Shown here: piece by piece, positions 1-64,000 of the stretch
How the letters are laid out: the number at the start of each line of letters is the position of its first letter
How positions within the stretch are numbered: position 1 is the stretch's first letter
Assembly (NCBI RefSeq): GCF_032118995.1
Contig: NC_092652.1
Coordinates: 27,171,339-27,235,338, forward strand
Source of the DNA: Asterias amurensis
Lineage: Eukaryota
Direction: 5' to 3'
Length of the DNA: 64,000 nucleotides
Position numbers and translations under genes: made by a program
The notes under the pieces: model-generated
The model's database searches: none
Told to the model about the DNA's origin: nothing
Seen by the model: only the letters and a program-made list of their open reading frames with translations

Positions 1-270
1 GGCATAAAAGTTTCAGTTAAATTATACAGAGTCTACTTGTTGAGAAACAACACAAAACTGTCATTGCATCTTCACTTGGGCTTCTTATGCTCGGCGAGGA
101 GACAGCGGGTACCAACCGCATCTCTGGCCGCAGCATCCGTAGACGGACACCAACCGTCAGAAGTCTGAGAAAAACATTATTTATAAATCCTTTATCCCAC
201 AAATCCTTCTTCAAAAAGTACACCAACAGCTGTATTAACAACTGCAATTCTTTTTAATTCTTTTGTTTAA

Positions 271-652
271 AGGCAGTGGACACTATTGGTTATTGTCAAA
301 ATAATTATTAGCATAAAACCTTACTTGGAAGCGAGTATTTGGGGAGAGGTTGATGGTATAAAACATTGTGAGAAACAGCTCCGTCTGAAGTGCCATAGTT
401 TTCGAGAGAGAAGTAATTTTCCACGAATTTGATTTTGAGACCTCAAGTTTAGAATTTGAGGTCTCAAAATCAACCATATAAACGCACACAACTTCGTGTG
501 ACAAGAGTGTGTTTTTTCTTTCATTATTATCTCGCAAGTTCGATGACCAATTGAGCTCAATTTCTCACAGGTTTGTTATTTTATGCATATGTTGAGATAC
601 ACCAACTGTGAAAGCTAGTCTTTGAGTTACCATATACTAGTGTCCACTGCCT
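271..652 (+). mobile_element. MITE family A (about 385 bp). It has 19-25-bp TIRs 'AGGCAGTGGACACTATTGGTAAT…ATTACCAATAGTGTCCACTGCCT', an internal 40-bp palindrome 'GATTTCGAGACCTCA…TGAGGTCTCGAAATC', and TTAA flanks at 267-270 and 653-656.
   Basis: A perfect terminal inverted repeat and a TTAA duplication are visible. At least 13 further copies lie in the window. The ORFs on the track inside it (283-537, 321-560) are repeat-derived. Confidence 0.85.
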
Positions 653-837
653 TTAAGGTCATTTAGAAAAATGCATATCATGATTGGTTGTTTTTTTCCC
701 CAACAGATTCAACGCTAGGCCCATATTTAGATTGGTACAAACTTTGACAATCAGTGACAATCTGTGACATTCATGGCTTCCCATAGTTTTCAAACCTTGG
801 TTGGCAAAAACTCGGTCTGTGACGTTCGATAGTATAC

Positions 838-1420
838 AAATATTGACTGCTTCGAGTGCTATGGTTAAAACTATGACTCCCGAGGTGATCTCCGGAGCGT
901 TCTATTTTCCCGAGGCGAAGCCGAGGGAAAATAGAACGCTACGGGGATCACCGAGGGAGTCATAGTTTTTAACCATTGCACGAGTAAATGCAGTCAATAT
1001 TTGTTTTATAACACCCCAAACATTTCTAATGACTGTACTGTTCTTATTACGTTACAGACCTGAATGCTACAATCCACGGACGACGCGAATACAGATTGCA
1101 AACACTTTTACTTACTGTGTTGCATTGTGTCGTGCAATCCGAAGTGGTTACAGACTATTAATTTATTATCCCAGTACACGCAACGGACGTCTGGGTATTG
1201 CACGCCATGTGCTAGTCTGTTGGACTAGCGCATGGCAAACCGACGCTCTATCACATGGCCGTCGTCTGGCAAAACTAAGACATGTCATGTGACGCGCTCT
1301 AAACCAATGAGCAGGCAGAATACTTGCAAGGGGTGTTATAAAAGGGCATAGTACTGACAAAGCTATGTTTAGTCTTGCCGTCATACAGACTACGACCCAA
1401 AGCTGAGTCAAACACAATGT
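838..1420 (+). mobile_element. Dispersed element D, copy 1. It has a 170-bp near-perfect hairpin (841-1008), roughly 330 bp of shared sequence, and then a CCAAT box (1304-1310) and a TATA box 'TTATAAAAGG' (1336-1347) at its 3' edge.
   Basis: The hairpin arms are 'caaatattgactgcttcgagtgctatggttaaaactatgactcccgaggtgatc…gatcaccgagggagtcatagtttttaaccattgcacgagtaaatgcagtcaatatttg'. A second copy with the same order of parts is at 27020-27480, and the homology ends about 20 bp after the TATA box in both copies. Confidence 0.6.
1336..1347 (+). promoter_or_regulatory. TATA box 'TTATAAAAGG', 26 bp downstream of a CCAAT box (ACCAATGAG, 1303-1311), carried by element D copy 1
   Basis: This is the canonical Pol II core-promoter spacing. 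The same pair (TCAATGAA…TTATAAAGACG) is at 27410-27455 in copy 2. Confidence 0.4.
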
Positions 1421-3814
1421 GTTAATTTTTATGAATGTTTAAGTGCCTTACCGGCCATGAGGTGTATGTCGTTTGAATCGGATTTGATAGACTCCCAACG
1501 GATGAACCAAATGATATGGATTCAGTGTTAATCTCTATCAGTCCTGTTGCCATGGAGTATATAGAACTCCCACTGTAAAATAAAAACCAAAGTAAAAATA
1601 CTGAATTACCAGGGGGTACCGTGTTTGTGTAAAGGCAATTTTTTTTTAAATAGATAAATAAATAGCATCAACAACAGCAGTAGCAGCAGTACAAAGTTCT
1701 ATTTACGACGTCCATTAACACCCTTAACGGCAGCCATAGCCGTTGCCGTAGCCGTAGCTGCAAATTCGTATACGGCCTTAGCCGTAACAAAATCGGAAAT
1801 GGAACTAAACATGGTAGGTTAAACAAAGACGTATGCATGGAGGGCAGTACACCTCGTGCGTGACACAGCCCAATTTAATACAGCTGCTAAAGCAGGGATT
1901 GCTTAAACATTTTTCGTTAAGCAGAAATGAGCAGGATACCAGCAACACATAGTACATATGAAATGATAGTTTGGTTGGTAACCTTATTCTGGCAAGCAAA
2001 ATGTTTTTTGTACTTAAGCAGCTCTATGAAATTAAGCACTGGCCTTTGACAAACTTGGAAGACCTATCGCACCACACGTACGTGCAAATATTCTTCTATT
2101 GGTTGAAGACTGAAGCAAAAGCCACTAGACTTCCTGAATTCGATAATATTCCTACCTAATCGAATTGATTCCAATCTCAAGTTCGAGATCACAAATATCT
2201 GGGCTAATCCTTCTGCAGAAATCACAACACGTGTTGTCGTATGCCCTGTCGTCTCCTGTGTATTTAGTCAGTAGTAACTCCATTGTTGCATAACCGTTTA
2301 CTGGGTGTGGTACCTGGACGTAAACATAGAATAAACAAAACCTATTTATTTAATGTTGAAAAAAACCAAATTCATTTCATTTCAATTTAATTCAATTCGT
2401 TCTAATAATGGTTTATAAAAACATGACTGGCTGTCAAAAACTGAAGTGCTTACACTGCCAGCAACAGTTTTGTTAGCAAAAACCCATTCTGAGTGTTCCT
2501 TTAGTCAGTATAGTAATGCTTAAAAGCAATGATATTAAGAATTATATTATTGATAATGTAGGTAAAAAACAAGTAATGAGACTGTTGTCACCTCTATCCG
2601 ATCGTCTCCACTTAGGAAATGTAGTGGGATTTTTTTTTTAAACCGTTTCGGTTGTTTTAACCATATATACAAATGTAGTTGTATACAATCAAATAAACTT
2701 GTGAAAAATACATTTCAAACGTCATCACGTTTTTGAAATATCGCTGAAACGCCGGAGCGAATATTATGTCAACTCCGTAACAATAATCACTATAGGAACA
2801 ACCAGCTGATAAGCGTTACCGCGGTAACGCGTCTTACATATTCAATTTGTGGGGATAAAAAGTGATATCCTTTCCGTAACCGTAGTACTTCTGTAAACTG
2901 CTTTTGTTCATTTATTGTATTCTTTGCAATGCTATTGGCTGTTTGTTAAAGCGCTGTGGTCTAATAGAAATGGCGCTATACAAAAGCCCAGTGTATGTAT
3001 GTATTTGTGTACATGTGTTGCATGTATGTATGTGTGTACTGTTTGTATGAATGTATTAATTACCATTAACTTTCAAAGTCATTACCAAACGTATTTACAC
3101 ATAGCTTGAAATTGATCTCAGGCGACCGTAAATGGCATGTGTATTTCACCTGGCTTACGGTTGAATAATGTTAAAAGCATGCCTTCTGACAAAACATATT
3201 GGTTATAAAACTTAGGAGTAATTAGATCGTTTCTTTATCAGTGGACATGCGTTTTTATTATTTACTTTATTCATGGTCGTCACTACGGAGTTAGTTAAAG
3301 GTTGGGCTTTAATGGTTATTGCCCGAATGCGCATTACTGACCTACTTGTTCTAAAGATGGTATAATGGTTATAGTTCGTCTGAAATGCCCCATTACTTCC
3401 AACTCAATAATACTATAAGTGAGAATACTAGTCTTTGATAATCTTCAAACGAGTCCAGTGCCTTTGAACCATGAATATAAATCGTACATCGTGTGGATAT
3501 GTGAATAATTGTCATGTAAATTTAATTGTCATGTAAATTTAAGAGGATACTTCTAGATCTTCTTTTAAAAACATTTTCGTTCTTTGAAACAAATGTTCAT
3601 TATGTTAATGTACATAACAATCTCTACGAAAAAGGACACGGTCTGTGTTGAAAAGATGCATCCTGTGAAAAGGAAGGGTTATTATTTGGTTTTTTGTCAA
3701 CATAATGTTGATTTATATAGAAACAATTTCAATGGAAGATGCATTCAGTTTAGGCCTAATACAGTGTATTCTGTAACAAACGTCGAATCTATTCACGTTA
3801 TAAGCCATGGACAC

Positions 3815-4156
3815 CTTGTGTAATATTATCAAAGACCACTATTCTCATGTATCCGAACTAAAAAAATTCATAAAATAAACTGTAAAAATTTTGACTCTAT
3901 TGGTCATCGAAGTTTCCAGAGAATAATAAAAGAAAAACACCCTTGGTTGCACAACTTTGTGTGCTTTTAGATGCATGATAAAAAGGCTTCGTTTTTTGAA
4001 GTGAGAAATTCCCTATTTCTCAAAAACTTTGTTACTTCAGAGGGAGCCGTTTCTCTCAAGGTTTTATACTATCAACAGCTACTATTGCTCGTTACTAAGT
4101 TGTTATGCCAACAATTGTTTTTAGTATTTACCAATAGTGTCCAGTGCCTTTAAAGC
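3815..4156 (-). mobile_element. MITE family A, old degenerate copy
   Basis: The termini are 'caaagaccactattctc…ttaccaatagtgtccagtgccttt', and the internal 'cttcagagggagccgtttctc' segment is shared. Confidence 0.55.
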
Positions 4157-4589
4157 ATGAACAAATTTCCAGCAAATTTGCCTTTTGACAAAACAATATT
4201 CAACCCAAAAATAGATGATCGATTAATCGATTTTAACAGCAAACATAACTGTTCTTCATGCCGTTTTGAGGGAAAATCTCTCACCTTTTTTTACTTAGTT
4301 TGTTGTAGTTAAGGCCTTATTCGCTACTGCATTGGTATAAGTTTATTGTGCAGCTTACTTTGTAAAACATTGATGTCAAACGCCTTGAGAAAAAAAACGT
4401 CTTCGTTGATAACTATTTTATGTTTGAAAATGTATTTGTATTGTTCATTTATGAGCCCTGGAATTTAACATAACATAAACAAAATAATATATACATGGGA
4501 TAGTGAAACAAAAAAATTTCAAAAAAGTCTGCACACTTTTTAATAAATGAAATCTAATGATTTTTGGCGACATTTTCTTCATAGTAAAG

Positions 4590-4950
4590 ACACTGTATAA
4601 CACGTTTGGTAATTGTCAAAGACCAGTATTCTCACTTGGTGTGTCCCAACAATGCATAAAGTGGCATACCTGTGAACATTTGAGCTTAATTTGTCATCAA
4701 AGTTGCAAGAAAATAATAAAAGAACAGACACCCTTGTTGCACAAACGTAAGCTTGCAGTATTTCAGTATTTCTCAAATGCAAATAATTGAGTGAAAAAAT
4801 ACCTCCTTCTCCTTAACTGCATGCGTTACTTCAGAAAGAATCGTTTCTCACAATGTTTTAAACTATCAACAGCTCTTCGTTGCTCGGTACAAAGTTAGTA
4901 TGCTAATATTTATATTTGAGTAATTACCAAACGTTTCCAGTGCCTAATTA
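4590..4950 (-). mobile_element. MITE family A, old degenerate copy
   Basis: The termini are 'ggtaattgtcaaagaccagtattctcacttggtgt…gagtaattaccaaacgtttccagtgcct'. Confidence 0.5.
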
Positions 4951-5929
4951 GTGAGCACAATTTGATCAAGGTGGTCTATACCTACGTACAATATTAAAGT
5001 GTCGATAGAAGTTCGATTTTCAAACAAAGCTTTGACTCCATTAGCACCATGTTAGCTTCTTTCGCATAAACTTGAAACTTACCTTCACCACCAAGATACC
5101 TGCAAGGTAGAGAAGAGCTACCCATCCCCTCATCATTCTAACAAATGTAATCTACTTAAAGGCTAAAGAATACTCCATGAAAGAAACTAAAGACGCCGAA
5201 AGTTGAGTTGAGAGCGTCAACAATTACAGCCTCAACAACCAAGTTTTAAACAGATGCATGTCTATTTGTTTTGCACTGGATGGGCATCCTTATCTATGTA
5301 GGATTAGGCCTAGTGTGTTATGATACCATGATTGTCTATTCATAGATTACTGTTCTTATCAATGTATTCTGGTGACAAAGAAAACTGGTGATTATATAGA
5401 ACTCAACATCAAGCATTCGTCCCAAAACAGTTATAAAGTCACCTTGTTTTGTATAATGCTAGCGCTACACATCGTTGTACCGTTTTTGATGGATTAAGCC
5501 ATAACAGAAATACACAAAGATTAAAATAAAGTGACACACAACAGCATCATTTGTTAAGGTATTAAAATTAAGGACAGTTCAATCCACGACGTTTTGTCGA
5601 ATACATCAGTTCAACGGTTGACAACTCCCTTTCATCAAAACATTCTGAAAGCCCCACGAATGTTCTCCTTTCCGAATTTACACGATTGGTGGTGCTACCG
5701 TCAACATTGTTTACACCGATTCTATAGGAATTCAAAATTCTGCTTGAAATTTCATAGTGATGGAATTTGATGTTGTACTACTCATGTATGGGTGTGTTTG
5801 CATTATTTACTGTTTCGAATGTTATATACCTTTTTTCCATTTCAACATGTAATGTGTTTTATACAATTGAAGTATTTTATACATTCTAGCAATTTGGCCA
5901 GTGGCCACAAATGTAAAGGTAATACCAAT

Positions 5930-6075
5930 TGCATTACATATCATACCGGATAACTTTCCGTATGGCGCCACCACTTTTTCACTCATTTTTACAAAATGGG
6001 ATATGTCAATCAGGTAAATTAGATACTATATTATTTTATTTCGAATGAAAAAGTGGTGGCGCCATACGGAAACTT
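5930..6075. repeat. Inverted repeat with roughly 32-bp arms 'CCGTATGGCGCCACCACTTTTTCACTCATT … AATGAAAAAGTGGTGGCGCCATACGG' around an AT-rich loop of about 70 bp. It may be a foldback or MITE-like element.
   Basis: It can be read directly. Confidence 0.7.
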
Positions 6076-7821
6076 TTCCATAATACCAAGCTTTTAAACT
6101 CTGAATTAGTTTTCGGATAGGCCCATCAATAAAAAAAAACAATACAAAACTGTACAATAACATGCGTATGATTTTATAAGCAATTGCCATTAAATCAGGG
6201 AAATTTTATAAAATTGAATTGTCTGCTTTTGGATCAACATTCCTTTTAAACTTAAAATGCTTTTGACCAAGTGCCCTATATTATTTTATGTAAAACACAA
6301 TTTCAATACACGAGGTTTTCTCCATTAAATATTATGAAACGGACTTACGATTTACCAAGCTTAGCTCTCATTGTGCCATTTATAGCAGACCCAATACATC
6401 TGTGCCGCAGCATGCAAGGGAGACCTCTGGCTGCCTGTATCTAACTTCACACACCTTACTTCAAAACTGGTGCTGTAAGCATAGGCCTACTATCATTTTT
6501 CTCCACTGTACATGTATATCCCGCGCCACCATTTTGTTCATTGCCTCTCATGCCCGTCAGTAACAAGTACTGCCAGTGAAAATCCAGACATTCCAGAGAG
6601 GCTACGCCCACAGACCAAAAACAAAAACCCCAGAGTAGACCCTTGCAATGCCTTTGTACTTACATAACAGGTAACGTTGCTGCACCAAAGCACTTGCACA
6701 CCTGCCAAAACTATGTACAACAAAGTAGCTACTGCACAGTAGCTCTTGATAACCTGCCAAAATGGTAAAGGAGGGGAGGGTGGAGGTTTAAGGAAAAAGG
6801 GGTGGGTGGATGATGAAGGATGAGTAACGATGGATGAAAGATGAAAAATGAAGGATGAAATGAAGGATGAAGGAGAAAGGGTATTTACTGGTGGATAAAG
6901 GTTGAAAAATGGAGGATGAAGGAGGTAGTTAGAGGGTGGAGGGCAGTGTTATAGCTACGGTGGGCGGTGCTGGGTGGGCCGTCCCCAGGGCTCTCAATTT
7001 TTGCCCAGCACTCTGAGCAAAATACATTATGCTGCCCAGCACAGATTTCAAATATTGTCCCCTTTGCATTGGTCTGAGACACAGCTAATGATAAGGAGTG
7101 AGAAAGAACACAATCCAAAGGCCATTCAAGTATTGGATGGCCCCATGACACAAACAGTTTGGGAACCTGGCCCCACTTCAGCACTATTGGCCCATAATTA
7201 TATGAAGAATTTTGTTGATCCCCTTGCCCCTGGTAGCTTTTCAACAAAATTTGATTTATTGCCCGCCACTAAAATTGGTCTAGCTACAACCCTGGTGGAG
7301 GGTGGAGGATGGAGGGTGGCGGGTGTAGGATGTAGAGTTGAGAATGGAGGATAAAAGGAGAATGAAGGTGTGATCCCGACCAAACATAAAACCCCAATGT
7401 CCAGTTGCCTTAAAAACCGGTATAAATCGGCAAAACAACCCATTATGTTTTTTTGCAGAAATCTTAGGCTTCTGCTCGTTGTGTAGATGGTGTTGCGGTT
7501 ACGATACTGCCAGCCCGCTTCGTACTTCAATCAAAGTTGATAACAGTTGATTAATTAAAGATGAATACTATTTCCCGATATTACTTTTTAATCGACAATT
7601 GATATGTGAATAGGTTTCCCGTGGCTTAACTCGAAGTCAATGTCAATATTGATAGGGTGACACGGGGTAAAGTTCAAGCAAACAGGAGTGGCTTTTCTAA
7701 GAGTCAACATAACAAAGCAAAGCAGGAATCGTTGAGACTGTTATTTTGCAACCATAGACATTCATTGTCGTAGTAGAAAATGAAGCTAAACGCAAAACAA
7801 AATACGAACCGAGACTCTTAA

Positions 7822-8199
7822 AGACACTGGACACTATTGGTAATTGTCAAAGACTAGCCTTCACCGTTAGTGTATCTCAACATATGCATAAAATAACAAA
7901 CCTGTGAAAATTTGAGCTCAATCGGTCATCGAAGTTGCGATATAATAATGAAAGAAAAATAACCCTTGTCACACGAAGTTGTGTGCGTTTAGATGGTTGA
8001 TTTCGAGACCTCAAGTTCTAAATCTGAGGTCTCGAAATCAAATTCGTGGAAAATTACTTCTCTCTCGAAAACTATGTCAATTCAGAGGGAGCTGTTTCTC
8101 ACAATGTTTTATACTATCAACCTCTCCCCATTACTCGTAATCAAGAAAGGTTTTATGATAATAATTATTTTGAGTAATTACCAATAGTGTCCACTGCCT
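7822..8199 (-). mobile_element. MITE family A copy, TTAA-flanked (7818-7821 and 8200-8203)
   Basis: The termini are 'agacactggacactattggtaattg…attaccaatagtgtccactgcct', and the internal palindrome 'gatttcgagacctcaagttctaaatctgaggtctcgaaatc' is present. Confidence 0.8.
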
Positions 8200-8244
8200 T
8201 TAACCCAAAGTGTGTTTCAGATTCCCCGATTAACGTACGCCAAT

Positions 8245-8520
8245 GAGGCGCGAAGACCAGTATTCTCACTTTGTGTATCCCAATTGCATAAAATAACAAA
8301 CCTGTGAACTATGGGCTCAATTGGTCATCGAAGTTGCAAGAAAATAATGGGGGGGGGGGAACCTCTTATTGCACACGCTTGTGTGATTTCATGCCTGAAG
8401 TCTTTCAATGTTTAAGTGATAAATTACCCCCATTCTAAAAAACGACGTTACTTCAGATGGAGCCGCTTTTCTCTCACAATGCTTTATACTATCAACAGCA
8501 TTCCATTGCACAAAAAGTTT
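8245..8520 (-). mobile_element. MITE family A, 5'-truncated partial copy containing a G10 tract
   Basis: 'gaagaccagtattctcactttgtgtatcccaattgcataaaataacaaacctgtgaa…cttcagatggagccgcttttctctcacaatg' matches the family interior. Confidence 0.5.
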
Positions 8521-10208
8521 AAAAAGTATATATATTGTGGTCATGATCTATATATTAAAAAATACATCATATTATTTCACTTTGACGTAATGTGGTTATG
8601 TAAAAACATACAAGTTTTTATCCCCAAAATTTCAATCTGGGAAGTGTTTCTTCTGCATGGACAGAAATTCGCTCCGGATTTGCGGCGATATCTTAAAAAC
8701 CCAACCACCTTTGAATACGATTGTTTTCACAGGTTAGTTTATCATAATTGTTTTACATTTGTTCTTCTTCTTTTTTCTTTCCCCATACCTAAAAAAATGG
8801 AGGTAGAAAAGGTAAGAGGATTATAGGTTAAACAATCGAACGGTGTCAAAAACCAAAGGAATACTTTGACTGTAAAGCAAGACAGAAAAACAACCTTGTT
8901 TTAAAGGATAAGTTTCCCTCAGGTTGCCTAACTCAAAGCTTTAGCGCCAAAGAACATTGATGTACAGCAGGTCAGATGCGAAAAACGGAACAAAATGCTT
9001 AGACAGTCGTATCACCATTTGACAAAAGTCAGAATTCCTTTACTTGATATGTCTATTTTCGACACCATAGCATTTGTCCTTTGACAACAGAGTAATACTG
9101 ACTGTACTGGCTGGGATTGCACCGCTTCGTGACCAGGTATTCAGTTTGCCCAATGTACCTTGATACTCAGAAATGGGCTTTGTGTTTTCAATGAAAATAG
9201 TGGAAAGAATGCTTTCAGTAGACGTGAAAGAATTGAAGTGGGGTGGTTTAGATTTATGCACTGTTCATGTAGGTGTTTTGTAAGCAAGAGGTAGGTCATA
9301 CAGGCACAATTCACCGGTACCGAATTTAGTAAGAAGTCTGTCTTCAGTGACAGAATTCCGTGGCAGGGAAAACTCATCAGCAGAACGGAGCTACGGTTTG
9401 GTCCAAGTGCTTTATTTGGCAACAACAGGGTGAGTACAAATTTGTTGGTAAACAAGGAATCCATTTTGTGTCATGGGTTGTTTAAAAATCAACCACGGTG
9501 TAAGGAACATAAGTGCACAATCATAGTACAGCCTTCATGGGGTGTCGGTTGTGTAGGCCTACAAAAATGTGTTGTATCATGAGTGTAGAAGTTGGTGTTT
9601 CCATTGGGATGCTTTGCCAATTGTATTTACAGTAATGGTTCAGATTCAGAACATCTACAGGTTTGAGATAATATTGATTCATTTTGGAAATGGGAAGGGT
9701 TCAAGTAATACAAGTATGCCACACCCTTATGAGCTTAGAGCAATGTTTAAAGCCTTTAAAGCAATGTTTATGGCGTTGGGTCCAGGCCCGCTTAAGGACC
9801 CCGAATGTGTTTCACACTGGGTGATTTCTGGTGTAATCTAGACATAATTAGGCTATATAATAAGATATATTATATAGCTCTATGAATCTACATCACTACA
9901 GAGATGTTTAACCCTTTACCTTTACGCAGTGGACAATTTTATTTATGTTCCTTTTAACAATTGTTTTGTTAAATTGGTAGTGTGGGGGGGGGGGGTCGGA
10001 TCGGTCGGGTGGGGTGGGGTGGCACACGCTTGTCGTTCACTGAGTAAAACTATAAATTATGCTTGCCATGTTTGTACATTGGGGTTGTTTTCATATTTGC
10101 TACTGGTTATAGGTTTTAAATAATTCCACTGTTTCTTTCCTGAATACAGGTAGCTCTGGCGAGTTGGTTGGAGTATAGTTAAAGACATAGCTCCATCTGA
10201 GATAAACG

Positions 10209-11736
10209 ATGTATAATCCTGGAGACGATACTCTAGTCATTGAGAGGAAGGATGTTGTAGACACTGAAACAGAAGATGAAGACGATGATGCGTCTTCATC
10301 CTCAGGGAAAAGATACAAAGGATACTGCTATGGTAGACTTAATCCAGACCTCCTCCTCTGTAAGATATTCTATTTCACCTTCTACGGTTCTTACGGAAGC
10401 TTGTATCCACTCATCGCAATCTACTTCAAGCAACTTGGTCTCACTGCTACTGAGAGTGGTATCCTCGTTGGTATCAGACCATTTGTGGAGTTCTGTGCTG
10501 CGCCAATGTGGGGTGCGGTGGCTGATACATGGCGTAAGGCTAAGTTTATCTTGCTACTTTCACTCGTTTCGTGGTTGGTGTTCACTGAAGCTGTAGCTTT
10601 CATCGAACCTGGGAATACAGTTTGTGTCATGTTGAATACTACCAACCCTAATATTACTGTTGTTGTGGATAGTACTGGCGTCAGGATAACTCATGTTGAA
10701 AGTGTCCCTAAAGGACATGTGGAGGTGGTTGACATTTCTGTCAAGAAGAGAAAATATTCGAATATACGTCAAGACGATGTAAGTTTTCTTAACGAGTCAT
10801 TCACTCAAAGAAATGAGCTGTTTACTACCGATGAGAACAGTGTTTCCACGCCTCCAATTAAAGCCAAAAAACCCTTGGATCGTACATTGACTTTTATCAA
10901 GTACAAATATGAGAACACTAAAAGTGTATTTATTCTACTTCTTCTGTTTATGATTGTTGGCGAGTTCTTCAGCTCACCAACTATCACCCTTGCCGACTCG
11001 GCCACCCTGGGTTACCTCGGCCACCAAAGGATGGAGTTATACGGTCGTCAGAGAATGTTTGGCTCCTTGGCCTGGGGTCTTATCATGTTTCTTGAAGGCC
11101 TGATCTTAGAAAGGACCAAGATAGTGAGTGTAGAATGTGATGGTTATGCGATGCAAGAAAAGGAAAATTACCTTACTTGTTTCGGTACGTATGCTGTGCT
11201 GATCACATGTTCATTCTTCATAGCCACTCAACTTTCTTTCACGTACCAAGCAGCGGAAAAGAAGAAACTCCCAACGTATAAAGATCAATCGTCCGATGAA
11301 TTGATTCTGTTGCAACAGCTTAATACCAGTCGAAAACGCAAAGAAACATACACCAGTAAGAAGAAGAAACAATTGGTCCTTGAAAACAGCGACGATGGGG
11401 AGCCGAAATACAGCGAGGTTCTTGGCTTGTACGCCAGCGTCAAATACGGAACTGTGTTGTACGTCGTCTGGTTTGCAGGCTTCGGGTTTGGGTTCCTCTT
11501 TACATTTCTCTATTGGCATCTCAAGCAGCTTGGAGGACCACCGACCCTGTTTGGAGTTGCATCTATCGTCAATCATTCATCTGAAGTGACTGGATATTTC
11601 TTTAGTAGTTGGTTGATACGGAAGATGGGTCATATTCCATTGATATGTTTGGGATTGATGTGTTTCGCTGTTCGGTTTATTGTCATCTCGTGGCTGGTGA
11701 ATCCATGGTGGGTGCTCGTTGTGGAATCTTTACAAG
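10209..11736 (+). CDS. MFSD6: MFSD6 orthologue (major facilitator superfamily domain-containing protein 6), coding exon 1. The ATG is at 10209 and the donor is CAAG|gtaagg at 11736/11737, leaving phase 1.
   Basis: A 524-aa ORF. 'LLCKIFYFTFYGSYGSLYPLIAIYFKQLGLTATESGILVGIRPFVEFCAAPMWGAVADTWRKAKFILLLSL' aligns along its length to human MFSD6 '[71 protein letters not shown]'. There is a large N-glycosylation-rich extracellular loop, as in MFSD6, and the C-terminal 'YWHLKQLGGPPTLFGV..SEVTGYFFS' is also MFSD6-like. A canonical gtaagg donor follows 'ESLQ'. Confidence 0.85.
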
Positions 11737-12237
11737 GTAAGGTTGGCAAAAGGTTTCCAATATTTATGGAACTGCTGAACTAAAGTTTTAAAATGCTCAG
11801 TGTTTCAAAAGTTTATTTCAATTGTTGCAATACTAAGTACTAAAATTGAAACTTTGCTTTGCAAGGTTCGCAGTATAAAGCATCAAGGCCTGCATGGAAT
11901 AGCTCGCCCGTTGTGGAGGCTCTTAAACGAATCGACATTGTTACTTAGTTTCACTCAAAATTAGTTTGTGTATAACATCATTATCAACAGTGACATCGGA
12001 TTCTGTTTATTTAGGTATTTTGTTGATGTTGATAAGTTGTCGTCTTTACTTTTTGATGAGGGCAAAGAGAAAAAATGACTAATTTTGAAAAAATGTTAAA
12101 CTCATAATGAGTATACGTTCTTTTAATAATCTATCACTCTTGCTGTATTTCATTTCAAATTTGTTTGTCAACTTCTTGAAGACTACTGGCTTGAAACAAT
12201 TCGTTTTTTTGCAAATTGTTTGAAATTCCATGCATGA

Positions 12238-12459
<222 letters not shown>

Positions 12460-12714
12460 TAGAAACCAATTTACGTAGTCTAGTTTCCTATGTTATGTGC
12501 TACTTGTTGTTTGGCTCAATTACGGTACACTTTAACAACTATAAACAAAATTGACCTGGATTCCGAGTCCTGTAGTGCTGGACATATATTCGGGTCAGTA
12601 TGACCAGGAAATGGGTCAAAATTAACCATAAAAGCGTCAAACTGACGCACAGTACAAATTACATTCCCACTTTTTAGAGAGATGTGTAAAGAAATTTCTT
12701 ATTATTATCACCAG

Positions 12715-12941
12715 GTACCGTCACTGCCTTCCGAGGTATAGGAGTGTCTTACCTGGTCGTGGTTCTCATCTTTGCCTTTGTTCAATTTATGGAGAATAAT
12801 AACGATGAGAAAGACAAAACAGATGATGAGGAGGACGCCCTCTCGCAGGTGACTCAAGAGACGGATTTAACTCGCGAAGATGAGGGCGCCACCTCGCGTT
12901 TAGAGGAGGATAGCGATTTGGATGGAAGCGGAACAGAATGA
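12715..12941 (+). CDS. MFSD6: MFSD6 orthologue, terminal coding exon (…TVTAFRGIGVSYLVVVLIFAFVQFMENNNDEKDK…DGSGTE*), ending at the TGA at 12939-12941.
   Basis: The acceptor is tatcaccag|GT with a consistent phase. 'TAFRGIGVSYLVVVLIFAFVQ' matches human '[21 protein letters not shown]', and an acidic C-terminal tail follows. Confidence 0.8.
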
Positions 12942-13920
12942 CGGAGACCTCACAGTGTCACTACTTTCGGTGAAAAGGACTCAAACAATTGTAGAAATAT
13001 TGTGTCTCAACTTCTCAAGTCTTCTTTAGGTACACTTGAGGTACTCAATATCGAAGATGCGGTAGTCAAAACATCGAAATAACTTAAAAGACGCGCTTAT
13101 TTTAAACAACTGTTAATGATTTTCAATTTAATTGTTGGATAACTGGATCATTGTTACTTATATTTTAAGTATTTTATTTATTTTCACAGAAATTTATGAA
13201 ACAACGGATTCATATGAAATGAGCTTCAATTAATTTTAAAAGGTTTAAAATGATGTTGCCGAGGTGAAATTCTTTGAAAGTCTTTACTAGCCTCAAGGAC
13301 AAGTCGTTAAAATGTCTGTCGCGGTTTTGCAGTCAAGACGGTAGCATCTTCACATATCAAAGGCGTTAAAGTATTTGGTCAATAACTCATGATTTGTTGA
13401 AGACTAATTCATCGAAAACCTCTCAACTAAAAATTGATATAAATAGTTGATTATTCTTTGGGATTATTGGTCCAAAATAGCCGTGCTAACTTTATATATC
13501 GCTAGTTTATTATACCCTCCAGTTTACGATAACTGACTTTGTATATTCGCGTTTTATAAACCAGTGGGCTTGGGCTATGTTAGTTATTTTGAAAAAGTGA
13601 AAAAAAAATTCTTCGGCTGCTCTTCAAGAGGAAGCCTGATTGAAATATAGAGTCCAAAATATAGCCATATTTATCATTTGTATTTATTATAACTTCAGGG
13701 ATAGGATAACATGCAATGGTACTAATAGTAATACGACTTGTTATGCGCATAAATCAATATGTTGACTGTGGTAATTGTTTGAAGGTTTTAGGAAAATAAT
13801 GGACTGTTAAGATTAACAATAAAATTAACCTGAAAAATACTTTGTTTTGTTTCCTATCTTTTAATTTTATGATAATTTGAAACAAAAATCAAGGTAGTCA
13901 CACATACCTTTCTTTTTTTC

Positions 13921-14015
13921 ACAGGTTTGTTATTTTATTTATACATGTATTTTGAGATACACCAAGTGAGAAGACTGGTCTTTGAAAATTACAAATAGTG
14001 TCCACTGTCTTTAAG
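13921..14015 (+). mobile_element. MITE family A, 3'-terminal fragment
   Basis: 'cacaggtttgttattttatttatacatgtattttgagatacaccaagtgagaagactggtctttgaaaattacaaatagtgtccactgtcttt'. Confidence 0.5.
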
Positions 14016-14480
14016 AGGCCGTGTGATTTAATTGTTGATTTAAAATGGTCACCTCTGAAGTTGTGCAAATCACTTGCACCATATCATCACACCCATTTTT
14101 ATATAAGAGGAAGGAAAATGTAAAATTCAATTTTGTGACGTACTCATTCCCACTATGAAGATAGAGTCATCGTGTGAGATGGGAAAAATACAAGTCTCAA
14201 ACCTTACTATACATCGTTGTAAAGCCCCTTGTTTACGCCATCCTTCCGGGGCAAACATTTTCAACATCTAAAATATCCGATGACATCATTCGTAGAAAAA
14301 TGAGTCTGTGCATTTTGGATTTAAAGTGGTATGGAAGAGATGGGGGCTAACCTGATGTTTCTAGATCACATTACAAGCACTCTTGTTAACAGGTTTCCTC
14401 ATTAGGCTTGTGAGCTGCAGTGATTAGGCATGATTACTTGAATATTTGAAGAACCTGTAAAACCCAAGTTCAATAATTAA

Positions 14481-15238
14481 AGGCAGTGGACACTATTGGT
14501 ATAATTACTCAAAATAAGGGTTAGCATAAAAACTTCCTTTGTAACAAACAATGGGGAGTTATTGATAGTATTAAAGGAACACGTTGCCTTGGATCGGACG
14601 AGTTGGTCTATTAAAAGCGGTTGAAACCGTTTGTTATGAAATACGTATGGTCAGAAAGATGTTTAAAAAGTAGAATATACTGATCCACACAAGTATCACT
14701 CGAAATTGCACGGTTTTCATTTTACGGCGCGAACTAACACGGTCGGCCATTTATGGGAGTCAAAGTTTTGACTCCCATTGGCCGACCGTGTTTGTCGATG
14801 AGGTAAAAAGAAATCCACGCAATTTCGAGGCATATTTGTGTAGATCATTGTATTCTACTTTTACAACATCTTTCTACCCATATGCATTTTATAACAAACG
14901 GTAACAGACGCTTTTCAAAGACCAACTCGACCGATCCAAGGCAACGTGTTCCTTTAAACATTGTAAGATAAGGCTTCCTCTGAAGTAACGTAGTTTTCGC
15001 GAAATAAGTAATTTTCCACTAAAATATTTGAATTTAATTTCGAGACATCTGAAAGCACACAACTTCGTGTGACTATGGTGTTTTTTCTTCTTCCATTATT
15101 ACCTCGCAACTTCGATGACCAATTGACTACAAATCTTCACAGGTTTGTTATTTTATGCATATGTTTAGATACACCCAAGTAAGAAGACTAGTCTTTGACA
15201 ATTTCATACCAATAGTGTCCAGTGTCTTCAACAATTTC
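14481..15238 (+). mobile_element. MITE family A copy interrupted by a nested MITE family B insertion (14575-14953)
   Basis: The outer termini are 'aggcagtggacactattggtat…ccaatagtgtccagtgtct'. The family-A sequence resumes exactly after the insert, at '…cctctgaagtaacgtagttttcg'. Confidence 0.8.
14575..14953 (+). mobile_element. MITE family B (about 380 bp). It has 36-bp TIRs 'AGGAACACGTTGCCTTGGATCGGACGAGTTGGTC', an internal 49-bp palindrome 'cggtcggccatttatgggagtcaaagttttgactcccattggccgaccg', and TTAA flanks at 14571-14574 and 14954-14957.
   Basis: A perfect long TIR and a TTAA target-site duplication can be read directly. It is nested inside a family-A MITE. Confidence 0.8.
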
Positions 15239-17439
15239 TTGCACAACTACAAATAAGAAACTCGGAGCTAGCTGCATTTGTTCCAGGATCGCGGTTAACA
15301 TAAACATATCGACGGCAGCATTTTTTCATTCGTTAAACAGTTATTATATATGTTTACTCAAATGAAATATTCGATTTGGTGAACATAATTATGTGAAAAA
15401 GGTGGTTGCAGGATACGAACATTTTCACACTCGTATAGTATCATATTCAACCTGTTTTCTACAGAGCCTGTAAAAAAAAAAAAAACAACAACAATTGTTT
15501 TCTTATTTTGTTTTGTTCTCTCGCCCCTCAAAACAATATTTCGTTCCCCACGAAATAACATGCCGAACTAATATTTGAAGGGAACTAAAAATATTTATAA
15601 AAAAAAAACAAAAAAAAACGTCGCTTTAGGGGCTCCGTAGTCTTCGAGGTGACAATAAAGCAATGTTTCTCCAGCAATAAAAGTGTGGCCAGATTTCTCT
15701 TAAAACTCACCCATGATCTTGAATAGAATGGTGGTGGCAGCAGCTGGTTCTTTCAGATTGAGTCATGAAGTCCAATATGCAGTGGACAGTACTCAAATAA
15801 TGTTGAACTTTGATAGAAAGAATGAAAATGGTTCACCTCGCCGTGCCTCGTGGTGCAGCTAGGCATCAAAGTGTAGGAATGACCATTTAACATCGAGTAT
15901 AGACCCTTTCACGGTGTGGCCATCTTGATTTTACTCCATTCCCTGAACGAAATAGTAGTCTGGTGCCATGTTTGCGCAATGAATGTTAGTATTTATTACT
16001 GTTATTAATACAGGGAACATGACCAAGATGGTGACAGCGTGATAAAGGTCTATAGAGCGCCTAAGATGTGGAACTGGAGCTCTTTCTATTTGCAACGTGA
16101 AATAACCATGCACCGTTTCGGCAAAGGAAACGTTCTGTTATGTCATTGAAAGCCAATGGTCAAACACCGATCTTGTATTGTGTGAAAAGAATTACTTGCT
16201 GAAATTGCCGTCAAGTGAACATTTTTAATAAAATGTAATTTTTTGTATTTGCGCCTTTGGTGCTTTATACCATACATCTTTGATTGTCACTGTTCAACAG
16301 CGCGCAACCCATGGTTCACTGCGTTCTAGTTATCTGACTGTATTTGTTTGTGTATGATGCAAATTGGCGTGAATAGCTTGCATAATTGGCTGACGAATAA
16401 CTTGACTAAGCCAACCATTAAGAAAACCCATTTGACTAAAAAATAAACGATTAGCTATTAGTTATTGCTCTGGCTCTAAGATAGACTTTTACTTAGGTCG
16501 AAACGGCAAGCCATCATTATTTTGAAACTATACCACAGGTTCTTATGGCTGGTGAGAATTTCAAAATGTTGTTTTTGTTCCCTAATTAATAAACAGCGCC
16601 CTCACTGGGATCAATTAAGACCTATCATTGGCCGTGAGTTGTGCGCGGCGCGTTACACGCGTGTGTGTTTCCATAACAGTACAGGGGCCAATTTCATAGA
16701 GCTGCTTAAACGGACACACCGGCTCACCGTTTACGCAATTTAGGGGTGTAGAATCATAAATAATGTTTTGTTTAGATTGTTGCTGTAAAAAAAATCATCA
16801 AAATGTCACGTATTTAGCAAAAAATGATTTTAAAAAACCAAAGCGGCCATATAACAAGCTTCCGTTACACGGACTCTTTGAATGTGAATCTTACGTTAGA
16901 TTTTTCACCATTATTTACATTTTGTAGCGATAATTTGAATACATGATCTTTTTCGTCAATTATTCGTAAATAATTTTGTAAAAAAAAGATTTAAATTTGG
17001 TTAAGTAAGTTACTTTTAGACGGCTGAAAGTAAAACTAGCCCGGAAGGTCACGTGATTGTTTGTACCACTTTTTGGTTAGAATAATCACGCGACCTGCGT
17101 TTTTGTCTTAAAATGCTCAAAAACGGCTAAATTTGATGATTTTTTTAAGGACTGTTCTTCTTCATTCCTGGAAGACCGTTGAAGTCATATCTTAGTCTAT
17201 TTTGTAGCCCAAATAGCCCAATTCGGCCGGTGTGTCCCTTTAAGCAAAAAAATTGCTTAAGCACGAAAAAACTCACTTATTTTACACATGTTACTGGGCA
17301 AAATTTCATGCCATATACATTGCTTGTGACTGAATTGTTTCTTGTTCGCCTGCTTATTAAACAATGAGTATTCCGTCGTAATAATGTTTGAAGATGACAA
17401 CAGAACTTCGAGAAGAGGAATAACATCATTGTACAAAGG

Positions 17440-17560
17440 TATAACAAAACAATTGTTGCACGCTGTGACTGGGGTCCGTGGGTTTTGTACACTCTCGAGG
17501 GGCCATTTTCCCCCCTCGAGTGTACAAAACGCCATGGAACCCGTCACAGCGTGCAACAAT
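17440..17560. repeat. Near-perfect 120-bp palindrome (CAATTGTTGCACGCTGTGAC…TTTTGTACACTCTCGAGGGG / CCCCTCGAGTGTACAAAAC…GTCACAGCGTGCAACAATTG)
   Basis: It can be read directly. It generates mirror-image ORFs on both strands (17257-17595 and 17342-17581). Confidence 0.8.
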
Positions 17561-19135
17561 TGTACACTGAACATATCATGAGATTTCTCTGCCATTTTCC
17601 TTCATATAGATTCTTATTTAATGCGCCGTCAAAAAAAATAGTGGAAGAAAAGTATTGCCCCGATTTTACCAATGACAAATTCAAATATAAAATAGTATTA
17701 CCTTTTTACAGTTTTAGTTAAAATAGTGTGAAAAGATTACCCCAAACCGCTGTAAGTGAATATTACTAGGATCCTTTTCCCCGATCAAACAAATCCAACA
17801 CCACATAACTAGGGAAAGTTGTCTTAAGTATTTATGATGCAAATTTAAATCTATTAACCACATAATTTAACAACAGTCCACAGCCCAACATCAATCAGTT
17901 ACCCAACACCCAAATAGTTGGACTCTGTTTGGCATAAACAGTTTACTAGTGCAGTCATTAGTCTAACACCCAGTCATCATCAGTAACTCAAAACCCAAAT
18001 TACTGTCTTCCGGTTATGATGACATGCCTGACACCATGTAAAACACAATCTGCAGACCTAAGTCCAACACCATTTTGTTCTGGGGGTACATATGGTTTAA
18101 ACGTCGTACTGCGAACAAAAACAGCATGTATTCAATATAACTGTTAAACATTTAGATCTATGATCAAAGAAAATATTTAAACCCATACAATCACATTGTA
18201 AACATTAATCAACATAATTGACTTACCATAATTCACATTATTATTATAAGTCAACAACTGTCGTAAAGACTATAAACATTAAAAAATCCCATCTTAAAAT
18301 TATTATATTATTATTTACAACAAACGCTTAGATTATAAACTTTCAGTACTCTTGTGATAACGAACCGTATGCTTCCTTAACTTTACAATTATAATTGTTT
18401 TATCGAAAATCAGATAAAAGTCCATATATGGTAAAAAAAAAACCCAAAACACAGAGGCCCAAGTTTGGAAGTCAGTCAAGTCAGAAAGATAATTGCCAAA
18501 ATTGCTTGAATTTAACAACAAAACAAAACAACCCAACAAATGCCCCTGGAAAGAACACGTAGCTGATGTAGGACAGACAAACACCTTCGTAAAAAAATAG
18601 TTATTTACATTCGTAACACCCTTTACCAACTTCTACATTCATACCTTTTTCTTTTTGTATTTAAAACTTTCTTGGTTAATACTCAGATGTAAAACTTTGT
18701 AATTTCTGTATTTTTTAAACTTCTGTTGATCATTTCTCATTTCCTTAGGATGATTACTGATATCTTCTCGGGTTTGGATTAAATAAAGTTTGAATTAGAT
18801 AGTAAAAATCATTCTCGCATATCGCCCCTTGCACAATGATACAGACACAAGGAAATCCACTTTCAACCATATGTTTACCTACTAACTAATATGACGAAGT
18901 GCGCCCTCTGTGTTGTTAAACTTATTTATTTACATAATATTTTCGTTAAATTTGTGTCCGCAACCTTTGGACCTTCTCTTTTGCATTTTTTTAGCTTTCA
19001 GCTAGCAAAAATTTGTCAGTATATACTTTAACTTATGCTTTGGTTGAACCTGAAAAACTGTTTGAACTACCATTTCATATGAATTTGCAATTTTGTTTTC
19101 GTCACTTAATCCAACGCTCAAAGTTTAACAATATT

Positions 19136-19555
19136 AAAGGCAGTGGACACTATTGGTAAATACTCAAAATAGTTATTAGCATAACACCTTACTTGGTAAC
19201 GAGTAATGTGGAGAGGTTGATGGTATAAAACATTGTGAGAAACGACTCCCTCTGGAGTAACGTAGTTTTCGAGAAAGAAGTAATTTTCCACGAATTTGAT
19301 TTCGAGACCTCGGATTTAGAACTTGAGGTCTCAATATCAAGCATCTGAAAGCACACAACTTCGTGTGACAACGGTGTTTTTTCTTTCATAGTTATCTCGC
19401 AACTAATTGAGCTGAATTTTTTACAGGTTGGTTATTTTATGCATATGTTGAGATCCACCAAGTGAGAAGACTGGTCTTTGACAATAATAATACAAAATAA
19501 TAACCAGGGCGTCTCAAAGTGCTTCAATTTTTTATACCAATAGTGTCCAGTGTCT
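19136..19555 (+). mobile_element. MITE family A copy, TTAA-flanked, with a roughly 40-bp internal insertion
   Basis: The termini are 'aggcagtggacactattggtaaatactc…ccaatagtgtccagtgtct', with TTAA on both sides. Confidence 0.8.
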
Positions 19556-19712
19556 TTAAAATGAATCCTTGAAATTATGTTCAACCAGTGAGTGAAATTG
19601 CTGTTAAAAAAGTGGTTTCCTTCTGTTTGCCCTTTTTGCACCTTTCCCGTACAATGTGTAATGAGACTTTCAAGTATTGTACATAATGTCCCGTACAATG
19701 TGACATGAGACT

Positions 19713-19997
19713 TTACAATATCGTACAACTTTTCATAGTCTGCTTGCCAGTCTCCTTTGCCGTATTCTTGACAGGCTTCTTCCGTGACGACCAGCGTCTT
19801 CGTGCCGTTGAATGTCTCGGTTTGAACGGAACATTCTTCACCTTGATACGGAAAGTATTCCCCCTGCTCGGGCCGCTGTCTGTCTGGTCCAGCGATGGGT
19901 CACGTAGATGAGAAAGTGCCTCTTGTGGTTGGAGGAACCAAATCATGCTGGCATCACCAACAGCTGAAGCTAGGTCATCATCAGCCGCTGATTTAAG
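19713..19997 (-). CDS. SufS-like gene, putative terminal coding exon (LKSAADDDLASAVGDASMIWFLQPQEALSHLRDPSLDQTDSGPSRGNTFRIKVKNVPFKP…KSCTIL*)
   Basis: The acceptor is atccttgacag|CTT and the frame is open to a TAA at 19713. The second half is K/R-rich. A more protein-like alternative frame (GEYFPYQGEECSVQTETFNGTKTLVVTEEACQEYGKGDWQADYEKLYDIV) opens after an internal 'cag|GGG' at about 19893, so the true 3' end is ambiguous. Confidence 0.3.
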   Translation of the reverse strand, partial: LKSAADDDLASAVGDASMIWFLQPQEALSHLRDPSLDQTDSGPSRGNTFRIKVKNVPFKPRHSTARRRWSSRKKPVKNTAKETGKQTMKSCTIL

Positions 19998-20281
19998 CTG
20001 TCAAGGATGATTTATAAGGTATCAATTAATTATCGAGTCAGATCCACCCGTTGCGTATCAATGATATTGTTGTTGACTTGTTGTTAAATTTACCTAGTCA
20101 CTTCAGTTTAAAACGGTGGTTTGTGTGATTTAAGGCATTGCACGGTGAATTCCAGATTCCAGAAAAAAACTACTCCACGGTAGTAGAACATGAAACAAGA
20201 CAAGTTCTAAAACAAACAAAATACCCAGCAAGTAGGCACACAATTGGTGGATGTTACCGCAAACAAAACATAAATATTTAC

Positions 20282-20338
20282 CTCGTTACATTTGGCCTCC
20301 GCTTCACTGTAAAACACGCTAGCGATCTGTAAAGTCTC
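20282..20338 (-). CDS. SufS-like gene, C-terminal extension exon (ETLQIASVFYSEAEAKCNE)
   Basis: The acceptor is tgtctttttcag|GAG and the donor is AACGAG|gtaaat. It is in phase 0 and spans 19 codons. Confidence 0.4.
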
Positions 20339-21027
20339 CTGAAAAAGACAACATAAAAACAAAAATAGGTTTAACTCCAGAAAATGAATAAGTTCTAGAT
20401 ACAATCATCAATCGTTTGTTGTGATTTGACTTAACATTAACATCGCATTACACAACATTTGTCAGCCTTGTGGCTGATAGGCCTATCCGAATCGACGTCT
20501 ACAGCTACGGCTACGGCTACGGCTGTTGCTAAGGGTGTTGCTAAGGACGTCCTTTACCTCAACACATGATGACGTAGAGATCTAGCTGTAGCCGCCATTT
20601 CGAACACGGCCTTGCTGCCCTGGGTTTGATACTAGTAGTTTATAACAGAATCGTTTCGACAGAATGCCTTTCAAGTTTAGCCTTGCTCAAGGCAGTCGAA
20701 TTATTCACTCCCCGTACGCCCCCGTACGCTTTTCGCATGCGTCGTCGGCCGTGTCGGCCAAAGGCCTCCGCATGCGGATATTTGTACGGAGTGCGGATGA
20801 CTTGTGCACAGTAGTCGTACTCTGGGCGTTGAGCGATGTGACATAGTGTATACGAGTGGGTCACTTTACAGCGGCGACTTTTCGGAGTGAATAATAAGAC
20901 TGCCTTGAGAAAGGCTATTCAAGTTTCAATTAACCATCTTTTTCAGCTCAAACCTTTTGACAAATTTAATCCGCAAGTTATTCTACTTCACTATTTACTA
21001 GTTTACTATTATTAGTATTTATCATAC

Positions 21028-21219
21028 CTGTAATTTCGATGTTTGAACATAGGTCTTCCTTGACACAAATGGACTTGGCGGAGCTCTGAACTTTCCCTTA
21101 ACGAACTCTGTGGTAAGCAAACTGTCTCCAGCGGGCGCTGTTTCATTTAAAACGCCTTGCGGGTCACTTGTTTGTTGACCCGTGTAGTCCCAACTTCCGG
21201 TGAGCATGTCAAACTTATA
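21028..21219 (-). CDS. SufS-like gene, C-terminal extension exon (YKFDMLTGSWDYTGQQTSDPQGVLNETAPAGDSLLTTEFVKGKFRAPPSPFVSRKTYVQTSKLQ)
   Basis: A clean acceptor (tgatttatttccag|TAT) and donor (TTACAG|gtatga). It is a phase-0 open exon of 64 codons. There is no homology to bacterial SufS, so it is a lineage-specific extension supported only by splice signals and the open frame. Confidence 0.4.
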
Positions 21220-21856
21220 CTGGAAATAAATCACAAACCAGTTTAGAACACTTGGTGGAAACACTTGAAGGAACAAGATGAATCAAGAAATTCAAAAAGT
21301 GTTTTTAGCAGACTTCGAGTTCGAGTGTGTGGTTAAGGATGCTTGAACACTCGGCAAACATTGTGTACTGAGGAGAGGATTAAGCTCCGTCAAAAGAAAT
21401 GGGGAAATGTCCCCGATGACGCAGAAAACATTTGGACATAAAACTAGCACTGAATTCACAGAATATATGAGAACATGTCGATTATCAAATTCGGAGGCAA
21501 GTTGCCAGATAAATATTGCCTGTTATCTCTTTAATTGTTAAGCTTTACAATATGCCTTGTTAAAGTAAATCAAACGCTCTTTGAAATTTAGGACCAGTTT
21601 TTACCTTCTAAAACAAGTTGAGAAACTGGTAAACAATAAACCGTTTACCTGTGTAACATTGATGTAACACTCCATTAGGCCTACCGGTGATAACAACCAT
21701 TAACCAGTGGTAATCAACCATTTACCAGTAGTAAACTAATAGTTCTCCAGTGGTGATAATAATCATTTACCCGTGATAACAACCGTTACCAGAAGTTATA
21801 TCAACCGTTTACCAGAAGTAAACTAATAGTTCCCGCTGTTGGTAATAAAGATTTAC

Positions 21857-21968
21857 CTGTGGTAGCATTTTCCAGCCGTTGGTGGCGACATCATCAATGG
21901 CCTCTAAGACAAAGTTAGTCACCTCGTCGGAGAAGAAGAAAGGCAGATTCAATCGAGTGAATCCAGGT
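21857..21968 (-). CDS. SufS-like gene exon (R PGFTRLNLPFFFSDEVTNFVLEAIDDVATNGWKMLPQ)
   Basis: The acceptor is ttcataatag|A and the donor is CCACAG|gtaaat. The phase matches the previous exon: AG + A gives Arg. 'TRLNLPFFFSDEVTNFVLEAIDDV' aligns to the SufS C-terminus '[24 protein letters not shown]'. Confidence 0.6.
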
Positions 21969-23357
21969 CTATTATGAAGCAACAAGAAAACAAACATTTA
22001 AACTCAGCCCTTTTTTGAGAATGTTGCATCACGTGTTAAGGTTAGTGATTGAAACAACTGGGGTTTGCTTCTCATAAACCGGTTACCATTAGGCCTATAA
22101 CCATTTTTCCATAAAGGTTATCCACTTGACTAAGTATACACTCATTTTATGTAAAGTATTAAAGGTACTGGACACTTTTGGTAGTTACTCACAATATAAT
22201 TATCTTAGTCAACCCAACGAGGTTTGGGAAAAAATTATGGACATTGTTTTACTTCATATTAGCACATTATTGCATCGGATGACCGCTTTTACATATATAG
22301 GGTCTGGCTTTCACCATGGCTATTGGTAATCAAGTCTACAGCCAAAGCCACATCGTCAGAGCAGACTGAGTCAGAGATGTTGTTTCTATCATGTATCTAT
22401 TTATAATAAAACTGAGAAAGGAAACTTCCTTCAACACTTTCAAGAACAAACTCAAAAGCCACCTCTTCTCATCAGCTGTTTCTCCTTCTGTTTATTTTGT
22501 TTAATTAGTTACTAGATGTAAGCTTTGTTAGGGTCCCTGCGCCAGGAGTGTCATCTGTGACAGACATGGCGCATTATAAGTTTTCCATATTATTATTATT
22601 ATGATTAATTAAACAATTACTATACCATTCACGCTTAACAGACTTGCAATTTTTATTTGAGTCGGGATTATTAAAAGTAGAAGTCTTACTTCATGATCTC
22701 CAGTGACTTGTGAGCTTTCTTTGACTTCGAATTTTTAGTGGCTCCTTTTTCTTCCCTAAGTAAAGAAACAAAAATCAAACCGTAAGAAAAATTTGCAACA
22801 TAACCGAAAAGGGAAATAGCGTTTGCAAACTACTGACCAACCAAAATGAAAGACTCTGCTAGGGTCGAAACGTCAGGCCGTTAACAATTTGTTTGCGTTT
22901 ATACCACACGTCCTTTTGGTTGGTAAGCAGTTTGCAAACTCTCAACCAAAATTGACTATTGATATTTATGTACGCCCAAATTACCCTTTGTTGTAGTGTA
23001 TATAGCGTGCAATGCAAAATGCGCGGTATATGACGTGACCTACTTCTCTCCAATCGAGTGATTAAGATCTCCGGTGTGTTATTAACTTTGATTAAAAAAA
23101 GGAAATTGGACATCAATCAACCAAATATCCACCCCTACATAACATCTACCCCCTTCATGTGTACAAATGGTCATCATTAAAGTGGAGATGAAGTATAAAA
23201 AGTTTTTAAACTTAAAAGTATTTGGTAATACTATAGGATGCGTACTTGGTTTTGGGTATAGTTAAGTTTTATCATAATACTTGGATGCAAGGCATCCTAC
23301 AGAGACAAAGCACTATTTTACAATAAAATGTTTGAGACACAAAATATCATATTTTAC

Positions 23358-23627
23358 CTTGTCGTATCAACCAGAAAATCAGCGAACTGTGCTGCCATTG
23401 GCTCGTCGATACCAAGCAAATCCTGCGCATACGGTCCTGCGCATGCACATCCACCCCTAGCCTGGATTCCATACAGATCGTTAAGAAGCACAGCTACGAA
23501 GTTATGATGAAGAACCTTACCACTAGGGGTGTGTACAATCAGGAATGAGAAGATGGGAAGTCTTTCAGCCCGAGTGCTACCCAGAAAGATGAGGTTAGGG
23601 TTACGTCTCCATTTCTTAAAGGCGAGC
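23358..23627 (-). CDS. SufS-like gene exon (L LAFKKWRRNPNLIFLGSTRAERLPIFSFLIVHTPSGKVLHHNFVAVLLNDLYGIQARGGCACAGPYAQDLLGIDEPMAAQFADFLVDTT). It carries the active-site cysteine loop.
   Basis: The acceptor is tcttgatccacctctag|G and the donor is ACAAG|gtaaaa. It aligns over its whole length to SufS '[53 protein letters not shown]', with 'ARGGCACAGP' matching 'RTGHHCAMP', the catalytic Cys loop. Confidence 0.75.
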
Positions 23628-23983
23628 CTAGAGGTGGATCAAGAAATAATGAAGATGCAGTTAGTTTCTATGCATTGTTTTCTCTTTTGCTATACTCCGA
23701 TACATCCAAGTTGTTATCTCATCATTACTGATGCACATTTAAATCTTAAGTAATGTTTGAACTTTGCATGGTGTGGCTGAATAACAGTATATTTTCTGAT
23801 AATTTTGCTGCTTCAAGGCCATGTGTAAATCTCCTTTGGGCAGAGTGTTGGCTCTATAAAGAGTCGAGGCCATAAACCATCGGCTCTTTTCCAAGCCAAA
23901 CCTTCTCACAAAGGAAAATACGCGTTTTGGTATCATCCAGGATTGTCCGGGAATGTCCTGTACTTCTCAGTAGGCCTACTTAC

Positions 23984-24030
23984 AATGACAAGTCGTGCTC
24001 CCTTTCCTCGATGAGATCTGGGGTGATGGC
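23984..24030 (-). CDS. SufS-like gene exon (AITPDLIEEREHDLS +2 nt)
   Basis: The acceptor is ttttcag|GCC and the donor is TCATT|gtaagt. The phase (0 in, +2 out) is exactly what the next exon needs. Its length fits the 26-27 residue helix that separates the 'AALEYV' and 'DLTLYG' regions in SufS. Confidence 0.5.
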
Positions 24031-24392
24031 CTGAAAAAGAAATATAACATAAAATGAATTTTGTTTTACGTACGGTGTTTTATCTCTCTCATAAAGAAGT
24101 TTTTGTTGTTGATATGCCCAAGTGTTAAATAAAGTTTTAAGTTTCATAGTATAAATTTTGTAACTTCAGCATAAATTATTATTTTGTAATTTTACAAATA
24201 TTTTTACTGTTATGAGCATGATCTAGAAAGCAAATTATTCATTTTATGGACAATAAACATTTGCCTTTTTGAGGTATGGTGGACACTATAAGAGTGCATG
24301 GTGTGGATCGGGTATACAGACAAATTTAACCAAACCAACTTGTGCAGCAGTGATGTATACGCCATACCTCATTTTTTATATTTATTTAATTG

Positions 24393-24420
24393 ATTGAATT
24401 GAATTGAATTGAATTGAATT
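24393..24420. repeat. (GAATT)n pentanucleotide microsatellite in a SufS-gene intron
   Basis: 'ttgattgaattgaattgaattgaattgaattt'. Confidence 0.85.
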
Positions 24421-24423
24421 TAC

Positions 24424-24534
24424 CGCTTTAAGTTTGAAGACGAGCCCAGCGCGGATTGATTCCACTATGGCCGGAGTACCTCCCTCTTCACGCTCCTCGA
24501 TATTAGAGACGTAACGGTGTGTGTCACGAGTCAC
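24424..24534 (-). CDS. SufS-like gene exon (VTRDTHRYVSNIEEREEGGTPAIVESIRAGLVFKLKA)
   Basis: The acceptor is cttcactgtag|GTG and the donor is AAAGCG|gtaaat. 'EEGGTPAIVESIRAGLVF' aligns to SufS '[22 protein letters not shown]' and SCLY 'RPGTENTPMIAGLGKAAELV'. Confidence 0.65.
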
Positions 24535-25168
24535 CTACAGTGAAGAAAAGTAACAACAAGAATTCTCAAATAATAAACCCGGCTTCTGAAAATCTTTGGA
24601 TTGTACATGATTTATTTATGAGTTAAATGAACAGTTACAGAACGCATTTTTTTTCTTCTTTCGGTTGATCACTGTACTGAAGTGAACATTGTGTATTGAT
24701 ATTGTTGTGTTTTATACTCTCCAAATTACAAGGTATAAAAAAGTAAGAGATGTTTTACAAAATTAACTATTCTACGTCTTCTTCTTCCCTCGTTTGAATA
24801 TAACTAGTTTGATAGTTTAGTGACTTCAAGCCACTTGATGGTATCCTCATCGAAATCTCTGAGTTACTGCTCGCCTTGTGGTGGTCTGAAGTCTGGGCAG
24901 TCTTGAATGATGTGGATGAAGATTGTAGATTGATCATAAAACAGAACTAGTCGATCGGTTTTTTTTTTCAACTAAATCCTTCAAATAAAAGAGGTGTTTA
25001 TTTTGTGGCAAACCTTCATGGAAAAAGTCGTGGGCCTAACCCTGCTGCTACATGATAAACAGATGGACAATTTCAAGGAAATGCAATTTATGTGACTTTA
25101 TGATACTTCCAAACAATGGGAAGCTGTATTACTGTTGTTGCGTGTTTTTTCCTCTCCAAATTACTTAC

Positions 25169-25242
25169 AAAAAGTACAGTTCCACCGCCACATGAACCTG
25201 GCACTGCATTCATGAAAAGTTTCTTCTTTGCAATCAAAAGAC
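25169..25242 (-). CDS. SufS-like gene exon (G LLIAKKKLFMNAVPGSCGGGTVLF)
   Basis: The acceptor is cgtcag|GTC and the donor is CTTTTT|gtaagt. It aligns to SufS '[20 protein letters not shown]', and the GGG motif is conserved. Confidence 0.7.
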
Positions 25243-26526
25243 CTGACGAAAACAAAATGTTATAGAACAAATACCAGGTAATTGATTGAAAATAAAAATC
25301 TGCACACAGATCAGCTTGCACAACAATTGGTTTATATTTAACTCAAAAACTGAATGAACGCAAACAGGGCAGTGTTATCTTTTGTGAACCGAATTTGTTC
25401 CGAATCTCACTTGATCAAGCAGAACTTGTCCGTCTCCTATATAGGACTTTTCCAGTATATAGGTACTGTTACGAAAGTGTAAGGCCGTCAGGGCTATGTT
25501 TGGAATGATAACGATGTGTTTTATTTTACAATTAATCGGAAGATTTATGAAGTTATTTCGGAGAAGTTGATGTTTAGTGCACTGTTTTAAACAGTGAGAA
25601 AATAACTATTTCAGGTTGTTTTAAACTATAAACTCGCTGTAAAATAATACGTCAATATCATGTTACACCACAATTATCAAATTACAGATATCAGATTTTT
25701 GATTTCACGCACTGCTTGTTTTTTTTATGAGGTCATAATGGGAACACATTCAAGCGTTAATGTCTTTATGAGTAGTCTAGACTTATTAAAAGTCACAGCA
25801 TGGTGCCGACAGATTAAGTAAATAAAATATTAAAAAAACCACAAAAAACACAAGATTTAAAGTCTACCAGTAACGAAACTAGGTTATAATAATAGGGGTC
25901 ACAATGGGGTGCACCGGTTTTTTTCAGGAGAGGGCGTGTCACTTCTGGCCAATTAAAACGTTTTCGTTTGAATGTTTGTTTAACAAGCCCATTTTATGTG
26001 CGTTTGTTATGTCAGAATTTTTAAAATTATTATATTGTGGAGAGGATGTAAAAATAACAACATTTCACAGAACCCGGGAGAGTACACATTGCTTACACAC
26101 ATCGGTTTATATTGGTAAAAACCAAAATGAATATCCTTAAAATTTCAAAAGATAGGGTGGGGGGCAGTTGCAGTCACCCTAGGAAAACATTTCTCACATG
26201 TGGTTGCAGATTGGTCATCATCAGTCAAGATGTCAAGTCGTCTTGACTCGACCCCCATGCTAGCCCCCAGCAAATTGACAACTCGACACTCATTAACGGG
26301 TATAGTCCTGTGCCTGGACAGGCTCGAGTGGTGCTGGCTAGACGAAACGCAACACCAACCTTTCAAAGTTCTTATTTTAAGTCATTCGTCTTAAAAACTG
26401 ACTTTATACAAGGTGAAGCTTTGTCATTTGACAGAAAAAATTCTAAATTTAGAAACTCCGTCTGCTGACTAGACTGAAATGGAGTTTAATTTCAAAATAA
26501 AGAAAGATTTGAAAGGAAATAATTAC

Positions 26527-26603
26527 CAGGAGTTCCGACACCACCGACGAACTTATGTGGAGACAAATAGACGGCGTCTTTGCTGAGATCCAAGGCTTCC
26601 ATT
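26527..26603 (-). CDS. SufS-like gene exon (G MEALDLSKDAVYLSPHKFVGGVGTP G). It carries the PLP-binding lysine.
   Basis: The acceptor is ttctag|AAT and the donor is CCTG|gtaatt. 'YLSPHKFVGGVGTPG' aligns to SufS 'YVFSGHKLYGPTGIGIL' and SCLY 'TIVGHKFYGPRIGALY'. The lysine is the Schiff-base residue. Confidence 0.75.
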
Positions 26604-27019
26604 CTAGATGAAGGAAATATTATATACAATATTTATTTAAAATGTGATATTCATTTCATCAAGGTATTTTAAGAACACAATATACTGGATTGTTAATGAT
26701 TGATCGTGTGACATTTGCAGTCATTATGATGTTTCATTGTGGAAGTTTAATAAATTGGGAGCTGCATTTTTCGGAAATAGTTTTGTGCATTCTTAAATGA
26801 AACATGGAATACAAGTTATATTTTTAACAATAAATTAAATATGGACTGTAATTTTGAAGTATTTATTCAAACAACTTATGCATACAAATGAGCATTATCT
26901 TAAAGACCATTCGTACATGGCGACTTTGTCAGGACCGCTATTTTAGAGTACCAACTGGTAAGCGTTTAATCTTCCTACATAGTGATATTGACTCATAGCG
27001 CAACCAAGACTTAATTTTT

Positions 27020-27480
27020 TACAAATATTGACTGCTTCGAGTGCTATGGTAAAACTACGACTCCCGAGGTGATCCCCGGAGCGTTCTATTTTCTCGAGGC
27101 GCAGCCGAGGGAAAATGGAACGGTCCGGGATAACCGAGGGGGTCGGAGTTTTAAACATAGCACGAGTTAAAGCAGTCAATATTTGTTTTATAACACACCC
27201 AACAGACTATTATCATCTTCGTATACACATGTACCGTTCGTACGCGCGTTTCAGATACACAGATGCATAACTGATTGGGTTCGAGGTGGATAAAAGACGT
27301 CTGGGTACTGCATGCCGTGTGATAGTCGTCGGACTACCACACGGCAAACGATGCACTATCACACGGCCGCCGTCTAGTAAAACTAAGACATATCATGTGA
27401 CGCGCTCTAAATCAATGAAAAGGCAGAATATTTGTATGGGGTGTTATAAAGACGGGTAGCACATGACGTTATTGACCACC
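27020..27480 (+). mobile_element. Dispersed element D, copy 2 (hairpin at 27025-27187, with CCAAT/TATA at 27410-27455). It lies inside an intron of the SufS-like gene, antisense to it.
   Basis: It is roughly 85% identical to copy 1 over the hairpin and over 'gacgtctgggta.tgca.gcc.tgtg…aaaactaagacat.tcatgtgacgcgctctaaa.caatga..aggcagaata.ttg.a.ggggtgttataaa'. Confidence 0.6.
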
Positions 27481-27837
27481 ATGACATATTGGAAAGATGC
27501 ACGCGTGTACGCGCTGCGCACGCGTGCACGTTTCATCAAAGATGGCGGTCATCAATGCGAAGGGTCTTTTGAGATGATGGCGTCAGGTGGGTCAAGTGGG
27601 AGTATCATCAAACAATTAGACAAGTTTAATAGCCATAGGTAGTAAAACAAAAGGAAGATTCATACGAGGGCAAAGTCTGGATTCATGGTTTCGGCTATGT
27701 GGCTACGGCCGGATTACTGAAAGGTATTTTATTTAACATTATCAATGCAGGCAAAGGACGTAGTCGTAGCCGTAGCCTCAACATTTCTAAACTTCCAACG
27801 TCATCGTAACTGCGCCCTCTATTGGCCTGAAACTTAC

Positions 27838-27892
27838 CCGCCTTCCCCATCTTCCTCGACTGGTGGGTTCATGTCAATATTGAGGTACGGTC
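27838..27892 (-). CDS. SufS-like gene exon (G PYLNIDMNPPVEEDGEG G)
   Basis: The acceptor is cttgcag|GAC and the donor is GGCGG|gtaagt. The phase is consistent, with 2 nt in and 2 nt out. The position corresponds to SufS 'VMHHPVDVQAL' with a short acidic insertion. Homology is weaker here. Confidence 0.45.
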
Positions 27893-28214
27893 CTGCAAGC
27901 AAATAAAAATAAATGAACATAAAAAATAACCTCAAAAAAATGGGTGAGAAACTTAAACTTATTTAATTAAACCTTACATTTCTACGATCATTACTGAGAC
28001 ATACAAAATTAGCTGTTGCAAATTGCTTACTATGGTATAATGGAATTTGGCCTTACGTTTTGACGCTAGAGTCTTTCTAAAAAATCAATGTCTTTAAACA
28101 AATAAAAATAACTTACTGTTGGTAAACTAATCAACATATCTTAAGGTAGCGGCTAAAAGAAGGTAATAAATTGTTAAAAACTGATTTTTTGTGTGGTAAA
28201 AATTGTTGTTTTAC

Positions 28215-28356
28215 CTGCAGTGGCATAATCCCAGAATGCCAGAGCTCCATATTGATGCAATAGTCCAGAAACTGCTGCTGTATCAGTTACTATCCCAGTC
28301 ACGTTAGACGCAGCTGAAAAACAGCCAATAAGAAACTTGGACTTACGTTGGTATTG
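28215..28356 (-). CDS. SufS-like gene exon (QYQRKSKFLIGCFSAASNVTGIVTDTAAVSGLLHQYGALAFWDYATA G)
   Basis: The acceptor is ctacag|CAA and the donor is CTGCAG|gtaaaa. 'GCFSAASNVTGIVTD…LHQYGA' aligns to SufS '[37 protein letters not shown]'. Confidence 0.7.
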
Positions 28357-28975
28357 CTGTAGGGAAGAGAAAGAAGCGTGCTTATTGGTCGTGTGTGTTA
28401 TTAGAGGCCGAGAACCAAACCAATAACGAACCTTGACTGACGACACTACACTTTTCATTGGTCAGTTACATTAACAACAGCTCCGAAACAACCAATGGGG
28501 CTTCTCGACATACTTATGTATGTCTTAAACCGTGTAAGGAATTTTCATCTGACCGTACTATTAGCTATAGAGAAATAAAATTGAACGTTCAAAATTAAAA
28601 TAAATATATTCACTAGACGATTGTATCATAAAAGAATCTTCGATTTTACAGTAACTTTTTAAATGTATACATATAAAGGATACGAAAGGAAGACGATCAA
28701 GAAAACAGCAAAACAAAAAAGGGAAAAATAAGAACAAGAACGACAACCCATCATGACATCAATCTTGGGCAGTTTCTATATGAAACAGCGATTACTTTCG
28801 ATTGGTACATTTTGACCACGTTAAAATACTCTAAACCGAATAATCCTTCACCGCCCCCACCATTAGACTGAAGACACAGACACCCCTAATAGTATCAGTG
28901 CAAATCGATCTCTAAAGTAATACCGGTTGCAAGTAAGCTGAGATTAGTCCTCGACTCCCAAATTATTGCTCTTAC

Positions 28976-29041
28976 CTTCAACTTTTGTTGTAAAAGATTC
29001 AGATCGATTTGGCCTCGGTCTGCATCCCTTATTCGGATAAC
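28976..29041 (-). CDS. SufS-like gene exon (VIRIRDADRGQIDLNLLQQKLK)
   Basis: The acceptor is ctcag|GTT and the donor is TTGAAG|gtaaga. It aligns to SufS '[27 protein letters not shown]'. Confidence 0.65.
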
Positions 29042-29453
29042 CTGAGAATACAAAGAAAAAGAACACAATAAAAGCTGTGACGATAGGCTACCAACTCTCG
29101 ATCTCGTTTCCAAGTACAATGCATTTGGTTTATCAAGGACTGTCAACAACAGCCATTTTAAAACCCTGTTCCTGAAGCTGAGAAGTCTACCGAAAATCTA
29201 CTCTGCAGCAGTAGAATTTTAAACGAGACAAGTTCTCAAAGGAACATAGTTATTCTCTAGCAAGTAGTCACACATCGTGTTTTTAAAACAAAAAAAATTC
29301 CGTTTTTGAGGCGTACATTTGTCCTTCCAAATAAGACGATTGTTTCTGTCAAAAATGATTGACTTGTAAAGGTGAAGGCATGAAACGTAGTTTTGTTTTA
29401 GAATTTGAGGTGGACGATTCCATCCGAAACATCAAAGCATAACTTGGTTTTAC

Positions 29454-29519
29454 CTTTGCACCACTCTCCTTCCATGGCAAAATGTTAGAATGATGCTCAT
29501 ACGGACCAACAAAAACAAC
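29454..29519 (-). CDS. SufS-like gene exon (VVFVGPYEHHSNILPWKESGAK)
   Basis: The acceptor is cctgcag|GTT and the donor is GCAAAG|gtaaaa. 'YEHHSNILPW' matches the SufS/CsdA signature 'MEHHANIVPW'. Confidence 0.75.
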
Positions 29520-30714
29520 CTGCAGGAAAATCAAATATTTTCTGTGTCAGTTATAGCTCCTTTAACCATATCTTTACGACTGTTGTCACAAGTTAATGAT
29601 CCCAAAACAGACGTTATAGGTATAACACAAGATTGACAATCATAACAAAAACCTTTATTTTAGTTGTAACAACCGAAACCAGTTGTTGCGCTTAAATTTT
29701 CCGACACAGTTTTCTCGAATATGACTTCATTTGATGTGAAAATATTTCACAGAAAAAAGTGCGAACTTCATAATAAGCGTACTGATCATTAAATTCACTC
29801 TAGAAACGTTTTCCTCTGAGAAAATGTTCAAATGAAATGAAGTCAAATTCGAGAAAACCCTATCTGAAAATCTAAACGCAAGAGCTGAATGCTAAAAATG
29901 GTGCATGTTTTTTCACACATTATTTTGTCCTAACTTCCACAACCCATTAACCAAATGTTCACAGGATTGTTGTTTCATGAGTATGGTTGATCACACAAAA
30001 CATGATCACTGTCAGGAACACTGTATGAAACTAGTTTGTCATCTCTAAATAGCATTCTTGTAGCCTTCAAATTGCATTACAAACTTTAAATTAAAACTGT
30101 TGTGAACCCGATGAGAAACAAAACTAAGATGAAGCAACAACGGGTTCCACTAACAGCTTGTTCACACAAGGAACCAAGCTCATGCACGTGTTTCATTCCT
30201 GACCCACATTAGATCCTCGGGGAGTAATTGTTGTAAACAACTCCTTATAAAAACAAACCAGACTGTCCACAGTTATTGCCATTACCAAAGAGGGCTGGCA
30301 ACTTAAGAACTCATGGTTCAAAGGTCAACGCAGTTTCGCCAAATCAATCTATCGGTGAACACAGGGTAAACTGTACTTTGCAATCTGTCGAGGTTTCAAG
30401 GGACGGACATTTTGCTAGAGTTTCAGGTGGCAAAACCATCTTGTATTTTATTTAATGTACAACCCGCGTGATTTGAATATTAAGTATCCACTATATGCAA
30501 TTGTACACAAGAAACATGGCACATAAATGTAGGCTGCATTGAAGTTTAGGCTTTTATATCTGTGTAAATGCAGAGTAATTTACACAAACGAATATTCATG
30601 TTGGTAATTGGGGTTGTATTTAAAAATACATTTGGCAATGGCCGCCTTTCGAAAATACGGCTTGGGCTCAGTCAGTTATTTAGAAAACGTGTGCGATATC
30701 CTTTTAGGACTTCA

Positions 30715-30845
30715 AACAGAAGGACAGAGCCCAAACCGGTGCCCAAGCCTGAGCCAGAGCCTAAGCCAGAGCCAAAGCCAGAGCCAAAGCCAGAGCCCAA
30801 GTCAGAGTCCAAGCACGAGCCCAAGACGAAGCCCAAGCGATTCAT
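30715..30845. repeat. Imperfect hexanucleotide repeat (GAGCCMAAGCCA)n inside a SufS-gene intron. It encodes the 'PKPEPEPKPEPKPEPK' stretch of a spurious ORF.
   Basis: It can be read directly. Confidence 0.8.
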
Positions 30846-31026
30846 ATGACAGCGTTCTCTCGTACAAGCTCATGTCACCATTTTGTTTTTCGCCAATAAA
30901 AGCCACGTGGCCGGACAAAAGGTTTGAATAAATTGAGACTGGTGCCGCTCATATAAAAAACCGGTATGTAAGGAAGCGAGAGTGTTCTACTAGGAACACG
31001 ACAAACAAAAGCCTGGAATGAATTAC

Positions 31027-31156
31027 CGTTTTCTTAGCTCGATCTCCCTTCAGTTCGAGAGCTGTAATGAGTTTATGTACAGCTCCTGTTGTTCCACTTC
31101 CAGTGAATATAACTACGTCATCATCGGTAGCATTAACACAGCGTTTAATCAGCTCC
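31027..31156 (-). CDS. SufS-like gene exon (ELIKRCVNATDDDVVIFTGSGTTGAVHKLITALELKGDRAKKT)
   Basis: The acceptor is tttcag|GG and the donor is AAAACG|gtaatt. 'DDDVVIFTGSGTTGAVHKL' is the class-V 'E-i-FTsGaTe--N' motif; compare SufS 'EELVFVRGTTEGINLV' and MOCOS 'DYTVIFTAGSTAALKLV'. Confidence 0.7.
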
Positions 31157-31534
31157 CTGAAACAACAGCAACCATTCAGAATACAAAATGGTGGTTTTTA
31201 CAAAGAGCGAGTGATTTATCATGGCTCTACTTACCGTAAAACGTTATGCCTACTATGTGCTTACCGTAGCTACGGTCCATAGAACGATAGAACTAAGCCT
31301 TTTAAAGGTACAAAGTAAGCGCCTATCTGTTCATTTGTTTGTTGTGGTGTTTGCTTGCTTGTTTATTGGAATGATTTTCCAGTCAAACAAACTTAGCAAA
31401 CTCCCACAAGAGGATATAAACGCTAAGCTGGCAACAACCAATCTTTCTCACATAATTATTGGTTTAACCTCTATTTGATTATAAATTGCACAAATCAAGA
31501 AATTGTGATTCAGCCACTATAGGCAACCATATTC

Positions 31535-31645
31535 TATAGTCATTGTGAAATCAGTGCTCAGCTTGGTAGAATTCGAACCCACAACCTTGTGATTGCAAGT
31601 CTAACCACTGAACCATGCGGTGACTCCTCTCCACCATAAGTCAAG
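31535..31645 (-). mobile_element. tRNA-like SINE head (rc: GCATGGTTCAGTGGTTAGAC…GGTTGTGGGTTCGAATTC)
   Basis: It has D-loop-like and T-loop-like boxes, but no intact cloverleaf can be folded. Confidence 0.4.
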
Positions 31646-32435
31646 AGCACTAAAGTGTGTTTGTTTGATGTTTTTCCCGCCCTTTCCTGTCTTTCCACAG
31701 AGCAATCGGTCCTGTGTTATCGTTGCCAACATACGATAATGATTCACCCCTAATATTACCTTTGGCCCACCGGTGCAGACATGATTGCATTATTTACTTT
31801 TAAAATAATAGTAAACATCAAGGTGTGCGAAAACATTTTTGAATACGCAAATCAGGGTAATATTATCGCACTAAACTATAATACAAACAACTCTGGTGCA
31901 TTATAAAAATAATTCTTTGCAAACAACGTCACCGGACCAAGGTTATTTGCTGCATGAAATGTTTAATAAATTTATAAAATGAAGTGACACCAGAATGTGA
32001 CGTTGGTTTTTGCGAATTAAAGATGAGTATCACGTGATAGATATTAAAGTCTTGAGTGACGACGCTAGTTGTTGTATTTGATGCCGGTAGATGGCGCAAC
32101 TTCGACAGGATCGCAGGGACTGTGCAAGTTTACGATTCTCGATCAAAACTAAGGGCCTCTTAGAAACCTCGGCTTATGTTCCAGCTCCGGCTTGAGCTCT
32201 GCCATCTGTTTTGAAGCAGCGTACATTTTGTATGGTGTTGTTCAACATCAAACTAAGCCTGAAGCCTAGCTCAGCCGAGGTTTCGAAAAAAAACTCTCTT
32301 TAATTTTAAGAAAGGTGCTTATTCGATATAGCTATCTGTTCTCCAGTTGCTTATTTCGTGTTGTGATATCGGCAATGCCAACGTCAACGAAGACTATATA
32401 CATATATAATTAATTAACTAATTAAATAAGGGTAC

Positions 32436-32552
32436 CTTGCTTCTTTGCGGAACTGCGTTGTCTGTCGAGACATAAGCCCAGTGGTCGTATGGGTGTTTGC
32501 ATACAAAGGGTGGACGTGGTTTGTGATGTAATCTTCAATAAACTTCACTGGC
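32436..32552 (-). CDS. SufS-like gene exon (PVKFIEDYITNHVHPLYANTHTTTGLMSRQTTQFRKEAR)
   Basis: The acceptor is ctttag|G and the donor is GCAAG|gtaccc. It aligns to the SufS N-terminal helix region '[39 protein letters not shown]', with the GNTHT motif. Confidence 0.65.
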
Positions 32553-35500
32553 CTAAAGAAAAAAAGGAGAACAAAATCAAGTATTAAACCGGGTCAGCCA
32601 AGGGAAAAACGGATTTCGAAACTATCGCAGGCCTTCACGGAAGCAGCGAAGGCGATTGCCTCAACGCCCCCTATTCTGGTGCTCTTGCAAGAACCCAGTA
32701 CAAATTACAATTTCTTCATATAGGGTTCCCTTTACCACGGAGAAATGCCTTGGTGACCTTATAATGTTTTGTTTTTTAGTGATTACTTTTACTAGATTAC
32801 TTTATTTTAAAATAACAGAGGTAAATTGCTACTGAAATATATTAAACCGCGAGAGCCGATAGATGTTGACGGCACCACGCCCAAGACCCGATTGCCCCGA
32901 ATAATGGCAAGATGATCTCTTAAGTTGAGATCAGTCATTGCTTACGTAATAGTCGTTCAAATTGTCAGCCTAGCAAACCTGATGAAACCTGATTAAGGAA
33001 TTTAAAACGCTTCACACAATGCACCACAACAACCTTGTTCTTTCAAATATGAAGCATACAGGCCTGCCATTGTGATGATCGTCCTAGAAAATACTAACCC
33101 CAAAGTCAAAAAAATATATGAACCGTGGCACCCTCGTTGCCTAGGGGGAAAGAGACAGTTTTAAGGAACCAATTTGTCAAAAACGGTGAATCTCTTTTCA
33201 CTGCGCGCCAATATATTTTGTAGAGAAATTTGTAACAATTAAAACTAACTATAATGGAGATTATCAAACGTCAGGCTAAAATATATGATTTATAGAGTCA
33301 CTTCAAATGCATACATCAAGTTTAACATTGTGTGACCTTAGAGCTATACAAATTCATGGTGTGTGACTTAGTTTTAGCATTCCTCCATAATATAAGTTTG
33401 TGAACTGAATGAGAAAATAGGGTTTGCTGTTGCAACCTGCTTAGCAACCAAAATGACAAATGGTAGAAATGCAACAGTTGTTTAATGGCGTGACAAACTT
33501 TCATTTAGCCCATATGAAAACTTCTGCTATGATAACAGCGATTTTGTACTTAGAGGCTTTTCAGAATTTGGCCCATGGCCGGTATATTGACTTTAGCTCA
33601 GCATTAGCAGATTACAGTCTACGGTGCTGACATTTTGAGTTTATTTAAACGATTATCATGAGCTGGTTTGAATGTCCACAAGTTGTTGTAAAATCACTCC
33701 ACACTCAACGTGCTTAGTTTTAAAGATTCGCTGCAGAATTGTGCTATTAATAAAAATCAATTCGAATAGGTTTCCTTCATACAGTATGTTCTCGATTGCA
33801 TGAATTGTGCTATAAACAATACAATAATTAACGTAAAAGCACAGAACACAAATTACAATCATGAAAACAGAAAAATAGAACAAGTATTAACTCAAAGAAG
33901 AATCCGAACACCTACAAATCACAATCAGAGTAACAACCTCCCGTAACCCCCTACCCCCCCCCAAAAAAAAACCCTACCCGAAACAAAACAACAACAAAAC
34001 CCCAACAAACAAACTCAAACAAATCAAACCAAACATCCAACACCCAAACCATAGAGAAAGTATTCTTTATGCCCAGAACCCCAACAAAAAAACAAACAAA
34101 CAAACAAAAACTTACAATACCTACGACGTTTCCTTTGTTTCTCTTAATTGAAGGGCAATCTTTTTGTAAAAGCCCGAGGGAGAAACAAGTTGCGTTTCAG
34201 TCTGAAATCCTAACTCCTTCTGACCCACTTTATCCATCGCTTGAGCTCTCAAGGAATGTGAAATATTTCAGCACATCTATAAATCCAACAATAAATCGGC
34301 AAACAGCCGTCGATTTCACCAAACTCTTCTAAACTTAAGATTAATCTTTGGACTTAGGACGAGTCCCAACCCTGCACTACAGCATGCAGACCTTAAGATT
34401 GTTCCTAAGTTAGGACGAGTCAATAAAAGCTCGTATAGGCATTCATGCTGGGTTTTTTCTCTCCAAAAGAAGACTGTTTCAAAAAGACTGGTATCGCAAA
34501 AGCCTCCCAAGAGGTCATCGACAATCAAGACACATCCGTTGACTTAAATCATGTCTCGAATGCTCCCTGGTGGTCGATAAGACCTTAACTATACCACAAT
34601 ATCACAAATTTAACATCTAGTATACCACAATGCCATCTTCAACTTCCTCAGCGTTTATAAGAAGTAGATCCGAATAGATATTGCAACCCCCCCGTTCAAT
34701 CCCCTCCCCTTTCAACCCCCACCCAGGAACTACTTAATGCACTCAGTCAGGGTACTCAGTCAGGGTACTCAGTCAGGGTAATCCGTCAAGTTTTTAATAC
34801 TTTTCACAGCAGACCTATCACAGGTGGTGACTGTTTTTGAAGTTTGCTGCAGGTATTGCATAATCTCCACCACTTAGTAGCCATCTAGACAATCTCAACC
34901 CACTTGTCATAGTTCTAGAAGATGGTTGAACCATCTTGAACTGACTTCTATTTAATACAATAAAGATCAGTGCGAAATACCTGCCATTAGAGGCGCTTGA
35001 CGCGGGTACAATCCTTAAATGACGAGTCGCTAACTACAGACCACCTCAATGTAGGAGATGACAGTGAAGTGGAACTAAGAGGGTTCCGTTATCCATCCTC
35101 ATCCTTTATTCCCTTCCCCCATGTTTACGTCAAGTAGATCCAGCAACAATTAATGTTCTTTGTTGGTCAATTTGAAGTTAAACTGGTGCTCCTCAATGGA
35201 TGCATATTCCATTACAACCGAAACTCGAGGCTGAATGAAGAATAACTCCAAAGTTTCAACTGATCAGAATACAGCAGATAATGTCCATTGCAGGTGCTAG
35301 TATTACGTAACCCTAACCCTCCCCCTCCCCCACCCCCTCATGTTCCCACAAGGTCAATTTCCACCGTCTTGAAGATGTTTGCCCTGGGAATCAAACCAGT
35401 TGACCAACGCCAATGCAACAATCCCATGACGTCATCTAAACCACATGATTGCGATACCATTTTCAGCTATAGTTCACAAGTAAGTTATTGCTGACGTCAC

Positions 35501-36263
35501 ATGGTTTACTGACAGTGACGTACATGTAGCTGTAGTTACTTCAGCAGAGGGGCGTGGTTAATAATCTAGGAGGGGTAACATTGATGCTCTACTGTAACTG
35601 TTCAACACAATAGAGTTTTAATAATTGGCACACTACTGGTTGACTGCAATGGTGACGCATCTGAAACATAAACCCTAAATTGTTGAAGTTCTAAAAACAT
35701 GTCCGGATGTTTGGTACCATAATATTTCAGTCAAGCGTCAAGCTACACAGTGATGAATTGCACCAAACTATTTAAATTGATGTTTCCGTTTGTAGACACT
35801 TGAGTTTTGTTCCCAATGTTGTTATGGCACATTGAAAAGTATTGCTTCATCCTACACTAAAGTATGGCAATAATTTAAATACAAAATATATACTACTTCT
35901 TCTTTCAACAAGTTTAAAACGACAGAAAGACGCCTTTAGTTCATCCAGGAATCCATCAATGATCTTACGAACACAGTGATTTACAATCATTCAGTTTATA
36001 CTTTAGAAGGACTGTAACAACAACACAGTTCCAGAAATATGAAGAGAAGTTTCTCCCTCTTCAGTCCGGTGGCGAAAAATGCGCCGCGGTGGTCAAAACA
36101 AGTTTACGCCAACCATCTTGATCTGCTGCTGATCTTGATGCAGCTGCCATACGCTGTCCAGTCCAATTCTTTATGTCATTCATCCAAGATGATGCTGGAC
36201 GATCTCTCCTTTTTAAAAAGTTGCAGTTATTATTTAATTTAAGGAGTCCGTAGAGGAACTTAC

Positions 36264-36294
36264 CTTCCTGAGGCGGTGTAATCACAGTAAACCA
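36264..36294 (-). CDS. SufS-like gene, 31-nt micro-exon (V VYCDYTASG R)
   Basis: The acceptor is tatttcag|TGG and the donor is GGAAG|gtaagt. The exon is needed to restore the phase between exon 1 (+1) and exon 3, which requires +2. It encodes the conserved substrate/PLP-site region 'Y-D-y-TASG' that immediately precedes 'PVKFIEDYI'. Confidence 0.55.
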
Positions 36295-39200
36295 CTGAAA
36301 TAGAGACAGAAAAAGACATTTATTTGGTTGTTACATCAGTAGAAACTAAAGTTGATGTAGAAGTCTAAATATTACCAGGAGTTTACCAACGTCATATTCA
36401 TATAGGATATATGACTAAAAGGCATTGGGCAGGCGTAGCTAGGGTGTCTGGTGCCCGTGGTTGAGGTAAGATGACGGTGCACTTTCACCCACTTTGTCTT
36501 TGAAACTCTCAGCAAGTCTTACCAACACCCACCGCTTTCAAATAATCTTTGTTTTTTAATAACTTGAAAAAAGACATTGGTCGGTTTAACCATGTAGGTA
36601 GATGCATGGTTTAACGGCCAATGGGCTCACACGCGTCACATGTCCTCCCCACCCCCATAAGCCACGGTGTATTACAGGACGTGTTCACCCATGTGTTCCT
36701 CTTCATTGCATTTATTCTATCATTTAGGTCTGATAACAGACTGAAGTGTTCCTATATTTTTAGCGAGCTTTCCTAAACACGGAGACTGCGGTCACACCAA
36801 TACGACATTCATTCAAATTACATCATATGAGGAAATTATATTAGAAAGACAAATGAACGCTCATAATTGAATGAACTTAATGAAAATGCTGTCTATTGAC
36901 AAATGTGATAGTTGAAAAGTTGATTTATTTGTCACTTTATTTTTTAATTGTAAACAATATGTTTTTATTCCAACTATAGTGTAACCATGGTCAGGTAGCA
37001 AAAACCCTTTCCCTCTCTTTCATCCCATGATATTCCACTTATTGCTTCAACAGATTGCCATAAAACTCATCTCTCATCGGATATTCAAATATGACCCACT
37101 CAACAATGTCTCTTGACACTATGGAAAATATAGATTTCTGTTCACACCTGCGTAAGTTAAAGTAAATACAGGCGGCATAAGGCCAGCCGAGTCTACGCTC
37201 AATGGGCCATTGCAAAAGTTGGCTTAAAAACCGTCCCCCGCAAACCCCCCGCTAAGTTCACTGCACAAAGGCGCAAAAATTAACCCCCACGATGCAAAAA
37301 ATGTTTGCCTTAGCATGTCCCCCTTTTGAATTTCATCACCTTGCCTTATCTAGGTTAGAATTATTTTCTTTTTTAAATAAATAGATTTTTCTTGTCAGTA
37401 TCACGCGATTAAGTGTGGTCATGCACATCTTACATTTAAAACATCTCTATCCGGGTGTGAACTTCCTTTCACAATACAAATTTTGATTGATCAACAACCA
37501 AACCCCTTTCCCCCGCGTTTTCTGAATGACAGAGGCGCGCCCAAAGATCTGCACTTTCATGATTGCAATCGTGATGTCAACTTATTTTATGAATTGTTAA
37601 CGACAAAGGGTAGGGCCTAGGTCTGCCGTATCTTGTTCAAGGAAGACTTTGTCAATTTGTTTTCCCATGGGATCAATGAGAAGTTATTTTAAAGCGATAA
37701 GACTCTTTATTTGGTAATCACACTTTAAAATCATTGGCAATAAAAGCTTACTTAGAAGTAGGCATAGATCAGTTTTCGATAGAATAAAGCATTTTGATAT
37801 TAATTTCACTTCGAAGTATTAAAATGTGCTTATGGAAACATTTATCAGTTTTTATGCCCCCAAATTTGTGTGTATTCCAATTACAGAGTATTCTTCCTGC
37901 TCCGGATTTTCGACAATTTCTCAAAAACGTTACCAACTTTTGAGATGAAATTTTCTCAGGTTAGTTGTTTTGTGTAATATCTAACATTTTTATAGGATTA
38001 AACAATCGAACGGCCCAAAAACCAAAGGGGTGTGTGTGTCCTTTTAACATAATCCGTCCATGATTTGGAACAATCTCCCTCCTGCGCCATTAGGGAATCT
38101 GATACCCTATCTGCTTTTCGTAAAGTCCTTAAGACTCACCCTTTTCCCACTTAATTTCTTTCTATAGTGCGCTATGAATAGCGCCTTATAAATTTTAATT
38201 GTTATGTTATGTTATAATAATAGCCTCTTTTCAGTCGGATAATAGTTTATCGACACTTTATTTGAGCAGGCAAGGGAAACAAGATGGTACAAAGTATCCC
38301 AACAACATGAAACTTTGTAAAAGATAGTCATCACCACTTTTTTGGACGACACTTTGCTTTCCTCGATAAACTTATAGTGTAAATCAAGTTCAATACACGA
38401 ACGTTCATAGGCCCATGTAGCTAAACTTGACACTTTCGACCACAACTTTTCCTGGTTAACCAGTTTCCTATATTCCTGGGACAAACTTGTACTGTCTTTG
38501 CGTTGGAAAGTGTAGAATAGAACTGACAGTGACAGTGAATTAGAGGTTACAACTTACAACATACCAATCCGGTACGTCATCGTGTGAGGTCAAGGGTCAT
38601 TTGTTCCAAGGCTGTGGGCAAATCTTTACTTATTCTGCATGTACTAACCATTGGACTAAGACATTGGGATTGGAATGTCACTAACTGTGCCCAATTTCAA
38701 GATCATTGCTCTGCTTTCTGTTGGCTTATGAGCTTACTACGGACCAGTGTGCTTTACATGGCACCGTAAGCGCAGAATTTCACGGTAGGCACGGAACCAT
38801 GAAATTGAGCCCTTGAGCTTAAATCCCTCGTTAGTAGGCCAATCACTTCTCGTGTTTGTTTTAGCCTACATACCATATCCTGTGTGATTGTGCTTCCTTG
38901 AAGTTCGACAATGGTAGGACATTTTCAGTTTTAGTTAAAGACCAGCATTTTTTTAACCTATGTAACCCAACATATACATTCCTTACAACAAATAACAAAC
39001 CTGTGGAAGTTGAAGACCAGTTAATGAGTCACCAACAAAATAACAACCTGTGAAAGTTTAAACACAGTTAATGAGTCACCAGAAGTGAAAATTACCTCAA
39101 TGACTCATTGTGTTCAAGAAATAGGGATTATGTTCAACACTGAACTTAGCTGGACTAGTTTTTTTTTTTTTTACTGGTTCTTTGGTGTTCCAACTGACAT

Positions 39201-41829
39201 TATTAGGTCAGCGGGCTATGCAGTGTTTATGGAGAATGTATGATCATAAGATTGGGTTATGTGGGCTAGCTTTACCTCACTTATAATGTCAGTATGTCGT
39301 ACAAGAAACACTTACATGGGACATGGGGTTCCCCTCATGGCTCATATTGCCGTGTTTTGCTTACAGAAGGAAGTTGTTTTTGTTGCCTACTTTCTGGCTA
39401 CGTGCGTTTTCAACAATGTAAAAATAATGTAGACCGTAATAAATGTACATCGTGCCATGGTCCCAGTGACTGGCCGATTGGCTAGATAAGCCTTGGGCTG
39501 CAACCACTGAACCAATACCCGGTAATGTCAGGGCAAAGCAAGATTACGTTCATTCCGGTAGACCGAGGTAGAACCGGCTCTGCAAAGCTAGAGTACATTA
39601 TAAGGTCATATCGGTACAAGGATATCGGTATGGAATTGCACGGCGAGTGCCTAGCTCTATGGTGAGTGTAGGCCTACAATCAATTCCAATGAACTTGACC
39701 GGTCATGTCCCCTTGGTACACGCCAAGTCCACAACCATAATTGTAACTGGTCAAGGGCATGGACGAGGAATGTTATCTTGAATTGATTACCAATACCGAG
39801 TCTTTTACTTAGTTTGTTTCTTTAATTTCCTCAATGCTTAGATCAATGTTGTCTGTAGTGTTAGATCAATGTTGTCTGTAGTGTTGTCCCTTCCTCTTAT
39901 CGCTGCGGTGTTTTGTTGTGGGTATAGTTTTTTGTTTTCAATAGTCTGATTTTGCTTGTGTTTTAATGATTTCTATTCTGTGATTCTTAAATGTTTCAGT
40001 GCAATCACCTTTTTATATTGTATAATTATATTTTTATCGTTGGCAGGGGTCTGGTTTTACACATCTTTTGATGACAGTTTTATACTTTTGTTTTAGCCTT
40101 GACAGCCCCTGTACAACTTGCAACTATTGTGTATGTCTAAAGATTTAAAATAAATAAATAAATAAAATCGAAAGCCTCGTTTACCAGCGGCTTTGTATTG
40201 TTTAATACACACCTGTACTTGGACACCCCTATGTTCCGACTTACTATACGACGCACCTAGTGTATTTTCCTATCCCTAACCATAATCTTACCATCATAAA
40301 CCCTACTACCAAGTAAACTACGATTTTTTTTTCTTCGGAGGGGTGTCGGAACATAATATTATAGGGGTGTCGGAATATCAAACAGTTACCATTATAAGAG
40401 GTCCAACAACTGGATATTAACGAAATGAGTGTTTGGACAAAAATTTCAAAATACTTTTTTTTCTAGTACATCATAGAACTTAGGGTCTGTGAACCTTGAT
40501 GTAATCAACACGTTTGTCGTCTGTGCGGCACCTAAATGTTTAAGTTGACTCGGATACCATTTACTTCCGTTGTTGTAAAAACTAAAAAGGACTCGACCAC
40601 TGGGCTGAGTGGTCAATGTCGTTCCACGTTTATTTAATCTCGGTATAATCTTCTTCGTCAAGAAGTTTCTGCTTTTATATAAGATGTCCGTGAAGATCAA
40701 GCGAGGAGGATGGTGGCGATGAGTATTAATTTTAGGAGTTGTATAATTGGTTTTAAGACTCTCTATATAAAATCAAAAACTCTCGGGAAAAAAAATCACC
40801 ACTAAAAGGTAAAAGCTCGCTTAATTTTAAAGCTCAACAAAAGTATTTAGTCTGAATGCAGAAATTAGGTTTGGAAGAAATATGGATCCATGGAACAAAA
40901 GTTTGGTGAAATCATTGGCCATTAATTAAAAAAACACTGTCAAATTCCCCTATTGAAAGAAACATGCGATGTTTGACCTTTTGTGGTGTTTATTTTTGGT
41001 ATGGTTTGAAATAAAGGAGGCGGAAAGAACAAAACAAACAAACAAACAAACAAACCTACCATCAGTGAAAAACTTACAACTTTTAAAAGTAAAAAAAAAA
41101 TGTATGTTAGGCCTAATTACATTTTTGTCGCACCCTGCAAGCTTGGGAACCAAATTTGTAACTTAAAAAAAACCAATTTGACTAAATGTTTCACTCAAAC
41201 TAAGTTTTCCTTTAAATAAAAAAATAAATAAATAAAGGTGATGCATTTCAAGTTTTATTTACGATTTTTTTTAAATTATTATAACAAAAACTCAGCAAAA
41301 TTAATTTTTTTTCACGCTTTTCCAGACTGGCGCCAAAAATACAATAAGATCCATTCCTGCGGAGACAGTTTTCAAGGTTGGGAAACCGTGCATCATTCCA
41401 TGCCAATACAACTCCATTTTGAATCCAAGAACATCCAGACTACATTTTGCTCCAAATGTGTCTTATGAAAGTGTATATATCCAGCTTGGGCTGTAGGCTG
41501 TTTAGAGTCACGCGTTAAAAACACATTTTCATTAATTTGTAGTGTGCTCCAAAACCAGACACAGACGAGAAATTGTTTTACAAAAGTGTGTTAAGGGCTA
41601 GCAGTTCAGTTTTGACGAACGCAACAAGGGCAGGCAACGAAAAGTTTTACAAGAGCCGTAATTGTATTTTACAAGGTTTGACGCGAATTGAACATAAGCA
41701 ATACAAGTTATACAATTAAGTTACAACATTCTACAAGATAATGCTGGAAAAAAATGTTCCATTTGAGACGAGTGAAAAAACAATCAATCAATAGAACCCT
41801 TTTTATAAAAAATCAACAATAACTAAAAA

Positions 41830-41905
41830 AAGGGGATTCGAACCACCCCATGCTAGCTCTAGAATTGCACAAGTCGTGGGTTCGAGTCCCACATGAGTAA
41901 TGACT
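41830..41905 (+). mobile_element. tRNA-like fragment with a perfect T-arm (GTGGGTTCGAGTCCCAC), probably a SINE head
   Basis: 'ggggattcgaaccaccc…gtcgtgggttcgagtcccacatgag'. Confidence 0.35.
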
Positions 41906-42148
41906 GTGATTGTTTTCCACAGAGGTCGGGAATGTACTGAGTATACAGTGCTGATACACATCGGTGTATATCTTTGTCCCGATACATATTTTTATTTATC
42001 AATAATAAAAACCTATCAACAGAACCTGTTGTTAAACCACGATTGATATTTAAAAAAAACAAAATACAAAAAAAACGAACACATTTTTTAAAATGATATT
42101 AAACAATGAAATTATGAAAGCAATATTTTAATTAGTAAAATAAATTAC

Positions 42149-42512
42149 CTTGCTTCTCTCCGAATGGTCCTGGGAAACAGGTATCTTTACCCACGATGTT
42201 CTCCTCCACGTAGCGTAGGATTTGATGTCGCTCATCCTCCTCATCTTTCTTATCTCCATCTCCAGCGACAGTAACTCCTGATAAGTTAGTGATGGTAATC
42301 ATTGGTCGGTCATCCAGCTCAAAGCGACACTCCTTCGGTGAAACAGGCGGTGAGAAATGAACAGCACCTTGGCTTCCAGGCTCAAGCTCAAACCGGCATT
42401 GCTTGGGAGAAACTGGGGTGACTGGGGAACCACTGTCGTCCGGCTCACTGCTGCATTCCACGGTAGGCACTTCTGGTGTTGCTGAGGCACCCTTGTCAAC
42501 TGTCGTAGCCAT
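42149..42512 (-). CDS. SufS/CsdA-like class-V PLP enzyme gene, first coding exon. It reads MATTVDKG…HQILRYVEENIVGKDTCFPGPFGEKQ, with the ATG at 42510-42512 and the donor CAAG|gtaatt leaving +1 nt.
   Basis: A 121-codon ORF from an ATG, ending at a canonical gtaat donor. The N-terminal 95 aa are S/P/E-rich, with two tandem repeats 'VSPKQCRFELEPG…VSPKECRFELDD'. The final 'F.GPFG' segment leads directly into the conserved 'VVYCDYTASGR' of the next exon. Confidence 0.6.
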
Positions 42513-44684
42513 TGGGTTTGCTTGAGGTTCCTAACTTTAAACGTGATGAAAAACTCGACACAGTGAGTGGTGTCGGTGATTTGAGCTATTGTTTTCCAGG
42601 AGAACTCAGTAGTAGAAGATCGTTGGTTGGCTGGTACGTGTTATAGTAGTGTAGGCCTACTTGGCTGGTACGTGGTATAGCAGTGTAGGCCTACTGGTCA
42701 GTGCTTCAGGGGAACCCACTTACCCAACTTTACTCCCTACATGAAGGTTGGACCTAAACACATGCAATAGTCCTCGATTCTTGGTGGTGCTTCAAAACAC
42801 TATTGTCAGTACACAACGGAGTACCCTCTTGATAACAAACGACAATACGTATTCGCAGATTAGAGGTGGTTTGTTAACTGGTTTATAGTCAAGCGATTGC
42901 CGTGGTATGCTGGCTAACACCACTACTGCTCTGGCTGTATACTTGAATGAACGGGACGCAGGGTATGCTGACGGTGTTGCTCTGTTGGCCTTCACGCTGT
43001 AAAGCTGGTTCCCTTTATGGGCTTTGGGTTTAACCACAGGTGGAACTTGCCTTCTGGTATGTTTGATGTTGTGATAGACGGATTACATGCAGTTTGTTTA
43101 TGTGGTAATGTTTTTATAGTTATCACAGTTGTGTGTTGATACTAGACGGTGGTGAGGAATTGTTCTCTGAACACGATGACGCTATCACAATGCTGATCCA
43201 TGACCCACTGGCCACTCTTCAAATTCCACAAGGTTCAATCATGGAGTATGAATAAACTTCGATGAATCAAGTGAGAGTTCAATTGTGTTTTATTGCTGGT
43301 GTGAAAGAGACAAACTTTCCAACCGATTGAGTCCGTGGGTGTATCTGGTCATCTACCTCCATGATCTGTTACACATTGTACCCATATTTGTACCTATTGA
43401 CACAGAAAACTTTCCGCAAACTATTGTGCCCCAAAGATTTATAAAAAATATGGAAAAGATCGAAGTTAGTATGTTCATGTTCCTATCATGAGGGTAGAAA
43501 TGTTCCTACCAGTTACTACTTTTGATGTTGATTTTATATCCGAGTAGAATAAGGATTATGAATTCAATAACGGAAGGTGTTCTTAATCTGTAAGGCCAAG
43601 GTAAAGTCACGACCGGGCGGCGGGGTCTCTTGTAGTGGTCAACACACCCTGAAGGGGGCACTAAGCGCCCCATGACCGACTCCATGTGTTTTAAAGCAGG
43701 CTTCAGAAACACCACGTTGGGGTGGGGCAGGGGATTTTGTCTGAAGTTTGCGAAATTTCTCAAACAACTTTTGATAATACTCTGGACCTTTTTTCAAACA
43801 CAAGGTTGACGAGATAACTCTTAGATTAGCGTGTAGAGAAAACATATTACTCAGCTGAAAATACCCTTTTCAATTTACTAAAAACGCTGTAGTCCTACTC
43901 AACATAATGGACTCAACACAATTTTCTTTTACGAATGATCTTTGTGTTAATATTGTCCTTTATATTCATAGTCTCATAGTTTAATAGGGATAAGCCTCTC
44001 TTAAAACAAATAGTGTGGTGAAGTGATAATCATGGTCGCCTCCTGTCTTTTGATGTGGTTGGTGTAGTGGAATTTGAGTGCAGCTAGTTTGCCATATTAA
44101 CACACAAAAATCAATTAACCAAAACAACCCTTATTGACCAAAATAACAAAAGCTTACCAATGCGTAATGGATCGAGTTACGATCTTGGACAATACAATAA
44201 CTATATCTAGCGGAGGCCGTCCAGGGAAAGGACAAAGTATATTTTTAAATGTCGAAAAAAAAATACGCACTCCCAGACCTTGCTAATTTAAAAGAGACGG
44301 CAAAATTGAAAGCAACAAGAAAAAGTAGCGGTGCTTGGGGGGGGGGGGGGGGTAGGGGGCAAGTTGTTTGTCCCCTGCCCCTTGATTAATGCCCTCACTT
44401 TCCCAGTCAATTTAGCTAGTTCCCTGATGGCCAGAATTAAATTGAACCCCAAACCACATTAATGTAATTATGATCACGTTCCTCCAGCTACAGAGAAACC
44501 TTGCTGTAAATCTGTCATTGGTTGGTCAGCCAATGTTTTTTGAGCAGGACAAAATGGCATTCGCCCCAAAGAAATTTAAGCTTGACCTCAACCCCTAGAC
44601 CATGCCTAGACTGACAGGCCTGAAGTCGATTTCACCAAGATAGTCCGATTTAGGAACAGTCCTATTCGACGCAGTCCTATAAAA

Positions 44685-45242
44685 GCACTGGACAACACTA
44701 TTGGTTATTAAGCACTGGACAACACTATTGGTTATTAAGCACTGGACAACACTATTGGTTATTAAGCACTGGACAACACTATTGGTTATTAAGCACTGGA
44801 CAACACTATTGGTTATTAAGCACTGGACAACACTATTGGTTATTAAGCACTGGACAACACTATTGGTTATTAAGCACTGGACAACACTATTGGTTATTAA
44901 GCACTGGAAAACACTATCGGTTATTACTATAAAAACATTTTAGCTTACAAACTTACTCGGTAAAGATCAATGTAGAGCTGTATAAAACTTTGTGAGAAAG
45001 AAGTAATTTTTCACTAAAATATTTTAATATAATTCCAGACCTCAGCTGAGGTCTCGAATTCACGCATCTGAAAGCACATAGCTTGTGCAACAAGGGTGGT
45101 TTTTTTTCATCCATTGTTCTCTCGCAACTTCGATGACCAACCGAGTTCAAGTTTTCACATGTTTGGTATTTTATGCATGTTGAGATACACCAAGTGAGAA
45201 GACTGGTCTTTGACATTAACCAAAGGTTCCCAGTGCCTTTAA
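44685..45242 (+). mobile_element. MITE family A copy whose 5' TIR region has been amplified into a 27-bp tandem array (44685-44930, about 9 units of 'GCACTGGACAACACTATTGGTTATTAA'). The normal MITE body and 3' TIR follow, ending '…ccaaaggttcccagtgccttt'.
   Basis: The tandem unit is a diverged copy of the family-A terminus 'AGGCAGTGGACACTATTGGTAATTAC'. The body from 44940 to 45242 matches the family interior, including 'cagacctcagctgaggtctcgaatt'. Confidence 0.7.
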
Positions 45243-46241
45243 GGCTAGTCCTAAGTTAGGACGAGTAACTTGTCCGAACTGGATATAAGTTTAGTTTTAA
45301 CTCTTTGTGAAACCCATCCCTGGTATCGCCGTACAAAAGATATTCTAGTCTTTGTACAATTGGGACACAAATATTGTCTGCTCATGGAGGCTAGGCTGGG
45401 TTTGGGGGCTGTTTTTGGAACCTGGTTTTGGAGTTGGCCATTGAAGTTGGGCATGGATTGAGTAAAGTGAATGGACAATCTAACTACAAAGTTGATCTAT
45501 ACAAAGCGAGCCAGGTTAATAGTATTTACACATTCATATTTCAACCTTGAGCTCTACATCTCTATCCACTACGGATGCAAATGTGTCCGAGCGGACACAA
45601 TTGCATTATGCAGCAGCGTCCGGGCGGACCCGATTGCATATGCAAAACCGTCCGGCAGACATTATTGCATATGCAATAACGTTCTCCGGATAGTATTGCA
45701 TAGAGGACATAAACTGTATGCGACACCAGACTGTGTGTACGGTAGTGATAATACCTTTTCAAGGGTTATGACTTAGGAAGTCCACGGAGATGACCCTGGG
45801 TTGGAGGGTGATGACTTTTAGTGTTGCTTTGTGTGTATTTTAAATCATTTCTAAAAGTCGAATAAATCAACGGTACGATTATAACAAACACTGACAATCA
45901 GTTTATATTCTTTCGGAGTCTGTTTGTGATATGAATTTTGAGTTGAATTGAGCGAGGTTACCTACATCATTAGAGACATTTTGAAAGGCAACTCAGAAAT
46001 TGTCATCCAAGTTTGTATCTGAAGAAAAGACAAATCTTTAAGATGGAAACATCTCATAAAGACGTTTGTCTATATAGCTGTAATAAGATGTGGTCGTTTT
46101 TGTTTATTTTATTATAGCAGTCTATCATTACAATAAAAATACGTCACACATTTATTTCAATGCCTTGATGTTTGTAAAACAAAGAACACTCAGAGGGTTT
46201 TGAAACTTTGCTCGACAGGAAAACAAGACTCTTTGGCAACA

Positions 46242-46538
46242 CCAACTATCTCTCTCATCATAGGGCCCAATTTCATAGCGCTGCTTAGCGGCAGATTTGT
46301 GCTTACTGTGCAATTTCCATTTCATAGCGCTGCTAACCGTAAGCACACGAAAAGGCGTGCTTACCTTCCGGTGCTTACTGCACGAGACGGAATGATGTCA
46401 CAATGCAAATCCATGGAAAACGCGCAATATGGCCGCCCAAGTTTTCTGCTAACCTGTGAAATATGCTTGCCCCTCAGCTAGAGTAAGAACGAAAATTTGC
46501 TTATCGTTAAGCAGCGCCATGAAACTGGGCCCTGTTGT
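46242..46538. mobile_element. MITE family C (about 300 bp) with roughly 29-bp TIRs 'GGGCCCAATTTCATAGCGCTGCTTAGCGG … CGTTAAGCAGCGCCATGAAACTGGGCCC'
   Basis: The terminal inverted repeats can be read directly. A related terminal fragment occurs at 16665-16712 ('caggggccaatttcatagagctgcttaaacgg'). Confidence 0.55.
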
Positions 46539-47763
46539 GGTGGTTCTGTCTCTTAAAGTTTGCGGCAACATCAAAACTAAAGATATCGGATATAGTTGTG
46601 GTGTTTTTTTTTACTTTTTGAAACGAAATCCATGGTTTAACCACGACGTTTCAACCAGCATTTTGGTCAATATGGTGGCATAGTGTGGTGCTTTCCATAG
46701 CATTCAAAGCATGGTTTCTATGCATATCAGTTTCTAATAAACTAAGGACAGATCCTCCAATATTTCAGGCGAGGTTTACACACCCTTTTACGTTTTTTGG
46801 AAAAGCCGTCCACCGCATGACTGCAATAATATTTGACCCTTTTGATTGACAGCCAACCCGGATGTCTGGAGTGCGGTACTTGACTGAATTATTGCGGGTA
46901 CACATAGTGTCCTAAGCCCACAGGTCAAGGGGCCAAGACACTTCACACACCCTTCTGCCTTTAATACTCTATGCTTCTCTCTAGCTATATCACCCTAGAA
47001 CTCCAAGACGCGTTTACACTGGATCCAGAAAAGTGGAGGGCTAACTGGGATTTTAAATATTTAATCGCCCCGTGTAAATTTCTGGAGTATAAATACAACA
47101 AAGGTTTTGAGAACACAGTACACTTATGTCATTGGATGAGTAAACAAAAGCAGGAGTTTGTACATGATAACGAGATTATGTCACGAGGATAAGATCGCCC
47201 CCAGGGGGAGTAGAGAACCTCAGGTGCACCAATGTGTGGTCAGGGGGTATATTCAATGGGGTCGAGGGGGGGGGGGGGGGGGACTTGAGACTGATTAATA
47301 TCCGAAATAATGGAGCAGATTTCTGTTCAGACCATGGCACGGGGTAGATTGATTAGATAGTAGATTTTATGGGTTGACCTTTTGGTTTTTTTTTTTTCGG
47401 GGGGGGGGGGATTTGAGACCTTTTATTGCAGTATCCGAAAGGAAATATTGGAGCAGAATTCGAGTGCTCAGTAAGGGCCATTCAGATTATTCAATGCTAC
47501 AAAATTTCGAACTATTTTCGAAAATGTTTCGATCTTGACACAATGAATGGCTTCATAATAATTAGGATCCCCCAGCTAACCGCTGATTTCACAATGACAA
47601 GAATAATTATTGTCATCTAGTTACTGAATCACAATTTCTTGATTTGTGTAATTCATAATCATAGACGTTAAACCAATGTTTGTGAGAGAGATTGGTTGTT
47701 GCCAGCTTGGTGTTTATATCCCTTGTGGGAGTTTGCCGAGTTCCCTTGATGGGAAGATCATCT

Positions 47764-47958
47764 AAACAAACAAACAAACAAACAAACAAACAAACAAACA
47801 AACAAACAAACAAACAAACAAACAAACAAACAAACAAACAAACAAACAAACAAACAAACAAACAAACAAACAAACAAACAAACAAACAAACAAACAAACA
47901 AACAAACAAACAAAAAACAAACAAACAAACAAACAAACAAACACACAAACAAACAAAC
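47764..47958. repeat. (CAAA)n / (CAAACAAA)n microsatellite, about 195 bp
   Basis: It can be read directly. It explains the overlapping 'QTNKQTNK' and 'VCLFVCLF' ORFs. Confidence 0.95.
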
Positions 47959-49139
47959 CTGTACACAGAGGAGCAAAGTAATGTCTCAAATGAAGCATGT
48001 ATTTTAGATTAAAGGTCTCAAACACCCATCGTTGTCAATGACTTTTACTGGATTAAACAAACAACTTTTACTTTGTACTTAATATAAACCCTTGCCCAAT
48101 TGTGCTGGTTTTCCCCCAGTTTAAGAGTTTTCCTCCCACATTTAAAACCTCAATGTTAATACTCAGTTATTGCGCTGTGGCATTCGCGTTCTCAACACGT
48201 TGTGTTTTAGTTTGTATGCATTTATGCGTATCGTTTATGGTTAGACTATAATCTCGAACAAATTTAAACATATGGATGGGATGTTTCTTTATTGTCATGT
48301 TTTAGCTAATACAACAGCTGTTTAGAATAATGTTGAACATCACAGACAATAAAAAGCTATAAAAATTAATTATCTTCATCCATTACCCACTCAAGGGTGT
48401 TGCCAGCACATGTGCATTTAATACAATATTGCTTATAAGTTGGCTTTTTGATTAACATAGGCACCACAAATGTAAAAAAATAACTATAATAAAAATTCAA
48501 GACATAAATTACTCTTATTTCCAGAAAGAATGTCTATTTTAAAGATTATTTAATTTAGGGGCCACCATGACTTTTACAAATTAGGGATTGACCCCCAAGT
48601 GTTTTTTCAAAACCAAAGGTGCAGACCTTTGCCTTAGGTTCCGTCTTCGGTTTCGAAACTGTTTGATTTTGACCATTGCAGACCACGTTTCGAAAAGACA
48701 AAGTTTGCAAGGACAATCTTGAAACTACAGGGGTGCTTTCAGAGTTTGTGTTTGGGTTTTGAGTTTACTTCAAAGAATTTGATTCCAGATTTCAACTCGA
48801 CAGTGATAATTTCCCCGAACGAAAAGTTTCGGTAGGCCTATTCGGTCAGACCATCATCATCATCATCATCATTCTCTGTGGACCATCAAGGGGGACGTAG
48901 AGCCGCCCAAACCAGACGATTGCTTGCAGACAGCCACAGCTGCTGTGCCGGCGAGTGGTGGTCGACTTCTAGCTGGCGCAACCAGGTGTTGCGTGGTCGC
49001 CCTCTGGGTCTCTTCCAGGCAGGGCCAGGACGTAGACTATGAACATTCGGCATGGGGTAGATTTGATGGGTGGAATGGGGGTTTGGTACTTGTGGGGTGG
49101 ATTGGGTATGGGCATGGAGGTAGTTCTACCTCCATGGTG

Positions 49140-49690
49140 TGGGGTACTTGAGAGCACGGAGCAGGACAATCTGTTTCCCTTCCCCAAATTTTGAGAGTGA
49201 GTATAGTAACAAGCGAAATAATAGAGTAGAATTCAAGTGTTTCCAGTGTGGTCAGTTTAGGGTCAGACCACGGGGTAGATTGGGGTGAGGTACTTGAGAG
49301 CATGAAGGTCCTTCTTCCCCCCGTCTTCCTTTTTTAAGAGTGAGTATTATAAGATTCGCAATAATAGAATAGAATTCAAGCGCTCCCAGTGTGGTCAATT
49401 TAGGGTCAGACCACGGGGTAGATTGGGGCTGGGGTACTTGAAAGCATCAAGGTCCTTCTTTCCTCCGTCTTCCTTTTTTGAGAGTATTATAAGATTCGCA
49501 ATAATAGAGTAGAATTCAAGCGCTCCCAGTGTGGTCAATTTAGGGTCAGACCACGGGGTAGATTAGGGTGAGGTACTTGAGAGCATTTTCCTTCCTTCTT
49601 CCTCTATTTCGAGACTAAGTATTATAAGATTCGCAATAATAGAATAGAACTCAAGTGCTTCCATGGGGTCCGTTTACTATACAATACAAT
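49140..49690. repeat. Tandem repeat with a roughly 120-125-bp unit, about 4.5 copies. The unit contains 'GTATTATAAGATTCGCAATAATAGARTAGAATTCAAGYGCTCCCAGTGTGGTCAATTTAGGGTCAGACCACGGGGTAGATTGGGG'.
   Basis: Successive units can be read directly and are about 90% identical. Confidence 0.8.
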
Positions 49691-49944
49691 CCCCAAAAGG
49701 GTCAGATCCGTGGGGTAGATTCGAATGGGTGGGAAGGGGCTGGGGACTTGTGGCTGATATTAATAACAATCAAAGCACTGGAGTAAGTATAGAATCAACA
49801 ACTTAATTATATCCTCAAGGTACTGGGTAGCCCAGGTTGGACTCCTCTGTTGCACTGACTGACGTCCTACCAGGGCTAGGTACTGGGTAGTGTTGTTTAA
49901 TGTGATACTGTTATAATGGGATGACCACAGTAAAGATTATCTAG

Positions 49945-50086
49945 ACACACCAAGGTTGAGACAACTGTGGGCTCATTAAGACACACCAAGGTTGAGACAA
50001 CTGTGGGCTCATTAAGACACACCAAGGTTGAGACAACTGTGGGCTCATTAAGACACACCAAGGTTGAGACAACTGTGGGCTCATTT
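49945..50086. repeat. Tandem repeat with a 36-bp unit 'ACACACCAAGGTTGAGACAACTGTGGGCTCATTAAG', 4 copies
   Basis: It can be read directly and the copies are perfect. Confidence 0.9.
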
Positions 50087-51629
50087 TAAATACCTGCAGA
50101 CCAAGGACTTAACAAGGGAAAAGAAAAGGTCTAAAAATGGAATGTCTAAAGACAAGGGTGCTCTACAAGGAAGTATTCGAGAAACTGTTAAGTGCAGAGA
50201 CAAAGGAAAGAACAAAAGAATGCACCACAAGGATACATTTATAAAAACAAAATTCTGCCCCTTTTTTCGCTGGTTCGTAAAAATGGCCAAGAAAGGGTAA
50301 ACAATTAAAAACTTATAAACATCAACTGGAGATTTGGGCTTGAAGTTTAACACAAAATCAAATCTTTAAAAAACGTAAATATTCTGAAAAATTATAGTCC
50401 TGTTTATTTGTTGTTTTCTGGTGAGGAATATAAGCGGGTCTTAGAGATTTTATAAGTGTTTATCAAACTATACAATTTGTAGTTACCCTTCCTAGATACT
50501 TTAAGGTATTCTACTTTAAGGAAACTAACTGTCAATTTGATACAAATCTTATTTATTTTAAATTGACAAATAAGTTCATTCATTAATTATTTCCATACTG
50601 GCTTATTGTGACACTGTGTACATCAACAAAGTTTGGATGACATTTGCTGTTTTGCAGATTTGTTAGATAATTGACAAATAACGATTTACCTGAAGTAAAA
50701 CCCTAAAACCATCACTTCTATAGCGTTTAACCCAAATGCTGCAACTCAAATATTGAGATGATTATTGGTGACATTGATTCTTTTGGTTTTGATCAAGTGA
50801 AAGGGATAGCATCATCCCACAAATTGAGACTTGCTTTCTTCAAGAGAAGTTGGAGGCTCAATGAGGTTTTAAGAAAATCCAGTAATCATGAAAGATCCTA
50901 AGAAATCACATTTCTACAAGACTCAGATAACACTGACCAGTTTCTTCAATCCTTGATTCGAGATTGATGAGAAATAAGAAACTGTTACTCTACACTGAGG
51001 AAGTACCTACTGAGAGATGTTGGCTCTGAATAAGAGTGGTTGATTTAATCTTATTGTTTCATCCAAGGTGTGTTCGTTTCATCTAAGATGTTATAGTCAT
51101 CAGCAGGAGAAAACAAAGCACACTAGTCAATGCAGCAAGCTCTTCTTCATGTAACTGTTAACACGCAGATCAGAGAGAAGGGGGGGGGGGGGGGGGCGAG
51201 GGGGAGCCACTTCACTCAGAACCGTTTTCCCTAGCCCCCAGTAACTAAATTGGAAACAGTTCTAGTATCCTCCTTACTCTCCAAAACAAAACAGGCTGGT
51301 ACCCGTGACTTTGTTACCTGCGTTCCATTAAGCTACATGTCTTGCATTCGTGGAACAAGTCCAAACAACTCTATCTTTGTATGAGACTTGTCCAATGAGA
51401 TGAATATCCGAGGAAAGACTCTTCACATCTCGATTGATTTGTTGTCAATATTTAACGTCAAACACTCATCAACAATTCAGCTTCTCTTCGTTTACTCTCC
51501 TGCAGAAATAAGAATCAAAGACCATTTCTATTTTAATTGAGCAACGATAAAAACTAAAAGAAAACAAAACCCATACAACACAGTTCATTACTGTGACATC
51601 CCATCACCCAGTTATTAAACCTCTTCCAG

Positions 51630-53082
<1,453 letters not shown>

Positions 53083-53585
53083 TATCAAAGTCTTATATAG
53101 CGCACGTATCTACCAAACAAGGTACTCAAGGCGCTGAGTATATACAAACTTCCAGAAAGGTTCCAATGCACACAAGTCAAACTATCACAGGCCTGTATGC
53201 TTTATTTCTGAAAGGGCAAGGGCACCAAGGCATTTTCTCATTGCTAAAGGGCACCCTATGAGGAAAGTGTAAAGTTCGACTGGAGCATTTCAAGGGCATC
53301 AAGGAAATGACCAGGGGGCATGGAGACAATCGCCTTCCTTGCCTCCGTGAAGTAACAGGCCTGCTGGAAATAAATTGTTATACTCTTGAACACCTTGTAT
53401 GCTGTAACCCCAAAAAATTATTACATAGAATACACTATCTTGATAGGTTTTTAAAGTACTGATTATTAAGAATTGTAGCACAACAAGATAGGTGTCCACA
53501 ACTGACGTAAAGTATTTTTTTAATAGCGATCCTAATTAGTGATCTTAGGATAAAATAGAATCCAATTAACACTTCTTAAAATCAC

Positions 53586-53950
53586 AGTACACGTTTGGTA
53601 ATTGTCAAAGACCAATGTTCTCACTTGGTGTATCCCATCATAACCATAAAATAACAAACCTCTAAAAATTTGGCAACAATTGGTCATCGAAGTTGCAAGA
53701 AAATTATGAAGCTAAAAATACCGTTGTTAGACGAATTTGTGTGATTTAAAATAGGAATAAAAGACTTCTAGCTAGAAGTCTTTTAATTTTTTTTTAGTGA
53801 GAAATGACCTCTTTCTCAAAAACTATGTTACTTCAGAGGGAGTCATTTCCCACAATGTTTTACCTATCAACTGCTCTCCAATGCTTGTTACCAAGTCAGT
53901 TTTTAAGTTAATATTTGTTTTGAGTAATTACCAAACAGGTACCTTCCCTT
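53586..53950 (-). mobile_element. MITE family A, diverged copy
   Basis: The termini are 'acgtttggtaattgtcaaagaccaatgttctcacttggtg…gagtaattaccaaacaggtacc', and the internal 'cttcagagggagtcatttcccacaatgtttt' segment is shared. Confidence 0.55.
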
Positions 53951-54719
53951 TAAAGGGTAGTTTTTTTTAAACAAGAACAAGAAAAGAAACAAAGTTCTCT
54001 TGTCAAACAGAAATAAGTTTAACTTCATATCAGTGACATAGACCTCAGCGTTGACAAATCTTGTAGATCATTACCACATCTGGTTAAAGCATTAGTTGAG
54101 AGTAATATGCAATTTGTGACATTTACTGACAGACACAAGTGGCATGGGAGAGATTTGCTTTCATCATATTAGAAATCTTAAACACACCCATACACCTAAC
54201 AGGTGCTTACACAAAAACCTTTTATTTAAACAATGGGGAAAATTCCCCGGAAAGCCATTCATTCTCCCAACCCATCGTTCTATAACGACCAGGATTCACA
54301 GATTATTGACACTCCTTATGTTCGACAATCACGGTCATTCAATCATTACCTCATCACCATAGTAACGCTTTCCATACAAGCAAACATCTGATGACCAATT
54401 GAGTCGAAACCTTCACATGTTCGTTATTTTCTTTATCTGTATCTGTCACATGAAGTGTTGATACTGGTTTTTGACAAGGATCAATGTTGTCCACTATGCT
54501 TAATTGATATGACACGTTGTAAAACACTTAGAGAGAAAGTAATTTTTTTAGAAAGTAATTTTAAGAAATGTTTGTAGATGTAGTTATATACCTTAAACTA
54601 ACCTGTGTAAATGTCATTTCAAAAGGTAGTAGTGTTTGTACAGCTATGTCTTTATTATCACCAAATTTTCTCACATATTATCTTGTGATTATTTGACAAA
54701 CTGTACTTAATTAATAGCA

Positions 54720-55075
54720 TCGCAAGTCCTGTTCTATCACCCCCATTCTGAAACAACTACACTGGCTCCCTATCTCTCAACCAATCATCTTCAAGCTGAT
54801 GCTCGTTGTCCACAAAGCACTTAATGGCAAGGCTCCCCACTATATTTCTGAACTGCTTCAAATTTACACTCCATCAAGGAATCTTCGATCAAGTTCCATG
54901 CTTCTCCTCATTGAATCCAAGTCTCGACACTCATGGGGTGACAGGTCTTTTTCTTCAGCTGCGCCACGCATCTGGAACTTAATCTTAGATCTTGTCTTTA
55001 TACCACAAAATTCAAATCTCTTCTCAAAACTTATCTTATGTCACAGGTTTTCAAGGACTAATTTTGTTGTGTCTG
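54720..55075 (+). mobile_element. Transposon-derived conserved ORF fragment (…LHWLPISQPIIFKLMLVVHKALNGKAPHYISELLQIYTPSRNLRSSSMLLLIESKSRHSWGDRSFSSAAPRIWNLI…NLFSKLILCH)
   Basis: It matches the widely dispersed repeat-encoded motif 'LHWLP…KAL.G.AP.Y…LL..Y.P.R.LRSS…GDR.F…APRLWN.LP…FK..LKTHLF' that turns up in many hypothetical proteins of fish, amphibians and invertebrates. A (TTA)n tract at 55148-55200 follows it. Confidence 0.55.
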
Positions 55076-55147
55076 TTTTTCTTTGTTTTTGGTTTTACTG
55101 CGCCTTGAACACCCAGCAGGGTGGATATGTGCGCATTTCAAGTCTTA

Positions 55148-55153
55148 TTATTA

Positions 55154-55200
<47 letters not shown>
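55148..55200. repeat. (TTA)n microsatellite
   Basis: It can be read directly. Confidence 0.9.
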
Positions 55201-55202
<2 letters not shown>

Positions 55203-57454
55203 GTGTTGTATGATTTGACTTGGTCAAGCGTGTTTTTAACAACTTAGGGAACAAATTAGCTCATTGCTTTGGCCCAGATACCACTCCCCCCAGGACCTAA
55301 ATAATCTACTCGCTTAAAAAAGAAACAATAGCATATCTCCCCCTTCACACAAACACCCTGGGGGGAACCTAAAGATCACCATTTATTTCTTTCCACCTGT
55401 TAATCCATTCAACGTCTACCTCTAAGGATCAAACTTCAAAAGTTTCACGCTAATCTCTTTTTGAAAAACATCCCAAATAAGTTGTTAAGGAGACAGGTAG
55501 GGGGTAAATTATTGCACTTGTTATTTTGAAGTCAAACAGCTTATTCAGTGGAGTGACAAAGCTGATTTTGAAGTATTCTCAACCTAATGGACACACATGA
55601 TGAAACCTGATCAATAGAAAGTTCTCATTTTTATTTTGGATTGTTTTGTTGTGCCTTAGGGTTGAGTTGACTTTCCCATGAATGATTGATGTTCATCGTT
55701 GAAATTGTTATTAATTTCTAAAGTGTGCTTTAAAAACGATATTTTATTGCTTTGTTGTTAACTACGATCAGTGATTGAAAATAAATTGTCATACGCCCTG
55801 GGTGGCGTCGGAGGAAAGCACAAAATGTTTGATCCATGATGAAAAGAAAAGTAAAAAGTGGAAATGGCGTCGCATAATGGCGTCGCATAAAATGGCGTCG
55901 CATTTCAGACCTACATGTAGCAGAGTCTTTTTCATTTAACCGATGAGAAAGATATAACTAGGGTAAAAATGTGAGTTCAGAACTATTTCCTGCATTAATT
56001 TGGTCAATTTATTTACCTAATTTGAAAGTATGAAGGAAATATATAAAGGGTTGCTTTACTTTTTTTCAAAACCAGAGGAAAAAAAGCGACACGAAGGTGA
56101 CTATAGCAGCCATAAATAAATACTAAATATAACCATTCACGATACAACCTTACTCTAATTCTCTAAAACTGTCAAGAAATGATTCATATCATAAATAGGA
56201 CTCTGCACTAATGCTAAAAATAGACTCTAAGTACCGAATCACAGACTAATGTTTTAAATTCCAAGAACATCAAGAATGGTATTTGGTCATTGGGAAAAAG
56301 AGGAAAATTTTATCGAGCACAACGGCTGACCTACGTGTATACAAGGTGTAGGCTTTAATTTTCATATATTTTAAAAGCAATTTAATTGTTCAGACCTTTC
56401 CCAAGGGAAACAAAAATTGAAAATCGGACTAAAGTAGGAAGAATATCGTGTCTGGAACATTACCAAGTTTTAAGTTTACTCGCGAAACTGACTCAACTAC
56501 TAGTACAGGCAATCTTACAGATCAAGTTTGTGGGGTCCAGCCATTATTGGTTTTTTATTCCCTTTTCTAAAGAATTCCTCCGTTAGGTCCAAAATGAACA
56601 AAGGACATTGTTTGTGGGGTCTATTTTTCCGCTGTGTAACGACCCCACAATGGTTTGTGAGTAAGAACAGTTTGGCGCACTGATCATGCGGTGGTCGCAA
56701 TCATGGTGGAATGCTTTTCTAATGGCTGAGCATTTTTATCAAATATGATGTCATTTAGTTCGGAGTGCTAGTGGTTATTTTTCATACTCATTTTTTCATT
56801 TTTTTCCCATAACTAAACATATATAAAATTTGTAACATAGAATAACAAACCCAATACACAACAACCACAACAACAATTTCTGGTTTAAATATTCACCCTC
56901 GAAATATTACACCAAAAACAAAATCAAGTCTGGAAGTACGGTTCCTACCACACAAAAACTTATGGTCTTTAAACTTATGAAAACAGCAAGCTCTGTGGAA
57001 TACGAATGATGAAATCTGAGTATAATAATATTACTTTCACAAAAAACCTGTGTTTGCTTACAAAGATCAACACTCAAGTTTTAGAATGCTTTGTCATGTT
57101 AGTTTATTGCGTTGTGAGCTCTTTGCCTGTAGTAGGTCATGCATCTATTGAACTACAATGTAACCATGGTAACACATTTGTTCACCAAGTTGTTAATCAA
57201 CAATGGAAGTTAAGTGTTGTCAATAAAAATATTACAGCATGTACTTGCAGGAAAGTAAACAGAGCAATAACAACTGGGATATCTTTTGTGGTGGGTGCAA
57301 ATACCAAACACCAACTCACAGAAAAAAAAGGTTGCAAACAAGACAACAAAAGATGTATTATATTTATTGGTGGTTGCCAACCGGTAGAAATCGGCCAGTC
57401 AAGGCACCCCCGAACAAAGATGTTGACAACATAGGGAGCCCGCCAACATAGGGC

Positions 57455-57560
57455 TCGATAGCTCAGTTGGTAGTCTATGGTAAAGCGCCCGCACTTTAAT
57501 TTGGAGGTCGATGGTTCGAGTGTCACTCTAGTCAATTTATCTTTGTTCAACCTCAACTCT
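57455..57560 (+). pseudogene. tRNA-like sequence (GGGCTCGATAGCTCAGTTGGTAG…GGTTCGAGTGTCAC). It is a degenerate tRNA pseudogene or SINE head, not a functional tRNA.
   Basis: The acceptor, D-arm and T-arm are recognisable, but the anticodon region is disrupted ('tctatggtaaagcgcccgcactttaatttggag'). Confidence 0.4.
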
Positions 57561-57964
57561 TTTAAAATTTACCCACTCAGTTTCCCTTGTAGTTTATATT
57601 TATTCTCAATGATCAGAAGACTGGTGGGGGGGGGAGATTGGAATGATTGTGAACTTGAAGACATCAACAGAGAAAAAGTTAAAGGACTCTCGTCGTACCA
57701 ACCTCATTTTGTGTGTAGTTTTCTAGTGTGAAGTCTTCATCTTCTGCATCCAGTAATTCTTGGACCTTCTTCTTGTAACTGAATTGGAAATAACAATATA
57801 GAAGAATTAGAGATCTTTTAAACTGTATCGAGAGATAAAGATATGACATAGAGCCCGGGGCAGTGACATTAGCATGGGGCCGGTAAACTCAAGACCAAAC
57901 AAGTCCAGCAGCCGCTTTTATAAAACTTTACGCAGTTATAAAACTGTCTATACAAGCCTGATAC

Positions 57965-58328
57965 TTTAAAGCCATTGGACACTTTCGGAACATAATTTTT
58001 TTTAAAGTTCACAGATTTACAAATAACTTACAGGGTTTACAGAAGGTAATGGTGAAAGACTTCTCTTGAAATATTATTCCATGAAATGCTTTACTTTTTG
58101 AGAAAACATTAAAACAATATCAATTCTCGTTATCGAGAATTACGTACTTATTTTAATCACATGTCATGACACGACGAAGTGTGCGGAAACAAGGGTGGGT
58201 TTTCTCCCGACTCCGTTGACTAATTGAGCCTAAATTTTCACAGGTTTGTTATTTGATATAGAAGTTGTGACACACGAAGTGTGGGCCTTGGACAATACTG
58301 TTTACCGAAAGGGTCCAATGGCTTTAAC
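57965..58328 (+). mobile_element. MITE related to family A (TIR variant 'AGCCATTGGACACTTTCGG…CCGAAAGGGTCCAATGGCT'), TTAA-flanked
   Basis: The TIRs are perfect inverted copies. TTAA is present at both ends ('actTTAAagccattgg' and 'caatggctTTAActg'), and the 3' body matches family A ('aattttcacaggtttgttatttgatat'). Confidence 0.6.
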
Positions 58329-58743
58329 TGAGGCAATCACCTTAATGCCCCTGGTCAATCTTCATAGAGCTATACATAACTCAGAAAAGGAAAAAACCTT
58401 GCCCTAACCACAGCAAAGATATCATGCCTCTTGCACTTGGAAGCTTTTAATAAAGCAGCTCACATGGGTGCATTTTAATTGCTCCCACAAAGTTTTAGTA
58501 GTCCACATTCTAAACATGTATTTTTTTTATGTATAAATGGTCAATCACAAACAGTTTAATGGCCAAATGAAATTGCATTCACACAGTCAAAAATAAATTT
58601 ACTCCTTTTTTTTCCAAAATCTATTATTCACATCTGAAAAGGAAGAAATGTAGGTTGGGCAGATTTGAGAAGCCCACAGGGTAAATGGTGTTTACTGGCC
58701 CATAGCAGTTTTGACTAGACAATAAACGCTGGGCTAGAGTTAA

Positions 58744-59115
58744 AGGCAGTGGACACTATTGGTAATTACTCAAAATAATTGTTAGCTTAAAACCTTAATT
58801 GTAAACAAGTAATGGGGAGCTGTTGATAGTATAAAACATTGTGAGAAACGGCTTCCTCTGAAGTGACGTAGTTTTCGAGAAAGAAGTAATTTTCCATGAA
58901 TTTGATTTCGAGACCTCAGATTTAGAATTTGAGGTCTCGAAATCAAGCATCTGAAAGCACACAACTTCATGTGACATGGGTGTTTTTTCTTTCATAGTTA
59001 TCTTGCAACTCCGACGACCAGTCGAGCTCTAATTTTCACAGGTTTGTTATTTTATGCGTATGTTGAGATACACTAAGTGAGAAGACTGGTTTTTGACAAT
59101 TAGTATCCAGTGTCT
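58744..59115 (+). mobile_element. MITE family A copy, TTAA-flanked (58740-58743 and 59116-59119)
   Basis: It is nearly identical to the copy at 271-652, so this is a young insertion. Confidence 0.85.
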
Positions 59116-61354
59116 TTAAGGGTAAGCCCTGCTATGTTGTAATTGAGCACACTATAGCCTATGGCTACGGCTATGGCTATTGCTAAGGGTGCTGCTAAGG
59201 ACATCCTATACTTCAATGCGAAACAGGGCGATCTAGCCGCAGCCGTAATCTTATTCATTGGCATATTTCTGCCGTGATTTACTGCCGTTTGTCAATCTAC
59301 ACCTTTAGGTCTGGTATTTCACAGTGGTAAGCGGAGCCAAGGCCTCAACGATGCCCTGGTCATGCCCTTGGTGTCAACAGATCACCACCCCTACCTCCTT
59401 GAAGAAGTGGTGGACTACTTCCAAATGACAGAAGTATATCAGGCCGTTTTGGGGGGATGGGGATGGGGTATTTTGTCCCAACCATTTTGGTTGGCAATGT
59501 AGGGCAGGGATACTATTTCAATAACCATGCTCCCAAAAACATGGCTTAATAAAATGGTCATGCATGTCCTTGAACAGCTTCTTAAAGGATTGTTTTTTTT
59601 TAATACAATTGTTTTTGCTTAGCAAAAAATGAGTTGGTCCCCTTCACAGCATAGTAAACTTAAGGTATTTTGGTACATGTTTGTGCTTAGCAAACTATGG
59701 TGCTTACAGGCTTTATGAAATTAGGCCTTAGTCACAAGGAAAATGTTTGGCTTAGTGTTTTCCGAGTTCTGCTACTAATCTTGACTTACATCGCACTGTC
59801 TGGATTGAGTTCTTGGTTGAGACATTGGTCCAACTTCTTCTCCAGACTCTTCACTACTTCGATGTTTAGAGGAGGAATGTTACTCACTAAGTAACGGATT
59901 TCTGAGAAAACAAACACAGACAAAGAAATATCGTAGCGTCATTCGTTATCGACCCTCATATGTTTTCGGTCCCCAACTTTGATTCCTGTTTACCGCGAAA
60001 TTGTGCAAGCTGCACCGGTGACAGAAGCTATGCAGTTTACTCACGGTCTGTATTTTCATCAGGCTTAATCATGCTGAGAATAAAGTTTCCTGTCGTTGGT
60101 TATGCTCAAACATTTATAAAATGATTGATTTTTGGTACTAATCACTAGTGCATTATTATGCCAACATTCAAGTGAGTCAAAGAAACATCATCCAACCTCG
60201 AAAGTTCAAAACAAAATTACTATCCGCTAGTTTGAGTTTCATTCTGCTTTAGTCACTAGATGGATCACGTGAGGTGGTTACTATTTGGGATTCTATGGTG
60301 CGCAAATGTGGGGAAAATATTAAAATATTTTAAGTGAAAATGACAACAATTTTTTTTATTTATTTACTGCATAACTGTTATAAATTCCGATAAGCGTAAT
60401 AAATATTAAGTCTACATTTAAGAGAAAATATCATAGATTGGTTTCTTATCTCCTGAAACCAAACATTACTGGTCTGAAATGGGGAGAAACGGATTGTTAT
60501 GAAGTGTGAGTGCATCAAGGGGGTGGGGTGTTTTACTTTCATGCCTTATGATATCTCTGGATAGTAGCCATAATGCCTTAGGACAAAAATGTAATTAAAT
60601 TTGTTAAGTACTAATTAAACAATATTTTTGATTTACTTTGCCCGCCATACAAGCTTCTGAATATTCAATAAAATACCAACCAATGAAAAGTGTGAAAACA
60701 TATGGCATTGCTCCAATGTCGTGCATGCACAAGCACTGTTAATGGCGGACTGTCTCTCGCAACGTAAAACCAAAACTTTAAAAATTTCAACACACCATGA
60801 AGTGAAAGTGTTATTGTTAAAAAATTGGAAAGATGATTTGAAAAAAAAAATTAAGTTTTGATTGTGAACAATTTTCCTGTTATCCTACTGAAAACACATG
60901 ACATGAGGATAGTTAATGGCCTGACGTATCAACCCTAGCAGAGTCTTTCTCAAAAGCCAAATATACACTCACAAAAATATCCGCTGTTAATACTTCACAT
61001 ACAAATAGTCTGAAAAACACGACATCGTTAACTAACTAGGATCATTTAACATAGTTATAGTAAGACTAGTACCATGTTTTCAACAAAACTCTATCTTACA
61101 TGTATTTGATTTTTTCAAATAATTGTATTCAAGTGAAATAGTTTAGGCTAAATTTTTAGATATTTTGTTCAGCTGGTGTTTTGTGAGAGACATTTTTAAG
61201 TTTAAAGTGTGAACATTCTTGATTAAAATCTACGCAAACGAAGTTATGACAAAACTGAGCCATGGTCAACAAAATATAAAAATAAAAGGTTTATCAAACC
61301 CTGATCTAGAACCTTTTGTACATTATATTAACAATATTATTAGTGGATTCTTAA

Positions 61355-61733
61355 AGGCAGTGGACATTATTGGTAGTTACTCAAAATAATTATTAGCATA
61401 AAACCTTACTTGGTGACGAGTAATGGGGAGAGGTTGATGGTATAAAACATTGTGAGAAACGGCTCCCTCTGAAGTGCCATAGTTTTTGAGAAAGAAGTAA
61501 TTTTCCATGAATTTGATTTCGAGACCTCAGATTTAGAACTTGAGGTCTCGAAATCAACCATCTAAACGCACACAACTTTGTGTGACAAGGGCGTTTTCTT
61601 CTTTCATTATTATCTCGCAAGTTCGATGACCAATTGAGCTCAAATTTTCACAGGTAGGTTATTTTATGCATAAGTTGAGATACACCAACTGTGAAGGCTA
61701 GTCTTTGAAAATTACCAAAAGTGTCCACTGCCT
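61355..61733 (+). mobile_element. MITE family A copy, TTAA-flanked (61351-61354 and 61734-61737)
   Basis: It is about 95% identical to the copy at 271-652. Confidence 0.85.
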
Positions 61734-61889
61734 TTAAACAGCGCTCAAATCTGTCACACAGTGACACTTTTGACATTATTCCCCTGGTCACTGGGCCATT
61801 TATTTCTCCCTTAAACAATCTAAGCTTCCTGGGGAGTAGACATCCTGTGCTGCTAAGTAGCACACAAAGCTAAATCATTCACAAGAACC

Positions 61890-62040
61890 ATCTATGACCC
61901 CACATGTATCCATTAACATGTACCCTTGTGTGAAAAGAAGCAATGACAGTTAAGCGTCTTACTCAAGGACACAAGTGACATGACGAGGATTCAAACCCAC
62001 ACCCTAGGTCTTAAGTCTGATGCATTAAAACCCTCGACCA
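61890..62040 (-). mobile_element. tRNA-derived SINE, same family as 63045-63250 (rc: GGGTGTGGGTTTGAATCCTCGTCATGTCACTTGTGTCCTTGAGTAAGACGCTTAAC)
   Basis: It shares the B-box and core with the copy at 63045. Confidence 0.55.
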
Positions 62041-63044
62041 CAACACAACCACAACACACCTCATGTTGTGAGAAACTTACTTTTTATGGACATGACTAGT
62101 TCTTTAAGATCTTCTTTCTTTCCACTACTGAGCAAGAAATCCGTCACATACCTGGTCAGAAAAAAAGAAAAACTCATCATCTGGGGAAAAGTGCCCCAAA
62201 GTGACAAACTTTATGTAAGATCCTTGTAAGCACATTGCAACTTTCATTGTATAAATAGCGCCCTCTAGGGTTGAAACATGTCATTCAGTAAACATTAAAT
62301 GCCAGGTATGCCTTGGAGAACTTGTTCCATGGTTCTTTGCCACATGGCAGGTGCAGACGCTACACCAAAGGCTAGGCAGTTGAAAGCAAAGAGTCCCTTG
62401 TGGGTGTTGATTGTGAGTAACTTATTGGAGTCACAGGGTCCATCACCATATGTAGGTAAGCTTGACGTAGATCAAGTTTGCTGTATCTCTGTCCTCCCGA
62501 AAGTGTTGCAAAGACATCTTCTACTCTCGGCAAGGAGTAGTGATCAATTATTATATTTTGATTCACTGTCACTTTAAAGTCACCCAAAGGCGGACATCAC
62601 CTTATGTTTGAACCTTTGCATAATGTGGAAAACAAGAAGTAACTATAACTAGTAAACCTGTAGGTACACCCATTTGAAAGTCTTTTGTGTAAATCTTTTC
62701 ATCTCAAGAGCAGATAAAAGACTGCCAATTCTTAAACTCACTTATCAATGTTGACTTTCTGTCTTCCTGCACTTGTAACAAGAGCCGCTAAGGAAATCTG
62801 TAAAGAAACAAAATAAGATGCACATTAAGAAAGTTGTGAAGAATCAATTCATCTGACACAAATTGTACTCATTAACACCACCTGAATTTCTATAACTTTA
62901 TTAGCAAATTGAACAAATGGTACTTTGGTACCAATGTTGTTTGATTTTGTAATCATAGTAATTGGAAGAAACATTTCCAGTCCAGACACCAGATAAGCCA
63001 TTACATGGACTTACAAGTATGTCTTACATGGTCTTACAAGTATG

Positions 63045-63250
63045 GAAGTGTCGTGGCCGAGCTGTTAAGAGCACCGAATTCAAACTCTGGTGTTTCTGAT
63101 CAGCAGAGTGTGAGTTCGAATCCCCAGCCGTGACACTTGTGTCCTTAAGCAAGACACTAAACCATTGCTTCGTTCTTCGTACTGACTTGGGAGGAGTACA
63201 GGTGAATGTTTTTACCTGAGATGGTGAGTACAGGAGGCTGACGTTACTTG
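63045..63250 (+). mobile_element. tRNA-derived SINE with a tRNA-like head (GTCGTGGCCGAGCTGTTAAG…GAGTTCGAATCCCCAGCC) and a MIR/Deu-like core (CTTGTGTCCTTAAGCAAGACACTAAACC)
   Basis: A-box-like and B-box-like sequences sit upstream of the conserved SINE core. A second copy in opposite orientation is at 61890-62040. Confidence 0.6.
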
Positions 63251-64000
63251 CAAGGGACCTGTGAAGAAACTCCTCTGCTGATTTCCTCAGTTGTTCTGGG
63301 TTCTCTAGTGATGGAAAACGTGTCTGAAAACAAATATAGAATCAATTTCTTGTATACAAAGTTTCAAGCAAAGGACAGGTATTACGCACTGCAGAATATG
63401 AACTGTAAATTACACATTTTTGCAACTTAATGTTCACATAATTAACAGTCCTAACTGTTTTACTTTATGCCCGTCTCACAGATTAATAAATTCAGAAAAA
63501 GAAAGTTTCTTTAACACTGTGCAGTCAATCAGGTAGAGATTCTTATCCTAATCTACATGCAAGGCTCTGGTCGAGGGTGGGATTCACACCATGGACTGCT
63601 GTGGTGAATCTAATGGGAAGCCCAACCTTACCCAATGAGAGTAGTCTCAATATTATTGGTCAGTGAAACAATATCATATCTTCTAAAATAGCATCTCTGT
63701 TACATGCAAGTTTGAAAGTGCCAAAATGTCATATCTCAGTTTAAATATCCTGGATGTAACAAACCTATAGAAGCTTAGATGTCTTTTGTTGCAGATACGA
63801 TGAGATAATTGAGATAATGATAATAAACAGCACTTATAAGAGCACAGTATCTGACATATAATGCCTTAATAGAGATGCAATATTTCAGGCTTGGAACTAC
63901 ACAGAGACCACAGGCTCCATGGCCTGTCCTGTTGCCCTGGAATTGGCCATAGTGCCCCTTCACAAATTGTTAAAATAGCCGAGCTCTTTCAAAAATGAGG

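What the first reader, a model, noticed from the sequence alone, without database searches (positions are those of the whole stretch)
267..656. Abundant 385-bp MITE family with TTAA target-site duplications, a piggyBac-type signature, in at least 14 copies per 64 kb
Every intact copy (271-652, 7822-8199, 19136-19555, 58744-59115, 61355-61733) has perfect TIRs 'AGGCAGTGGACACTATTGG' and is flanked by TTAA on both sides. The elements also carry an internal 40-bp palindrome. TTAA duplication is the hallmark of piggyBac-superfamily transposition. Three young copies are about 95% identical, which implies recent mobilisation by an autonomous partner that is not in this window. Copies land both in introns and between genes.
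Basis: seen in the sequence. Interest (0 to 1): 0.5.

Follow-up and report, generated by a model that had tools for sequence, protein, structure and literature searches.

The report
Starfish TTAA-inserting miniature transposon family
This is a real, abundant family of about 380-bp non-coding "hitch-hiker" transposons in the sea star Asterias amurensis that always insert at TTAA, but their end sequences fit the Kolobok superfamily rather than piggyBac, so it is an ordinary new member of a known kind.

Summary
The window is Asterias amurensis DNA. The repeat is real: 16 loci in 64 kb, six of them full-length at 372-418 bp (one more is split by a nested element), with about 25-nt terminal inverted repeats and no coding capacity.

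The TTAA duplication is now shown directly. Copies 271-652 and 7822-8199 are missing from the orthologous A. rubens locus, which has one TTAA where A. amurensis has TTAA-element-TTAA. Two unrelated TTAA-flanked families give the same filled/empty pattern, one in each species.

Two details fail. The inverted repeats are imperfect in most copies. The "young" trio is 91-92% identical, not 95%.

The piggyBac label is probably wrong. 28 of 29 termini start 5'-AG and end CT-3'. piggyBac ends keep a conserved terminal C...G (PMC5381638, PMC2872659). TTAA plus 5'-RR...YY-3' defines Kolobok, as in Xenopus T2-MITEs with "TTAA AGGRR" (PMC9587614, PMC6004289).

No transposase was found in the window, and I could not retrieve an Asterias partner, so the Kolobok assignment rests on end signatures only. 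Verdict: a routine, apparently undescribed MITE family, of low to moderate interest.

The parts
271..652 (+). Full-length family-1 MITE (382 bp), TTAA on both sides. Specific to A. amurensis.
   Evidence: nhmmer E = 1.7e-124. The A. rubens orthologous site L001 ~1210-1226 has a single TTAA ('ttgtTTAAggtc').
3806..4149 (-). Older, diverged family-1 copy (about 81% to consensus). The 5' end is TTAA|AGGCACTGG and the 3' end is degraded. Shared with A. rubens.
   Evidence: orthologue L001 3967-4292
4590..4945 (-). Older, diverged family-1 copy with TIR variant AGGCACTGGAAACGTTTGGTAATTAC. Shared with A. rubens.
   Evidence: The 3' flank reads TTAC here and TTAA in A. rubens (L001 4747-5087).
7822..8199 (-). 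Full-length family-1 MITE (378 bp), TTAA on both sides. Specific to A. amurensis.
   Evidence: nhmmer E = 1.3e-130. The empty site in A. rubens is L001 7667-7670, 'gactcTTAAccaa'.
8251..8510 (-). Internal fragment of a family-1 copy, shared with A. rubens.
   Evidence: model positions 65-353; L001 7717-7958
13916..14010 (+). 3'-terminal fragment of a family-1 copy ending ...CTGTCT|TTAA.
   Evidence: orthologue L001 14319-14412
14481..15227 (+). Family-1 copy shared with A. rubens, split in A. amurensis by a nested element. Flanks are TTAA and TCAA here; the right flank is TTAA in A. rubens.
   Evidence: The uninterrupted orthologue is L001 15104-15481.
14575..14953 (+). Nested second MITE family (379 bp, near-palindromic). 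TIR AGGAACACGTTGCCTTGGATCGG..., TTAA on both sides. Specific to A. amurensis.
   Evidence: A. rubens has a single TTAA at the site ('gttgatTTAAacat', L001 ~15176).
16710..17239 (+). Third TTAA-flanked TIR element (530 bp), with ends ACGGACACACCGGC and AGGGACACACCGGC.
   Evidence: It lies in a larger indel relative to A. rubens, so there is no clean empty site.
19138..19555 (+). Full-length family-1 copy (418 bp, with an extra 3' insert), TTAA on both sides. Shared with A. rubens.
   Evidence: Orthologue L001 18809-19261 is 93.7% identical.
29897..30004 (+). Family-1 fragment inside an intron of the minus-strand aminotransferase gene.
   Evidence: E = 6.8e-7. The flanking conserved exons are at 29451-29579 and 31024-31180.
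38918..39019 (-). Weak family-1 fragment.
   Evidence: E = 8.6e-5
44683..45238 (+). Diverged family-1 copy. Its 5' terminal 27 bp (TIR) is amplified into 9 tandem units at 44683-44926. The 3' end is ...CCAGTGCCT|TTAA.
53586..53949 (-). Diverged relative (78% to consensus) with TIR AGGGAAGGTACCTGTTTGGTAATTAC after TTAA.
54387..54495 (+). Family-1 3' fragment.
   Evidence: E = 1.8e-9
57970..58323 (+). Related element (354 bp) with TIR AGCCATTGGACACTTTCGG, TTAA on both sides. It shares the 3' internal region with family 1.
   Evidence: model positions 215-382
58744..59115 (+). Full-length family-1 copy (372 bp), TTAA on both sides, with a partly deleted 3' TIR.
61355..61733 (+). Full-length family-1 copy (379 bp), TTAA on both sides. 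This is the best match to the family profile.
   Evidence: nhmmer E = 1.1e-132

Best explanation
A family of about 380-bp non-autonomous class II (cut-and-paste) transposons, that is MITEs, in the genus Asterias. Each copy has about 25-nt terminal inverted repeats (AGRCASTGGACACTATTGGTAATT), a conserved 45-nt internal hairpin and no gene.

Mechanism, inferred: a transposase encoded elsewhere in the genome binds the terminal and subterminal repeats, excises the element and re-inserts it at a TTAA tetranucleotide. Staggered cleavage and repair then duplicate the TTAA.

Shown here: TTAA is the target and is duplicated, and copies were gained or lost after A. amurensis and A. rubens split.

Inferred from end signatures only: the mobilising enzyme is a Kolobok-superfamily DDD/E transposase and not a piggyBac transposase, because the termini are 5'-AG...CT-3'. 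That makes this the echinoderm counterpart of the Xenopus T2-MITEs. At least three other unrelated TTAA-flanked, AG-terminated families sit in the same 64 kb and its orthologue, and two of them are also species-specific. This suggests one or more such transposases were active in both Asterias lineages.
For: - Organism: the MFSD6-like ORF is 100% identical to the A. amurensis protein XP_071788425.
- Family: 14 TIR matches against 0 expected. 16 profile hits in the window and 6 loci in 22.7 kb of A. rubens.
- No coding capacity: no transposase Pfam hit in 119 ORFs of 75 aa or more, no Kolobok tblastn hit, no Rfam or tRNA hit.
- Duplication: two clean family-1 empty sites in A. rubens have a single TTAA where A. 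amurensis has TTAA-element-TTAA. The nested family-2 element at 14575-14953 shows the same pattern. So does the A. rubens-only 551-bp element at L001 20149-20699, in the reverse direction.
- Flanks and termini: 26 of 29 flanks are exact TTAA. 28 of 29 termini begin AG and one begins GG, so all are RR.
[quoted passage not shown] T2-MITE is TTAA plus terminal AGGRR, and all ten full-length Xenopus Kolobok elements start AG (PMC6004289). piggyBac ends have a conserved first C, CC[C/T]T (PMC5381638; PMC2872659).
- T2 motif: the relatives with AGGGAAGG and AGGGAATG ends, and family 2 with AGGAAC, match the full AGGRR motif.
- Timing: species-specific copies are 3.2-6.5% from their subfamily consensus, against about 8.5% interspecies non-coding divergence. 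This is compatible with insertion around or after the split.
Against: - No autonomous element with these TIRs was found, so no transposase is tied to the family.
- Kolobok profile and single-sequence searches returned holothurian, hemichordate and amphioxus proteins but none named Asterias. The Asterias assemblies could not be searched as DNA.
- The main family's ends read AGGCA, which satisfies RR at positions 1-2 but not the full Xenopus AGGRR motif.
- Because TTAA is palindromic and the ends are inverted repeats, the filled and empty sites are formally also compatible with a TA duplication (element AAGG...CCTT) or with no duplication.
- The empty sites could come from precise excision in one lineage rather than insertion in the other. 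Either way they show mobility.
Confidence: 0.7

Rival explanations
1. piggyBac-superfamily MITE: mobilised in trans by a DDE_Tnp_1_7 transposase that targets TTAA.
For: The TTAA target-site duplication is verified by empty sites. The short TIRs of 19-25 nt are within the piggyBac range. piggyBac MITEs are known in marine invertebrates, for example coral CMITEs (PMC2872659).
Against: piggyBac TIRs begin with a highly conserved C (C[C/A/T][C/A/T], typically CC[C/T]T), and the terminal G is needed for excision (PMC5381638; PMC2872659). Here 28 of 29 termini begin AG and none begins with C. The Kolobok literature uses exactly this difference to separate the two TTAA-specific superfamilies (PMC9587614). 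No piggyBac transposase domain is in the window.
Confidence: 0.12
2. A TTAA-specific element of some other or undescribed superfamily, that is neither Kolobok nor piggyBac.
For: No partner was found despite two Kolobok-directed protein searches. The main-family ends read AGGCA, not the full AGGRR of T2-MITEs.
Against: The negative searches are weak. They are word-index searches of annotated proteins, and even Xenopus Kolobok proteins were missed. Every tested defining feature of Kolobok non-autonomous elements is met. From my own knowledge, no third TTAA-plus-RR/YY superfamily is known.
Confidence: 0.1
3. A Tc1/mariner-type (Stowaway-like) element with a TA duplication, whose real ends are AAGG...CCTT and which happens to sit in TTAA.
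For: The filled and empty sites are formally compatible with T[TA]-element-[TA]A, because TTAA is palindromic.
Against: A TA-duplicating transposase does not require the outer T and A, yet 26 of 29 flanks are the full TTAA. The same strict TTAA is seen for three other unrelated families.
Confidence: 0.03
4. Not a transposon: a dispersed repeat spread by segmental duplication, or a tRNA-derived SINE.
For: None specific.
Against: The boundaries are precise, with TIRs and TTAA. Clean presence/absence occurs at orthologous sites. One element is nested inside another. No tRNA or Rfam match was found, and there is no poly-A or A-rich tail.
Confidence: 0.01

Closest known systems
Xenopus T2-MITE family (Xmix and relatives) and non-autonomous Kolobok elements
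   Same: TTAA target-site duplication. Termini start AG(G), which is 5'-RR...YY-3'. Length is a few hundred bp. Several coexisting subfamilies have different TIR cores. The lineage is long-lived but shows species-specific insertions. One copy has a terminal segment amplified into a tandem array (44683-44926), as Xmix gives rise to Xstir arrays (PMC6004289).
   Different: There is no sequence similarity to any Kolobok sequence I could access. The main family reads AGGCA, not AGGRR. The host is an echinoderm. The link to a Kolobok transposase is not demonstrated here.
piggyBac-type MITEs (for example coral CMITEs; human MER85 and MER75 from my own knowledge)
   Same: TTAA duplication, short TIRs, small size, and presence/absence alleles that demonstrate mobility (PMC2872659).
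   Different: Those elements begin CCCTT.../CC[C/T]T and end ...GGG, and share ends with piggyBac transposase-encoding partners. The Asterias elements begin AGG and end CCT.
KolobokP composite elements and their solo LTDRs in Patiria miniata and other echinoderms (PMC9587614)
   Same: Short (about 430-480 bp) TIR-bearing units with 18-20-nt TIRs, abundant as solo copies in a sea star. Termini are RR.
   Different: KolobokP shows no strong target specificity. Its Patiria LTDRs begin GGGTGC..., and none of the Asterias TIR strings occurs in that paper's consensus file. The Asterias family is strictly TTAA-flanked and was not found in the Patiria orthologous locus.

Membership tests
MITE (non-autonomous TIR DNA transposon) | Short (under about 800 bp), with no transposase or other coding capacity | tested here: met
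   Full copies are 372-418 bp. No transposase Pfam family was hit by any ORF of 75 aa or more in the window. No Kolobok core was hit by tblastn.
MITE (non-autonomous TIR DNA transposon) | Terminal inverted repeats | tested here: met
   About 25-nt TIR, AGRCASTGGACACTATTGGTAATT, at both ends of all full copies, with 0-3 mismatches in the first 19 nt.
MITE (non-autonomous TIR DNA transposon) | Target-site duplication demonstrated by filled versus empty sites | tested here: met
   Copies 271-652 and 7822-8199 are absent from the orthologous A. rubens sites, which carry one TTAA.
MITE (non-autonomous TIR DNA transposon) | Many copies of homogeneous size | tested here: met
   16 loci in 64 kb, 6 loci in 22.7 kb of A. 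rubens, and 5 marine metagenome contigs.
piggyBac superfamily (non-autonomous member) | TTAA target-site duplication | tested here: met
piggyBac superfamily (non-autonomous member) | TIR begins with the conserved C (CC[C/T]T / C[C/A/T][C/A/T]) and ends in G | tested here: not met
   28 of 29 termini begin AG, 1 begins GG and none begins C. The rule comes from PMC5381638 and PMC2872659.
piggyBac superfamily (non-autonomous member) | Shares its ends with an autonomous element encoding a DDE_Tnp_1_7 (PF13843) transposase | not testable with these tools
   No such domain is in the window. The Asterias assemblies cannot be searched as DNA here.
Kolobok superfamily (non-autonomous member, T2-MITE-like) | [quoted passage not shown] | tested here: met
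   The definition is from PMC9587614.
Kolobok superfamily (non-autonomous member, T2-MITE-like) | Termini 5'-RR ... YY-3' | tested here: met
   All 29 scored termini begin AG or GG, with the complementary CT or CC at the other end.
Kolobok superfamily (non-autonomous member, T2-MITE-like) | Full T2-MITE terminal motif TTAA-AGGRR | tested here: inconclusive
   The main family reads AGGCA or AGACA. That meets AGG (or AGA), but positions 4-5 are not RR. The diverged relatives (AGGGAAGG at 53949, AGGGAATG in L012) and the nested family 2 (AGGAAC) do match.
Kolobok superfamily (non-autonomous member, T2-MITE-like) | Shares its ends with an autonomous element encoding a Kolobok DDD/E transposase | tested here: inconclusive
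   No Kolobok core is in the window or in L001. A Kol0 profile and a Holothuria Kolobok protein found 122 and 167 homologues but none named Asterias. Loci L002, L006, L007, L013 and L014 carry no matching TIR.
Kolobok superfamily (non-autonomous member, T2-MITE-like) | Repbase rule: same TSD length and terminal positions 1-11 aligning (up to 1 mismatch) with a classified element | not testable with these tools
   The rule is quoted in PMC4455052. Repbase and Dfam are not available here. The Kolobok consensus file of PMC9587614 holds no match to the TIR.

The most novel reading that the evidence does not exclude
Four unrelated TTAA-flanked, AG-terminated families show species-specific insertions since the A. 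amurensis / A. rubens split: three in A. amurensis and one in A. rubens, all within about 22 kb. This may mean Asterias carries a Kolobok-type transposase that is still active or was active very recently. No Kolobok transposase has been shown experimentally to transpose, as far as I know. An active one would be a second, piggyBac-independent TTAA-specific cut-and-paste system and a possible tool. A less likely reading is that the enzyme belongs to a third, undescribed TTAA-specific lineage.
Probability: 0.2. Interest if true: 0.5.

Novelty: new member of a known kind. Interest (0 to 1): 0.22.

Why it matters
For genome annotation, these elements make up roughly 8% of this window and sit in introns and next to genes. 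They need to be masked and correctly classified. Labelling them piggyBac because of TTAA alone would be a misannotation.

For biology, the filled and empty sites give ready-made insertion markers between two widely studied Asterias species, one of them an invasive pest. They also indicate that TTAA-specific, probably Kolobok, transposition occurred in both lineages after the split.

The finding does not open a long-standing question. It extends a known pattern, the Xenopus T2-MITE/Kolobok pairing, to an echinoderm.

Tried and rejected
- Autonomous partner in the window or in L001. tblastn with 14 Kolobok catalytic cores transcribed from Data S5 of PMC9587614 gave only chance hits with E above 0.1. 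A Pfam scan of 119 ORFs found MFS and cyclin domains but no transposase.
- Autonomous partner in Asterias through proteins. A Kol0 profile (A1) and the Holothuria protein P0155 were searched. No hit was named Asterias. The closest were holothurians, Ptychodera and Branchiostoma. I fetched three Holothuria loci and two anonymous Logan contigs. None carries any of the four Asterias TIRs, and I could not delimit clean Kolobok ends there.
- Public DNA collections. An exact TIR scan of metagenome contigs found 5 short contigs of 1.0-1.8 kb with further MITE copies but no long element. Viral and prokaryotic genome collections gave nothing.
- KolobokP solo-LTDR idea. Rejected. Patiria LTDR ends are GGGTGC..., the Asterias TIR strings are absent from the consensus file, and KolobokP lacks TTAA specificity.
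- PIF/Harbinger (TWA duplication). Rejected, because TAA and TTA would not be a direct duplication, and the empty site has the full TTAA.
- SINE or tRNA origin. Rejected.
- Composite element 58744-61733 (two direct copies 2.6 kb apart). Rejected, because each copy has its own TTAA pair.
- Sola superfamily. I could not find its duplication and terminus rules in the papers held, so it is only covered under 'other superfamily'.
- Family 3 (16710-17239) as a fifth empty site. It lies in a complex indel, so I did not count it.

Full report
**Source of the window**

The only long ORF (10209-11783) is 100% identical to the MFSD6-like protein of the sea star Asterias amurensis, XP_071788425. Its 90% cluster also holds the Asterias rubens orthologue. 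The window is AT-rich eukaryotic DNA with no Ns.

Yes, in the main. The 19-mer AGGCAGTGGACACTATTGG occurs 14 times at up to 3 mismatches, against 0 in 100 shuffles. BLAST and a profile HMM built from seven aligned copies find 16 family loci in 64 kb:
- Six full-length copies: 271-652, 7822-8199, 14481-15227 (interrupted), 19138-19555, 58744-59115 and 61355-61733.
- Five diverged, nearly full-length relatives: 3806-4149, 4590-4945, 44901-45238, 53586-53949 and 57970-58323.
- Five fragments.

The internal palindrome is a 17-bp stem with an 11-nt loop. Its DNA dG is about -18 kcal/mol and its z-score is -6.5 to -8.7. It is decayed in copy 19138.

Two details in the finding are wrong:
- The TIRs are not perfect in every intact copy. 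Several arms have 1-3 mismatches, the 59115 arm is partly deleted, and many copies carry a consistent 3' variant, AGACACTGG.
- The 'young' trio is 90.9-92.3% identical, not about 95%.

**Is TTAA a target-site duplication?**

The A. rubens orthologue of MFSD6 gave a 22.7-kb locus, L001, that aligns with window positions 1-21,900 at 85-97% identity. The non-coding mean is about 91.5%.
- At 271-652 and 7822-8199, A. rubens has no element and exactly one TTAA ('ttgtTTAAggtc' and 'ctcTTAAcca'). A. amurensis has TTAA-element-TTAA at both sites.
- Copies 3806, 4590, 8251, 13916, 14481 and 19138 are shared by both species.
- Where A. amurensis has a mutated flank (TCAA at 15228, TTAC at the 4590 copy), the A. 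rubens orthologue still reads TTAA.
- Overall, 26 of 29 scored flanks are exact TTAA.

One formal caveat applies. TTAA is a palindrome and the ends are inverted repeats. The same data would therefore fit a TA duplication with ends AAGG...CCTT, or an insertion in the middle of TTAA with no duplication. Strict conservation of all four bases argues for the conventional TTAA reading.

**More TTAA elements nearby**

- Copy 14481-15227 is split in A. amurensis by a 379-bp near-palindromic element at 14575-14953. Its ends are AGGAACACGTTGCC... and it is flanked by TTAA. A. rubens has the uninterrupted host copy with a single TTAA at that point.
- A. rubens carries a 551-bp element (L001 20149-20699, ends AGTCACCTGGAAAT, TTAA-flanked) where the window has one TTAA.
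- A 530-bp element at 16710-17239 (ends AGGGACACACCGGC) is also TTAA-flanked, but it lies in a complex indel.

So several unrelated families with the same 'TTAA + AG...' signature moved in both lineages after the split. The alternative, precise excision from the other lineage, would equally show mobility.

**Which superfamily?**

[quoted passage not shown] - PMC6004289 defines the Xenopus T2-MITEs by a TTAA target plus a terminal AGGRR motif. All ten full-length Xenopus Kolobok elements it lists begin AG.
- For piggyBac, the first TIR base is a highly conserved C, and the terminal G is required for excision (PMC5381638). The usual motif is CC[C/T]T (PMC2872659).

In Asterias, 28 of 29 termini begin AG, one begins GG and none begins C. 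The diverged relatives (AGGGAAGG, AGGGAATG) and the nested family 2 (AGGAAC) match the full AGGRR motif. The main family reads AGGCA. A tested defining feature of piggyBac therefore fails, while the two tested defining features of Kolobok non-autonomous elements are met.

**The missing piece: the transposase**

None is in the window or in L001. I transcribed Kolobok catalytic cores from the supplement of PMC9587614 and built a Kol0 profile. I searched the protein collection with that profile and then with a Holothuria homologue. The hits include holothurians, Ptychodera and Branchiostoma, but none is named Asterias. Loci fetched around those hits carry none of the Asterias TIRs.

These searches see only annotated or called proteins that share exact words with the query, and they missed even Xenopus Kolobok proteins. 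The negative result is therefore weak. The Kolobok assignment rests on end signatures.

**Distribution and age**

- The family is present in both Asterias species. It also occurs on five short JGI marine metagenome contigs, presumably sea-star DNA.
- It was not detected in the orthologous MFSD6 loci of Patiria miniata and Acanthaster planci. An unidentified asteroid contig gave only one marginal profile hit, E = 5e-4.
- Orthologous copy pairs are 92-94% identical. Species-specific copies are 3.2-6.5% from their subfamily consensus, against about 8.5% interspecies non-coding divergence. That fits transposition around and after the split, from more than one source copy. It gives no evidence of present-day activity.
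- At least two subfamilies (3' end ...CCACTGCCT versus ...CCAGTGTCT) and older TIR variants coexist. The extreme AG(G) and the subterminal TTGGTAATT(A/G) are the best-conserved parts of the ends. I take these, by inference, to be the cleavage and binding determinants.

**Genomic context**

By the A. rubens annotation, the copies in the first 20 kb are intergenic. tblastx against Patiria and Acanthaster maps exons of a minus-strand aminotransferase gene from 19.7 kb to at least 32.6 kb. The fragments at 22163 and 29897-30004 fall between those exons, so they are intronic.

**Verdict**

This is a genuine, abundant, TTAA-specific MITE family with demonstrated past mobility. I found no description of it in the papers I could search. 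It is most likely a Kolobok (T2-MITE-like) non-autonomous element rather than a piggyBac one. It is a new member of a known kind and of low to moderate interest.

Noticed in passing
window 14575-14953: A second, unrelated 379-bp near-palindromic MITE (ends AGGAACACGTTGCCTTGGATCGG, TTAA-flanked) is nested inside a family-1 copy. It is absent from the A. rubens orthologue, so it inserted, or was excised in A. rubens, after the species split.
   Followed up: yes
L001 20149-20699 (A. rubens), empty site at window ~20438: A 551-bp TTAA-flanked TIR element (ends AGTCACCTGGAAAT, with a large internal palindrome) is present only in A. rubens.
   Followed up: partly
window 16710-17239: A 530-bp TTAA-flanked element with ends ACGGACACACCGGC and AGGGACACACCGGC, single copy in the window. 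It sits in a complex indel relative to A. rubens.
   Followed up: partly
window 44683-44926: The 5' terminal 27 bp (the TIR) of a family-1 copy is amplified into 9 tandem units that are 99% identical. This is a minisatellite born from a transposon end, reminiscent of the Xmix/Xstir relation in Xenopus.
   Followed up: partly
L001 ~6098-6427 (A. rubens), empty site at window ~6270: A 330-bp A. rubens-specific insertion with long imperfect inverted repeats and an apparent 8-bp duplication (CAAGTGCC). It belongs to a different transposon class, possibly hAT-like.
   Followed up: no
window ~51600-53130: About 1.5 kb of an uninterrupted AT-rich trinucleotide repeat. It reads as poly-Asn or poly-Leu ORFs, and GC is 16% in that 2-kb bin.
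   Followed up: no
window 866-1342 and 27050-27450: Another dispersed repeat family (87-91% identical segments) that is unrelated to the MITE.
   Followed up: no
window 54718-55215; L008 742-1230: An ORF resembling the C-terminal tail of a retrotransposon protein. The same sequence occurs at 91-93% identity on a marine metagenome contig that also carries a family-1 copy.
   Followed up: no
L008-L012 (JGI contigs Ga0115548_*, Ga0115555_*, JACSEB010003510.1): Marine metagenome contigs contain family-1 copies, up to four per 1.8 kb and including nested ones. Sea-star DNA is evidently present in these 'microbial' datasets.
   Followed up: partly
L007 5958-6219, 11237-11498, 16520-16784 (Holothuria leucospilota): A 262-bp TTAA-flanked, AG-terminated foldback element (AGATGATCTGTCGTCTCG...) lies inside a 5.28-kb unit. 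The unit is tandemly repeated at 99% identity and carries Kolobok-type transposase gene models.
   Followed up: partly
L006 10001-20229 (Holothuria leucospilota): A gene encoding a THAP plus Kolobok-type transposase lies next to a P2RX7_C-domain gene. This is the KolX pairing described for Kolobok elements. I could not find the element's ends.
   Followed up: partly
window 47616-48034 and 49199-49586: A short-period simple repeat (reads as a CLFV-repeat ORF), and three copies of a tandem repeat with a period of about 140 bp.
   Followed up: no

What the first reader, a model, noticed from the sequence alone, without database searches (positions are those of the whole stretch)
838..1420. Dispersed roughly 600-bp element pairing a 170-bp perfect hairpin with an outward-facing CCAAT/TATA promoter module (2 copies)
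The copies at 838-1420 and 27020-27480 share three parts in the same order. First comes a long near-perfect palindrome (arms about 80 bp). Then comes about 330 bp of shared sequence. Last is 'CATGTGACGCGCTCTAAACCAATGAGCAGGCAGAATACTTGCAAGGGGTGTTATAAAAGG', a CCAAT box 26 bp upstream of a TATA box. Homology stops about 20 bp downstream of the TATA box, which is where a transcription start site would lie. A mobile unit that carries a ready-made Pol II core promoter firing into its flank, plus a stable hairpin, could act as a portable promoter or a source of small or hairpin RNA. Copy 2 sits in an intron of the SufS-like gene in antisense orientation.
Basis: partly seen in the sequence, partly recalled or inferred. 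Interest (0 to 1): 0.55.

Follow-up and report, generated by a model that had tools for sequence, protein, structure and literature searches.

The report
Helitron-type non-autonomous transposon in starfish
The two "hairpin plus promoter" units are copies of a small non-coding jumping gene in the starfish Asterias amurensis, built like a Helitron2/Helentron rolling-circle transposon, and the supposed TATA box is one of its terminal inverted repeats, so this is an ordinary repeat family with one unusual feature, a very long end hairpin.

Summary
The repeat is real, but the description needs correcting. Copy 1 is 833-1342 and copy 2 is 27018-27450.

Each copy has four parts:
- an imperfect palindrome of about 170 bp (arms 82% and 77% complementary, not perfect);
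- a 13-14-nt repeat next to it, TTTTATAACACCCC;
- a centre that the two copies do not share;
- a conserved end module of about 155 bp that ends in GGGGTGTTATAAA.

That last motif is the inverted copy of the repeat beside the palindrome. The "TATA box" is therefore a terminal inverted repeat, and homology stops at it, not 20 bp beyond it.

The window comes from Asterias amurensis. At the matching site in A. rubens, copy 1 is missing cleanly and there is no target-site duplication. A neighbouring MITE, checked in the same comparison, does show a TTAA duplication. One metagenome scan found five more family members in unrelated flanks, so this is not a segmental duplication.

On the minus strand the layout is 5' repeat, variable centre, 3' repeat, terminal stem-loop. 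Together with the lack of a duplication, this matches non-autonomous Helitron2/Helentron elements (HINE/DINE-1-like). Three points depart from the described type or remain open:
- the stem is 82 bp, against the usual 5-10 bp;
- no T-T target preference is visible;
- no autonomous partner could be searched for.

Promoter and small-RNA activity remain untested.

The parts
833..1342 (-). Copy 1, whole element (510 bp). Read on the minus strand it runs 5'-TTTATAACACCCC ... palindrome ... TTTGTATA-3'.
   Evidence: Its boundaries equal the gap against A. rubens: L001 reads ...CGATAG^AGGCGTATAGTACTG, the window reads ...CGATAG[833..1342]AGGGCATAGTACTG. They coincide with where homology to copy 2 and to L006/L007/L004 ends.
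836..1004 (-). Copy 1 long terminal palindrome (stem about 82 bp, 3-nt loop), 3 nt from the element end. This is the proposed 3' stem-loop.
   Evidence: Arms 82% complementary. DNA fold -65.6 kcal/mol, z = -16.6. Six CGAG and no CTCG on the + strand.
1005..1017 (-). Copy 1 inner (3' subterminal) inverted repeat TTTATAACACCCC, directly next to the palindrome.
   Evidence: Inverted-repeat pair I5, 14 nt, 100% complementary with 1330-1343.
1023..1185 (-). Copy 1 variable centre, not shared with copy 2.
   Evidence: No blastn alignment to copy 2; gapped and unalignable in MAFFT; no tandem repeats.
1186..1342 (-). Copy 1 conserved 5' module. It includes the CCAAT motif (1304-1308) and the block TCATGTGACGCGCTCTAAACCAATGA.
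   Evidence: 85.4% identical to 27296-27450; the last 70 nt or so are conserved even in the diverged copy L004.
1204..1236 (-). Copy 1 small internal hairpin (14-bp stem GCCATGTGCTAGTC / GACTAGCGCATGGC, 5-nt loop) in the 5' module.
   Evidence: RNAalifold on 4 copies: 3 of its 13 listed pairs keep pairing through changes on both sides, and none is broken.
1330..1342 (-). Copy 1 terminal (5') inverted repeat GGGGTGTTATAAA.
   Evidence: the end position is fixed by the empty site.
27018..27450 (-). Copy 2, whole element (433 bp), in an intron of the Aminotran_5 gene and on the same strand as the gene when read in Helitron2 orientation.
   Evidence: nhmmer with the family model, E = 2.4e-142. 93% and 92% identical to L006 and L007. 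Exon context.
27021..27186 (-). Copy 2 long terminal palindrome.
   Evidence: Arms 77% complementary; DNA fold -47.9 kcal/mol, z = -10.6.
27187..27199 (-). Copy 2 inner inverted repeat TTTATAACACACC (1 mismatch).
27438..27450 (-). Copy 2 terminal inverted repeat GGGGTGTTATAAA.

Best explanation
The two units are copies of a non-coding, non-autonomous DNA transposon family of the starfish Asterias amurensis. The family has the architecture of Helitron2/Helentron (HLE2) rolling-circle elements of the HINE/DINE-1-like kind.

Read on the window's minus strand, each copy has:
- a 5' end with a short T run and a 12-14-nt repeat (TT(T)ATAACACCCC);
- a conserved 5' module of about 155 nt with a small hairpin;
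- a centre that differs between subfamilies;
- the inverted copy of the repeat;
- directly after it, a terminal palindrome of 165-170 nt ending ...TTTGTA(T/A)A-3'.

Inferred mechanism: a Rep-helicase encoded by an autonomous partner elsewhere in the genome nicks one strand at the 5' end and peels it off. It recognises the repeat-plus-stem-loop as the 3' stop signal, then pastes the single strand into a new site without duplicating target bases.

Shown here: the architecture, mobility (a clean empty site in the sister species), the absence of a target-site duplication, several copies and subfamilies, and the lack of coding capacity.

Inferred only: dependence on a Rep-helicase, which strand is transferred, and the role of the hairpin.
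For: 1. Asymmetric inverted repeat. The 14-nt terminal motif at 1330-1343 is the perfect inverted copy of 1004-1017, which abuts the palindrome. Copy 2 has the same arrangement. The repeat is 12-14 nt, within the 12-16 nt given for HLE2. [quoted passage not shown] The HINE description agrees: 12-15-bp subterminal repeats, a palindrome after the 3' repeat, a variable centre (PMC4067079; PMC7492417).

2. No target-site duplication. The orthologous A. rubens site reads CGATAG^AGGCGTATAG where A. amurensis carries the 510-bp insert. A systematic scan of five copies finds no consistent flanking direct repeat. As a control within the same comparison, the MITE at 271-652 shows a clear TTAA duplication.

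3. The true ends are not inverted repeats of each other (TATACAAAT... against ...GTTATAAA). This argues against a cut-and-paste element.

4. It is a family. Five further members lie in unrelated flanks. L006 and L007 are full length and 92-93% identical to copy 2. L004 is about 69% identical yet keeps both ends. L003 and L005 are partial.

5. Only the ends are conserved and the centre is swapped between subfamilies.

6. The number of terminal T's at the 5' end varies between copies: 3 in copies 1 and 2, 2 in L006 and L007. This has been reported for Helentrons and HINEs.

7. The small hairpin in the 5' module keeps pairing through compensatory changes between subfamilies. Helitron2 elements are described as having hairpins at both ends (PMC5148889).

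8. There is no coding capacity. ORFs inside the element have no Pfam hit.

9. Helentron proteins and DINE-1-like repeats are already reported in echinoderms (sea urchin).
Against: - No autonomous Rep-helicase element with the same ends could be looked for, because the tools give no access to the starfish genome. The defining link is therefore missing.
- The T-T target preference of HLE2 is not seen. The one unambiguous site (copy 1) is T^C in this orientation, and the other flanks are mixed.
- The terminal palindrome is about ten times longer than described for HINEs. Those have 5-10-bp palindromes, with the 3' repeat 38-60 bp from the end. Here the repeat is about 173 bp from the end.
- Orientation cannot be fixed without a coding partner. 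The plus-strand reading (stem-loop at the 5' end, the 'HLE2-reverse' or proto-Helentron layout) fits equally well.
- There is only one orthologous empty site. It could in principle be a precise loss in A. rubens rather than a gain in A. amurensis.
Confidence: 0.7

Rival explanations
1. A transposon of a so far undescribed kind that inserts without a target-site duplication but is not moved by a Helitron-type Rep-helicase. Candidates would be a single-strand transposase of the IS200/IS605 type or a tyrosine recombinase. In this reading the long palindrome would be the main recognition structure.
For: There is no duplication and no T-T target preference. The 82-bp stem is far outside the described HINE range. 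The consensus palindrome is perfect except for three CGAG/CGAG sites, all on one strand, which looks like a designed strand-specific structure. Copy 1 and L006 share the same 4-nt flank (ATAG on the + strand) next to the hairpin end.
Against: The repeat / repeat-plus-stem-loop layout is exactly the HLE2 signature. No eukaryotic family of this alternative kind is known with that layout. A shared 4-nt flank in 2 of 7 copies is weak evidence.
Confidence: 0.13
2. The first reader's view that the unit's main role is as a portable Pol II promoter (CCAAT plus TATA firing into the flank) and as a source of hairpin or small RNA.
For: The roughly 70-nt end block is the best-conserved non-hairpin part. 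It contains CCAAT in 3 of 5 full copies and a TATAA motif at the very end. The hairpin would fold strongly if transcribed. This view is compatible with the unit also being a transposon.
Against: TATAA is part of the terminal inverted repeat and recurs inverted beside the palindrome. CCAAT is lost in copy 2 and L004. Conserved ends are expected for transposase recognition. In the palindrome, changes between copies break pairs (only 1 compensatory pair of 73), so inserted copies are decaying and are not kept as RNA genes. There is no Rfam family match above threshold. No expression data were available.
Confidence: 0.1
3. Two separate cut-and-paste MITEs that happen to lie side by side: a 170-bp foldback element, and a 340-bp element bounded by the TTATAACACCCC repeats.
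For: Each module on its own is bounded by inverted repeats. L003 and L005 carry palindrome sequence without the second module.
Against: The junction ...ATTTGT|TTTATAAC... is conserved at the same position in all five full copies, with single-base changes only in L007 and L004. Both modules are absent together, with a clean joint, in A. rubens. No duplication flanks either module or the whole unit. L003 and L005 are truncated palindromes, not intact solo elements.
Confidence: 0.05
4. A segmental duplication with only these two copies.
For: Only two copies lie in the 64-kb window.
Against: The flanks are unrelated right up to the ends. Five more members exist elsewhere. Copy 1 is a lineage-specific presence/absence difference.
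Confidence: 0.01

Closest known systems
HINE / DINE-1-like elements (non-autonomous Helentrons), e.g. HINE-Mo of the mite Metaseiulus, Cg_HINE of the oyster Crassostrea gigas, DINE-1 of Drosophila (PMC4067079, PMC7492417)
   Same: Non-coding and a few hundred bp long. Inverted repeats of 12-15 nt, one at or near the 5' end and one subterminal at the 3' end. A palindrome follows the 3' repeat. The left and right modules are conserved around a variable centre. No target-site duplication. A short T run at the 5' boundary whose length varies between copies.
   Different: The palindrome stem is about 82 bp against 5-10 bp, so the 3' repeat lies about 173 bp from the end instead of 38-60 bp. There are no central tandem repeats or microsatellite. 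No TT or T-rich target is evident. The partner Helentron has not been identified.
Helitron2 / HLE2 in general, including FoHeli1/2 of Fusarium (PMC5148889, PMC11417382)
   Same: Asymmetric terminal inverted repeats. Hairpins near both ends. 3' end features better conserved than the interior. Target preferences that vary between subgroups (FoHeli1/2 do not use TT).
   Different: Those are defined together with their Rep-helicase gene, and here only a non-coding derivative is seen. Their hairpins are short.
'HLE2-reverse' (FoHeli3-5) and proto-Helentron layout (PMC11417382)
   Same: [quoted passage not shown]
   Different: Orientation in those families is defined by the transposase gene, and it cannot be assigned here.
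Foldback elements and MITEs (cut-and-paste non-autonomous DNA transposons). The neighbouring 382-bp MITE at 271-652 is an example.
   Same: Small, non-coding, dispersed, with long inverted repeats that can form hairpins.
   Different: MITEs have matching inverted repeats at both true ends and make a target-site duplication. The MITE at 271-652 has a TTAA duplication. The element studied has unlike ends and no duplication.
Canonical Helitron1
   Same: No target-site duplication and a 3' hairpin.
   Different: There is no 5'-TC or CTRR-3' on either strand, and the insertion is not A^T.

Membership tests
Helitron2/Helentron non-autonomous element (HLE2, HINE/DINE-1-like) | Short (about 11-18 nt) inverted repeats, one at or near the 5' end and one subterminal at the 3' end | tested here: met
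   14 nt, 100% complementary in copy 1 (1004-1017 / 1330-1343). Copy 2 has one mismatch in the core repeat (18 nt, 83% when extended). Conserved in L006, L007 and L004.
Helitron2/Helentron non-autonomous element (HLE2, HINE/DINE-1-like) | Stem-loop or palindrome immediately after the 3' inverted repeat, near the 3' end | tested here: met
   The palindrome abuts the inner repeat and ends 3 nt from the terminus. Its size (stem about 82 bp) is far above the described 5-10 bp.
Helitron2/Helentron non-autonomous element (HLE2, HINE/DINE-1-like) | Insertion without target-site duplication | tested here: met
   Orthologous empty site in A. rubens. No consistent flanking repeat in 5 copies. The adjacent MITE serves as a positive control with a TTAA duplication. 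Only one unambiguous empty site was available.
Helitron2/Helentron non-autonomous element (HLE2, HINE/DINE-1-like) | Insertion between T and T, or into T-rich sequence | tested here: not met
   Copy 1 is T^C on the minus strand (G^A on the plus strand). The flanks of the other four copies are mixed or ambiguous because of terminal A/T runs. With n = 5 this is weak, and some HLE2 subgroups also lack TT preference.
Helitron2/Helentron non-autonomous element (HLE2, HINE/DINE-1-like) | Ends shared with an autonomous partner encoding Rep-helicase (with or without endonuclease) in the same genome | not testable with these tools
   There is no access to the whole Asterias genome. No Rep-helicase ORF lies in the window. 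The literature reports Helentron proteins in sea urchin.
Helitron2/Helentron non-autonomous element (HLE2, HINE/DINE-1-like) | Conserved end modules around a variable centre; no coding capacity | tested here: met
   (centre unalignable between copy 1 and copy 2). (no Pfam hit for internal ORFs).
Canonical Helitron1 | 5'-TC, CTRR-3', short hairpin 10-12 nt from the 3' end, A^T target | tested here: not met
   The ends are TATACAAAT.../...GTTATAAA on the plus strand, or TTTATAAC.../...TTTGTATA on the minus strand.
Cut-and-paste MITE / foldback element | Inverted repeats at both true termini, plus a target-site duplication of fixed length | tested here: not met
   The two ends are unlike each other and there is no duplication.
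Known RNA gene or miRNA family (Rfam) | Covariance-model match at the gathering score | tested here: not met
   The best match is MIR6425 at 37.6 bits against a gathering score of 142. Copy 2 has no match.

The most novel reading that the evidence does not exclude
The 82-bp stem is not just an enlarged Helitron stop signal. It may be a strand-marked recognition structure. The ancestral palindrome is perfect except for three evenly spaced CGAG/CGAG sites, which form tandem G.A mismatches only on the window's plus strand. This could define either a new subtype of rolling-circle element with its own end chemistry and no TT target, or a duplication-free transposon class unrelated to Helitrons. When such copies sit in introns, they would also yield long hairpin RNA for small-RNA pathways.
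Probability: 0.12. Interest if true: 0.55.

Novelty: new member of a known kind. Interest (0 to 1): 0.25.

Why it matters
Mostly for annotation. Asymmetric-end Helitron2/Helentron derivatives are easily mistaken for MITEs, promoters or hairpin RNA genes, and apparently none has been described for starfish. This one gives a clean worked example, with exact ends fixed by a sister-species empty site.

The family was active around or after the A. amurensis / A. rubens split, and at least one copy sits in an intron. It could therefore serve as a presence/absence marker, and it may affect neighbouring genes.

The very long terminal palindrome, with three strand-specific mismatch sites, would be worth a look from anyone studying how Rep-helicases recognise Helitron2 ends. 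It is otherwise an ordinary repeat.

Tried and rejected
1. Copy 2's matching site in A. rubens could not be reached. Two protein searches meant to retrieve the Asterias class-V aminotransferase protein returned only unrelated fragments. The A. rubens locus that was fetched ends about 5 kb short of the site.
2. Look-ups of the window's MFSD6-like ORF and of the A. amurensis protein P0001 found nothing on record.
3. Scans of prokaryotic genome contigs and viral contigs for the palindrome arm found nothing.
4. L002, another echinoderm contig fetched through an exon hit, is too distant. Its exons are 73-81% identical and its introns do not align.
5. The candidate third copy at 45367-45381 (1 mismatch to the 15-mer) is a chance match with no surrounding similarity.
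6. A 2-bp TA duplication was considered. It would require conserved element sequence to count as the duplicate, and it disagrees with the A. rubens empty site.
7. Covariation in the long palindrome shows only 1 compensatory pair of 73, and the other changes break pairs. Structure is therefore not being maintained in the inserted copies.
8. No tandem repeats or microsatellite lie in the centre.
9. A literature search for the source of the JACSEG/JACSEB contigs found nothing. The sea urchin Tsp paper (PMC367020) is not held.

Full report
**What is in the sequence**

Two copies of one repeat lie on the + strand. Blastn aligns 835-1022 with 27020-27204 at 89.4% and 1186-1342 with 27296-27450 at 85.4% (alignment). 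The stretch between these blocks (1023-1185 against 27205-27295) does not align and differs in length.

Each copy begins with a long palindrome: 836-1004 in copy 1 and 27021-27186 in copy 2. The arms are 82% and 77% complementary, so the palindromes are not perfect. Folded as single-stranded DNA they give -65.6 kcal/mol (z = -16.6) and -47.9 kcal/mol (z = -10.6). The end motifs occur far more often than in shuffled sequence: 5 matches against 0.33 expected, and 4 against 0.21.

**The key correction**

That second motif directly abuts the palindrome. Copy 2 has the same pair.

The CCAAT box at 1304-1308 is absent from copy 2, which reads ATCAATGAA. Homology ends at the TATA-like motif itself, not 20 bp beyond it.

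**Organism and the empty site**

The 524-aa ORF at 10209-11783 is 100% identical to the MFSD6-like protein of Asterias amurensis, XP_071788425.1. I fetched the matching locus of the sister species A. rubens as L001 (LR699094.1).

The window aligns to L001 on both sides of copy 1 at 88-94% identity, but 833-1342 is missing there. At base level A. rubens reads ...GACGTTCGATAG^AGGCGTATAGTACTG.... A. amurensis reads ...GACGTTCGATAG[TATACAAATATTG ... GGGGTGTTATAAA]AGGGCATAGTACTG.... The insert is therefore 510 bp, its ends coincide with the ends of homology between copies, and no target bases are duplicated.

The same comparison contains a positive control. A 382-bp MITE at 271-652, with 15-bp terminal inverted repeats, is also absent in A. 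rubens and is flanked by a clear TTAA duplication.

**More family members**

One scan of metagenome contigs with a 25-mer from the palindrome arm found five contigs (JACSEG01.../JACSEB01..., loci L003-L007). At least one of them (L004) carries what looks like an animal coding exon. Their source could not be traced.

- L006 and L007 are full length. They are 93% and 92% identical to copy 2 and 97% identical to each other.
- L004 is a diverged full-length copy, about 69% identical, that keeps both ends.
- L003 and L005 retain only part of the palindrome together with the hairpin-side terminus.

All of them lie in unrelated flanks. Copy 1 is only about 80% identical to the copy-2 group, yet it is absent from A. 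rubens. The family therefore has several source lineages and was active around or after the species split. A family model finds no further copies in the window, in L001 or in L002. The segmental-duplication explanation is refuted.

**Anatomy from seven copies**

In window + orientation the ends are T(A/T)TACAAATATTGACTGC... and ...GGGGTGTTATAA(A). Flanks diverge immediately outside these ends. The two true ends are not inverted repeats of each other.

No register gives a consistent flanking direct repeat in the five full copies. A possible "TA" would have to be taken from conserved element sequence, and it contradicts the empty site.

Read on the minus strand, the element has these parts in order:
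- a 5' T run of variable length (3 in copies 1 and 2, 2 in L006 and L007);
- a 12-14-nt repeat;
- a conserved 5' module of about 155 nt;
- a variable centre;
- the inverted repeat;
- the long palindrome;
- the last bases ...TTTGTA(T/A)A-3'.

The internal ORFs have no Pfam match, and the centre has no tandem repeats.

**Two finer structural points**

First, the consensus of the palindrome is perfectly self-complementary except for a 3-nt bulge and three sites. At each of those sites both arms carry CGAG, so CGAG occurs six times on the + strand and CTCG never. In a + strand hairpin these sites would be tandem G.A mismatches about 30 nt apart. The consensus folds at about -86 kcal/mol on either strand, and in every individual copy the + strand folds slightly better. 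From my own knowledge, not tested here, tandem G.A pairs in a pyrimidine-GA-purine context are stable. This looks like a built-in strand mark. Among inserted copies, changes mostly break pairs (1 compensatory pair of 73), so the copies are decaying neutrally.

Second, a small hairpin in the 5' module (copy 1 1204-1236) keeps pairing through changes on both sides at 3 of its 13 listed pairs, with none broken, across the subfamilies. The source elements therefore appear to maintain it.

**Comparison with known kinds**

HINE/DINE-1-like non-autonomous Helentrons are described with the following features (PMC4067079; PMC7492417):
- 12-15-bp subterminal repeats;
- conserved flanking modules around a variable centre;
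- no target-site modification;
- a T-rich target;
- T runs of variable length at the ends.

Helitron2 elements are also described as having hairpins at both ends (PMC5148889). Helentron proteins and DINE-1-like repeats are reported from sea urchin.

The starfish element meets the repeat, stem-loop, no-duplication, variable-centre, non-coding and variable-T features. It departs in two ways. Its stem is about 82 bp, which puts the 3' repeat about 173 bp from the end. It also shows no TT target: copy 1 is T^C and the others are mixed.

The defining link, an autonomous Rep-helicase partner with the same ends, could not be tested. Orientation is not fixed either. The plus-strand reading corresponds to the "HLE2-reverse" or proto-Helentron layout. 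Canonical Helitron1 signatures (TC...CTRR, A^T) are absent.

**The promoter and small-RNA idea**

No tool here could test transcription. Several observations weaken the promoter reading:
- the TATA motif is the terminal inverted repeat;
- CCAAT is present in only 3 of 5 full copies;
- conserved ends are expected for transposase recognition in any case.

Rfam gives only sub-threshold matches to generic miRNA hairpin models. Outward transcription, or hairpin RNA from intronic copies such as copy 2, remains possible but has no support. Copy 2 lies between Aminotran_5 exons on the minus strand.

**Verdict**

This is a real, mobile, multi-copy element. It is best explained as a new starfish family of non-autonomous Helitron2/Helentron-type rolling-circle transposons with an unusually long, strand-marked terminal palindrome (confidence about 0.7). 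It is ordinary in kind and modest in interest. The remaining uncertainty would be settled by a genome-wide census and a search for the Rep-helicase partner.

Noticed in passing
window 271-652 (TTAA at 267-270 and 653-656): A 382-bp MITE with 15-bp terminal inverted repeats AGGCAGTGGACACTA / TAGTGTCCACTGCCT and a TTAA target-site duplication. It is absent from the matching A. rubens site, which has a single TTAA. Blastn matches to parts of this stretch recur in the window (e.g. 3821-4153, 4585-4954, 7818-8203, 14956-15231, 19129-19485, 61683-61737) and in L001, so it probably belongs to a multi-copy family. It lies only 180 bp from copy 1, so two lineage-specific insertions sit side by side.
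   Followed up: partly
window 836-1004, 27021-27186; L006 253-420: The consensus palindrome is perfect except for three sites where both arms read CGAG (6 CGAG, 0 CTCG on the + strand, spaced about 30 nt apart). These give tandem G.A mismatches on one strand only.
   Followed up: partly
window 1204-1236 and 27313-27346: A small 14-bp-stem hairpin in the conserved end module shows compensatory changes between subfamilies. In copy 2 a third segment (27355-27367) can pair perfectly with the first arm instead.
   Followed up: partly
window 51630-53078: An uninterrupted (AAT)n microsatellite of 483 units (about 1.45 kb).
   Followed up: no
window 21682-21867; L001 22049-22729: A tandem repeat with a period of about 87 bp next to an Aminotran_5 exon. 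It appears as one stretch of about 186 bp in A. amurensis but as at least 8 overlapping units in A. rubens.
   Followed up: no
L004 1-470 and 834-946: The L004 family member sits next to a 25-bp minisatellite (4.5 units). It is followed by a tandem duplication, with a period of about 290 bp, of the element's last 47 nt plus flank. This may be an end-plus-flank duplication of the kind seen with rolling-circle elements.
   Followed up: no
window 54799-55218 (+): A 139-aa ORF that, from memory, resembles the C-terminal tail of a non-LTR retrotransposon reverse transcriptase. It was not searched against any library.
   Followed up: no
window 47613-47966 (-): An ORF made of repeated LFVC units, meaning a short tandem DNA repeat (about 12 bp unit) spanning roughly 200 bp.
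   Followed up: no

What the first reader, a model, noticed from the sequence alone, without database searches (positions are those of the whole stretch)
19713..42512. Intron-rich SufS/CsdA-clade class-V PLP enzyme gene in a metazoan genome, with 17 coding exons over 22.8 kb
Stitching the minus-strand exons gives one uninterrupted reading frame of about 731 aa, with GT/AG at all 16 introns and every exon phase consistent. The core (exons 3-14) is collinear with bacterial SufS/CsdA along its whole length and carries the signature motifs of that clade. Exon 5 has EHHSNILPW, matching SufS MEHHANIVPW. Exon 9 has the PLP lysine in SPHKFVGG. Exon 10 has GGGT. Exon 11 has EEGGTP, matching RFEAGTPN. 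Exon 13 has ARGGCACAGP, the Cys loop matching RTGHHCAMP. Vertebrates have only NFS1, SCLY and MOCOS in this fold group, so a group-II SufS-type enzyme with bona fide spliceosomal introns in an animal is worth placing phylogenetically. It could be an ancient eukaryotic family lost in vertebrates, or an old horizontal transfer that has since been intronised. A key question is whether it is a cysteine desulfurase/selenocysteine lyase or has been neofunctionalised. Both the PLP Lys and the catalytic Cys are retained, which argues for activity.
Basis: partly seen in the sequence, partly recalled or inferred. Interest (0 to 1): 0.6.

Follow-up and report, generated by a model that had tools for sequence, protein, structure and literature searches.

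The report
Sea-star SufS-like PLP enzyme gene
This is a real, intact 18-exon sea-star gene, already annotated without a function in Asterias rubens, for a SufS-like and probably lipid-anchored sulfur-mobilising enzyme from an old, unstudied family kept by invertebrates, some protists and bacteria but not seen in vertebrates.

Summary
The gene is real, on the minus strand from 42512 to 19713. The protein matches Asterias rubens LOC117287960 ('uncharacterized protein') at 747 of 753 residues.

The core is a class-V PLP domain. Its fold, β-hairpin insertion, short Cys loop and catalytic residues are those of type-II cysteine desulfurases (SufS, CsdA, CpNifS). It scores far below the curated SufS and CsdA cut-offs, so it is not a SufS orthologue.

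It belongs to a separate, uncharacterised family defined by:
- an invariant (G/S)GCxCAGP loop;
- a folded C-terminal extension of about 125 aa ending in WFxLPxE.

The family occurs in most invertebrate phyla, amphioxus, tunicates, choanoflagellates, zoosporic fungi, a dinoflagellate and many bacteria. No vertebrate member was seen. Trichoplax shares 14 of the 17 intron positions exactly, so inheritance is old and vertical, not recent horizontal transfer.

Many paralogues are fused to a TtcA-like tRNA-thiolation domain, which points to sulfur mobilisation. The window's subfamily instead ends in a conserved CaaX box (CTIL), which suggests prenylation. Enzyme activity and prenylation are inferred, not shown.

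The parts
42149..42512 (-). Coding exon 1 (aa 1-122). Starts at the ATG at 42512. Encodes a disordered acidic, Ser/Pro-rich N-terminus with a duplicated VSPK[QE]CRFEL motif, then the first helix of the fold.
   Evidence: GT donor, phase 1; 99% identical to A. rubens; pLDDT below 50 for residues 1-80
36264..36294 (-). Coding exon 2 (31 nt, aa 122-132, VVYCDYTASGR).
   Evidence: a 31-nt exon at the same position in Trichoplax and Lottia
32436..32552 (-). Coding exon 3 (117 nt, aa 132-171).
31027..31156 (-). Coding exon 4 (130 nt, aa 171-214).
29454..29519 (-). Coding exon 5 (66 nt, aa 215-236). Contains YEHHSNILPW; H223 and H224 correspond to SufS H123 and H124.
   Evidence: H223 is invariant in 104 sequences
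28976..29041 (-). Coding exon 6 (66 nt, aa 237-258).
28215..28356 (-). Coding exon 7 (142 nt, aa 259-306). Contains SNVTG (N276 = SufS N175) and WDYATA (D301 = SufS D200; T304 replaces SufS Q203).
27838..27892 (-). Coding exon 8 (55 nt, aa 306-324). Encodes a family-specific acidic insertion.
26527..26603 (-). Coding exon 9 (77 nt, aa 324-350). Contains SPHKFVGG; the PLP Schiff-base lysine K341 is the codon at 26554-26552.
25169..25242 (-). Coding exon 10 (74 nt, aa 350-374). Contains the GGGT motif.
24424..24534 (-). Coding exon 11 (111 nt, aa 375-411). Encodes the type-II β-hairpin insertion and REEGGTP.
23984..24030 (-). Coding exon 12 (47 nt, aa 412-427).
23358..23627 (-). Coding exon 13 (270 nt, aa 427-517). 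Contains the Cys loop ARGGCACAGPY: R484 = SufS R359; C487 (23449-23447) sits where SufS has H362; C489 (23443-23441) = the SufS catalytic C364.
22690..22755 (-). Coding exon 14 (66 nt, aa 517-539, EEKGATKNSKSKKAHKSLEIMK). It encodes a low-confidence basic loop inserted relative to SufS.
   Evidence: identical at the DNA level in A. rubens; pLDDT about 64
21857..21968 (-). Coding exon 15 (112 nt, aa 539-576). R544 corresponds to SufS R379, which binds the substrate carboxylate.
21028..21219 (-). Coding exon 16 (192 nt, aa 577-640). Start of the family-specific folded C-terminal extension (YKFDxxTGxW...).
20282..20338 (-). Coding exon 17 (57 nt, aa 641-659). Encodes a helix of the C-terminal extension.
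19713..19997 (-). Coding exon 18 (aa 660-753 plus stop). Contains the WFLQPQEA family motif (W679), a disordered polybasic tail and the CaaX box C750-T-I-L753 (19727-19716), then TAA at 19715-19713.

Best explanation
Shown: the region is the sea-star orthologue of Asterias rubens LOC117287960. It is an 18-exon gene under purifying selection that encodes a 753-aa class-V PLP enzyme with the fold and active-site layout of type-II (SufS/CsdA-type) cysteine desulfurases. It belongs to a distinct, uncharacterised family that is old in eukaryotes and also found in bacteria. The family is marked by a (G/S)GCxCAGP loop and a folded C-terminal extension ending in WFxLPxE.

Inferred mechanism:
- K341 holds PLP.
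- L-cysteine (or selenocysteine) forms the external aldimine, with its carboxylate held by R544.
- C489 on the short loop attacks the substrate sulfur, giving alanine and an enzyme persulfide.
- The invariant neighbouring cysteine C487 acts as a relay or resolving thiol, and the sulfane sulfur passes to a partner or is released with a thiol reductant.

In sister paralogues the partner is a fused TtcA-like tRNA thiolase. In this subfamily the C-terminal polybasic stretch plus CaaX box (CTIL) most likely brings geranylgeranylation and anchoring to the cytoplasmic face of a membrane, so the sulfur is mobilised locally for an acceptor that is still unknown.
For: Gene model: all 17 introns are GT..AG with consistent phases, and 747 of 753 residues match the RefSeq protein.

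Selection: the CDS differs from A. rubens at 1.5% of bases (26 synonymous and 6 non-synonymous codons), against about 6.4% in aligned non-coding DNA.

Fold and nearest relatives:
- Aminotran_5 scores E 7e-39.
- All 43 PDB sequence hits except 3cai ('possible aminotransferase') are deposited as SufS, CsdA, plastid Nfs2, selenocysteine lyase/CsdB or simply 'cysteine desulfurase'; none carries an IscS, NFS1 or SCLY name.
- The AlphaFold2 model has pLDDT 83 and pTM 0.84.
- All top 50 Foldseek PDB matches are SufS/CsdB-type, plastid Nfs2 or encapsulin-cargo desulfurases, with TM-score 0.83-0.89 over the target.

Active site against E. coli SufS: H223/H224, N276, D301, H340, K341, R484, C489 and R544 align with H123/H124, N175, D200, H225, K226, R359, C364 and R379. 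The β-hairpin insertion and the short Cys loop are of type-II form.

Conservation: K341, C487, C489, R484 and R544 are invariant in 104 metazoan and bacterial sequences, and the CxC loop is found across the family.

Domain fusions:
- A PP-loop domain is fused in 34 of 143 representatives, and it scores 208 bits on the TtcA model.
- Other fusions are to thioredoxin, GST, hemerythrin and cNMP-binding domains.

CaaX: a cysteine sits at position -4 in every member of the echinoderm clade and of the cnidarian plus Priapulus clade, each preceded by a basic tail.
Against: No member of the family has been studied biochemically, so desulfurase activity, the role of C487 and prenylation are all inferences. 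The protein scores far below the curated SufS and CsdA cut-offs. Two SufS residues are changed: the HH before the catalytic Cys becomes C-A, and Q203 becomes T304. Type-II enzymes normally need a dedicated acceptor (SufE, SufU or CsdE), and none is identified here. Bacterial gene neighbourhoods gave no partner. The window's protein lacks the TtcA domain, so the fusion evidence applies to it only through paralogy. I had no transcript data.
Confidence: 0.6

Rival explanations
1. Same chemistry, different substrate. The enzyme is mainly a selenocysteine lyase or a cysteine-sulfinate desulfinase, as E. coli CsdB/SufS and CsdA were first described, and serves selenium recycling rather than sulfur mobilisation.
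For: The nearest structures include entries deposited as 'selenocysteine lyase' (1jf9, 6ndn) and 'cysteine sulfinate desulfinase' (4lw2). The active site cannot tell S from Se by sequence. A CxC pair could handle selenide.
Against: Frequent fusion to a TtcA-like thiolase, whose product is a thio-nucleoside, points to sulfur. The bacterial SclA model scores only 36 bits against a cut-off of 525. No entry deposited as a eukaryotic SCLY is among the PDB hits at E <= 1e-3.
Confidence: 0.15
2. It is a C-S β-lyase rather than a desulfurase. It could be the missing metazoan 'OvoB' that cleaves the 5-histidylcysteine sulfoxide conjugate in ovothiol biosynthesis, or another thiol-conjugate lyase.
For: No OvoB-like protein has been found in animals other than hydrozoans (PMC8433421). 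Ovothiol is abundant in echinoderm eggs. From my own knowledge, the ergothioneine lyases EgtE and Egt2 are class-V PLP enzymes. The family, like OvoA, is widespread in marine invertebrates and not seen in vertebrates.
Against: The persulfide-forming cysteine is invariant, and a lyase does not need it. The family is closest to SufS, and no Egt2 or EgtE structure appears among the PDB hits. It is present in ticks, insects and many bacteria and is fused to TtcA, which does not track the OvoA distribution described. There are several paralogues per genome.
Confidence: 0.08
3. It is a bacterial SufS-type gene acquired by horizontal transfer into an animal lineage and later intronised.
For: Bacterial homologues are unusually similar, at 45-51% identity over the core, and have the same C-terminal extension.
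Against: Fourteen of 17 intron positions and phases are identical in Trichoplax, and the other three have the same phase within gapped alignment. Lottia shares at least seven. The echinoderm clade follows the species tree, and the bacteria form their own clade with 86% bootstrap. The family is also in choanoflagellates, zoosporic fungi and a dinoflagellate. Any transfer would have to predate animals.
Confidence: 0.03
4. It is a catalytically dead scaffold or a pseudogene.
Against: The ORF is intact across 18 exons, substitutions against A. rubens are mostly synonymous (26 versus 6 codons), and every catalytic residue is invariant.
Confidence: 0.03

Closest known systems
Type-II cysteine desulfurases: SufS/CsdB, CsdA, plastid CpNifS/NFS2 and encapsulin-cargo desulfurase
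   Same: Same fold (Foldseek TM-score 0.83-0.89 over the target). Same PLP lysine, HH motif, Asp at the pyridine nitrogen, both Arg residues, catalytic Cys on a short loop, and β-hairpin insertion. These are the best HMM matches.
   Different: Only 20-25% identical, and 131 bits against the 475-bit SufS cut-off. The loop reads GGCACAG instead of TGHHCA, giving a second invariant Cys. Q203 is replaced by Thr. There are two insertions (aa 314-331 and 505-540), a folded C-terminal extension of about 125 aa, a disordered N-terminus and a CaaX tail. No SufE, SufU or CsdE partner is known.
Paralogous PLP + TtcA-like fusion proteins of invertebrates, choanoflagellates and dinoflagellates (for example Trichoplax sp. 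H2 'TtcA', 956 aa)
   Same: Same family: CxC loop, WFxLPxE extension, 45-55% identity, and 14 of 17 intron positions shared.
   Different: They carry a C-terminal PP-loop domain that scores 208 bits on the tRNA 2-thiocytidine(32) synthetase model. The window's protein has no such domain and ends in a polybasic CaaX tail instead.
[quoted passage not shown]
   Same: 45-51% identity over the core, the same CxC loop, and the same C-terminal extension ending in LRWFxLPxE.
   Different: No introns, no N-terminal disordered region and no CaaX. Some are fused to cNMP-binding, GST and hemerythrin domains. They are equally uncharacterised.
Type-I desulfurases NFS1/IscS/NifS, and SCLY
   Same: Class-V PLP fold and persulfide chemistry.
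   Different: IscS lacks the β-hairpin insertion and has a longer Cys loop. HMM scores are only 20-36 bits, and no entry with one of these names is among the PDB hits at E <= 1e-3.

Membership tests
Pfam Aminotran_5 (PF00266), class-V PLP fold | HMM score above the gathering threshold | tested here: met
   134 bits against a cut-off of 21.5, covering aa 123-495
Type-II (group II) cysteine desulfurase | PLP-binding lysine in an S-x-H-K motif, plus an Asp contacting the pyridine nitrogen and the HH motif | tested here: met
   S338-P-H340-K341, D301 and H223/H224 align with SufS S223-G-H225-K226, D200 and H123/H124. They are invariant or nearly invariant (H224 at 90% or more) in 104 sequences.
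Type-II (group II) cysteine desulfurase | Catalytic Cys on a short loop, and the β-hairpin insertion that type I lacks | tested here: met
   C489 aligns with SufS C364. The loop is 5-6 residues shorter than in IscS, and the 12-residue insertion before REEGGTP is present.
Type-II (group II) cysteine desulfurase | Loop consensus RxGHHCA | tested here: not met
   The loop reads R-G-G-C-A-C-A. The HH is replaced by C-A, and (G/S)GCxCAGP is found across the family.
Type-II (group II) cysteine desulfurase | Cysteine desulfurase activity, with persulfide transfer to a dedicated acceptor (SufE, SufU or CsdE) | not testable with these tools
   This needs enzymology. No acceptor was identified, and bacterial neighbourhoods were uninformative.
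SufS (NCBIfam TIGR01979 / NF006791) and CsdA (NF008126 / TIGR03392) | Score at or above the curated cut-off | tested here: not met
   131 against 475, 70 against 661, 72 against 607 and 70 against 494 bits. In the NJ tree SufS and CsdA group together (98% bootstrap), outside the family.
Type-I desulfurase IscS/NFS1/NifS | HMM membership and a long Cys loop without the hairpin insertion | tested here: not met
   IscS model 20 against 643 bits and NifS 36 against 531 bits. The loop and insertion are of type II. No entry named IscS or NFS1 appears among PDB hits at E <= 1e-3.
Selenocysteine lyase (SCLY / SclA) | Sequence membership | tested here: not met
   The SclA model scores 36 bits against 525. 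No entry deposited as a eukaryotic SCLY is among the PDB hits. Substrate preference itself cannot be tested here.
MOCOS / ABA3 | NifS-like domain followed by C-terminal MOSC domains | tested here: not met
   Pfam finds only Aminotran_5 (and Aminotran_1_2) on residues 1-618, and finds no family in the C-terminal 177 aa.
PLP-desulfurase + TtcA fusion subfamily | C-terminal PP-loop (SGGKDS) TtcA-like domain | tested here: not met
   tblastn with the Trichoplax fusion protein finds nothing in the window beyond its aa 498. The product has no SGGxDS motif.
CaaX-prenylated proteins | Cys at position -4 from the C-terminus with a suitable aaX, conserved in orthologues, often with an upstream polybasic stretch | tested here: met
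   The product ends ...RRRWSSRKKPVKNTAKETGKQTMKSCTIL. A Cys sits at -4 in all echinoderm, anthozoan and Priapulus members of the two CaaX clades: CTVL, CSIM, CVIL, CSIL, CIIL, CCIL, CIVM, CVVM, CSVS, CAVS, CTIS, CSVQ, CAMQ, CCIQ, CPLM. Actual lipidation was not tested.
OvoB / EgtE-type C-S lyases | Sequence relatedness to characterised lyases | tested here: not met
   EtOvoB is modelled on class I/II C-S lyase and aminotransferase templates. No Egt2 or EgtE chain appears among the PDB hits. Activity on thiohistidine conjugates was not tested.

The most novel reading that the evidence does not exclude
The CaaX subfamily may be a prenylated, membrane-tethered (perhaps ciliary) cysteine desulfurase with a built-in CxC persulfide relay. 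It would generate sulfane sulfur or H2S locally as a signal or for a membrane-proximal acceptor, as part of an old sulfur-mobilising system that is regulated in other lineages (cNMP-binding, thioredoxin and GST fusions) and that vertebrates have lost. An unverified lead fits this: 'aminotransferase class V-1' (SPU_011586, 62.6 kDa, 24 peptide counts) was found in sea-urchin embryonic cilia (PMC3812683). Among fungi, only zoosporic (flagellated) lineages were seen to carry the family.
Probability: 0.15. Interest if true: 0.7.

Novelty: new variant of a known kind. Interest (0 to 1): 0.4.

Why it matters
If the inference holds, non-vertebrate animals have a second, cytosolic sulfur-mobilising system in addition to mitochondrial NFS1. 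It comes in at least three forms: TtcA-fused, CaaX-tailed, and one with an acidic ESGY tail. That would bear on how thio-modified tRNAs, persulfides or H2S are made outside mitochondria, and on what vertebrates lost.

The TtcA fusions predict tRNA 2-thiocytidine synthesis in animals, which can be tested. The CaaX form would be, as far as my literature searches reached, the first lipid-anchored cysteine desulfurase.

For genome annotation the practical points are small. The gene has 18 exons, and 'SufS-like' or 'chloroplastic cysteine desulfurase' labels on its orthologues overstate what is known.

Tried and rejected
- Bacterial gene neighbourhoods of three homologues (Dactylosporangium, Nocardioides, a deltaproteobacterial MAG) share no partner gene.
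- The spliced window protein could not be submitted for structure prediction, so I modelled the 99.2%-identical A. rubens protein instead.
- The afdb50 fold library was not available, so I could not survey taxa through AFDB.
- The Nematostella locus (P0136) was not on record, so I used Trichoplax and Lottia for the intron comparison.
- A first Biopython bootstrap run timed out; I replaced it with a numpy distance calculation and NJ.
- Literature searches for TtcA-desulfurase fusions, SufS-like genes in sea urchins, SPU_011586 and prenylated desulfurases found no study of this family.
- The cilia-proteome lead (SPU_011586) could not be mapped to this family.
- Rfam and tRNA scans of the window found nothing.
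- Pfam finds no domain in the C-terminal 177 aa.
- My interim note 'no chordates' was wrong. Amphioxus and a tunicate have the family.

Full report
**1. The observation**

I aligned Nematostella, Lottia and bacterial homologues to the window with tblastn, then the Asterias rubens orthologue. I fixed the splice sites by hand.

The result is 18 coding exons, 17 GT..AG introns with consistent phases, a 2,262-nt CDS and a 753-aa product. The ATG is at 42512 and the TAA stop at 19715-19713.

Because its length is a multiple of 3, skipping it keeps the reading frame.

The product matches RefSeq 'uncharacterized protein LOC117287960 [Asterias rubens]' at 747 of 753 residues.

**2. Source organism and selection**

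The window is colinear with the A. rubens reference locus. It has the same neighbours: an MFS_1_like transporter gene downstream in convergent orientation, and a cyclin gene upstream. DNA identity is about 93.6% over 37 kb. The window therefore comes from an Asterias-like sea star, but probably not from that reference assembly.

The CDS differs from A. rubens at only 34 of 2,262 bases. That is 26 synonymous and 6 non-synonymous codons, against about 6.4% divergence in aligned non-coding DNA. This indicates purifying selection. The missed exon 14 is identical between the two.

**3. What the protein is**

- Pfam: Aminotran_5, E 7e-39, aa 123-495.
- NCBIfam: the best match is the SufS subfamily model, at 131 bits against a cut-off of 475. 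Next come the encapsulin-cargo desulfurase, CsdA and SufS equivalogs, all far below their cut-offs. The NifS, IscS and SclA models score only 20-36 bits.
- PDB by sequence: 43 hits at E <= 1e-3. Apart from 3cai ('possible aminotransferase'), they are deposited as SufS, CsdA, plastid Nfs2, selenocysteine lyase/CsdB or simply 'cysteine desulfurase'. The best is S. aureus SufS at E 7e-25. No hit is named IscS, NFS1, SCLY or Egt2.
- Structure: an AlphaFold2 model of the A. rubens orthologue, built on a 104-sequence alignment, is confident (pLDDT 83, pTM 0.84). Residues 1-80 are disordered and confidence is low over most of the last 50 or so residues, while aa 577-700 mostly fold. All top 50 Foldseek PDB matches are SufS/CsdB-type, plastid Nfs2 or encapsulin-cargo cysteine desulfurases, at TM-score 0.83-0.89 over the target and 19-23% identity.

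An alignment with E. coli SufS, CsdA and IscS, taken from the K-12 genome, gives this residue map:

| Window protein | E. coli SufS | Note |
|---|---|---|
| H223 / H224 | H123 / H124 | retained |
| N276 | N175 | retained |
| D301 | D200 | retained |
| T304 | Q203 | changed |
| H340 / K341 | H225 / K226 | K341 is the PLP lysine |
| R484 | R359 | retained |
| C487 | H362 | changed to a cysteine |
| C489 | C364 | catalytic cysteine |
| R544 | R379 | binds the substrate carboxylate |

The type-II β-hairpin insertion and the short Cys loop are both present; IscS has neither feature.

Membership of SufS or CsdA proper is not supported.

**4. A distinct family**

Across 104 metazoan and bacterial sequences, H223, N276, D301, K341, R484, C487, C489, R544 and others are invariant. 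The loop motif (G/S)GCxCAGP recurs throughout 250 or so sequences.

A C-terminal extension is shared by all metazoan subfamilies and by full-length bacterial homologues. It runs ...GW(K/R)LLPxYxFDxxTGxW ... LRWFxLPxE.

Bacterial members are 45-51% identical to the sea-star protein over the core. That is as close as distant metazoan paralogues are to each other.

A search of 1.84 billion cluster representatives gave 1,317 representatives at E <= 1e-30.

**5. Distribution and inheritance**

Named hits cover these groups:
- Deuterostomes: echinoderms (three or more paralogues per genome), hemichordates, amphioxus, and a tunicate (Styela).
- Non-bilaterians: cnidarians, sponges, Trichoplax.
- Protostomes and others: molluscs, annelids, brachiopods, bryozoans, priapulids, chelicerates, crustaceans, insects (Cimex, Temnothorax, Diorhabda), rotifers, an acanthocephalan, an acoel.
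- Non-animal eukaryotes: the choanoflagellate Choanoeca; zoosporic fungi (Allomyces, Blastocladiella, Catenaria, Podochytrium); the dinoflagellate Biecheleria.

No vertebrate and no Dikarya appeared. That is not an exhaustive test.

I built an NJ tree from 79 taxa, 450 columns and 100 bootstraps, rooted on IscS:
- SufS and CsdA group together (98%), outside the family.
- The bacteria form a clade (86%).
- The window gene lies in an echinoderm clade (92%). Its sea-star, sea-urchin and crinoid groups are each recovered with strong support, but the order among the echinoderm classes is only weakly resolved.
- The window gene groups with Patiria and Acanthaster at 100%.

With only two type-II reference sequences, the tree cannot show whether the family branches inside or beside type-II diversity.

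For intron positions, I recovered the exon structure of the Trichoplax sp. H2 fused paralogue by exact spliced alignment (28 exons). It shares 14 of the 17 sea-star introns in both column and phase. The other three have the same phase within gapped alignment regions. Exon lengths 31, 117, 66, 66, 142, 77, 74, 111, 47 and 112 nt are identical. Lottia shares at least seven positions.

The intron-rich structure therefore predates the split between placozoans and bilaterians. A recent horizontal transfer is excluded. The data fit an old eukaryotic gene lost in vertebrates and in several other lineages.

**6. Functional clues**

- *TtcA fusions.* In 34 of 143 representatives, and in many metazoans, the PLP domain is followed by a PP-loop domain. 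This domain scores 208 bits on the tRNA 2-thiocytidine(32) synthetase TtcA model (cut-off 272, near full length) and contains CSFCSR and CPAC cysteine motifs. A fusion of this kind argues that the PLP domain supplies sulfur.
- *Other fusions.* One form adds thioredoxin after the PP-loop domain (the dinoflagellate). Others place two cNMP-binding domains, sometimes with GST_C and hemerythrin, in front of the PLP domain. These suggest thiol-redox recycling and regulation.
- *The window's subfamily.* It has no PP-loop domain. It ends in a disordered polybasic tail and CTIL. A cysteine at position -4 is present in every member of the echinoderm clade and of the anthozoan plus Priapulus clade (CTVL, CSIM, CVIL, CSIL, CTIS, CSVQ, CAMQ, CPLM and others). 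It is absent from every other listed representative apart from P0126, which represents the echinoderm CaaX clade itself. CaaL predicts geranylgeranylation; that part rests on established CaaX rules and was not tested here.
- *A second ambulacrarian paralogue clade.* It ends in an acidic ...ESGYS... tail instead.
- *Localisation.* The N-terminus is acidic and disordered and does not look like a mitochondrial presequence. This is my inference.

**7. Mechanism**

Steps 1 and 2 follow from residue conservation and the SufS literature. Steps 3 and 4 are my hypotheses.

1. PLP sits on K341, and L-cysteine forms the external aldimine.
2. C489 attacks the substrate sulfur, giving alanine and a C489 persulfide.
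3. C487, two residues away on the same loop, relays or resolves the persulfide. Thioredoxin-type or GSH-type reductants could regenerate the enzyme.
4. The prenyl anchor confines this chemistry to a membrane surface.

The rivals are selenocysteine lyase or sulfinate desulfinase specificity, a C-S lyase role such as the unidentified metazoan OvoB (PMC8433421), an old horizontal transfer, and a dead enzyme. They are weighed in the rivals section of this report.

**8. Literature**

I found no study of this family.

One lead remains unverified. [quoted passage not shown] I could not map that identifier to this family.

**9. Verdict**

The gene itself is already in public annotation without a function. 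What is new at the level of kind is a variant of the type-II desulfurase with a CxC loop, its own C-terminal domain and, in this clade, a CaaX tail. Interest is moderate.

Noticed in passing
window 10209-11783 (+): A 524-aa uninterrupted ORF matches Pfam MFS_1_like (E 6e-64). It corresponds to the 638-aa MFS gene that lies downstream of, and convergent with, the orthologous gene in A. rubens.
   Followed up: partly
window 51620-53090: An (AAT)n microsatellite about 1.5 kb long, with GC near 0.16. It reads as poly-Asn or poly-Leu ORFs of about 500 aa, which are artefacts.
   Followed up: partly
window 267-625, 7843-8203, 19129-19485, 58740-59100, 61351-61712: Copies of an interspersed repeat of about 360 bp, 80-89% identical to copies in the A. 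rubens locus, with ORF remnants such as 'KLCAFRCL..RPQVLNLRSRNQI'. One copy lies just downstream of the gene's stop codon.
   Followed up: no
window about 24390 (intron 11), against L008 28228-74706: In intron 11 the A. rubens reference carries about 46.5 kb that the window lacks, so the gene spans 72 kb there and 22.8 kb here. This could be an insertion, a deletion or an assembly artefact; I did not resolve which.
   Followed up: no
window 42413-42381 and 42341-42309 (exon 1, aa 34-44 and 58-68): The disordered N-terminus has a duplicated motif, VSPK[QE]CRFEL[ED]. Patiria and Acanthaster have a single copy (SPKQCRFSLL). Its function is unknown.
   Followed up: no
window 44701-44943 and 47613-48025: Two tandem-repeat tracts: one with a 27-nt unit (reads VIKHWTTLL) and one with a 12-nt unit (reads KQTN or FVCL).
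   Followed up: no
window 62596-62298 (-) and 63341-63027 (-): Reverse-transcriptase-like ORF fragments (...YSKLDLRQAYLH...), probably a retroelement remnant. Further upstream is an ORF that may be an exon of the cyclin gene annotated upstream of the orthologue in A. rubens. Neither was verified.
   Followed up: no
related proteins P0281, P0268, P0333 (not in the window): Family members occur fused to two cNMP-binding domains, to GST_C plus hemerythrin plus cNMP-binding domains, and to PP-loop plus thioredoxin. This hints at regulated, redox-coupled sulfur chemistry in microbes and protists.
   Followed up: partly
Allomyces macrogynus AMAG_12201, 12202, 12203 and 12183: Allomyces carries several members with consecutive locus tags on one contig, which suggests a tandem array. 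Among fungi, only zoosporic lineages appeared in the hit list.
   Followed up: no

What the first reader, a model, noticed from the sequence alone, without database searches (positions are those of the whole stretch)
44685..45242. Satellite birth from a transposon terminus: the MITE-A 5' TIR amplified into a 9-unit 27-bp tandem array
A perfect tandem array of 'GCACTGGACAACACTATTGGTTATTAA' runs from 44685 to 44930 and continues directly into a normal MITE-A body and 3' TIR at 44931-45242. The unit is a diverged copy of the family-A terminus. This is a snapshot of TIR-derived satellite formation, by replication slippage or aborted-transposition repair. It superficially resembles a repeat array, but there are no spacers.
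Basis: seen in the sequence. Interest (0 to 1): 0.5.

Follow-up and report, generated by a model that had tools for sequence, protein, structure and literature searches.

The report
Transposon end amplified into a minisatellite
In this starfish (Asterias amurensis) genome segment, the first 27 bases of one old miniature transposon copy have been copied head-to-tail nine times; this is real, but it is a small, single-locus example of a well-documented way that transposon ends seed tandem repeats.

Summary
A 27-bp unit occurs 9 times head-to-tail with no spacers: 8 identical copies plus a body-proximal copy with 2-3 changes. Periodicity runs 44683-44926. The array leads straight into the body and 3' inverted repeat of a ~378-bp MITE that has about 15 copies or fragments in the window. 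The unit is the first 24 nt of that MITE (22/24 identical to the terminal consensus) plus an ACA triplet duplication. The window is Asterias amurensis. An empty orthologous site in A. rubens proves a TTAA target duplication and AG...CT element ends, which fits a Kolobok/T2-like MITE better than piggyBac. It also shows the family moved after the two species split. The best reading is a locus-specific minisatellite formed in place in an old MITE copy, with recent growth in copy number. "Satellite birth" is overstated. Only one 243-bp array was seen, no second copy of its junction turned up anywhere searched, and the mechanism is untested. Tandem arrays derived from transposon ends are already known (Xmix/Xstir in Xenopus, Tetris TIR-220 in Drosophila). 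A related MITE in another echinoderm contig carries a 49-bp x 26 array from its 3' end, so this may recur. The decisive test could not be run: unit number at the A. rubens orthologous site and in long reads.

The parts
44679..44682 (+). Degenerate 5' target-site duplication (ATAA, expected TTAA)
   Evidence: All other copies are flanked by TTAA or TTTAA. The empty site in A. rubens shows a single TTAA. The focal 3' side has an intact TTAA.
44683..44898 (+). Each is the first 24 nt of the MITE plus an ACA triplet duplication.
   Evidence: exact matches; alignment to the terminal consensus.
44899..44925 (+). Ninth, body-proximal unit (AAGCACTGGAAAACACTATCGGTTATT) with two derived substitutions (44909 C>A, 44918 T>C). 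It is contiguous with the MITE body.
   Evidence: The consensus has C and T at these positions, and ACAACA is the perfect triplet duplication.
44926..45212 (+). MITE body. It is diverged (87% to consensus at aligned sites, about 50 gap columns) and includes an 18-bp perfect palindrome at 45037-45054, where the consensus has a stem-loop.
45213..45238 (+). 3' terminal inverted repeat (reverse complement AGGCACTGGGAACCTTTGGTTAATGT), present once and not amplified
   Evidence: The termini pair in the DNA fold (z -2.2).
45239..45242 (+). 3' target-site duplication TTAA

Best explanation
This is a locus-specific minisatellite that arose in place inside an old copy of a TTAA-targeting, AG-terminated (Kolobok/T2-like) MITE of Asterias amurensis. 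The 27-bp block that starts at the first or second base of the element, which is the whole 5' TIR, was duplicated once in tandem with at most 1 bp of junction microhomology. That points to an end-joining or template-switch type event at the element boundary. Copy number then grew by replication slippage or unequal sister-chromatid exchange. One variant was recently amplified or homogenised to eight identical copies, while the edge unit next to the body escaped and kept two private substitutions. Shown: the structure, its derivation from the terminus, the TTAA/AG...CT element boundaries, the age cohort of the copy, and the absence of other amplified termini. Inferred: the order of events and the molecular mechanism. 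There is no evidence that the array has a function or that it has spread.
For: Array anatomy. The unit is the terminus plus an ACA duplication shared by all nine units, so the triplet change preceded the duplication. Family definition: about 15 copies or fragments, TIRs and TTAA flanks. The empty site in A. rubens, GAGACTC-TTAA-CCAAAAG, versus the filled site in the window at 7822-8199 fixes the element ends and the TSD. The focal copy belongs to the older cohort: 87% to consensus, against 91-94% for young copies that include the post-speciation insertion. Yet 216 bp of array carry no differences, while neutral divergence between the two Asterias species is 5.1%. So the expansion is much younger than the insertion. 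Only the 5' end is amplified and the 3' TIR is single, which argues for a local accident rather than a family design. Periodicity starts exactly at 44683 and ends at 44926, leaving 1 bp of ambiguity. Other tandem duplications occur inside MITE copies at non-terminal or differently bounded positions: 47 bp x2 at 38986-39081 in a degenerate copy, and 49 bp x25.6 from the 3' end of a related MITE in L001. Minisatellite copy number turns over quickly between the two species: the 86/87-bp array has 2.1 copies in the window and at least 8.8 in A. rubens. Literature: TIR-derived tandem repeats and expansion by unequal crossing-over are documented (PMC9659126, PMC4079207).
Against: No reads, second individual or orthologous site could be examined, so neither the copy number nor the in-place origin is directly verified. 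The array DNA has no unusual hairpin propensity that would favour slippage (z +0.9). The left edge coincides with the transposase cleavage site, with roughly a 4% chance for a random block overlapping the TIR. This hints at an end-specific trigger rather than generic slippage. The argument that the first duplication is old rests on only two substitutions.
Confidence: 0.72

Rival explanations
1. The first duplication was triggered at the element end. In one version, the cognate transposase cut the 5' end (TTAA|AG) without completing excision, and the break was repaired by short synthesis plus end joining. In the other, replication stalled at the base of the TIR-TIR hairpin. Either gives a tandem block that starts exactly at the element's first base. 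Later growth is as in the main explanation.
For: The periodic block starts at element base 1 or 2. Junction microhomology is at most 1 bp, as expected for end joining. TTAA-targeting elements were active in this lineage after the split from A. rubens. The MITE termini pair in the single-strand fold.
Against: The boundary coincidence is a post hoc observation with about a 4% chance. The focal copy is old and its terminal AG is mutated to AA, so it is a poor transposase substrate today. In L001 the amplified block runs 8 bp beyond the element end. The 47-bp duplication at 38986-39081 is internal. So amplification in this MITE lineage does not require an end break.
Confidence: 0.15
2. The array rides on the transposon. 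A subfamily master copy already carried a multi-unit 5' end, and this locus is one of several insertions of it, as Xstir repeats ride on Xmix MITEs in Xenopus.
For: There is precedent in another TTAA/AGG-terminated MITE family (PMC6004289, PMC9659126). The outermost unit sits next to the target duplication, so the whole array could in principle be mobilised. The ACA-containing TIR variant was not seen in any other copy in the window, so the focal copy's immediate relatives are unsampled.
Against: No second array or junction was found in the 64-kb window, in 22.7 kb of A. rubens, or in the other loci and collections searched. The eight units are identical while the body is 13% diverged from consensus, so the array is younger than the copy. 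The terminal AG is degenerate.
Confidence: 0.07
3. Assembly artefact: the unit number is inflated or invented by mis-assembly.
For: Nothing positive. It simply cannot be excluded without reads.
Against: The array is only 243 bp. The same window carries a 1,455-bp (ATA)n tract and other arrays assembled through, which implies long reads that easily span it. The divergent edge unit and clean unique flanks are typical of real arrays.
Confidence: 0.04
4. A functional repeat, for example a cluster of protein-binding sites acting on the SufS-like gene 2.2 kb downstream, or a spacer-type array.
For: The array lies 2.2 kb upstream of exon 1 (42132-42512, minus strand) of an aminotransferase class V gene. 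TIR repeats can carry extra transposase-binding sites in other elements (PMC4079207).
Against: There are no spacers. The frame that is open across the array is a by-product of the 27-bp period. There is no Rfam match and no structure signal. No conservation data are available.
Confidence: 0.02

Closest known systems
Xmix (T2-A1 MITE) and its Xstir tandem repeats in Xenopus (Hikosaka & Kawahara 2004, as summarised in PMC6004289 and PMC9659126)
   Same: Both are short non-autonomous elements with a TTAA target and an AGG-type terminus, presumed to be Kolobok-mobilised. In both, a segment assigned to the TIR region is tandemly amplified inside the MITE.
   Different: Xstir is a large, genome-wide repeat family carried by many Xmix copies. 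Here there is one array at one locus, made of the outermost 27 bp, with no evidence of spread. The starfish terminus is AGGCA, not the strict AGGRR.
Tetris foldback transposon / TIR-220 satellite of Drosophila virilis, and Galileo TIR repeats (PMC4079207)
   Same: The tandem repeats derive from part of the terminal inverted repeat. Copy number changes by unequal exchange, and this is proposed as the first stage of satellite formation.
   Different: Tetris units are ~220 bp, lie internal to the outermost TIR domain, are present in both arms, and also form kb-sized arrays elsewhere. The starfish array is 27 bp, includes the very first base of the element, and sits on one arm only.
MITE-associated satellites of bivalves (pearl/CvA-HindIII, BIV160) and other TE-derived minisatellites (reviews PMC9659126, PMC6947457, PMC12628747)
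   Same: The general route is the same: a segment of a non-autonomous DNA transposon becomes the monomer of a tandem array in a marine invertebrate genome.
   Different: Those monomers are usually internal segments of 100 bp or more, and the arrays are dispersed over many loci.
Ordinary VNTR-type minisatellite
   Same: Period of 27 bp, 9 copies, homogeneous core units with a divergent edge unit, in an intergenic position.
   Different: Its monomer can be traced to an identifiable source, a transposon terminus, with a boundary at the element's first base.

Membership tests
Tandem repeat / minisatellite | Head-to-tail copies of a 10-100 bp unit without spacers | tested here: met
   TRF period 27, 9.0 copies, 99% matches; exact back-to-back matches.
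Satellite DNA | Long arrays and/or many loci of the same monomer in the genome | tested here: not met
   One 243-bp array. No other copy of the unit or junction in the window, the A. rubens locus, or the other loci and collections searched. The whole genome was not available.
MITE | Short (<600 bp), non-coding, terminal inverted repeats, target-site duplication, many dispersed copies | tested here: met
   ~378-bp consensus, ~24-26-nt TIRs, TTAA flanks, about 15 copies or fragments in 64 kb; empty site in A. rubens.
Kolobok / T2-MITE type | TTAA target-site duplication | tested here: met
   Filled versus empty orthologous site: TTAA-[element]-TTAA in the window, single TTAA in A. rubens.
Kolobok / T2-MITE type | Terminal AG (Kolobok) / AGGRR (T2-MITE) motif (PMC6004289) | tested here: inconclusive
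   The termini are AGGCA(G/C)TGG. AG and AGG are met, but the fourth base is C, not R. A second, nested MITE family at 14575-14953 has AGGAA and does fit AGGRR.
Kolobok / T2-MITE type | Mobilised by a Kolobok transposase with matching termini | not testable with these tools
piggyBac-type MITE | TTAA target plus CCC...GGG termini (own knowledge of the family) | tested here: not met
   The TTAA target is met, but the termini are AGG...CCT, not CCC...GGG.
Foldback / Tetris-like element | Both long TIR arms built from tandem repeats | tested here: not met
   Only the 5' end is repeated. The 3' TIR is single.
Spacer-containing repeat array (CRISPR-like) | Direct repeats separated by unique spacers | tested here: not met
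   The units abut with no spacer. The host is a eukaryote.

The most novel reading that the evidence does not exclude
Amplification of the ends is a recurrent, end-triggered property of TTAA/AGG-terminated (Kolobok-type) MITEs, seen in frogs (Xmix/Xstir) and now in sea stars. Under this reading, transposase nicking or hairpin stalling at the element boundary seeds a tandem block. Array-bearing copies can then transpose, making these MITEs a regular source of new minisatellites and satellites in echinoderm genomes. The focal 27-bp array and the 49-bp x 26 array at the 3' end of a related MITE in contig L001 would be two independent instances.
Probability: 0.12. Interest if true: 0.5.

Novelty: new member of a known kind. 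Interest (0 to 1): 0.25.

Why it matters
This is a clean, small example of the first steps from a transposon end to a tandem array. The source sequence, block boundaries and relative timing can all be read off. The lineage (Asterias) has a sister-species genome for comparison, and its TTAA-targeting MITEs were demonstrably mobile recently. If arrays at MITE ends prove common in sea-star genomes, the system could be used to ask whether end cleavage or hairpin stalling seeds such arrays. On its own, the locus adds an instance rather than a principle, and nothing suggests it matters to the organism.

Tried and rejected
(1) Fetching the orthologous A. rubens site failed. The neighbouring SufS-like gene (753 aa in A. 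rubens) never came back as a protein id. I queried exon 1 and concatenated exons and ran an exhaustive representative search. The MFSD6-based locus L004 stops about 22 kb short.
(2) I looked for independent assemblies through exact ORF look-ups around the array. The 87-aa, 80-aa and 126-aa ORFs are not on record. The A. amurensis MFSD6 protein itself is not on record either.
(3) I scanned public collections for the unit junction and got 0 hits in metagenome, viral and prokaryote contigs. A family-level pattern found only two ~1-kb marine metagenome contigs, neither with an array.
(4) A literature search for the terminal sequence returned only unrelated primers. There is no paper on Asterias MITEs.
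(5) Rfam gave no match in the window.
(6) A hairpin-driven slippage signal in the array was not found.
(7) I tested whether the other arrays in the window derive from the MITE. The 36-bp x4, 31-bp x3, 34-bp, 86-bp and 140-bp arrays have no colinear MITE context, and their weak unit-level scores are treated as chance. Only the 47-bp x2 array is MITE-derived.
(8) The family was not detected at the syntenic loci of Patiria miniata or Acanthaster planci.
(9) The CRISPR-like and coding readings were rejected: there are no spacers, and the open frame is a by-product of the period.
(10) One fuzzy-regex scan timed out and was replaced by blastn-short.

Full report
**What is there.** Reading 44300-45700 and running Tandem Repeats Finder shows a 27-bp period from 44683 to 44926: 9.0 copies, 99% matches, score 474. 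A ninth copy at 44901-44927 differs at three positions. Dinucleotide shuffles of the window give no match at all. There are no spacers. The last unit is not perfect. The array ends at 44926/7 rather than 44930. The element ends at 45238, followed by TTAA at 45239-45242.

**The dispersed family.** BLAST of the region and of a consensus against the window finds about 15 copies or fragments of a ~378-bp element. An alignment of ten copies (A1) gives AGGCAGTGGACACTATTGGTAATTAC...CAATTACCAATAGTGTCCAGTGCCT. The terminal inverted repeats are ~24-26 nt, and TTAA or TTTAA sits on both sides. About 22 recognisable termini are present in the window, and only the focal one is repeated. The 524-aa MFS open reading frame at 10209-11783 is 100% identical to the MFSD6-like protein of Asterias amurensis, so the window is sea-star DNA.

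**Comparison with A. rubens.** The A. rubens ortholog gave a 22.7-kb syntenic locus, L004. It aligns to window ~1,300-21,900 with 5.1% substitution divergence in non-coding DNA. At the position of the window's copy 7822-8199, A. rubens has the empty site GAGACTC-TTAA-CCAAAAG. The window has TTAA-[AG...CT]-TTAA. This fixes the target-site duplication as TTAA and the element's first and last bases. It also shows mobility after the two species split.

**A second TTAA-targeting element.** A 379-bp, largely self-complementary MITE with AGGAACACGTTGCC termini is nested at 14575-14953. It too is missing from a single TTAA in A. rubens. A TTAA target with AG/AGG termini is the signature given for Kolobok transposons and T2-MITEs in Xenopus (PMC6004289). 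piggyBac-type CCC...GGG ends (my own knowledge) are not present. I therefore call the family Kolobok/T2-like. Two caveats apply: AGGCA does not fit the strict AGGRR motif, and no transposase could be examined.

**How the unit relates to the element.** Written from the element's first base, the unit is AAGCACTGG-ACA-ACACTATTGGTTATT. This is the first 24 nt of the element (21-22/24 identical to the two terminal consensus variants) plus a tandem duplication of the triplet ACA. All nine units share that triplet change, so it predates the 27-bp duplication. The similarity is significant against shuffles. Periodicity begins exactly at 44683, which is the first base after the degenerate target duplication ATAA. 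It ends at 44926, so the duplicated block started at element base 1 or 2, and the junction shows at most 1 bp of microhomology. The ninth unit's two internal differences (44909 C>A, 44918 T>C) are both derived relative to the family consensus and to the perfect ACAACA duplication. The unit next to the body has therefore diverged since the first duplication, while the other eight are identical.

**Timing.** With gaps set aside, the focal copy is 87% identical to the consensus. That is similar to the other old copies (82-85%). It is lower than the young cohort (91-94%), which includes the insertion that post-dates the A. rubens split. The copy is therefore probably older than that split. In contrast, 216 bp of array carry no substitution, against 5.1% neutral divergence between the species. 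The last expansion or homogenisation is thus recent, within roughly the later half of the time since the split on a simple Poisson argument. The divergent edge unit hints that the initial duplication is older, but that rests on two substitutions only. Rapid copy-number change of minisatellites between the two species can be seen directly. The 86/87-bp array has 2.1 copies in the window (21682-21861) and at least 8.8 in A. rubens, where it runs off the end of the locus (L004 21963-22729).

**Mechanism.** The best-supported account is a local tandem duplication of the terminal block in an already inserted MITE, followed by growth through slippage or unequal sister exchange. The edge unit would have escaped homogenisation. 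The 3' TIR is single, so this is not a designed foldback-type architecture. The array DNA has no excess hairpin potential, so structure-driven slippage within the array is not indicated. The whole MITE does fold with its termini paired. The coincidence of the block's left edge with the element's first base, together with the near absence of microhomology, fits an end-associated trigger. That trigger could be transposase cleavage repaired by short synthesis and end joining, or fork stalling at the base of the TIR hairpin. However, this is a post hoc coincidence with about a 4% chance. The copy's terminal AG is mutated to AA. Two other cases are not bounded by the element end. One is a 47-bp x2 duplication inside a degenerate copy at 38917-39244. 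The other is in contig L001, from another echinoderm in an ENA metagenome. There, a 49-bp x 25.6 array (1897-3171) has a unit that aligns to the last 27 nt of the consensus (22/27; 6 of 1000 shuffles reach the score). A colinear, diverged MITE body precedes it (z about 5), and the unit runs 8 bp beyond the element end. These cases suggest that tandem amplification of parts of this MITE lineage recurs, but is not tied to one breakpoint.

**What could not be done.** The decisive comparison is unit number at the A. rubens orthologous site and in long reads or other individuals. It was out of reach. The adjacent aminotransferase gene never returned a protein id. ORF look-ups found nothing. Collection scans for the junction were empty. 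An assembly artefact cannot be formally excluded. It is unlikely for a 243-bp array in an assembly that spans a 1.45-kb (ATA)n tract.

**Comparison with what is known.** Reviews list TIRs among the transposon parts most often turned into tandem repeats (PMC9659126). The closest cases are Xmix/Xstir in Xenopus, a TTAA/AGG-terminated T2-MITE with an amplified segment forming a large repeat family (PMC6004289, PMC9659126), and Tetris TIR-220 in Drosophila virilis, where allelic 3- versus 4-unit copies document unequal exchange (PMC4079207). The present locus works like the earliest stage of those systems. It does not meet the definition of a satellite, because it is a single short array. It is not a foldback element, and it is not a spacer array. 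I found no paper on Asterias MITEs.

**Verdict.** This is a real TIR-derived minisatellite in an old Kolobok/T2-like MITE copy of Asterias amurensis. It is a new member of a known kind and of low to moderate interest (0.25). The most novel reading still open is recurrent, end-triggered and possibly mobile amplification in this MITE class. I give that about 12%.

Noticed in passing
window 7822-8199 (minus strand copy); L004 about 7660-7675: A full-length MITE-A copy (94% to consensus) is present in A. amurensis but absent from the orthologous A. rubens site, which has a single TTAA. This is a post-speciation insertion (or precise excision) and proves the TTAA duplication.
   Followed up: yes
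window 14575-14953 (TTAA at 14571-14574 and 14954-14957); L004 about 15170-15185: A second TTAA-targeting MITE (379 bp, termini AGGAACACGTTGCC, 82% self-complementary over its whole length) is nested inside a MITE-A copy. The A. rubens copy is uninterrupted, with a single TTAA. Its terminus fits the T2-MITE AGGRR motif.
   Followed up: partly
L001 1897-3171 (ENA ERZ26222911 contig ctg1015726, unknown echinoderm): A 49-bp x 25.6 tandem array whose unit aligns to the last 27 nt of the MITE-A consensus. It is preceded by a colinear, diverged MITE body, so it is a probable second case of a MITE terminus turned into an array.
   Followed up: partly
window 38917-39244, duplication at 38986-39081: A degenerate minus-strand MITE-A copy carries a 47-bp x 2 tandem duplication of an internal body segment (88% between copies).
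   Followed up: partly
window 21682-21861; L004 21963-22729: An 86/87-bp minisatellite built of ~21-bp sub-repeats has 2.1 copies in A. amurensis and at least 8.8 in A. rubens, where the array runs off the end of the locus. This is a large copy-number difference between sister species.
   Followed up: partly
window 45585-45702: About three 31-bp units lie 350 bp downstream of the MITE. Each contains two short palindromes (GTCCGnnCGGAC and TTGCATATGCAA). Their origin and meaning are unknown.
   Followed up: no
window 49189-49670 and 49943-50085: A 140-bp x 3.5 array (85% matches) is followed by a perfect 36-bp x 4 array. Neither has dispersed copies in the window or a convincing MITE context.
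   Followed up: partly
window 51630-53084, 47764-47958, and G-runs at 44337-44352, 47266-47282, 51180-51204: A very long (ATA)485 microsatellite (1,455 bp, 99% pure), an (AAAC)49 tract and several 16-25-nt G-runs.
   Followed up: no
window 23354-42512 minus strand (exons e.g. 42132-42512, 29349-29534, 28174-28458, 26492-26629, 25088-25321, 24382-24534, 23354-23491): A class V aminotransferase (SufS-like) gene with a sea-star-specific N-terminal exon. Its synteny with the MFSD6-like gene is conserved in A. rubens, Patiria miniata and Acanthaster planci. No sea-star protein for this gene was returned by the protein searches, although gene calls of 734-753 aa exist in those assemblies.
   Followed up: partly
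L002 614-981 and L003 1-221 (JGI marine metagenome contigs Ga0209309_10187519, Ga0115548_1083625): Near-consensus MITE-A copies (93% and 81%) occur in ~1-kb marine metagenome contigs. These are presumably sea-star DNA in environmental samples.
   Followed up: partly
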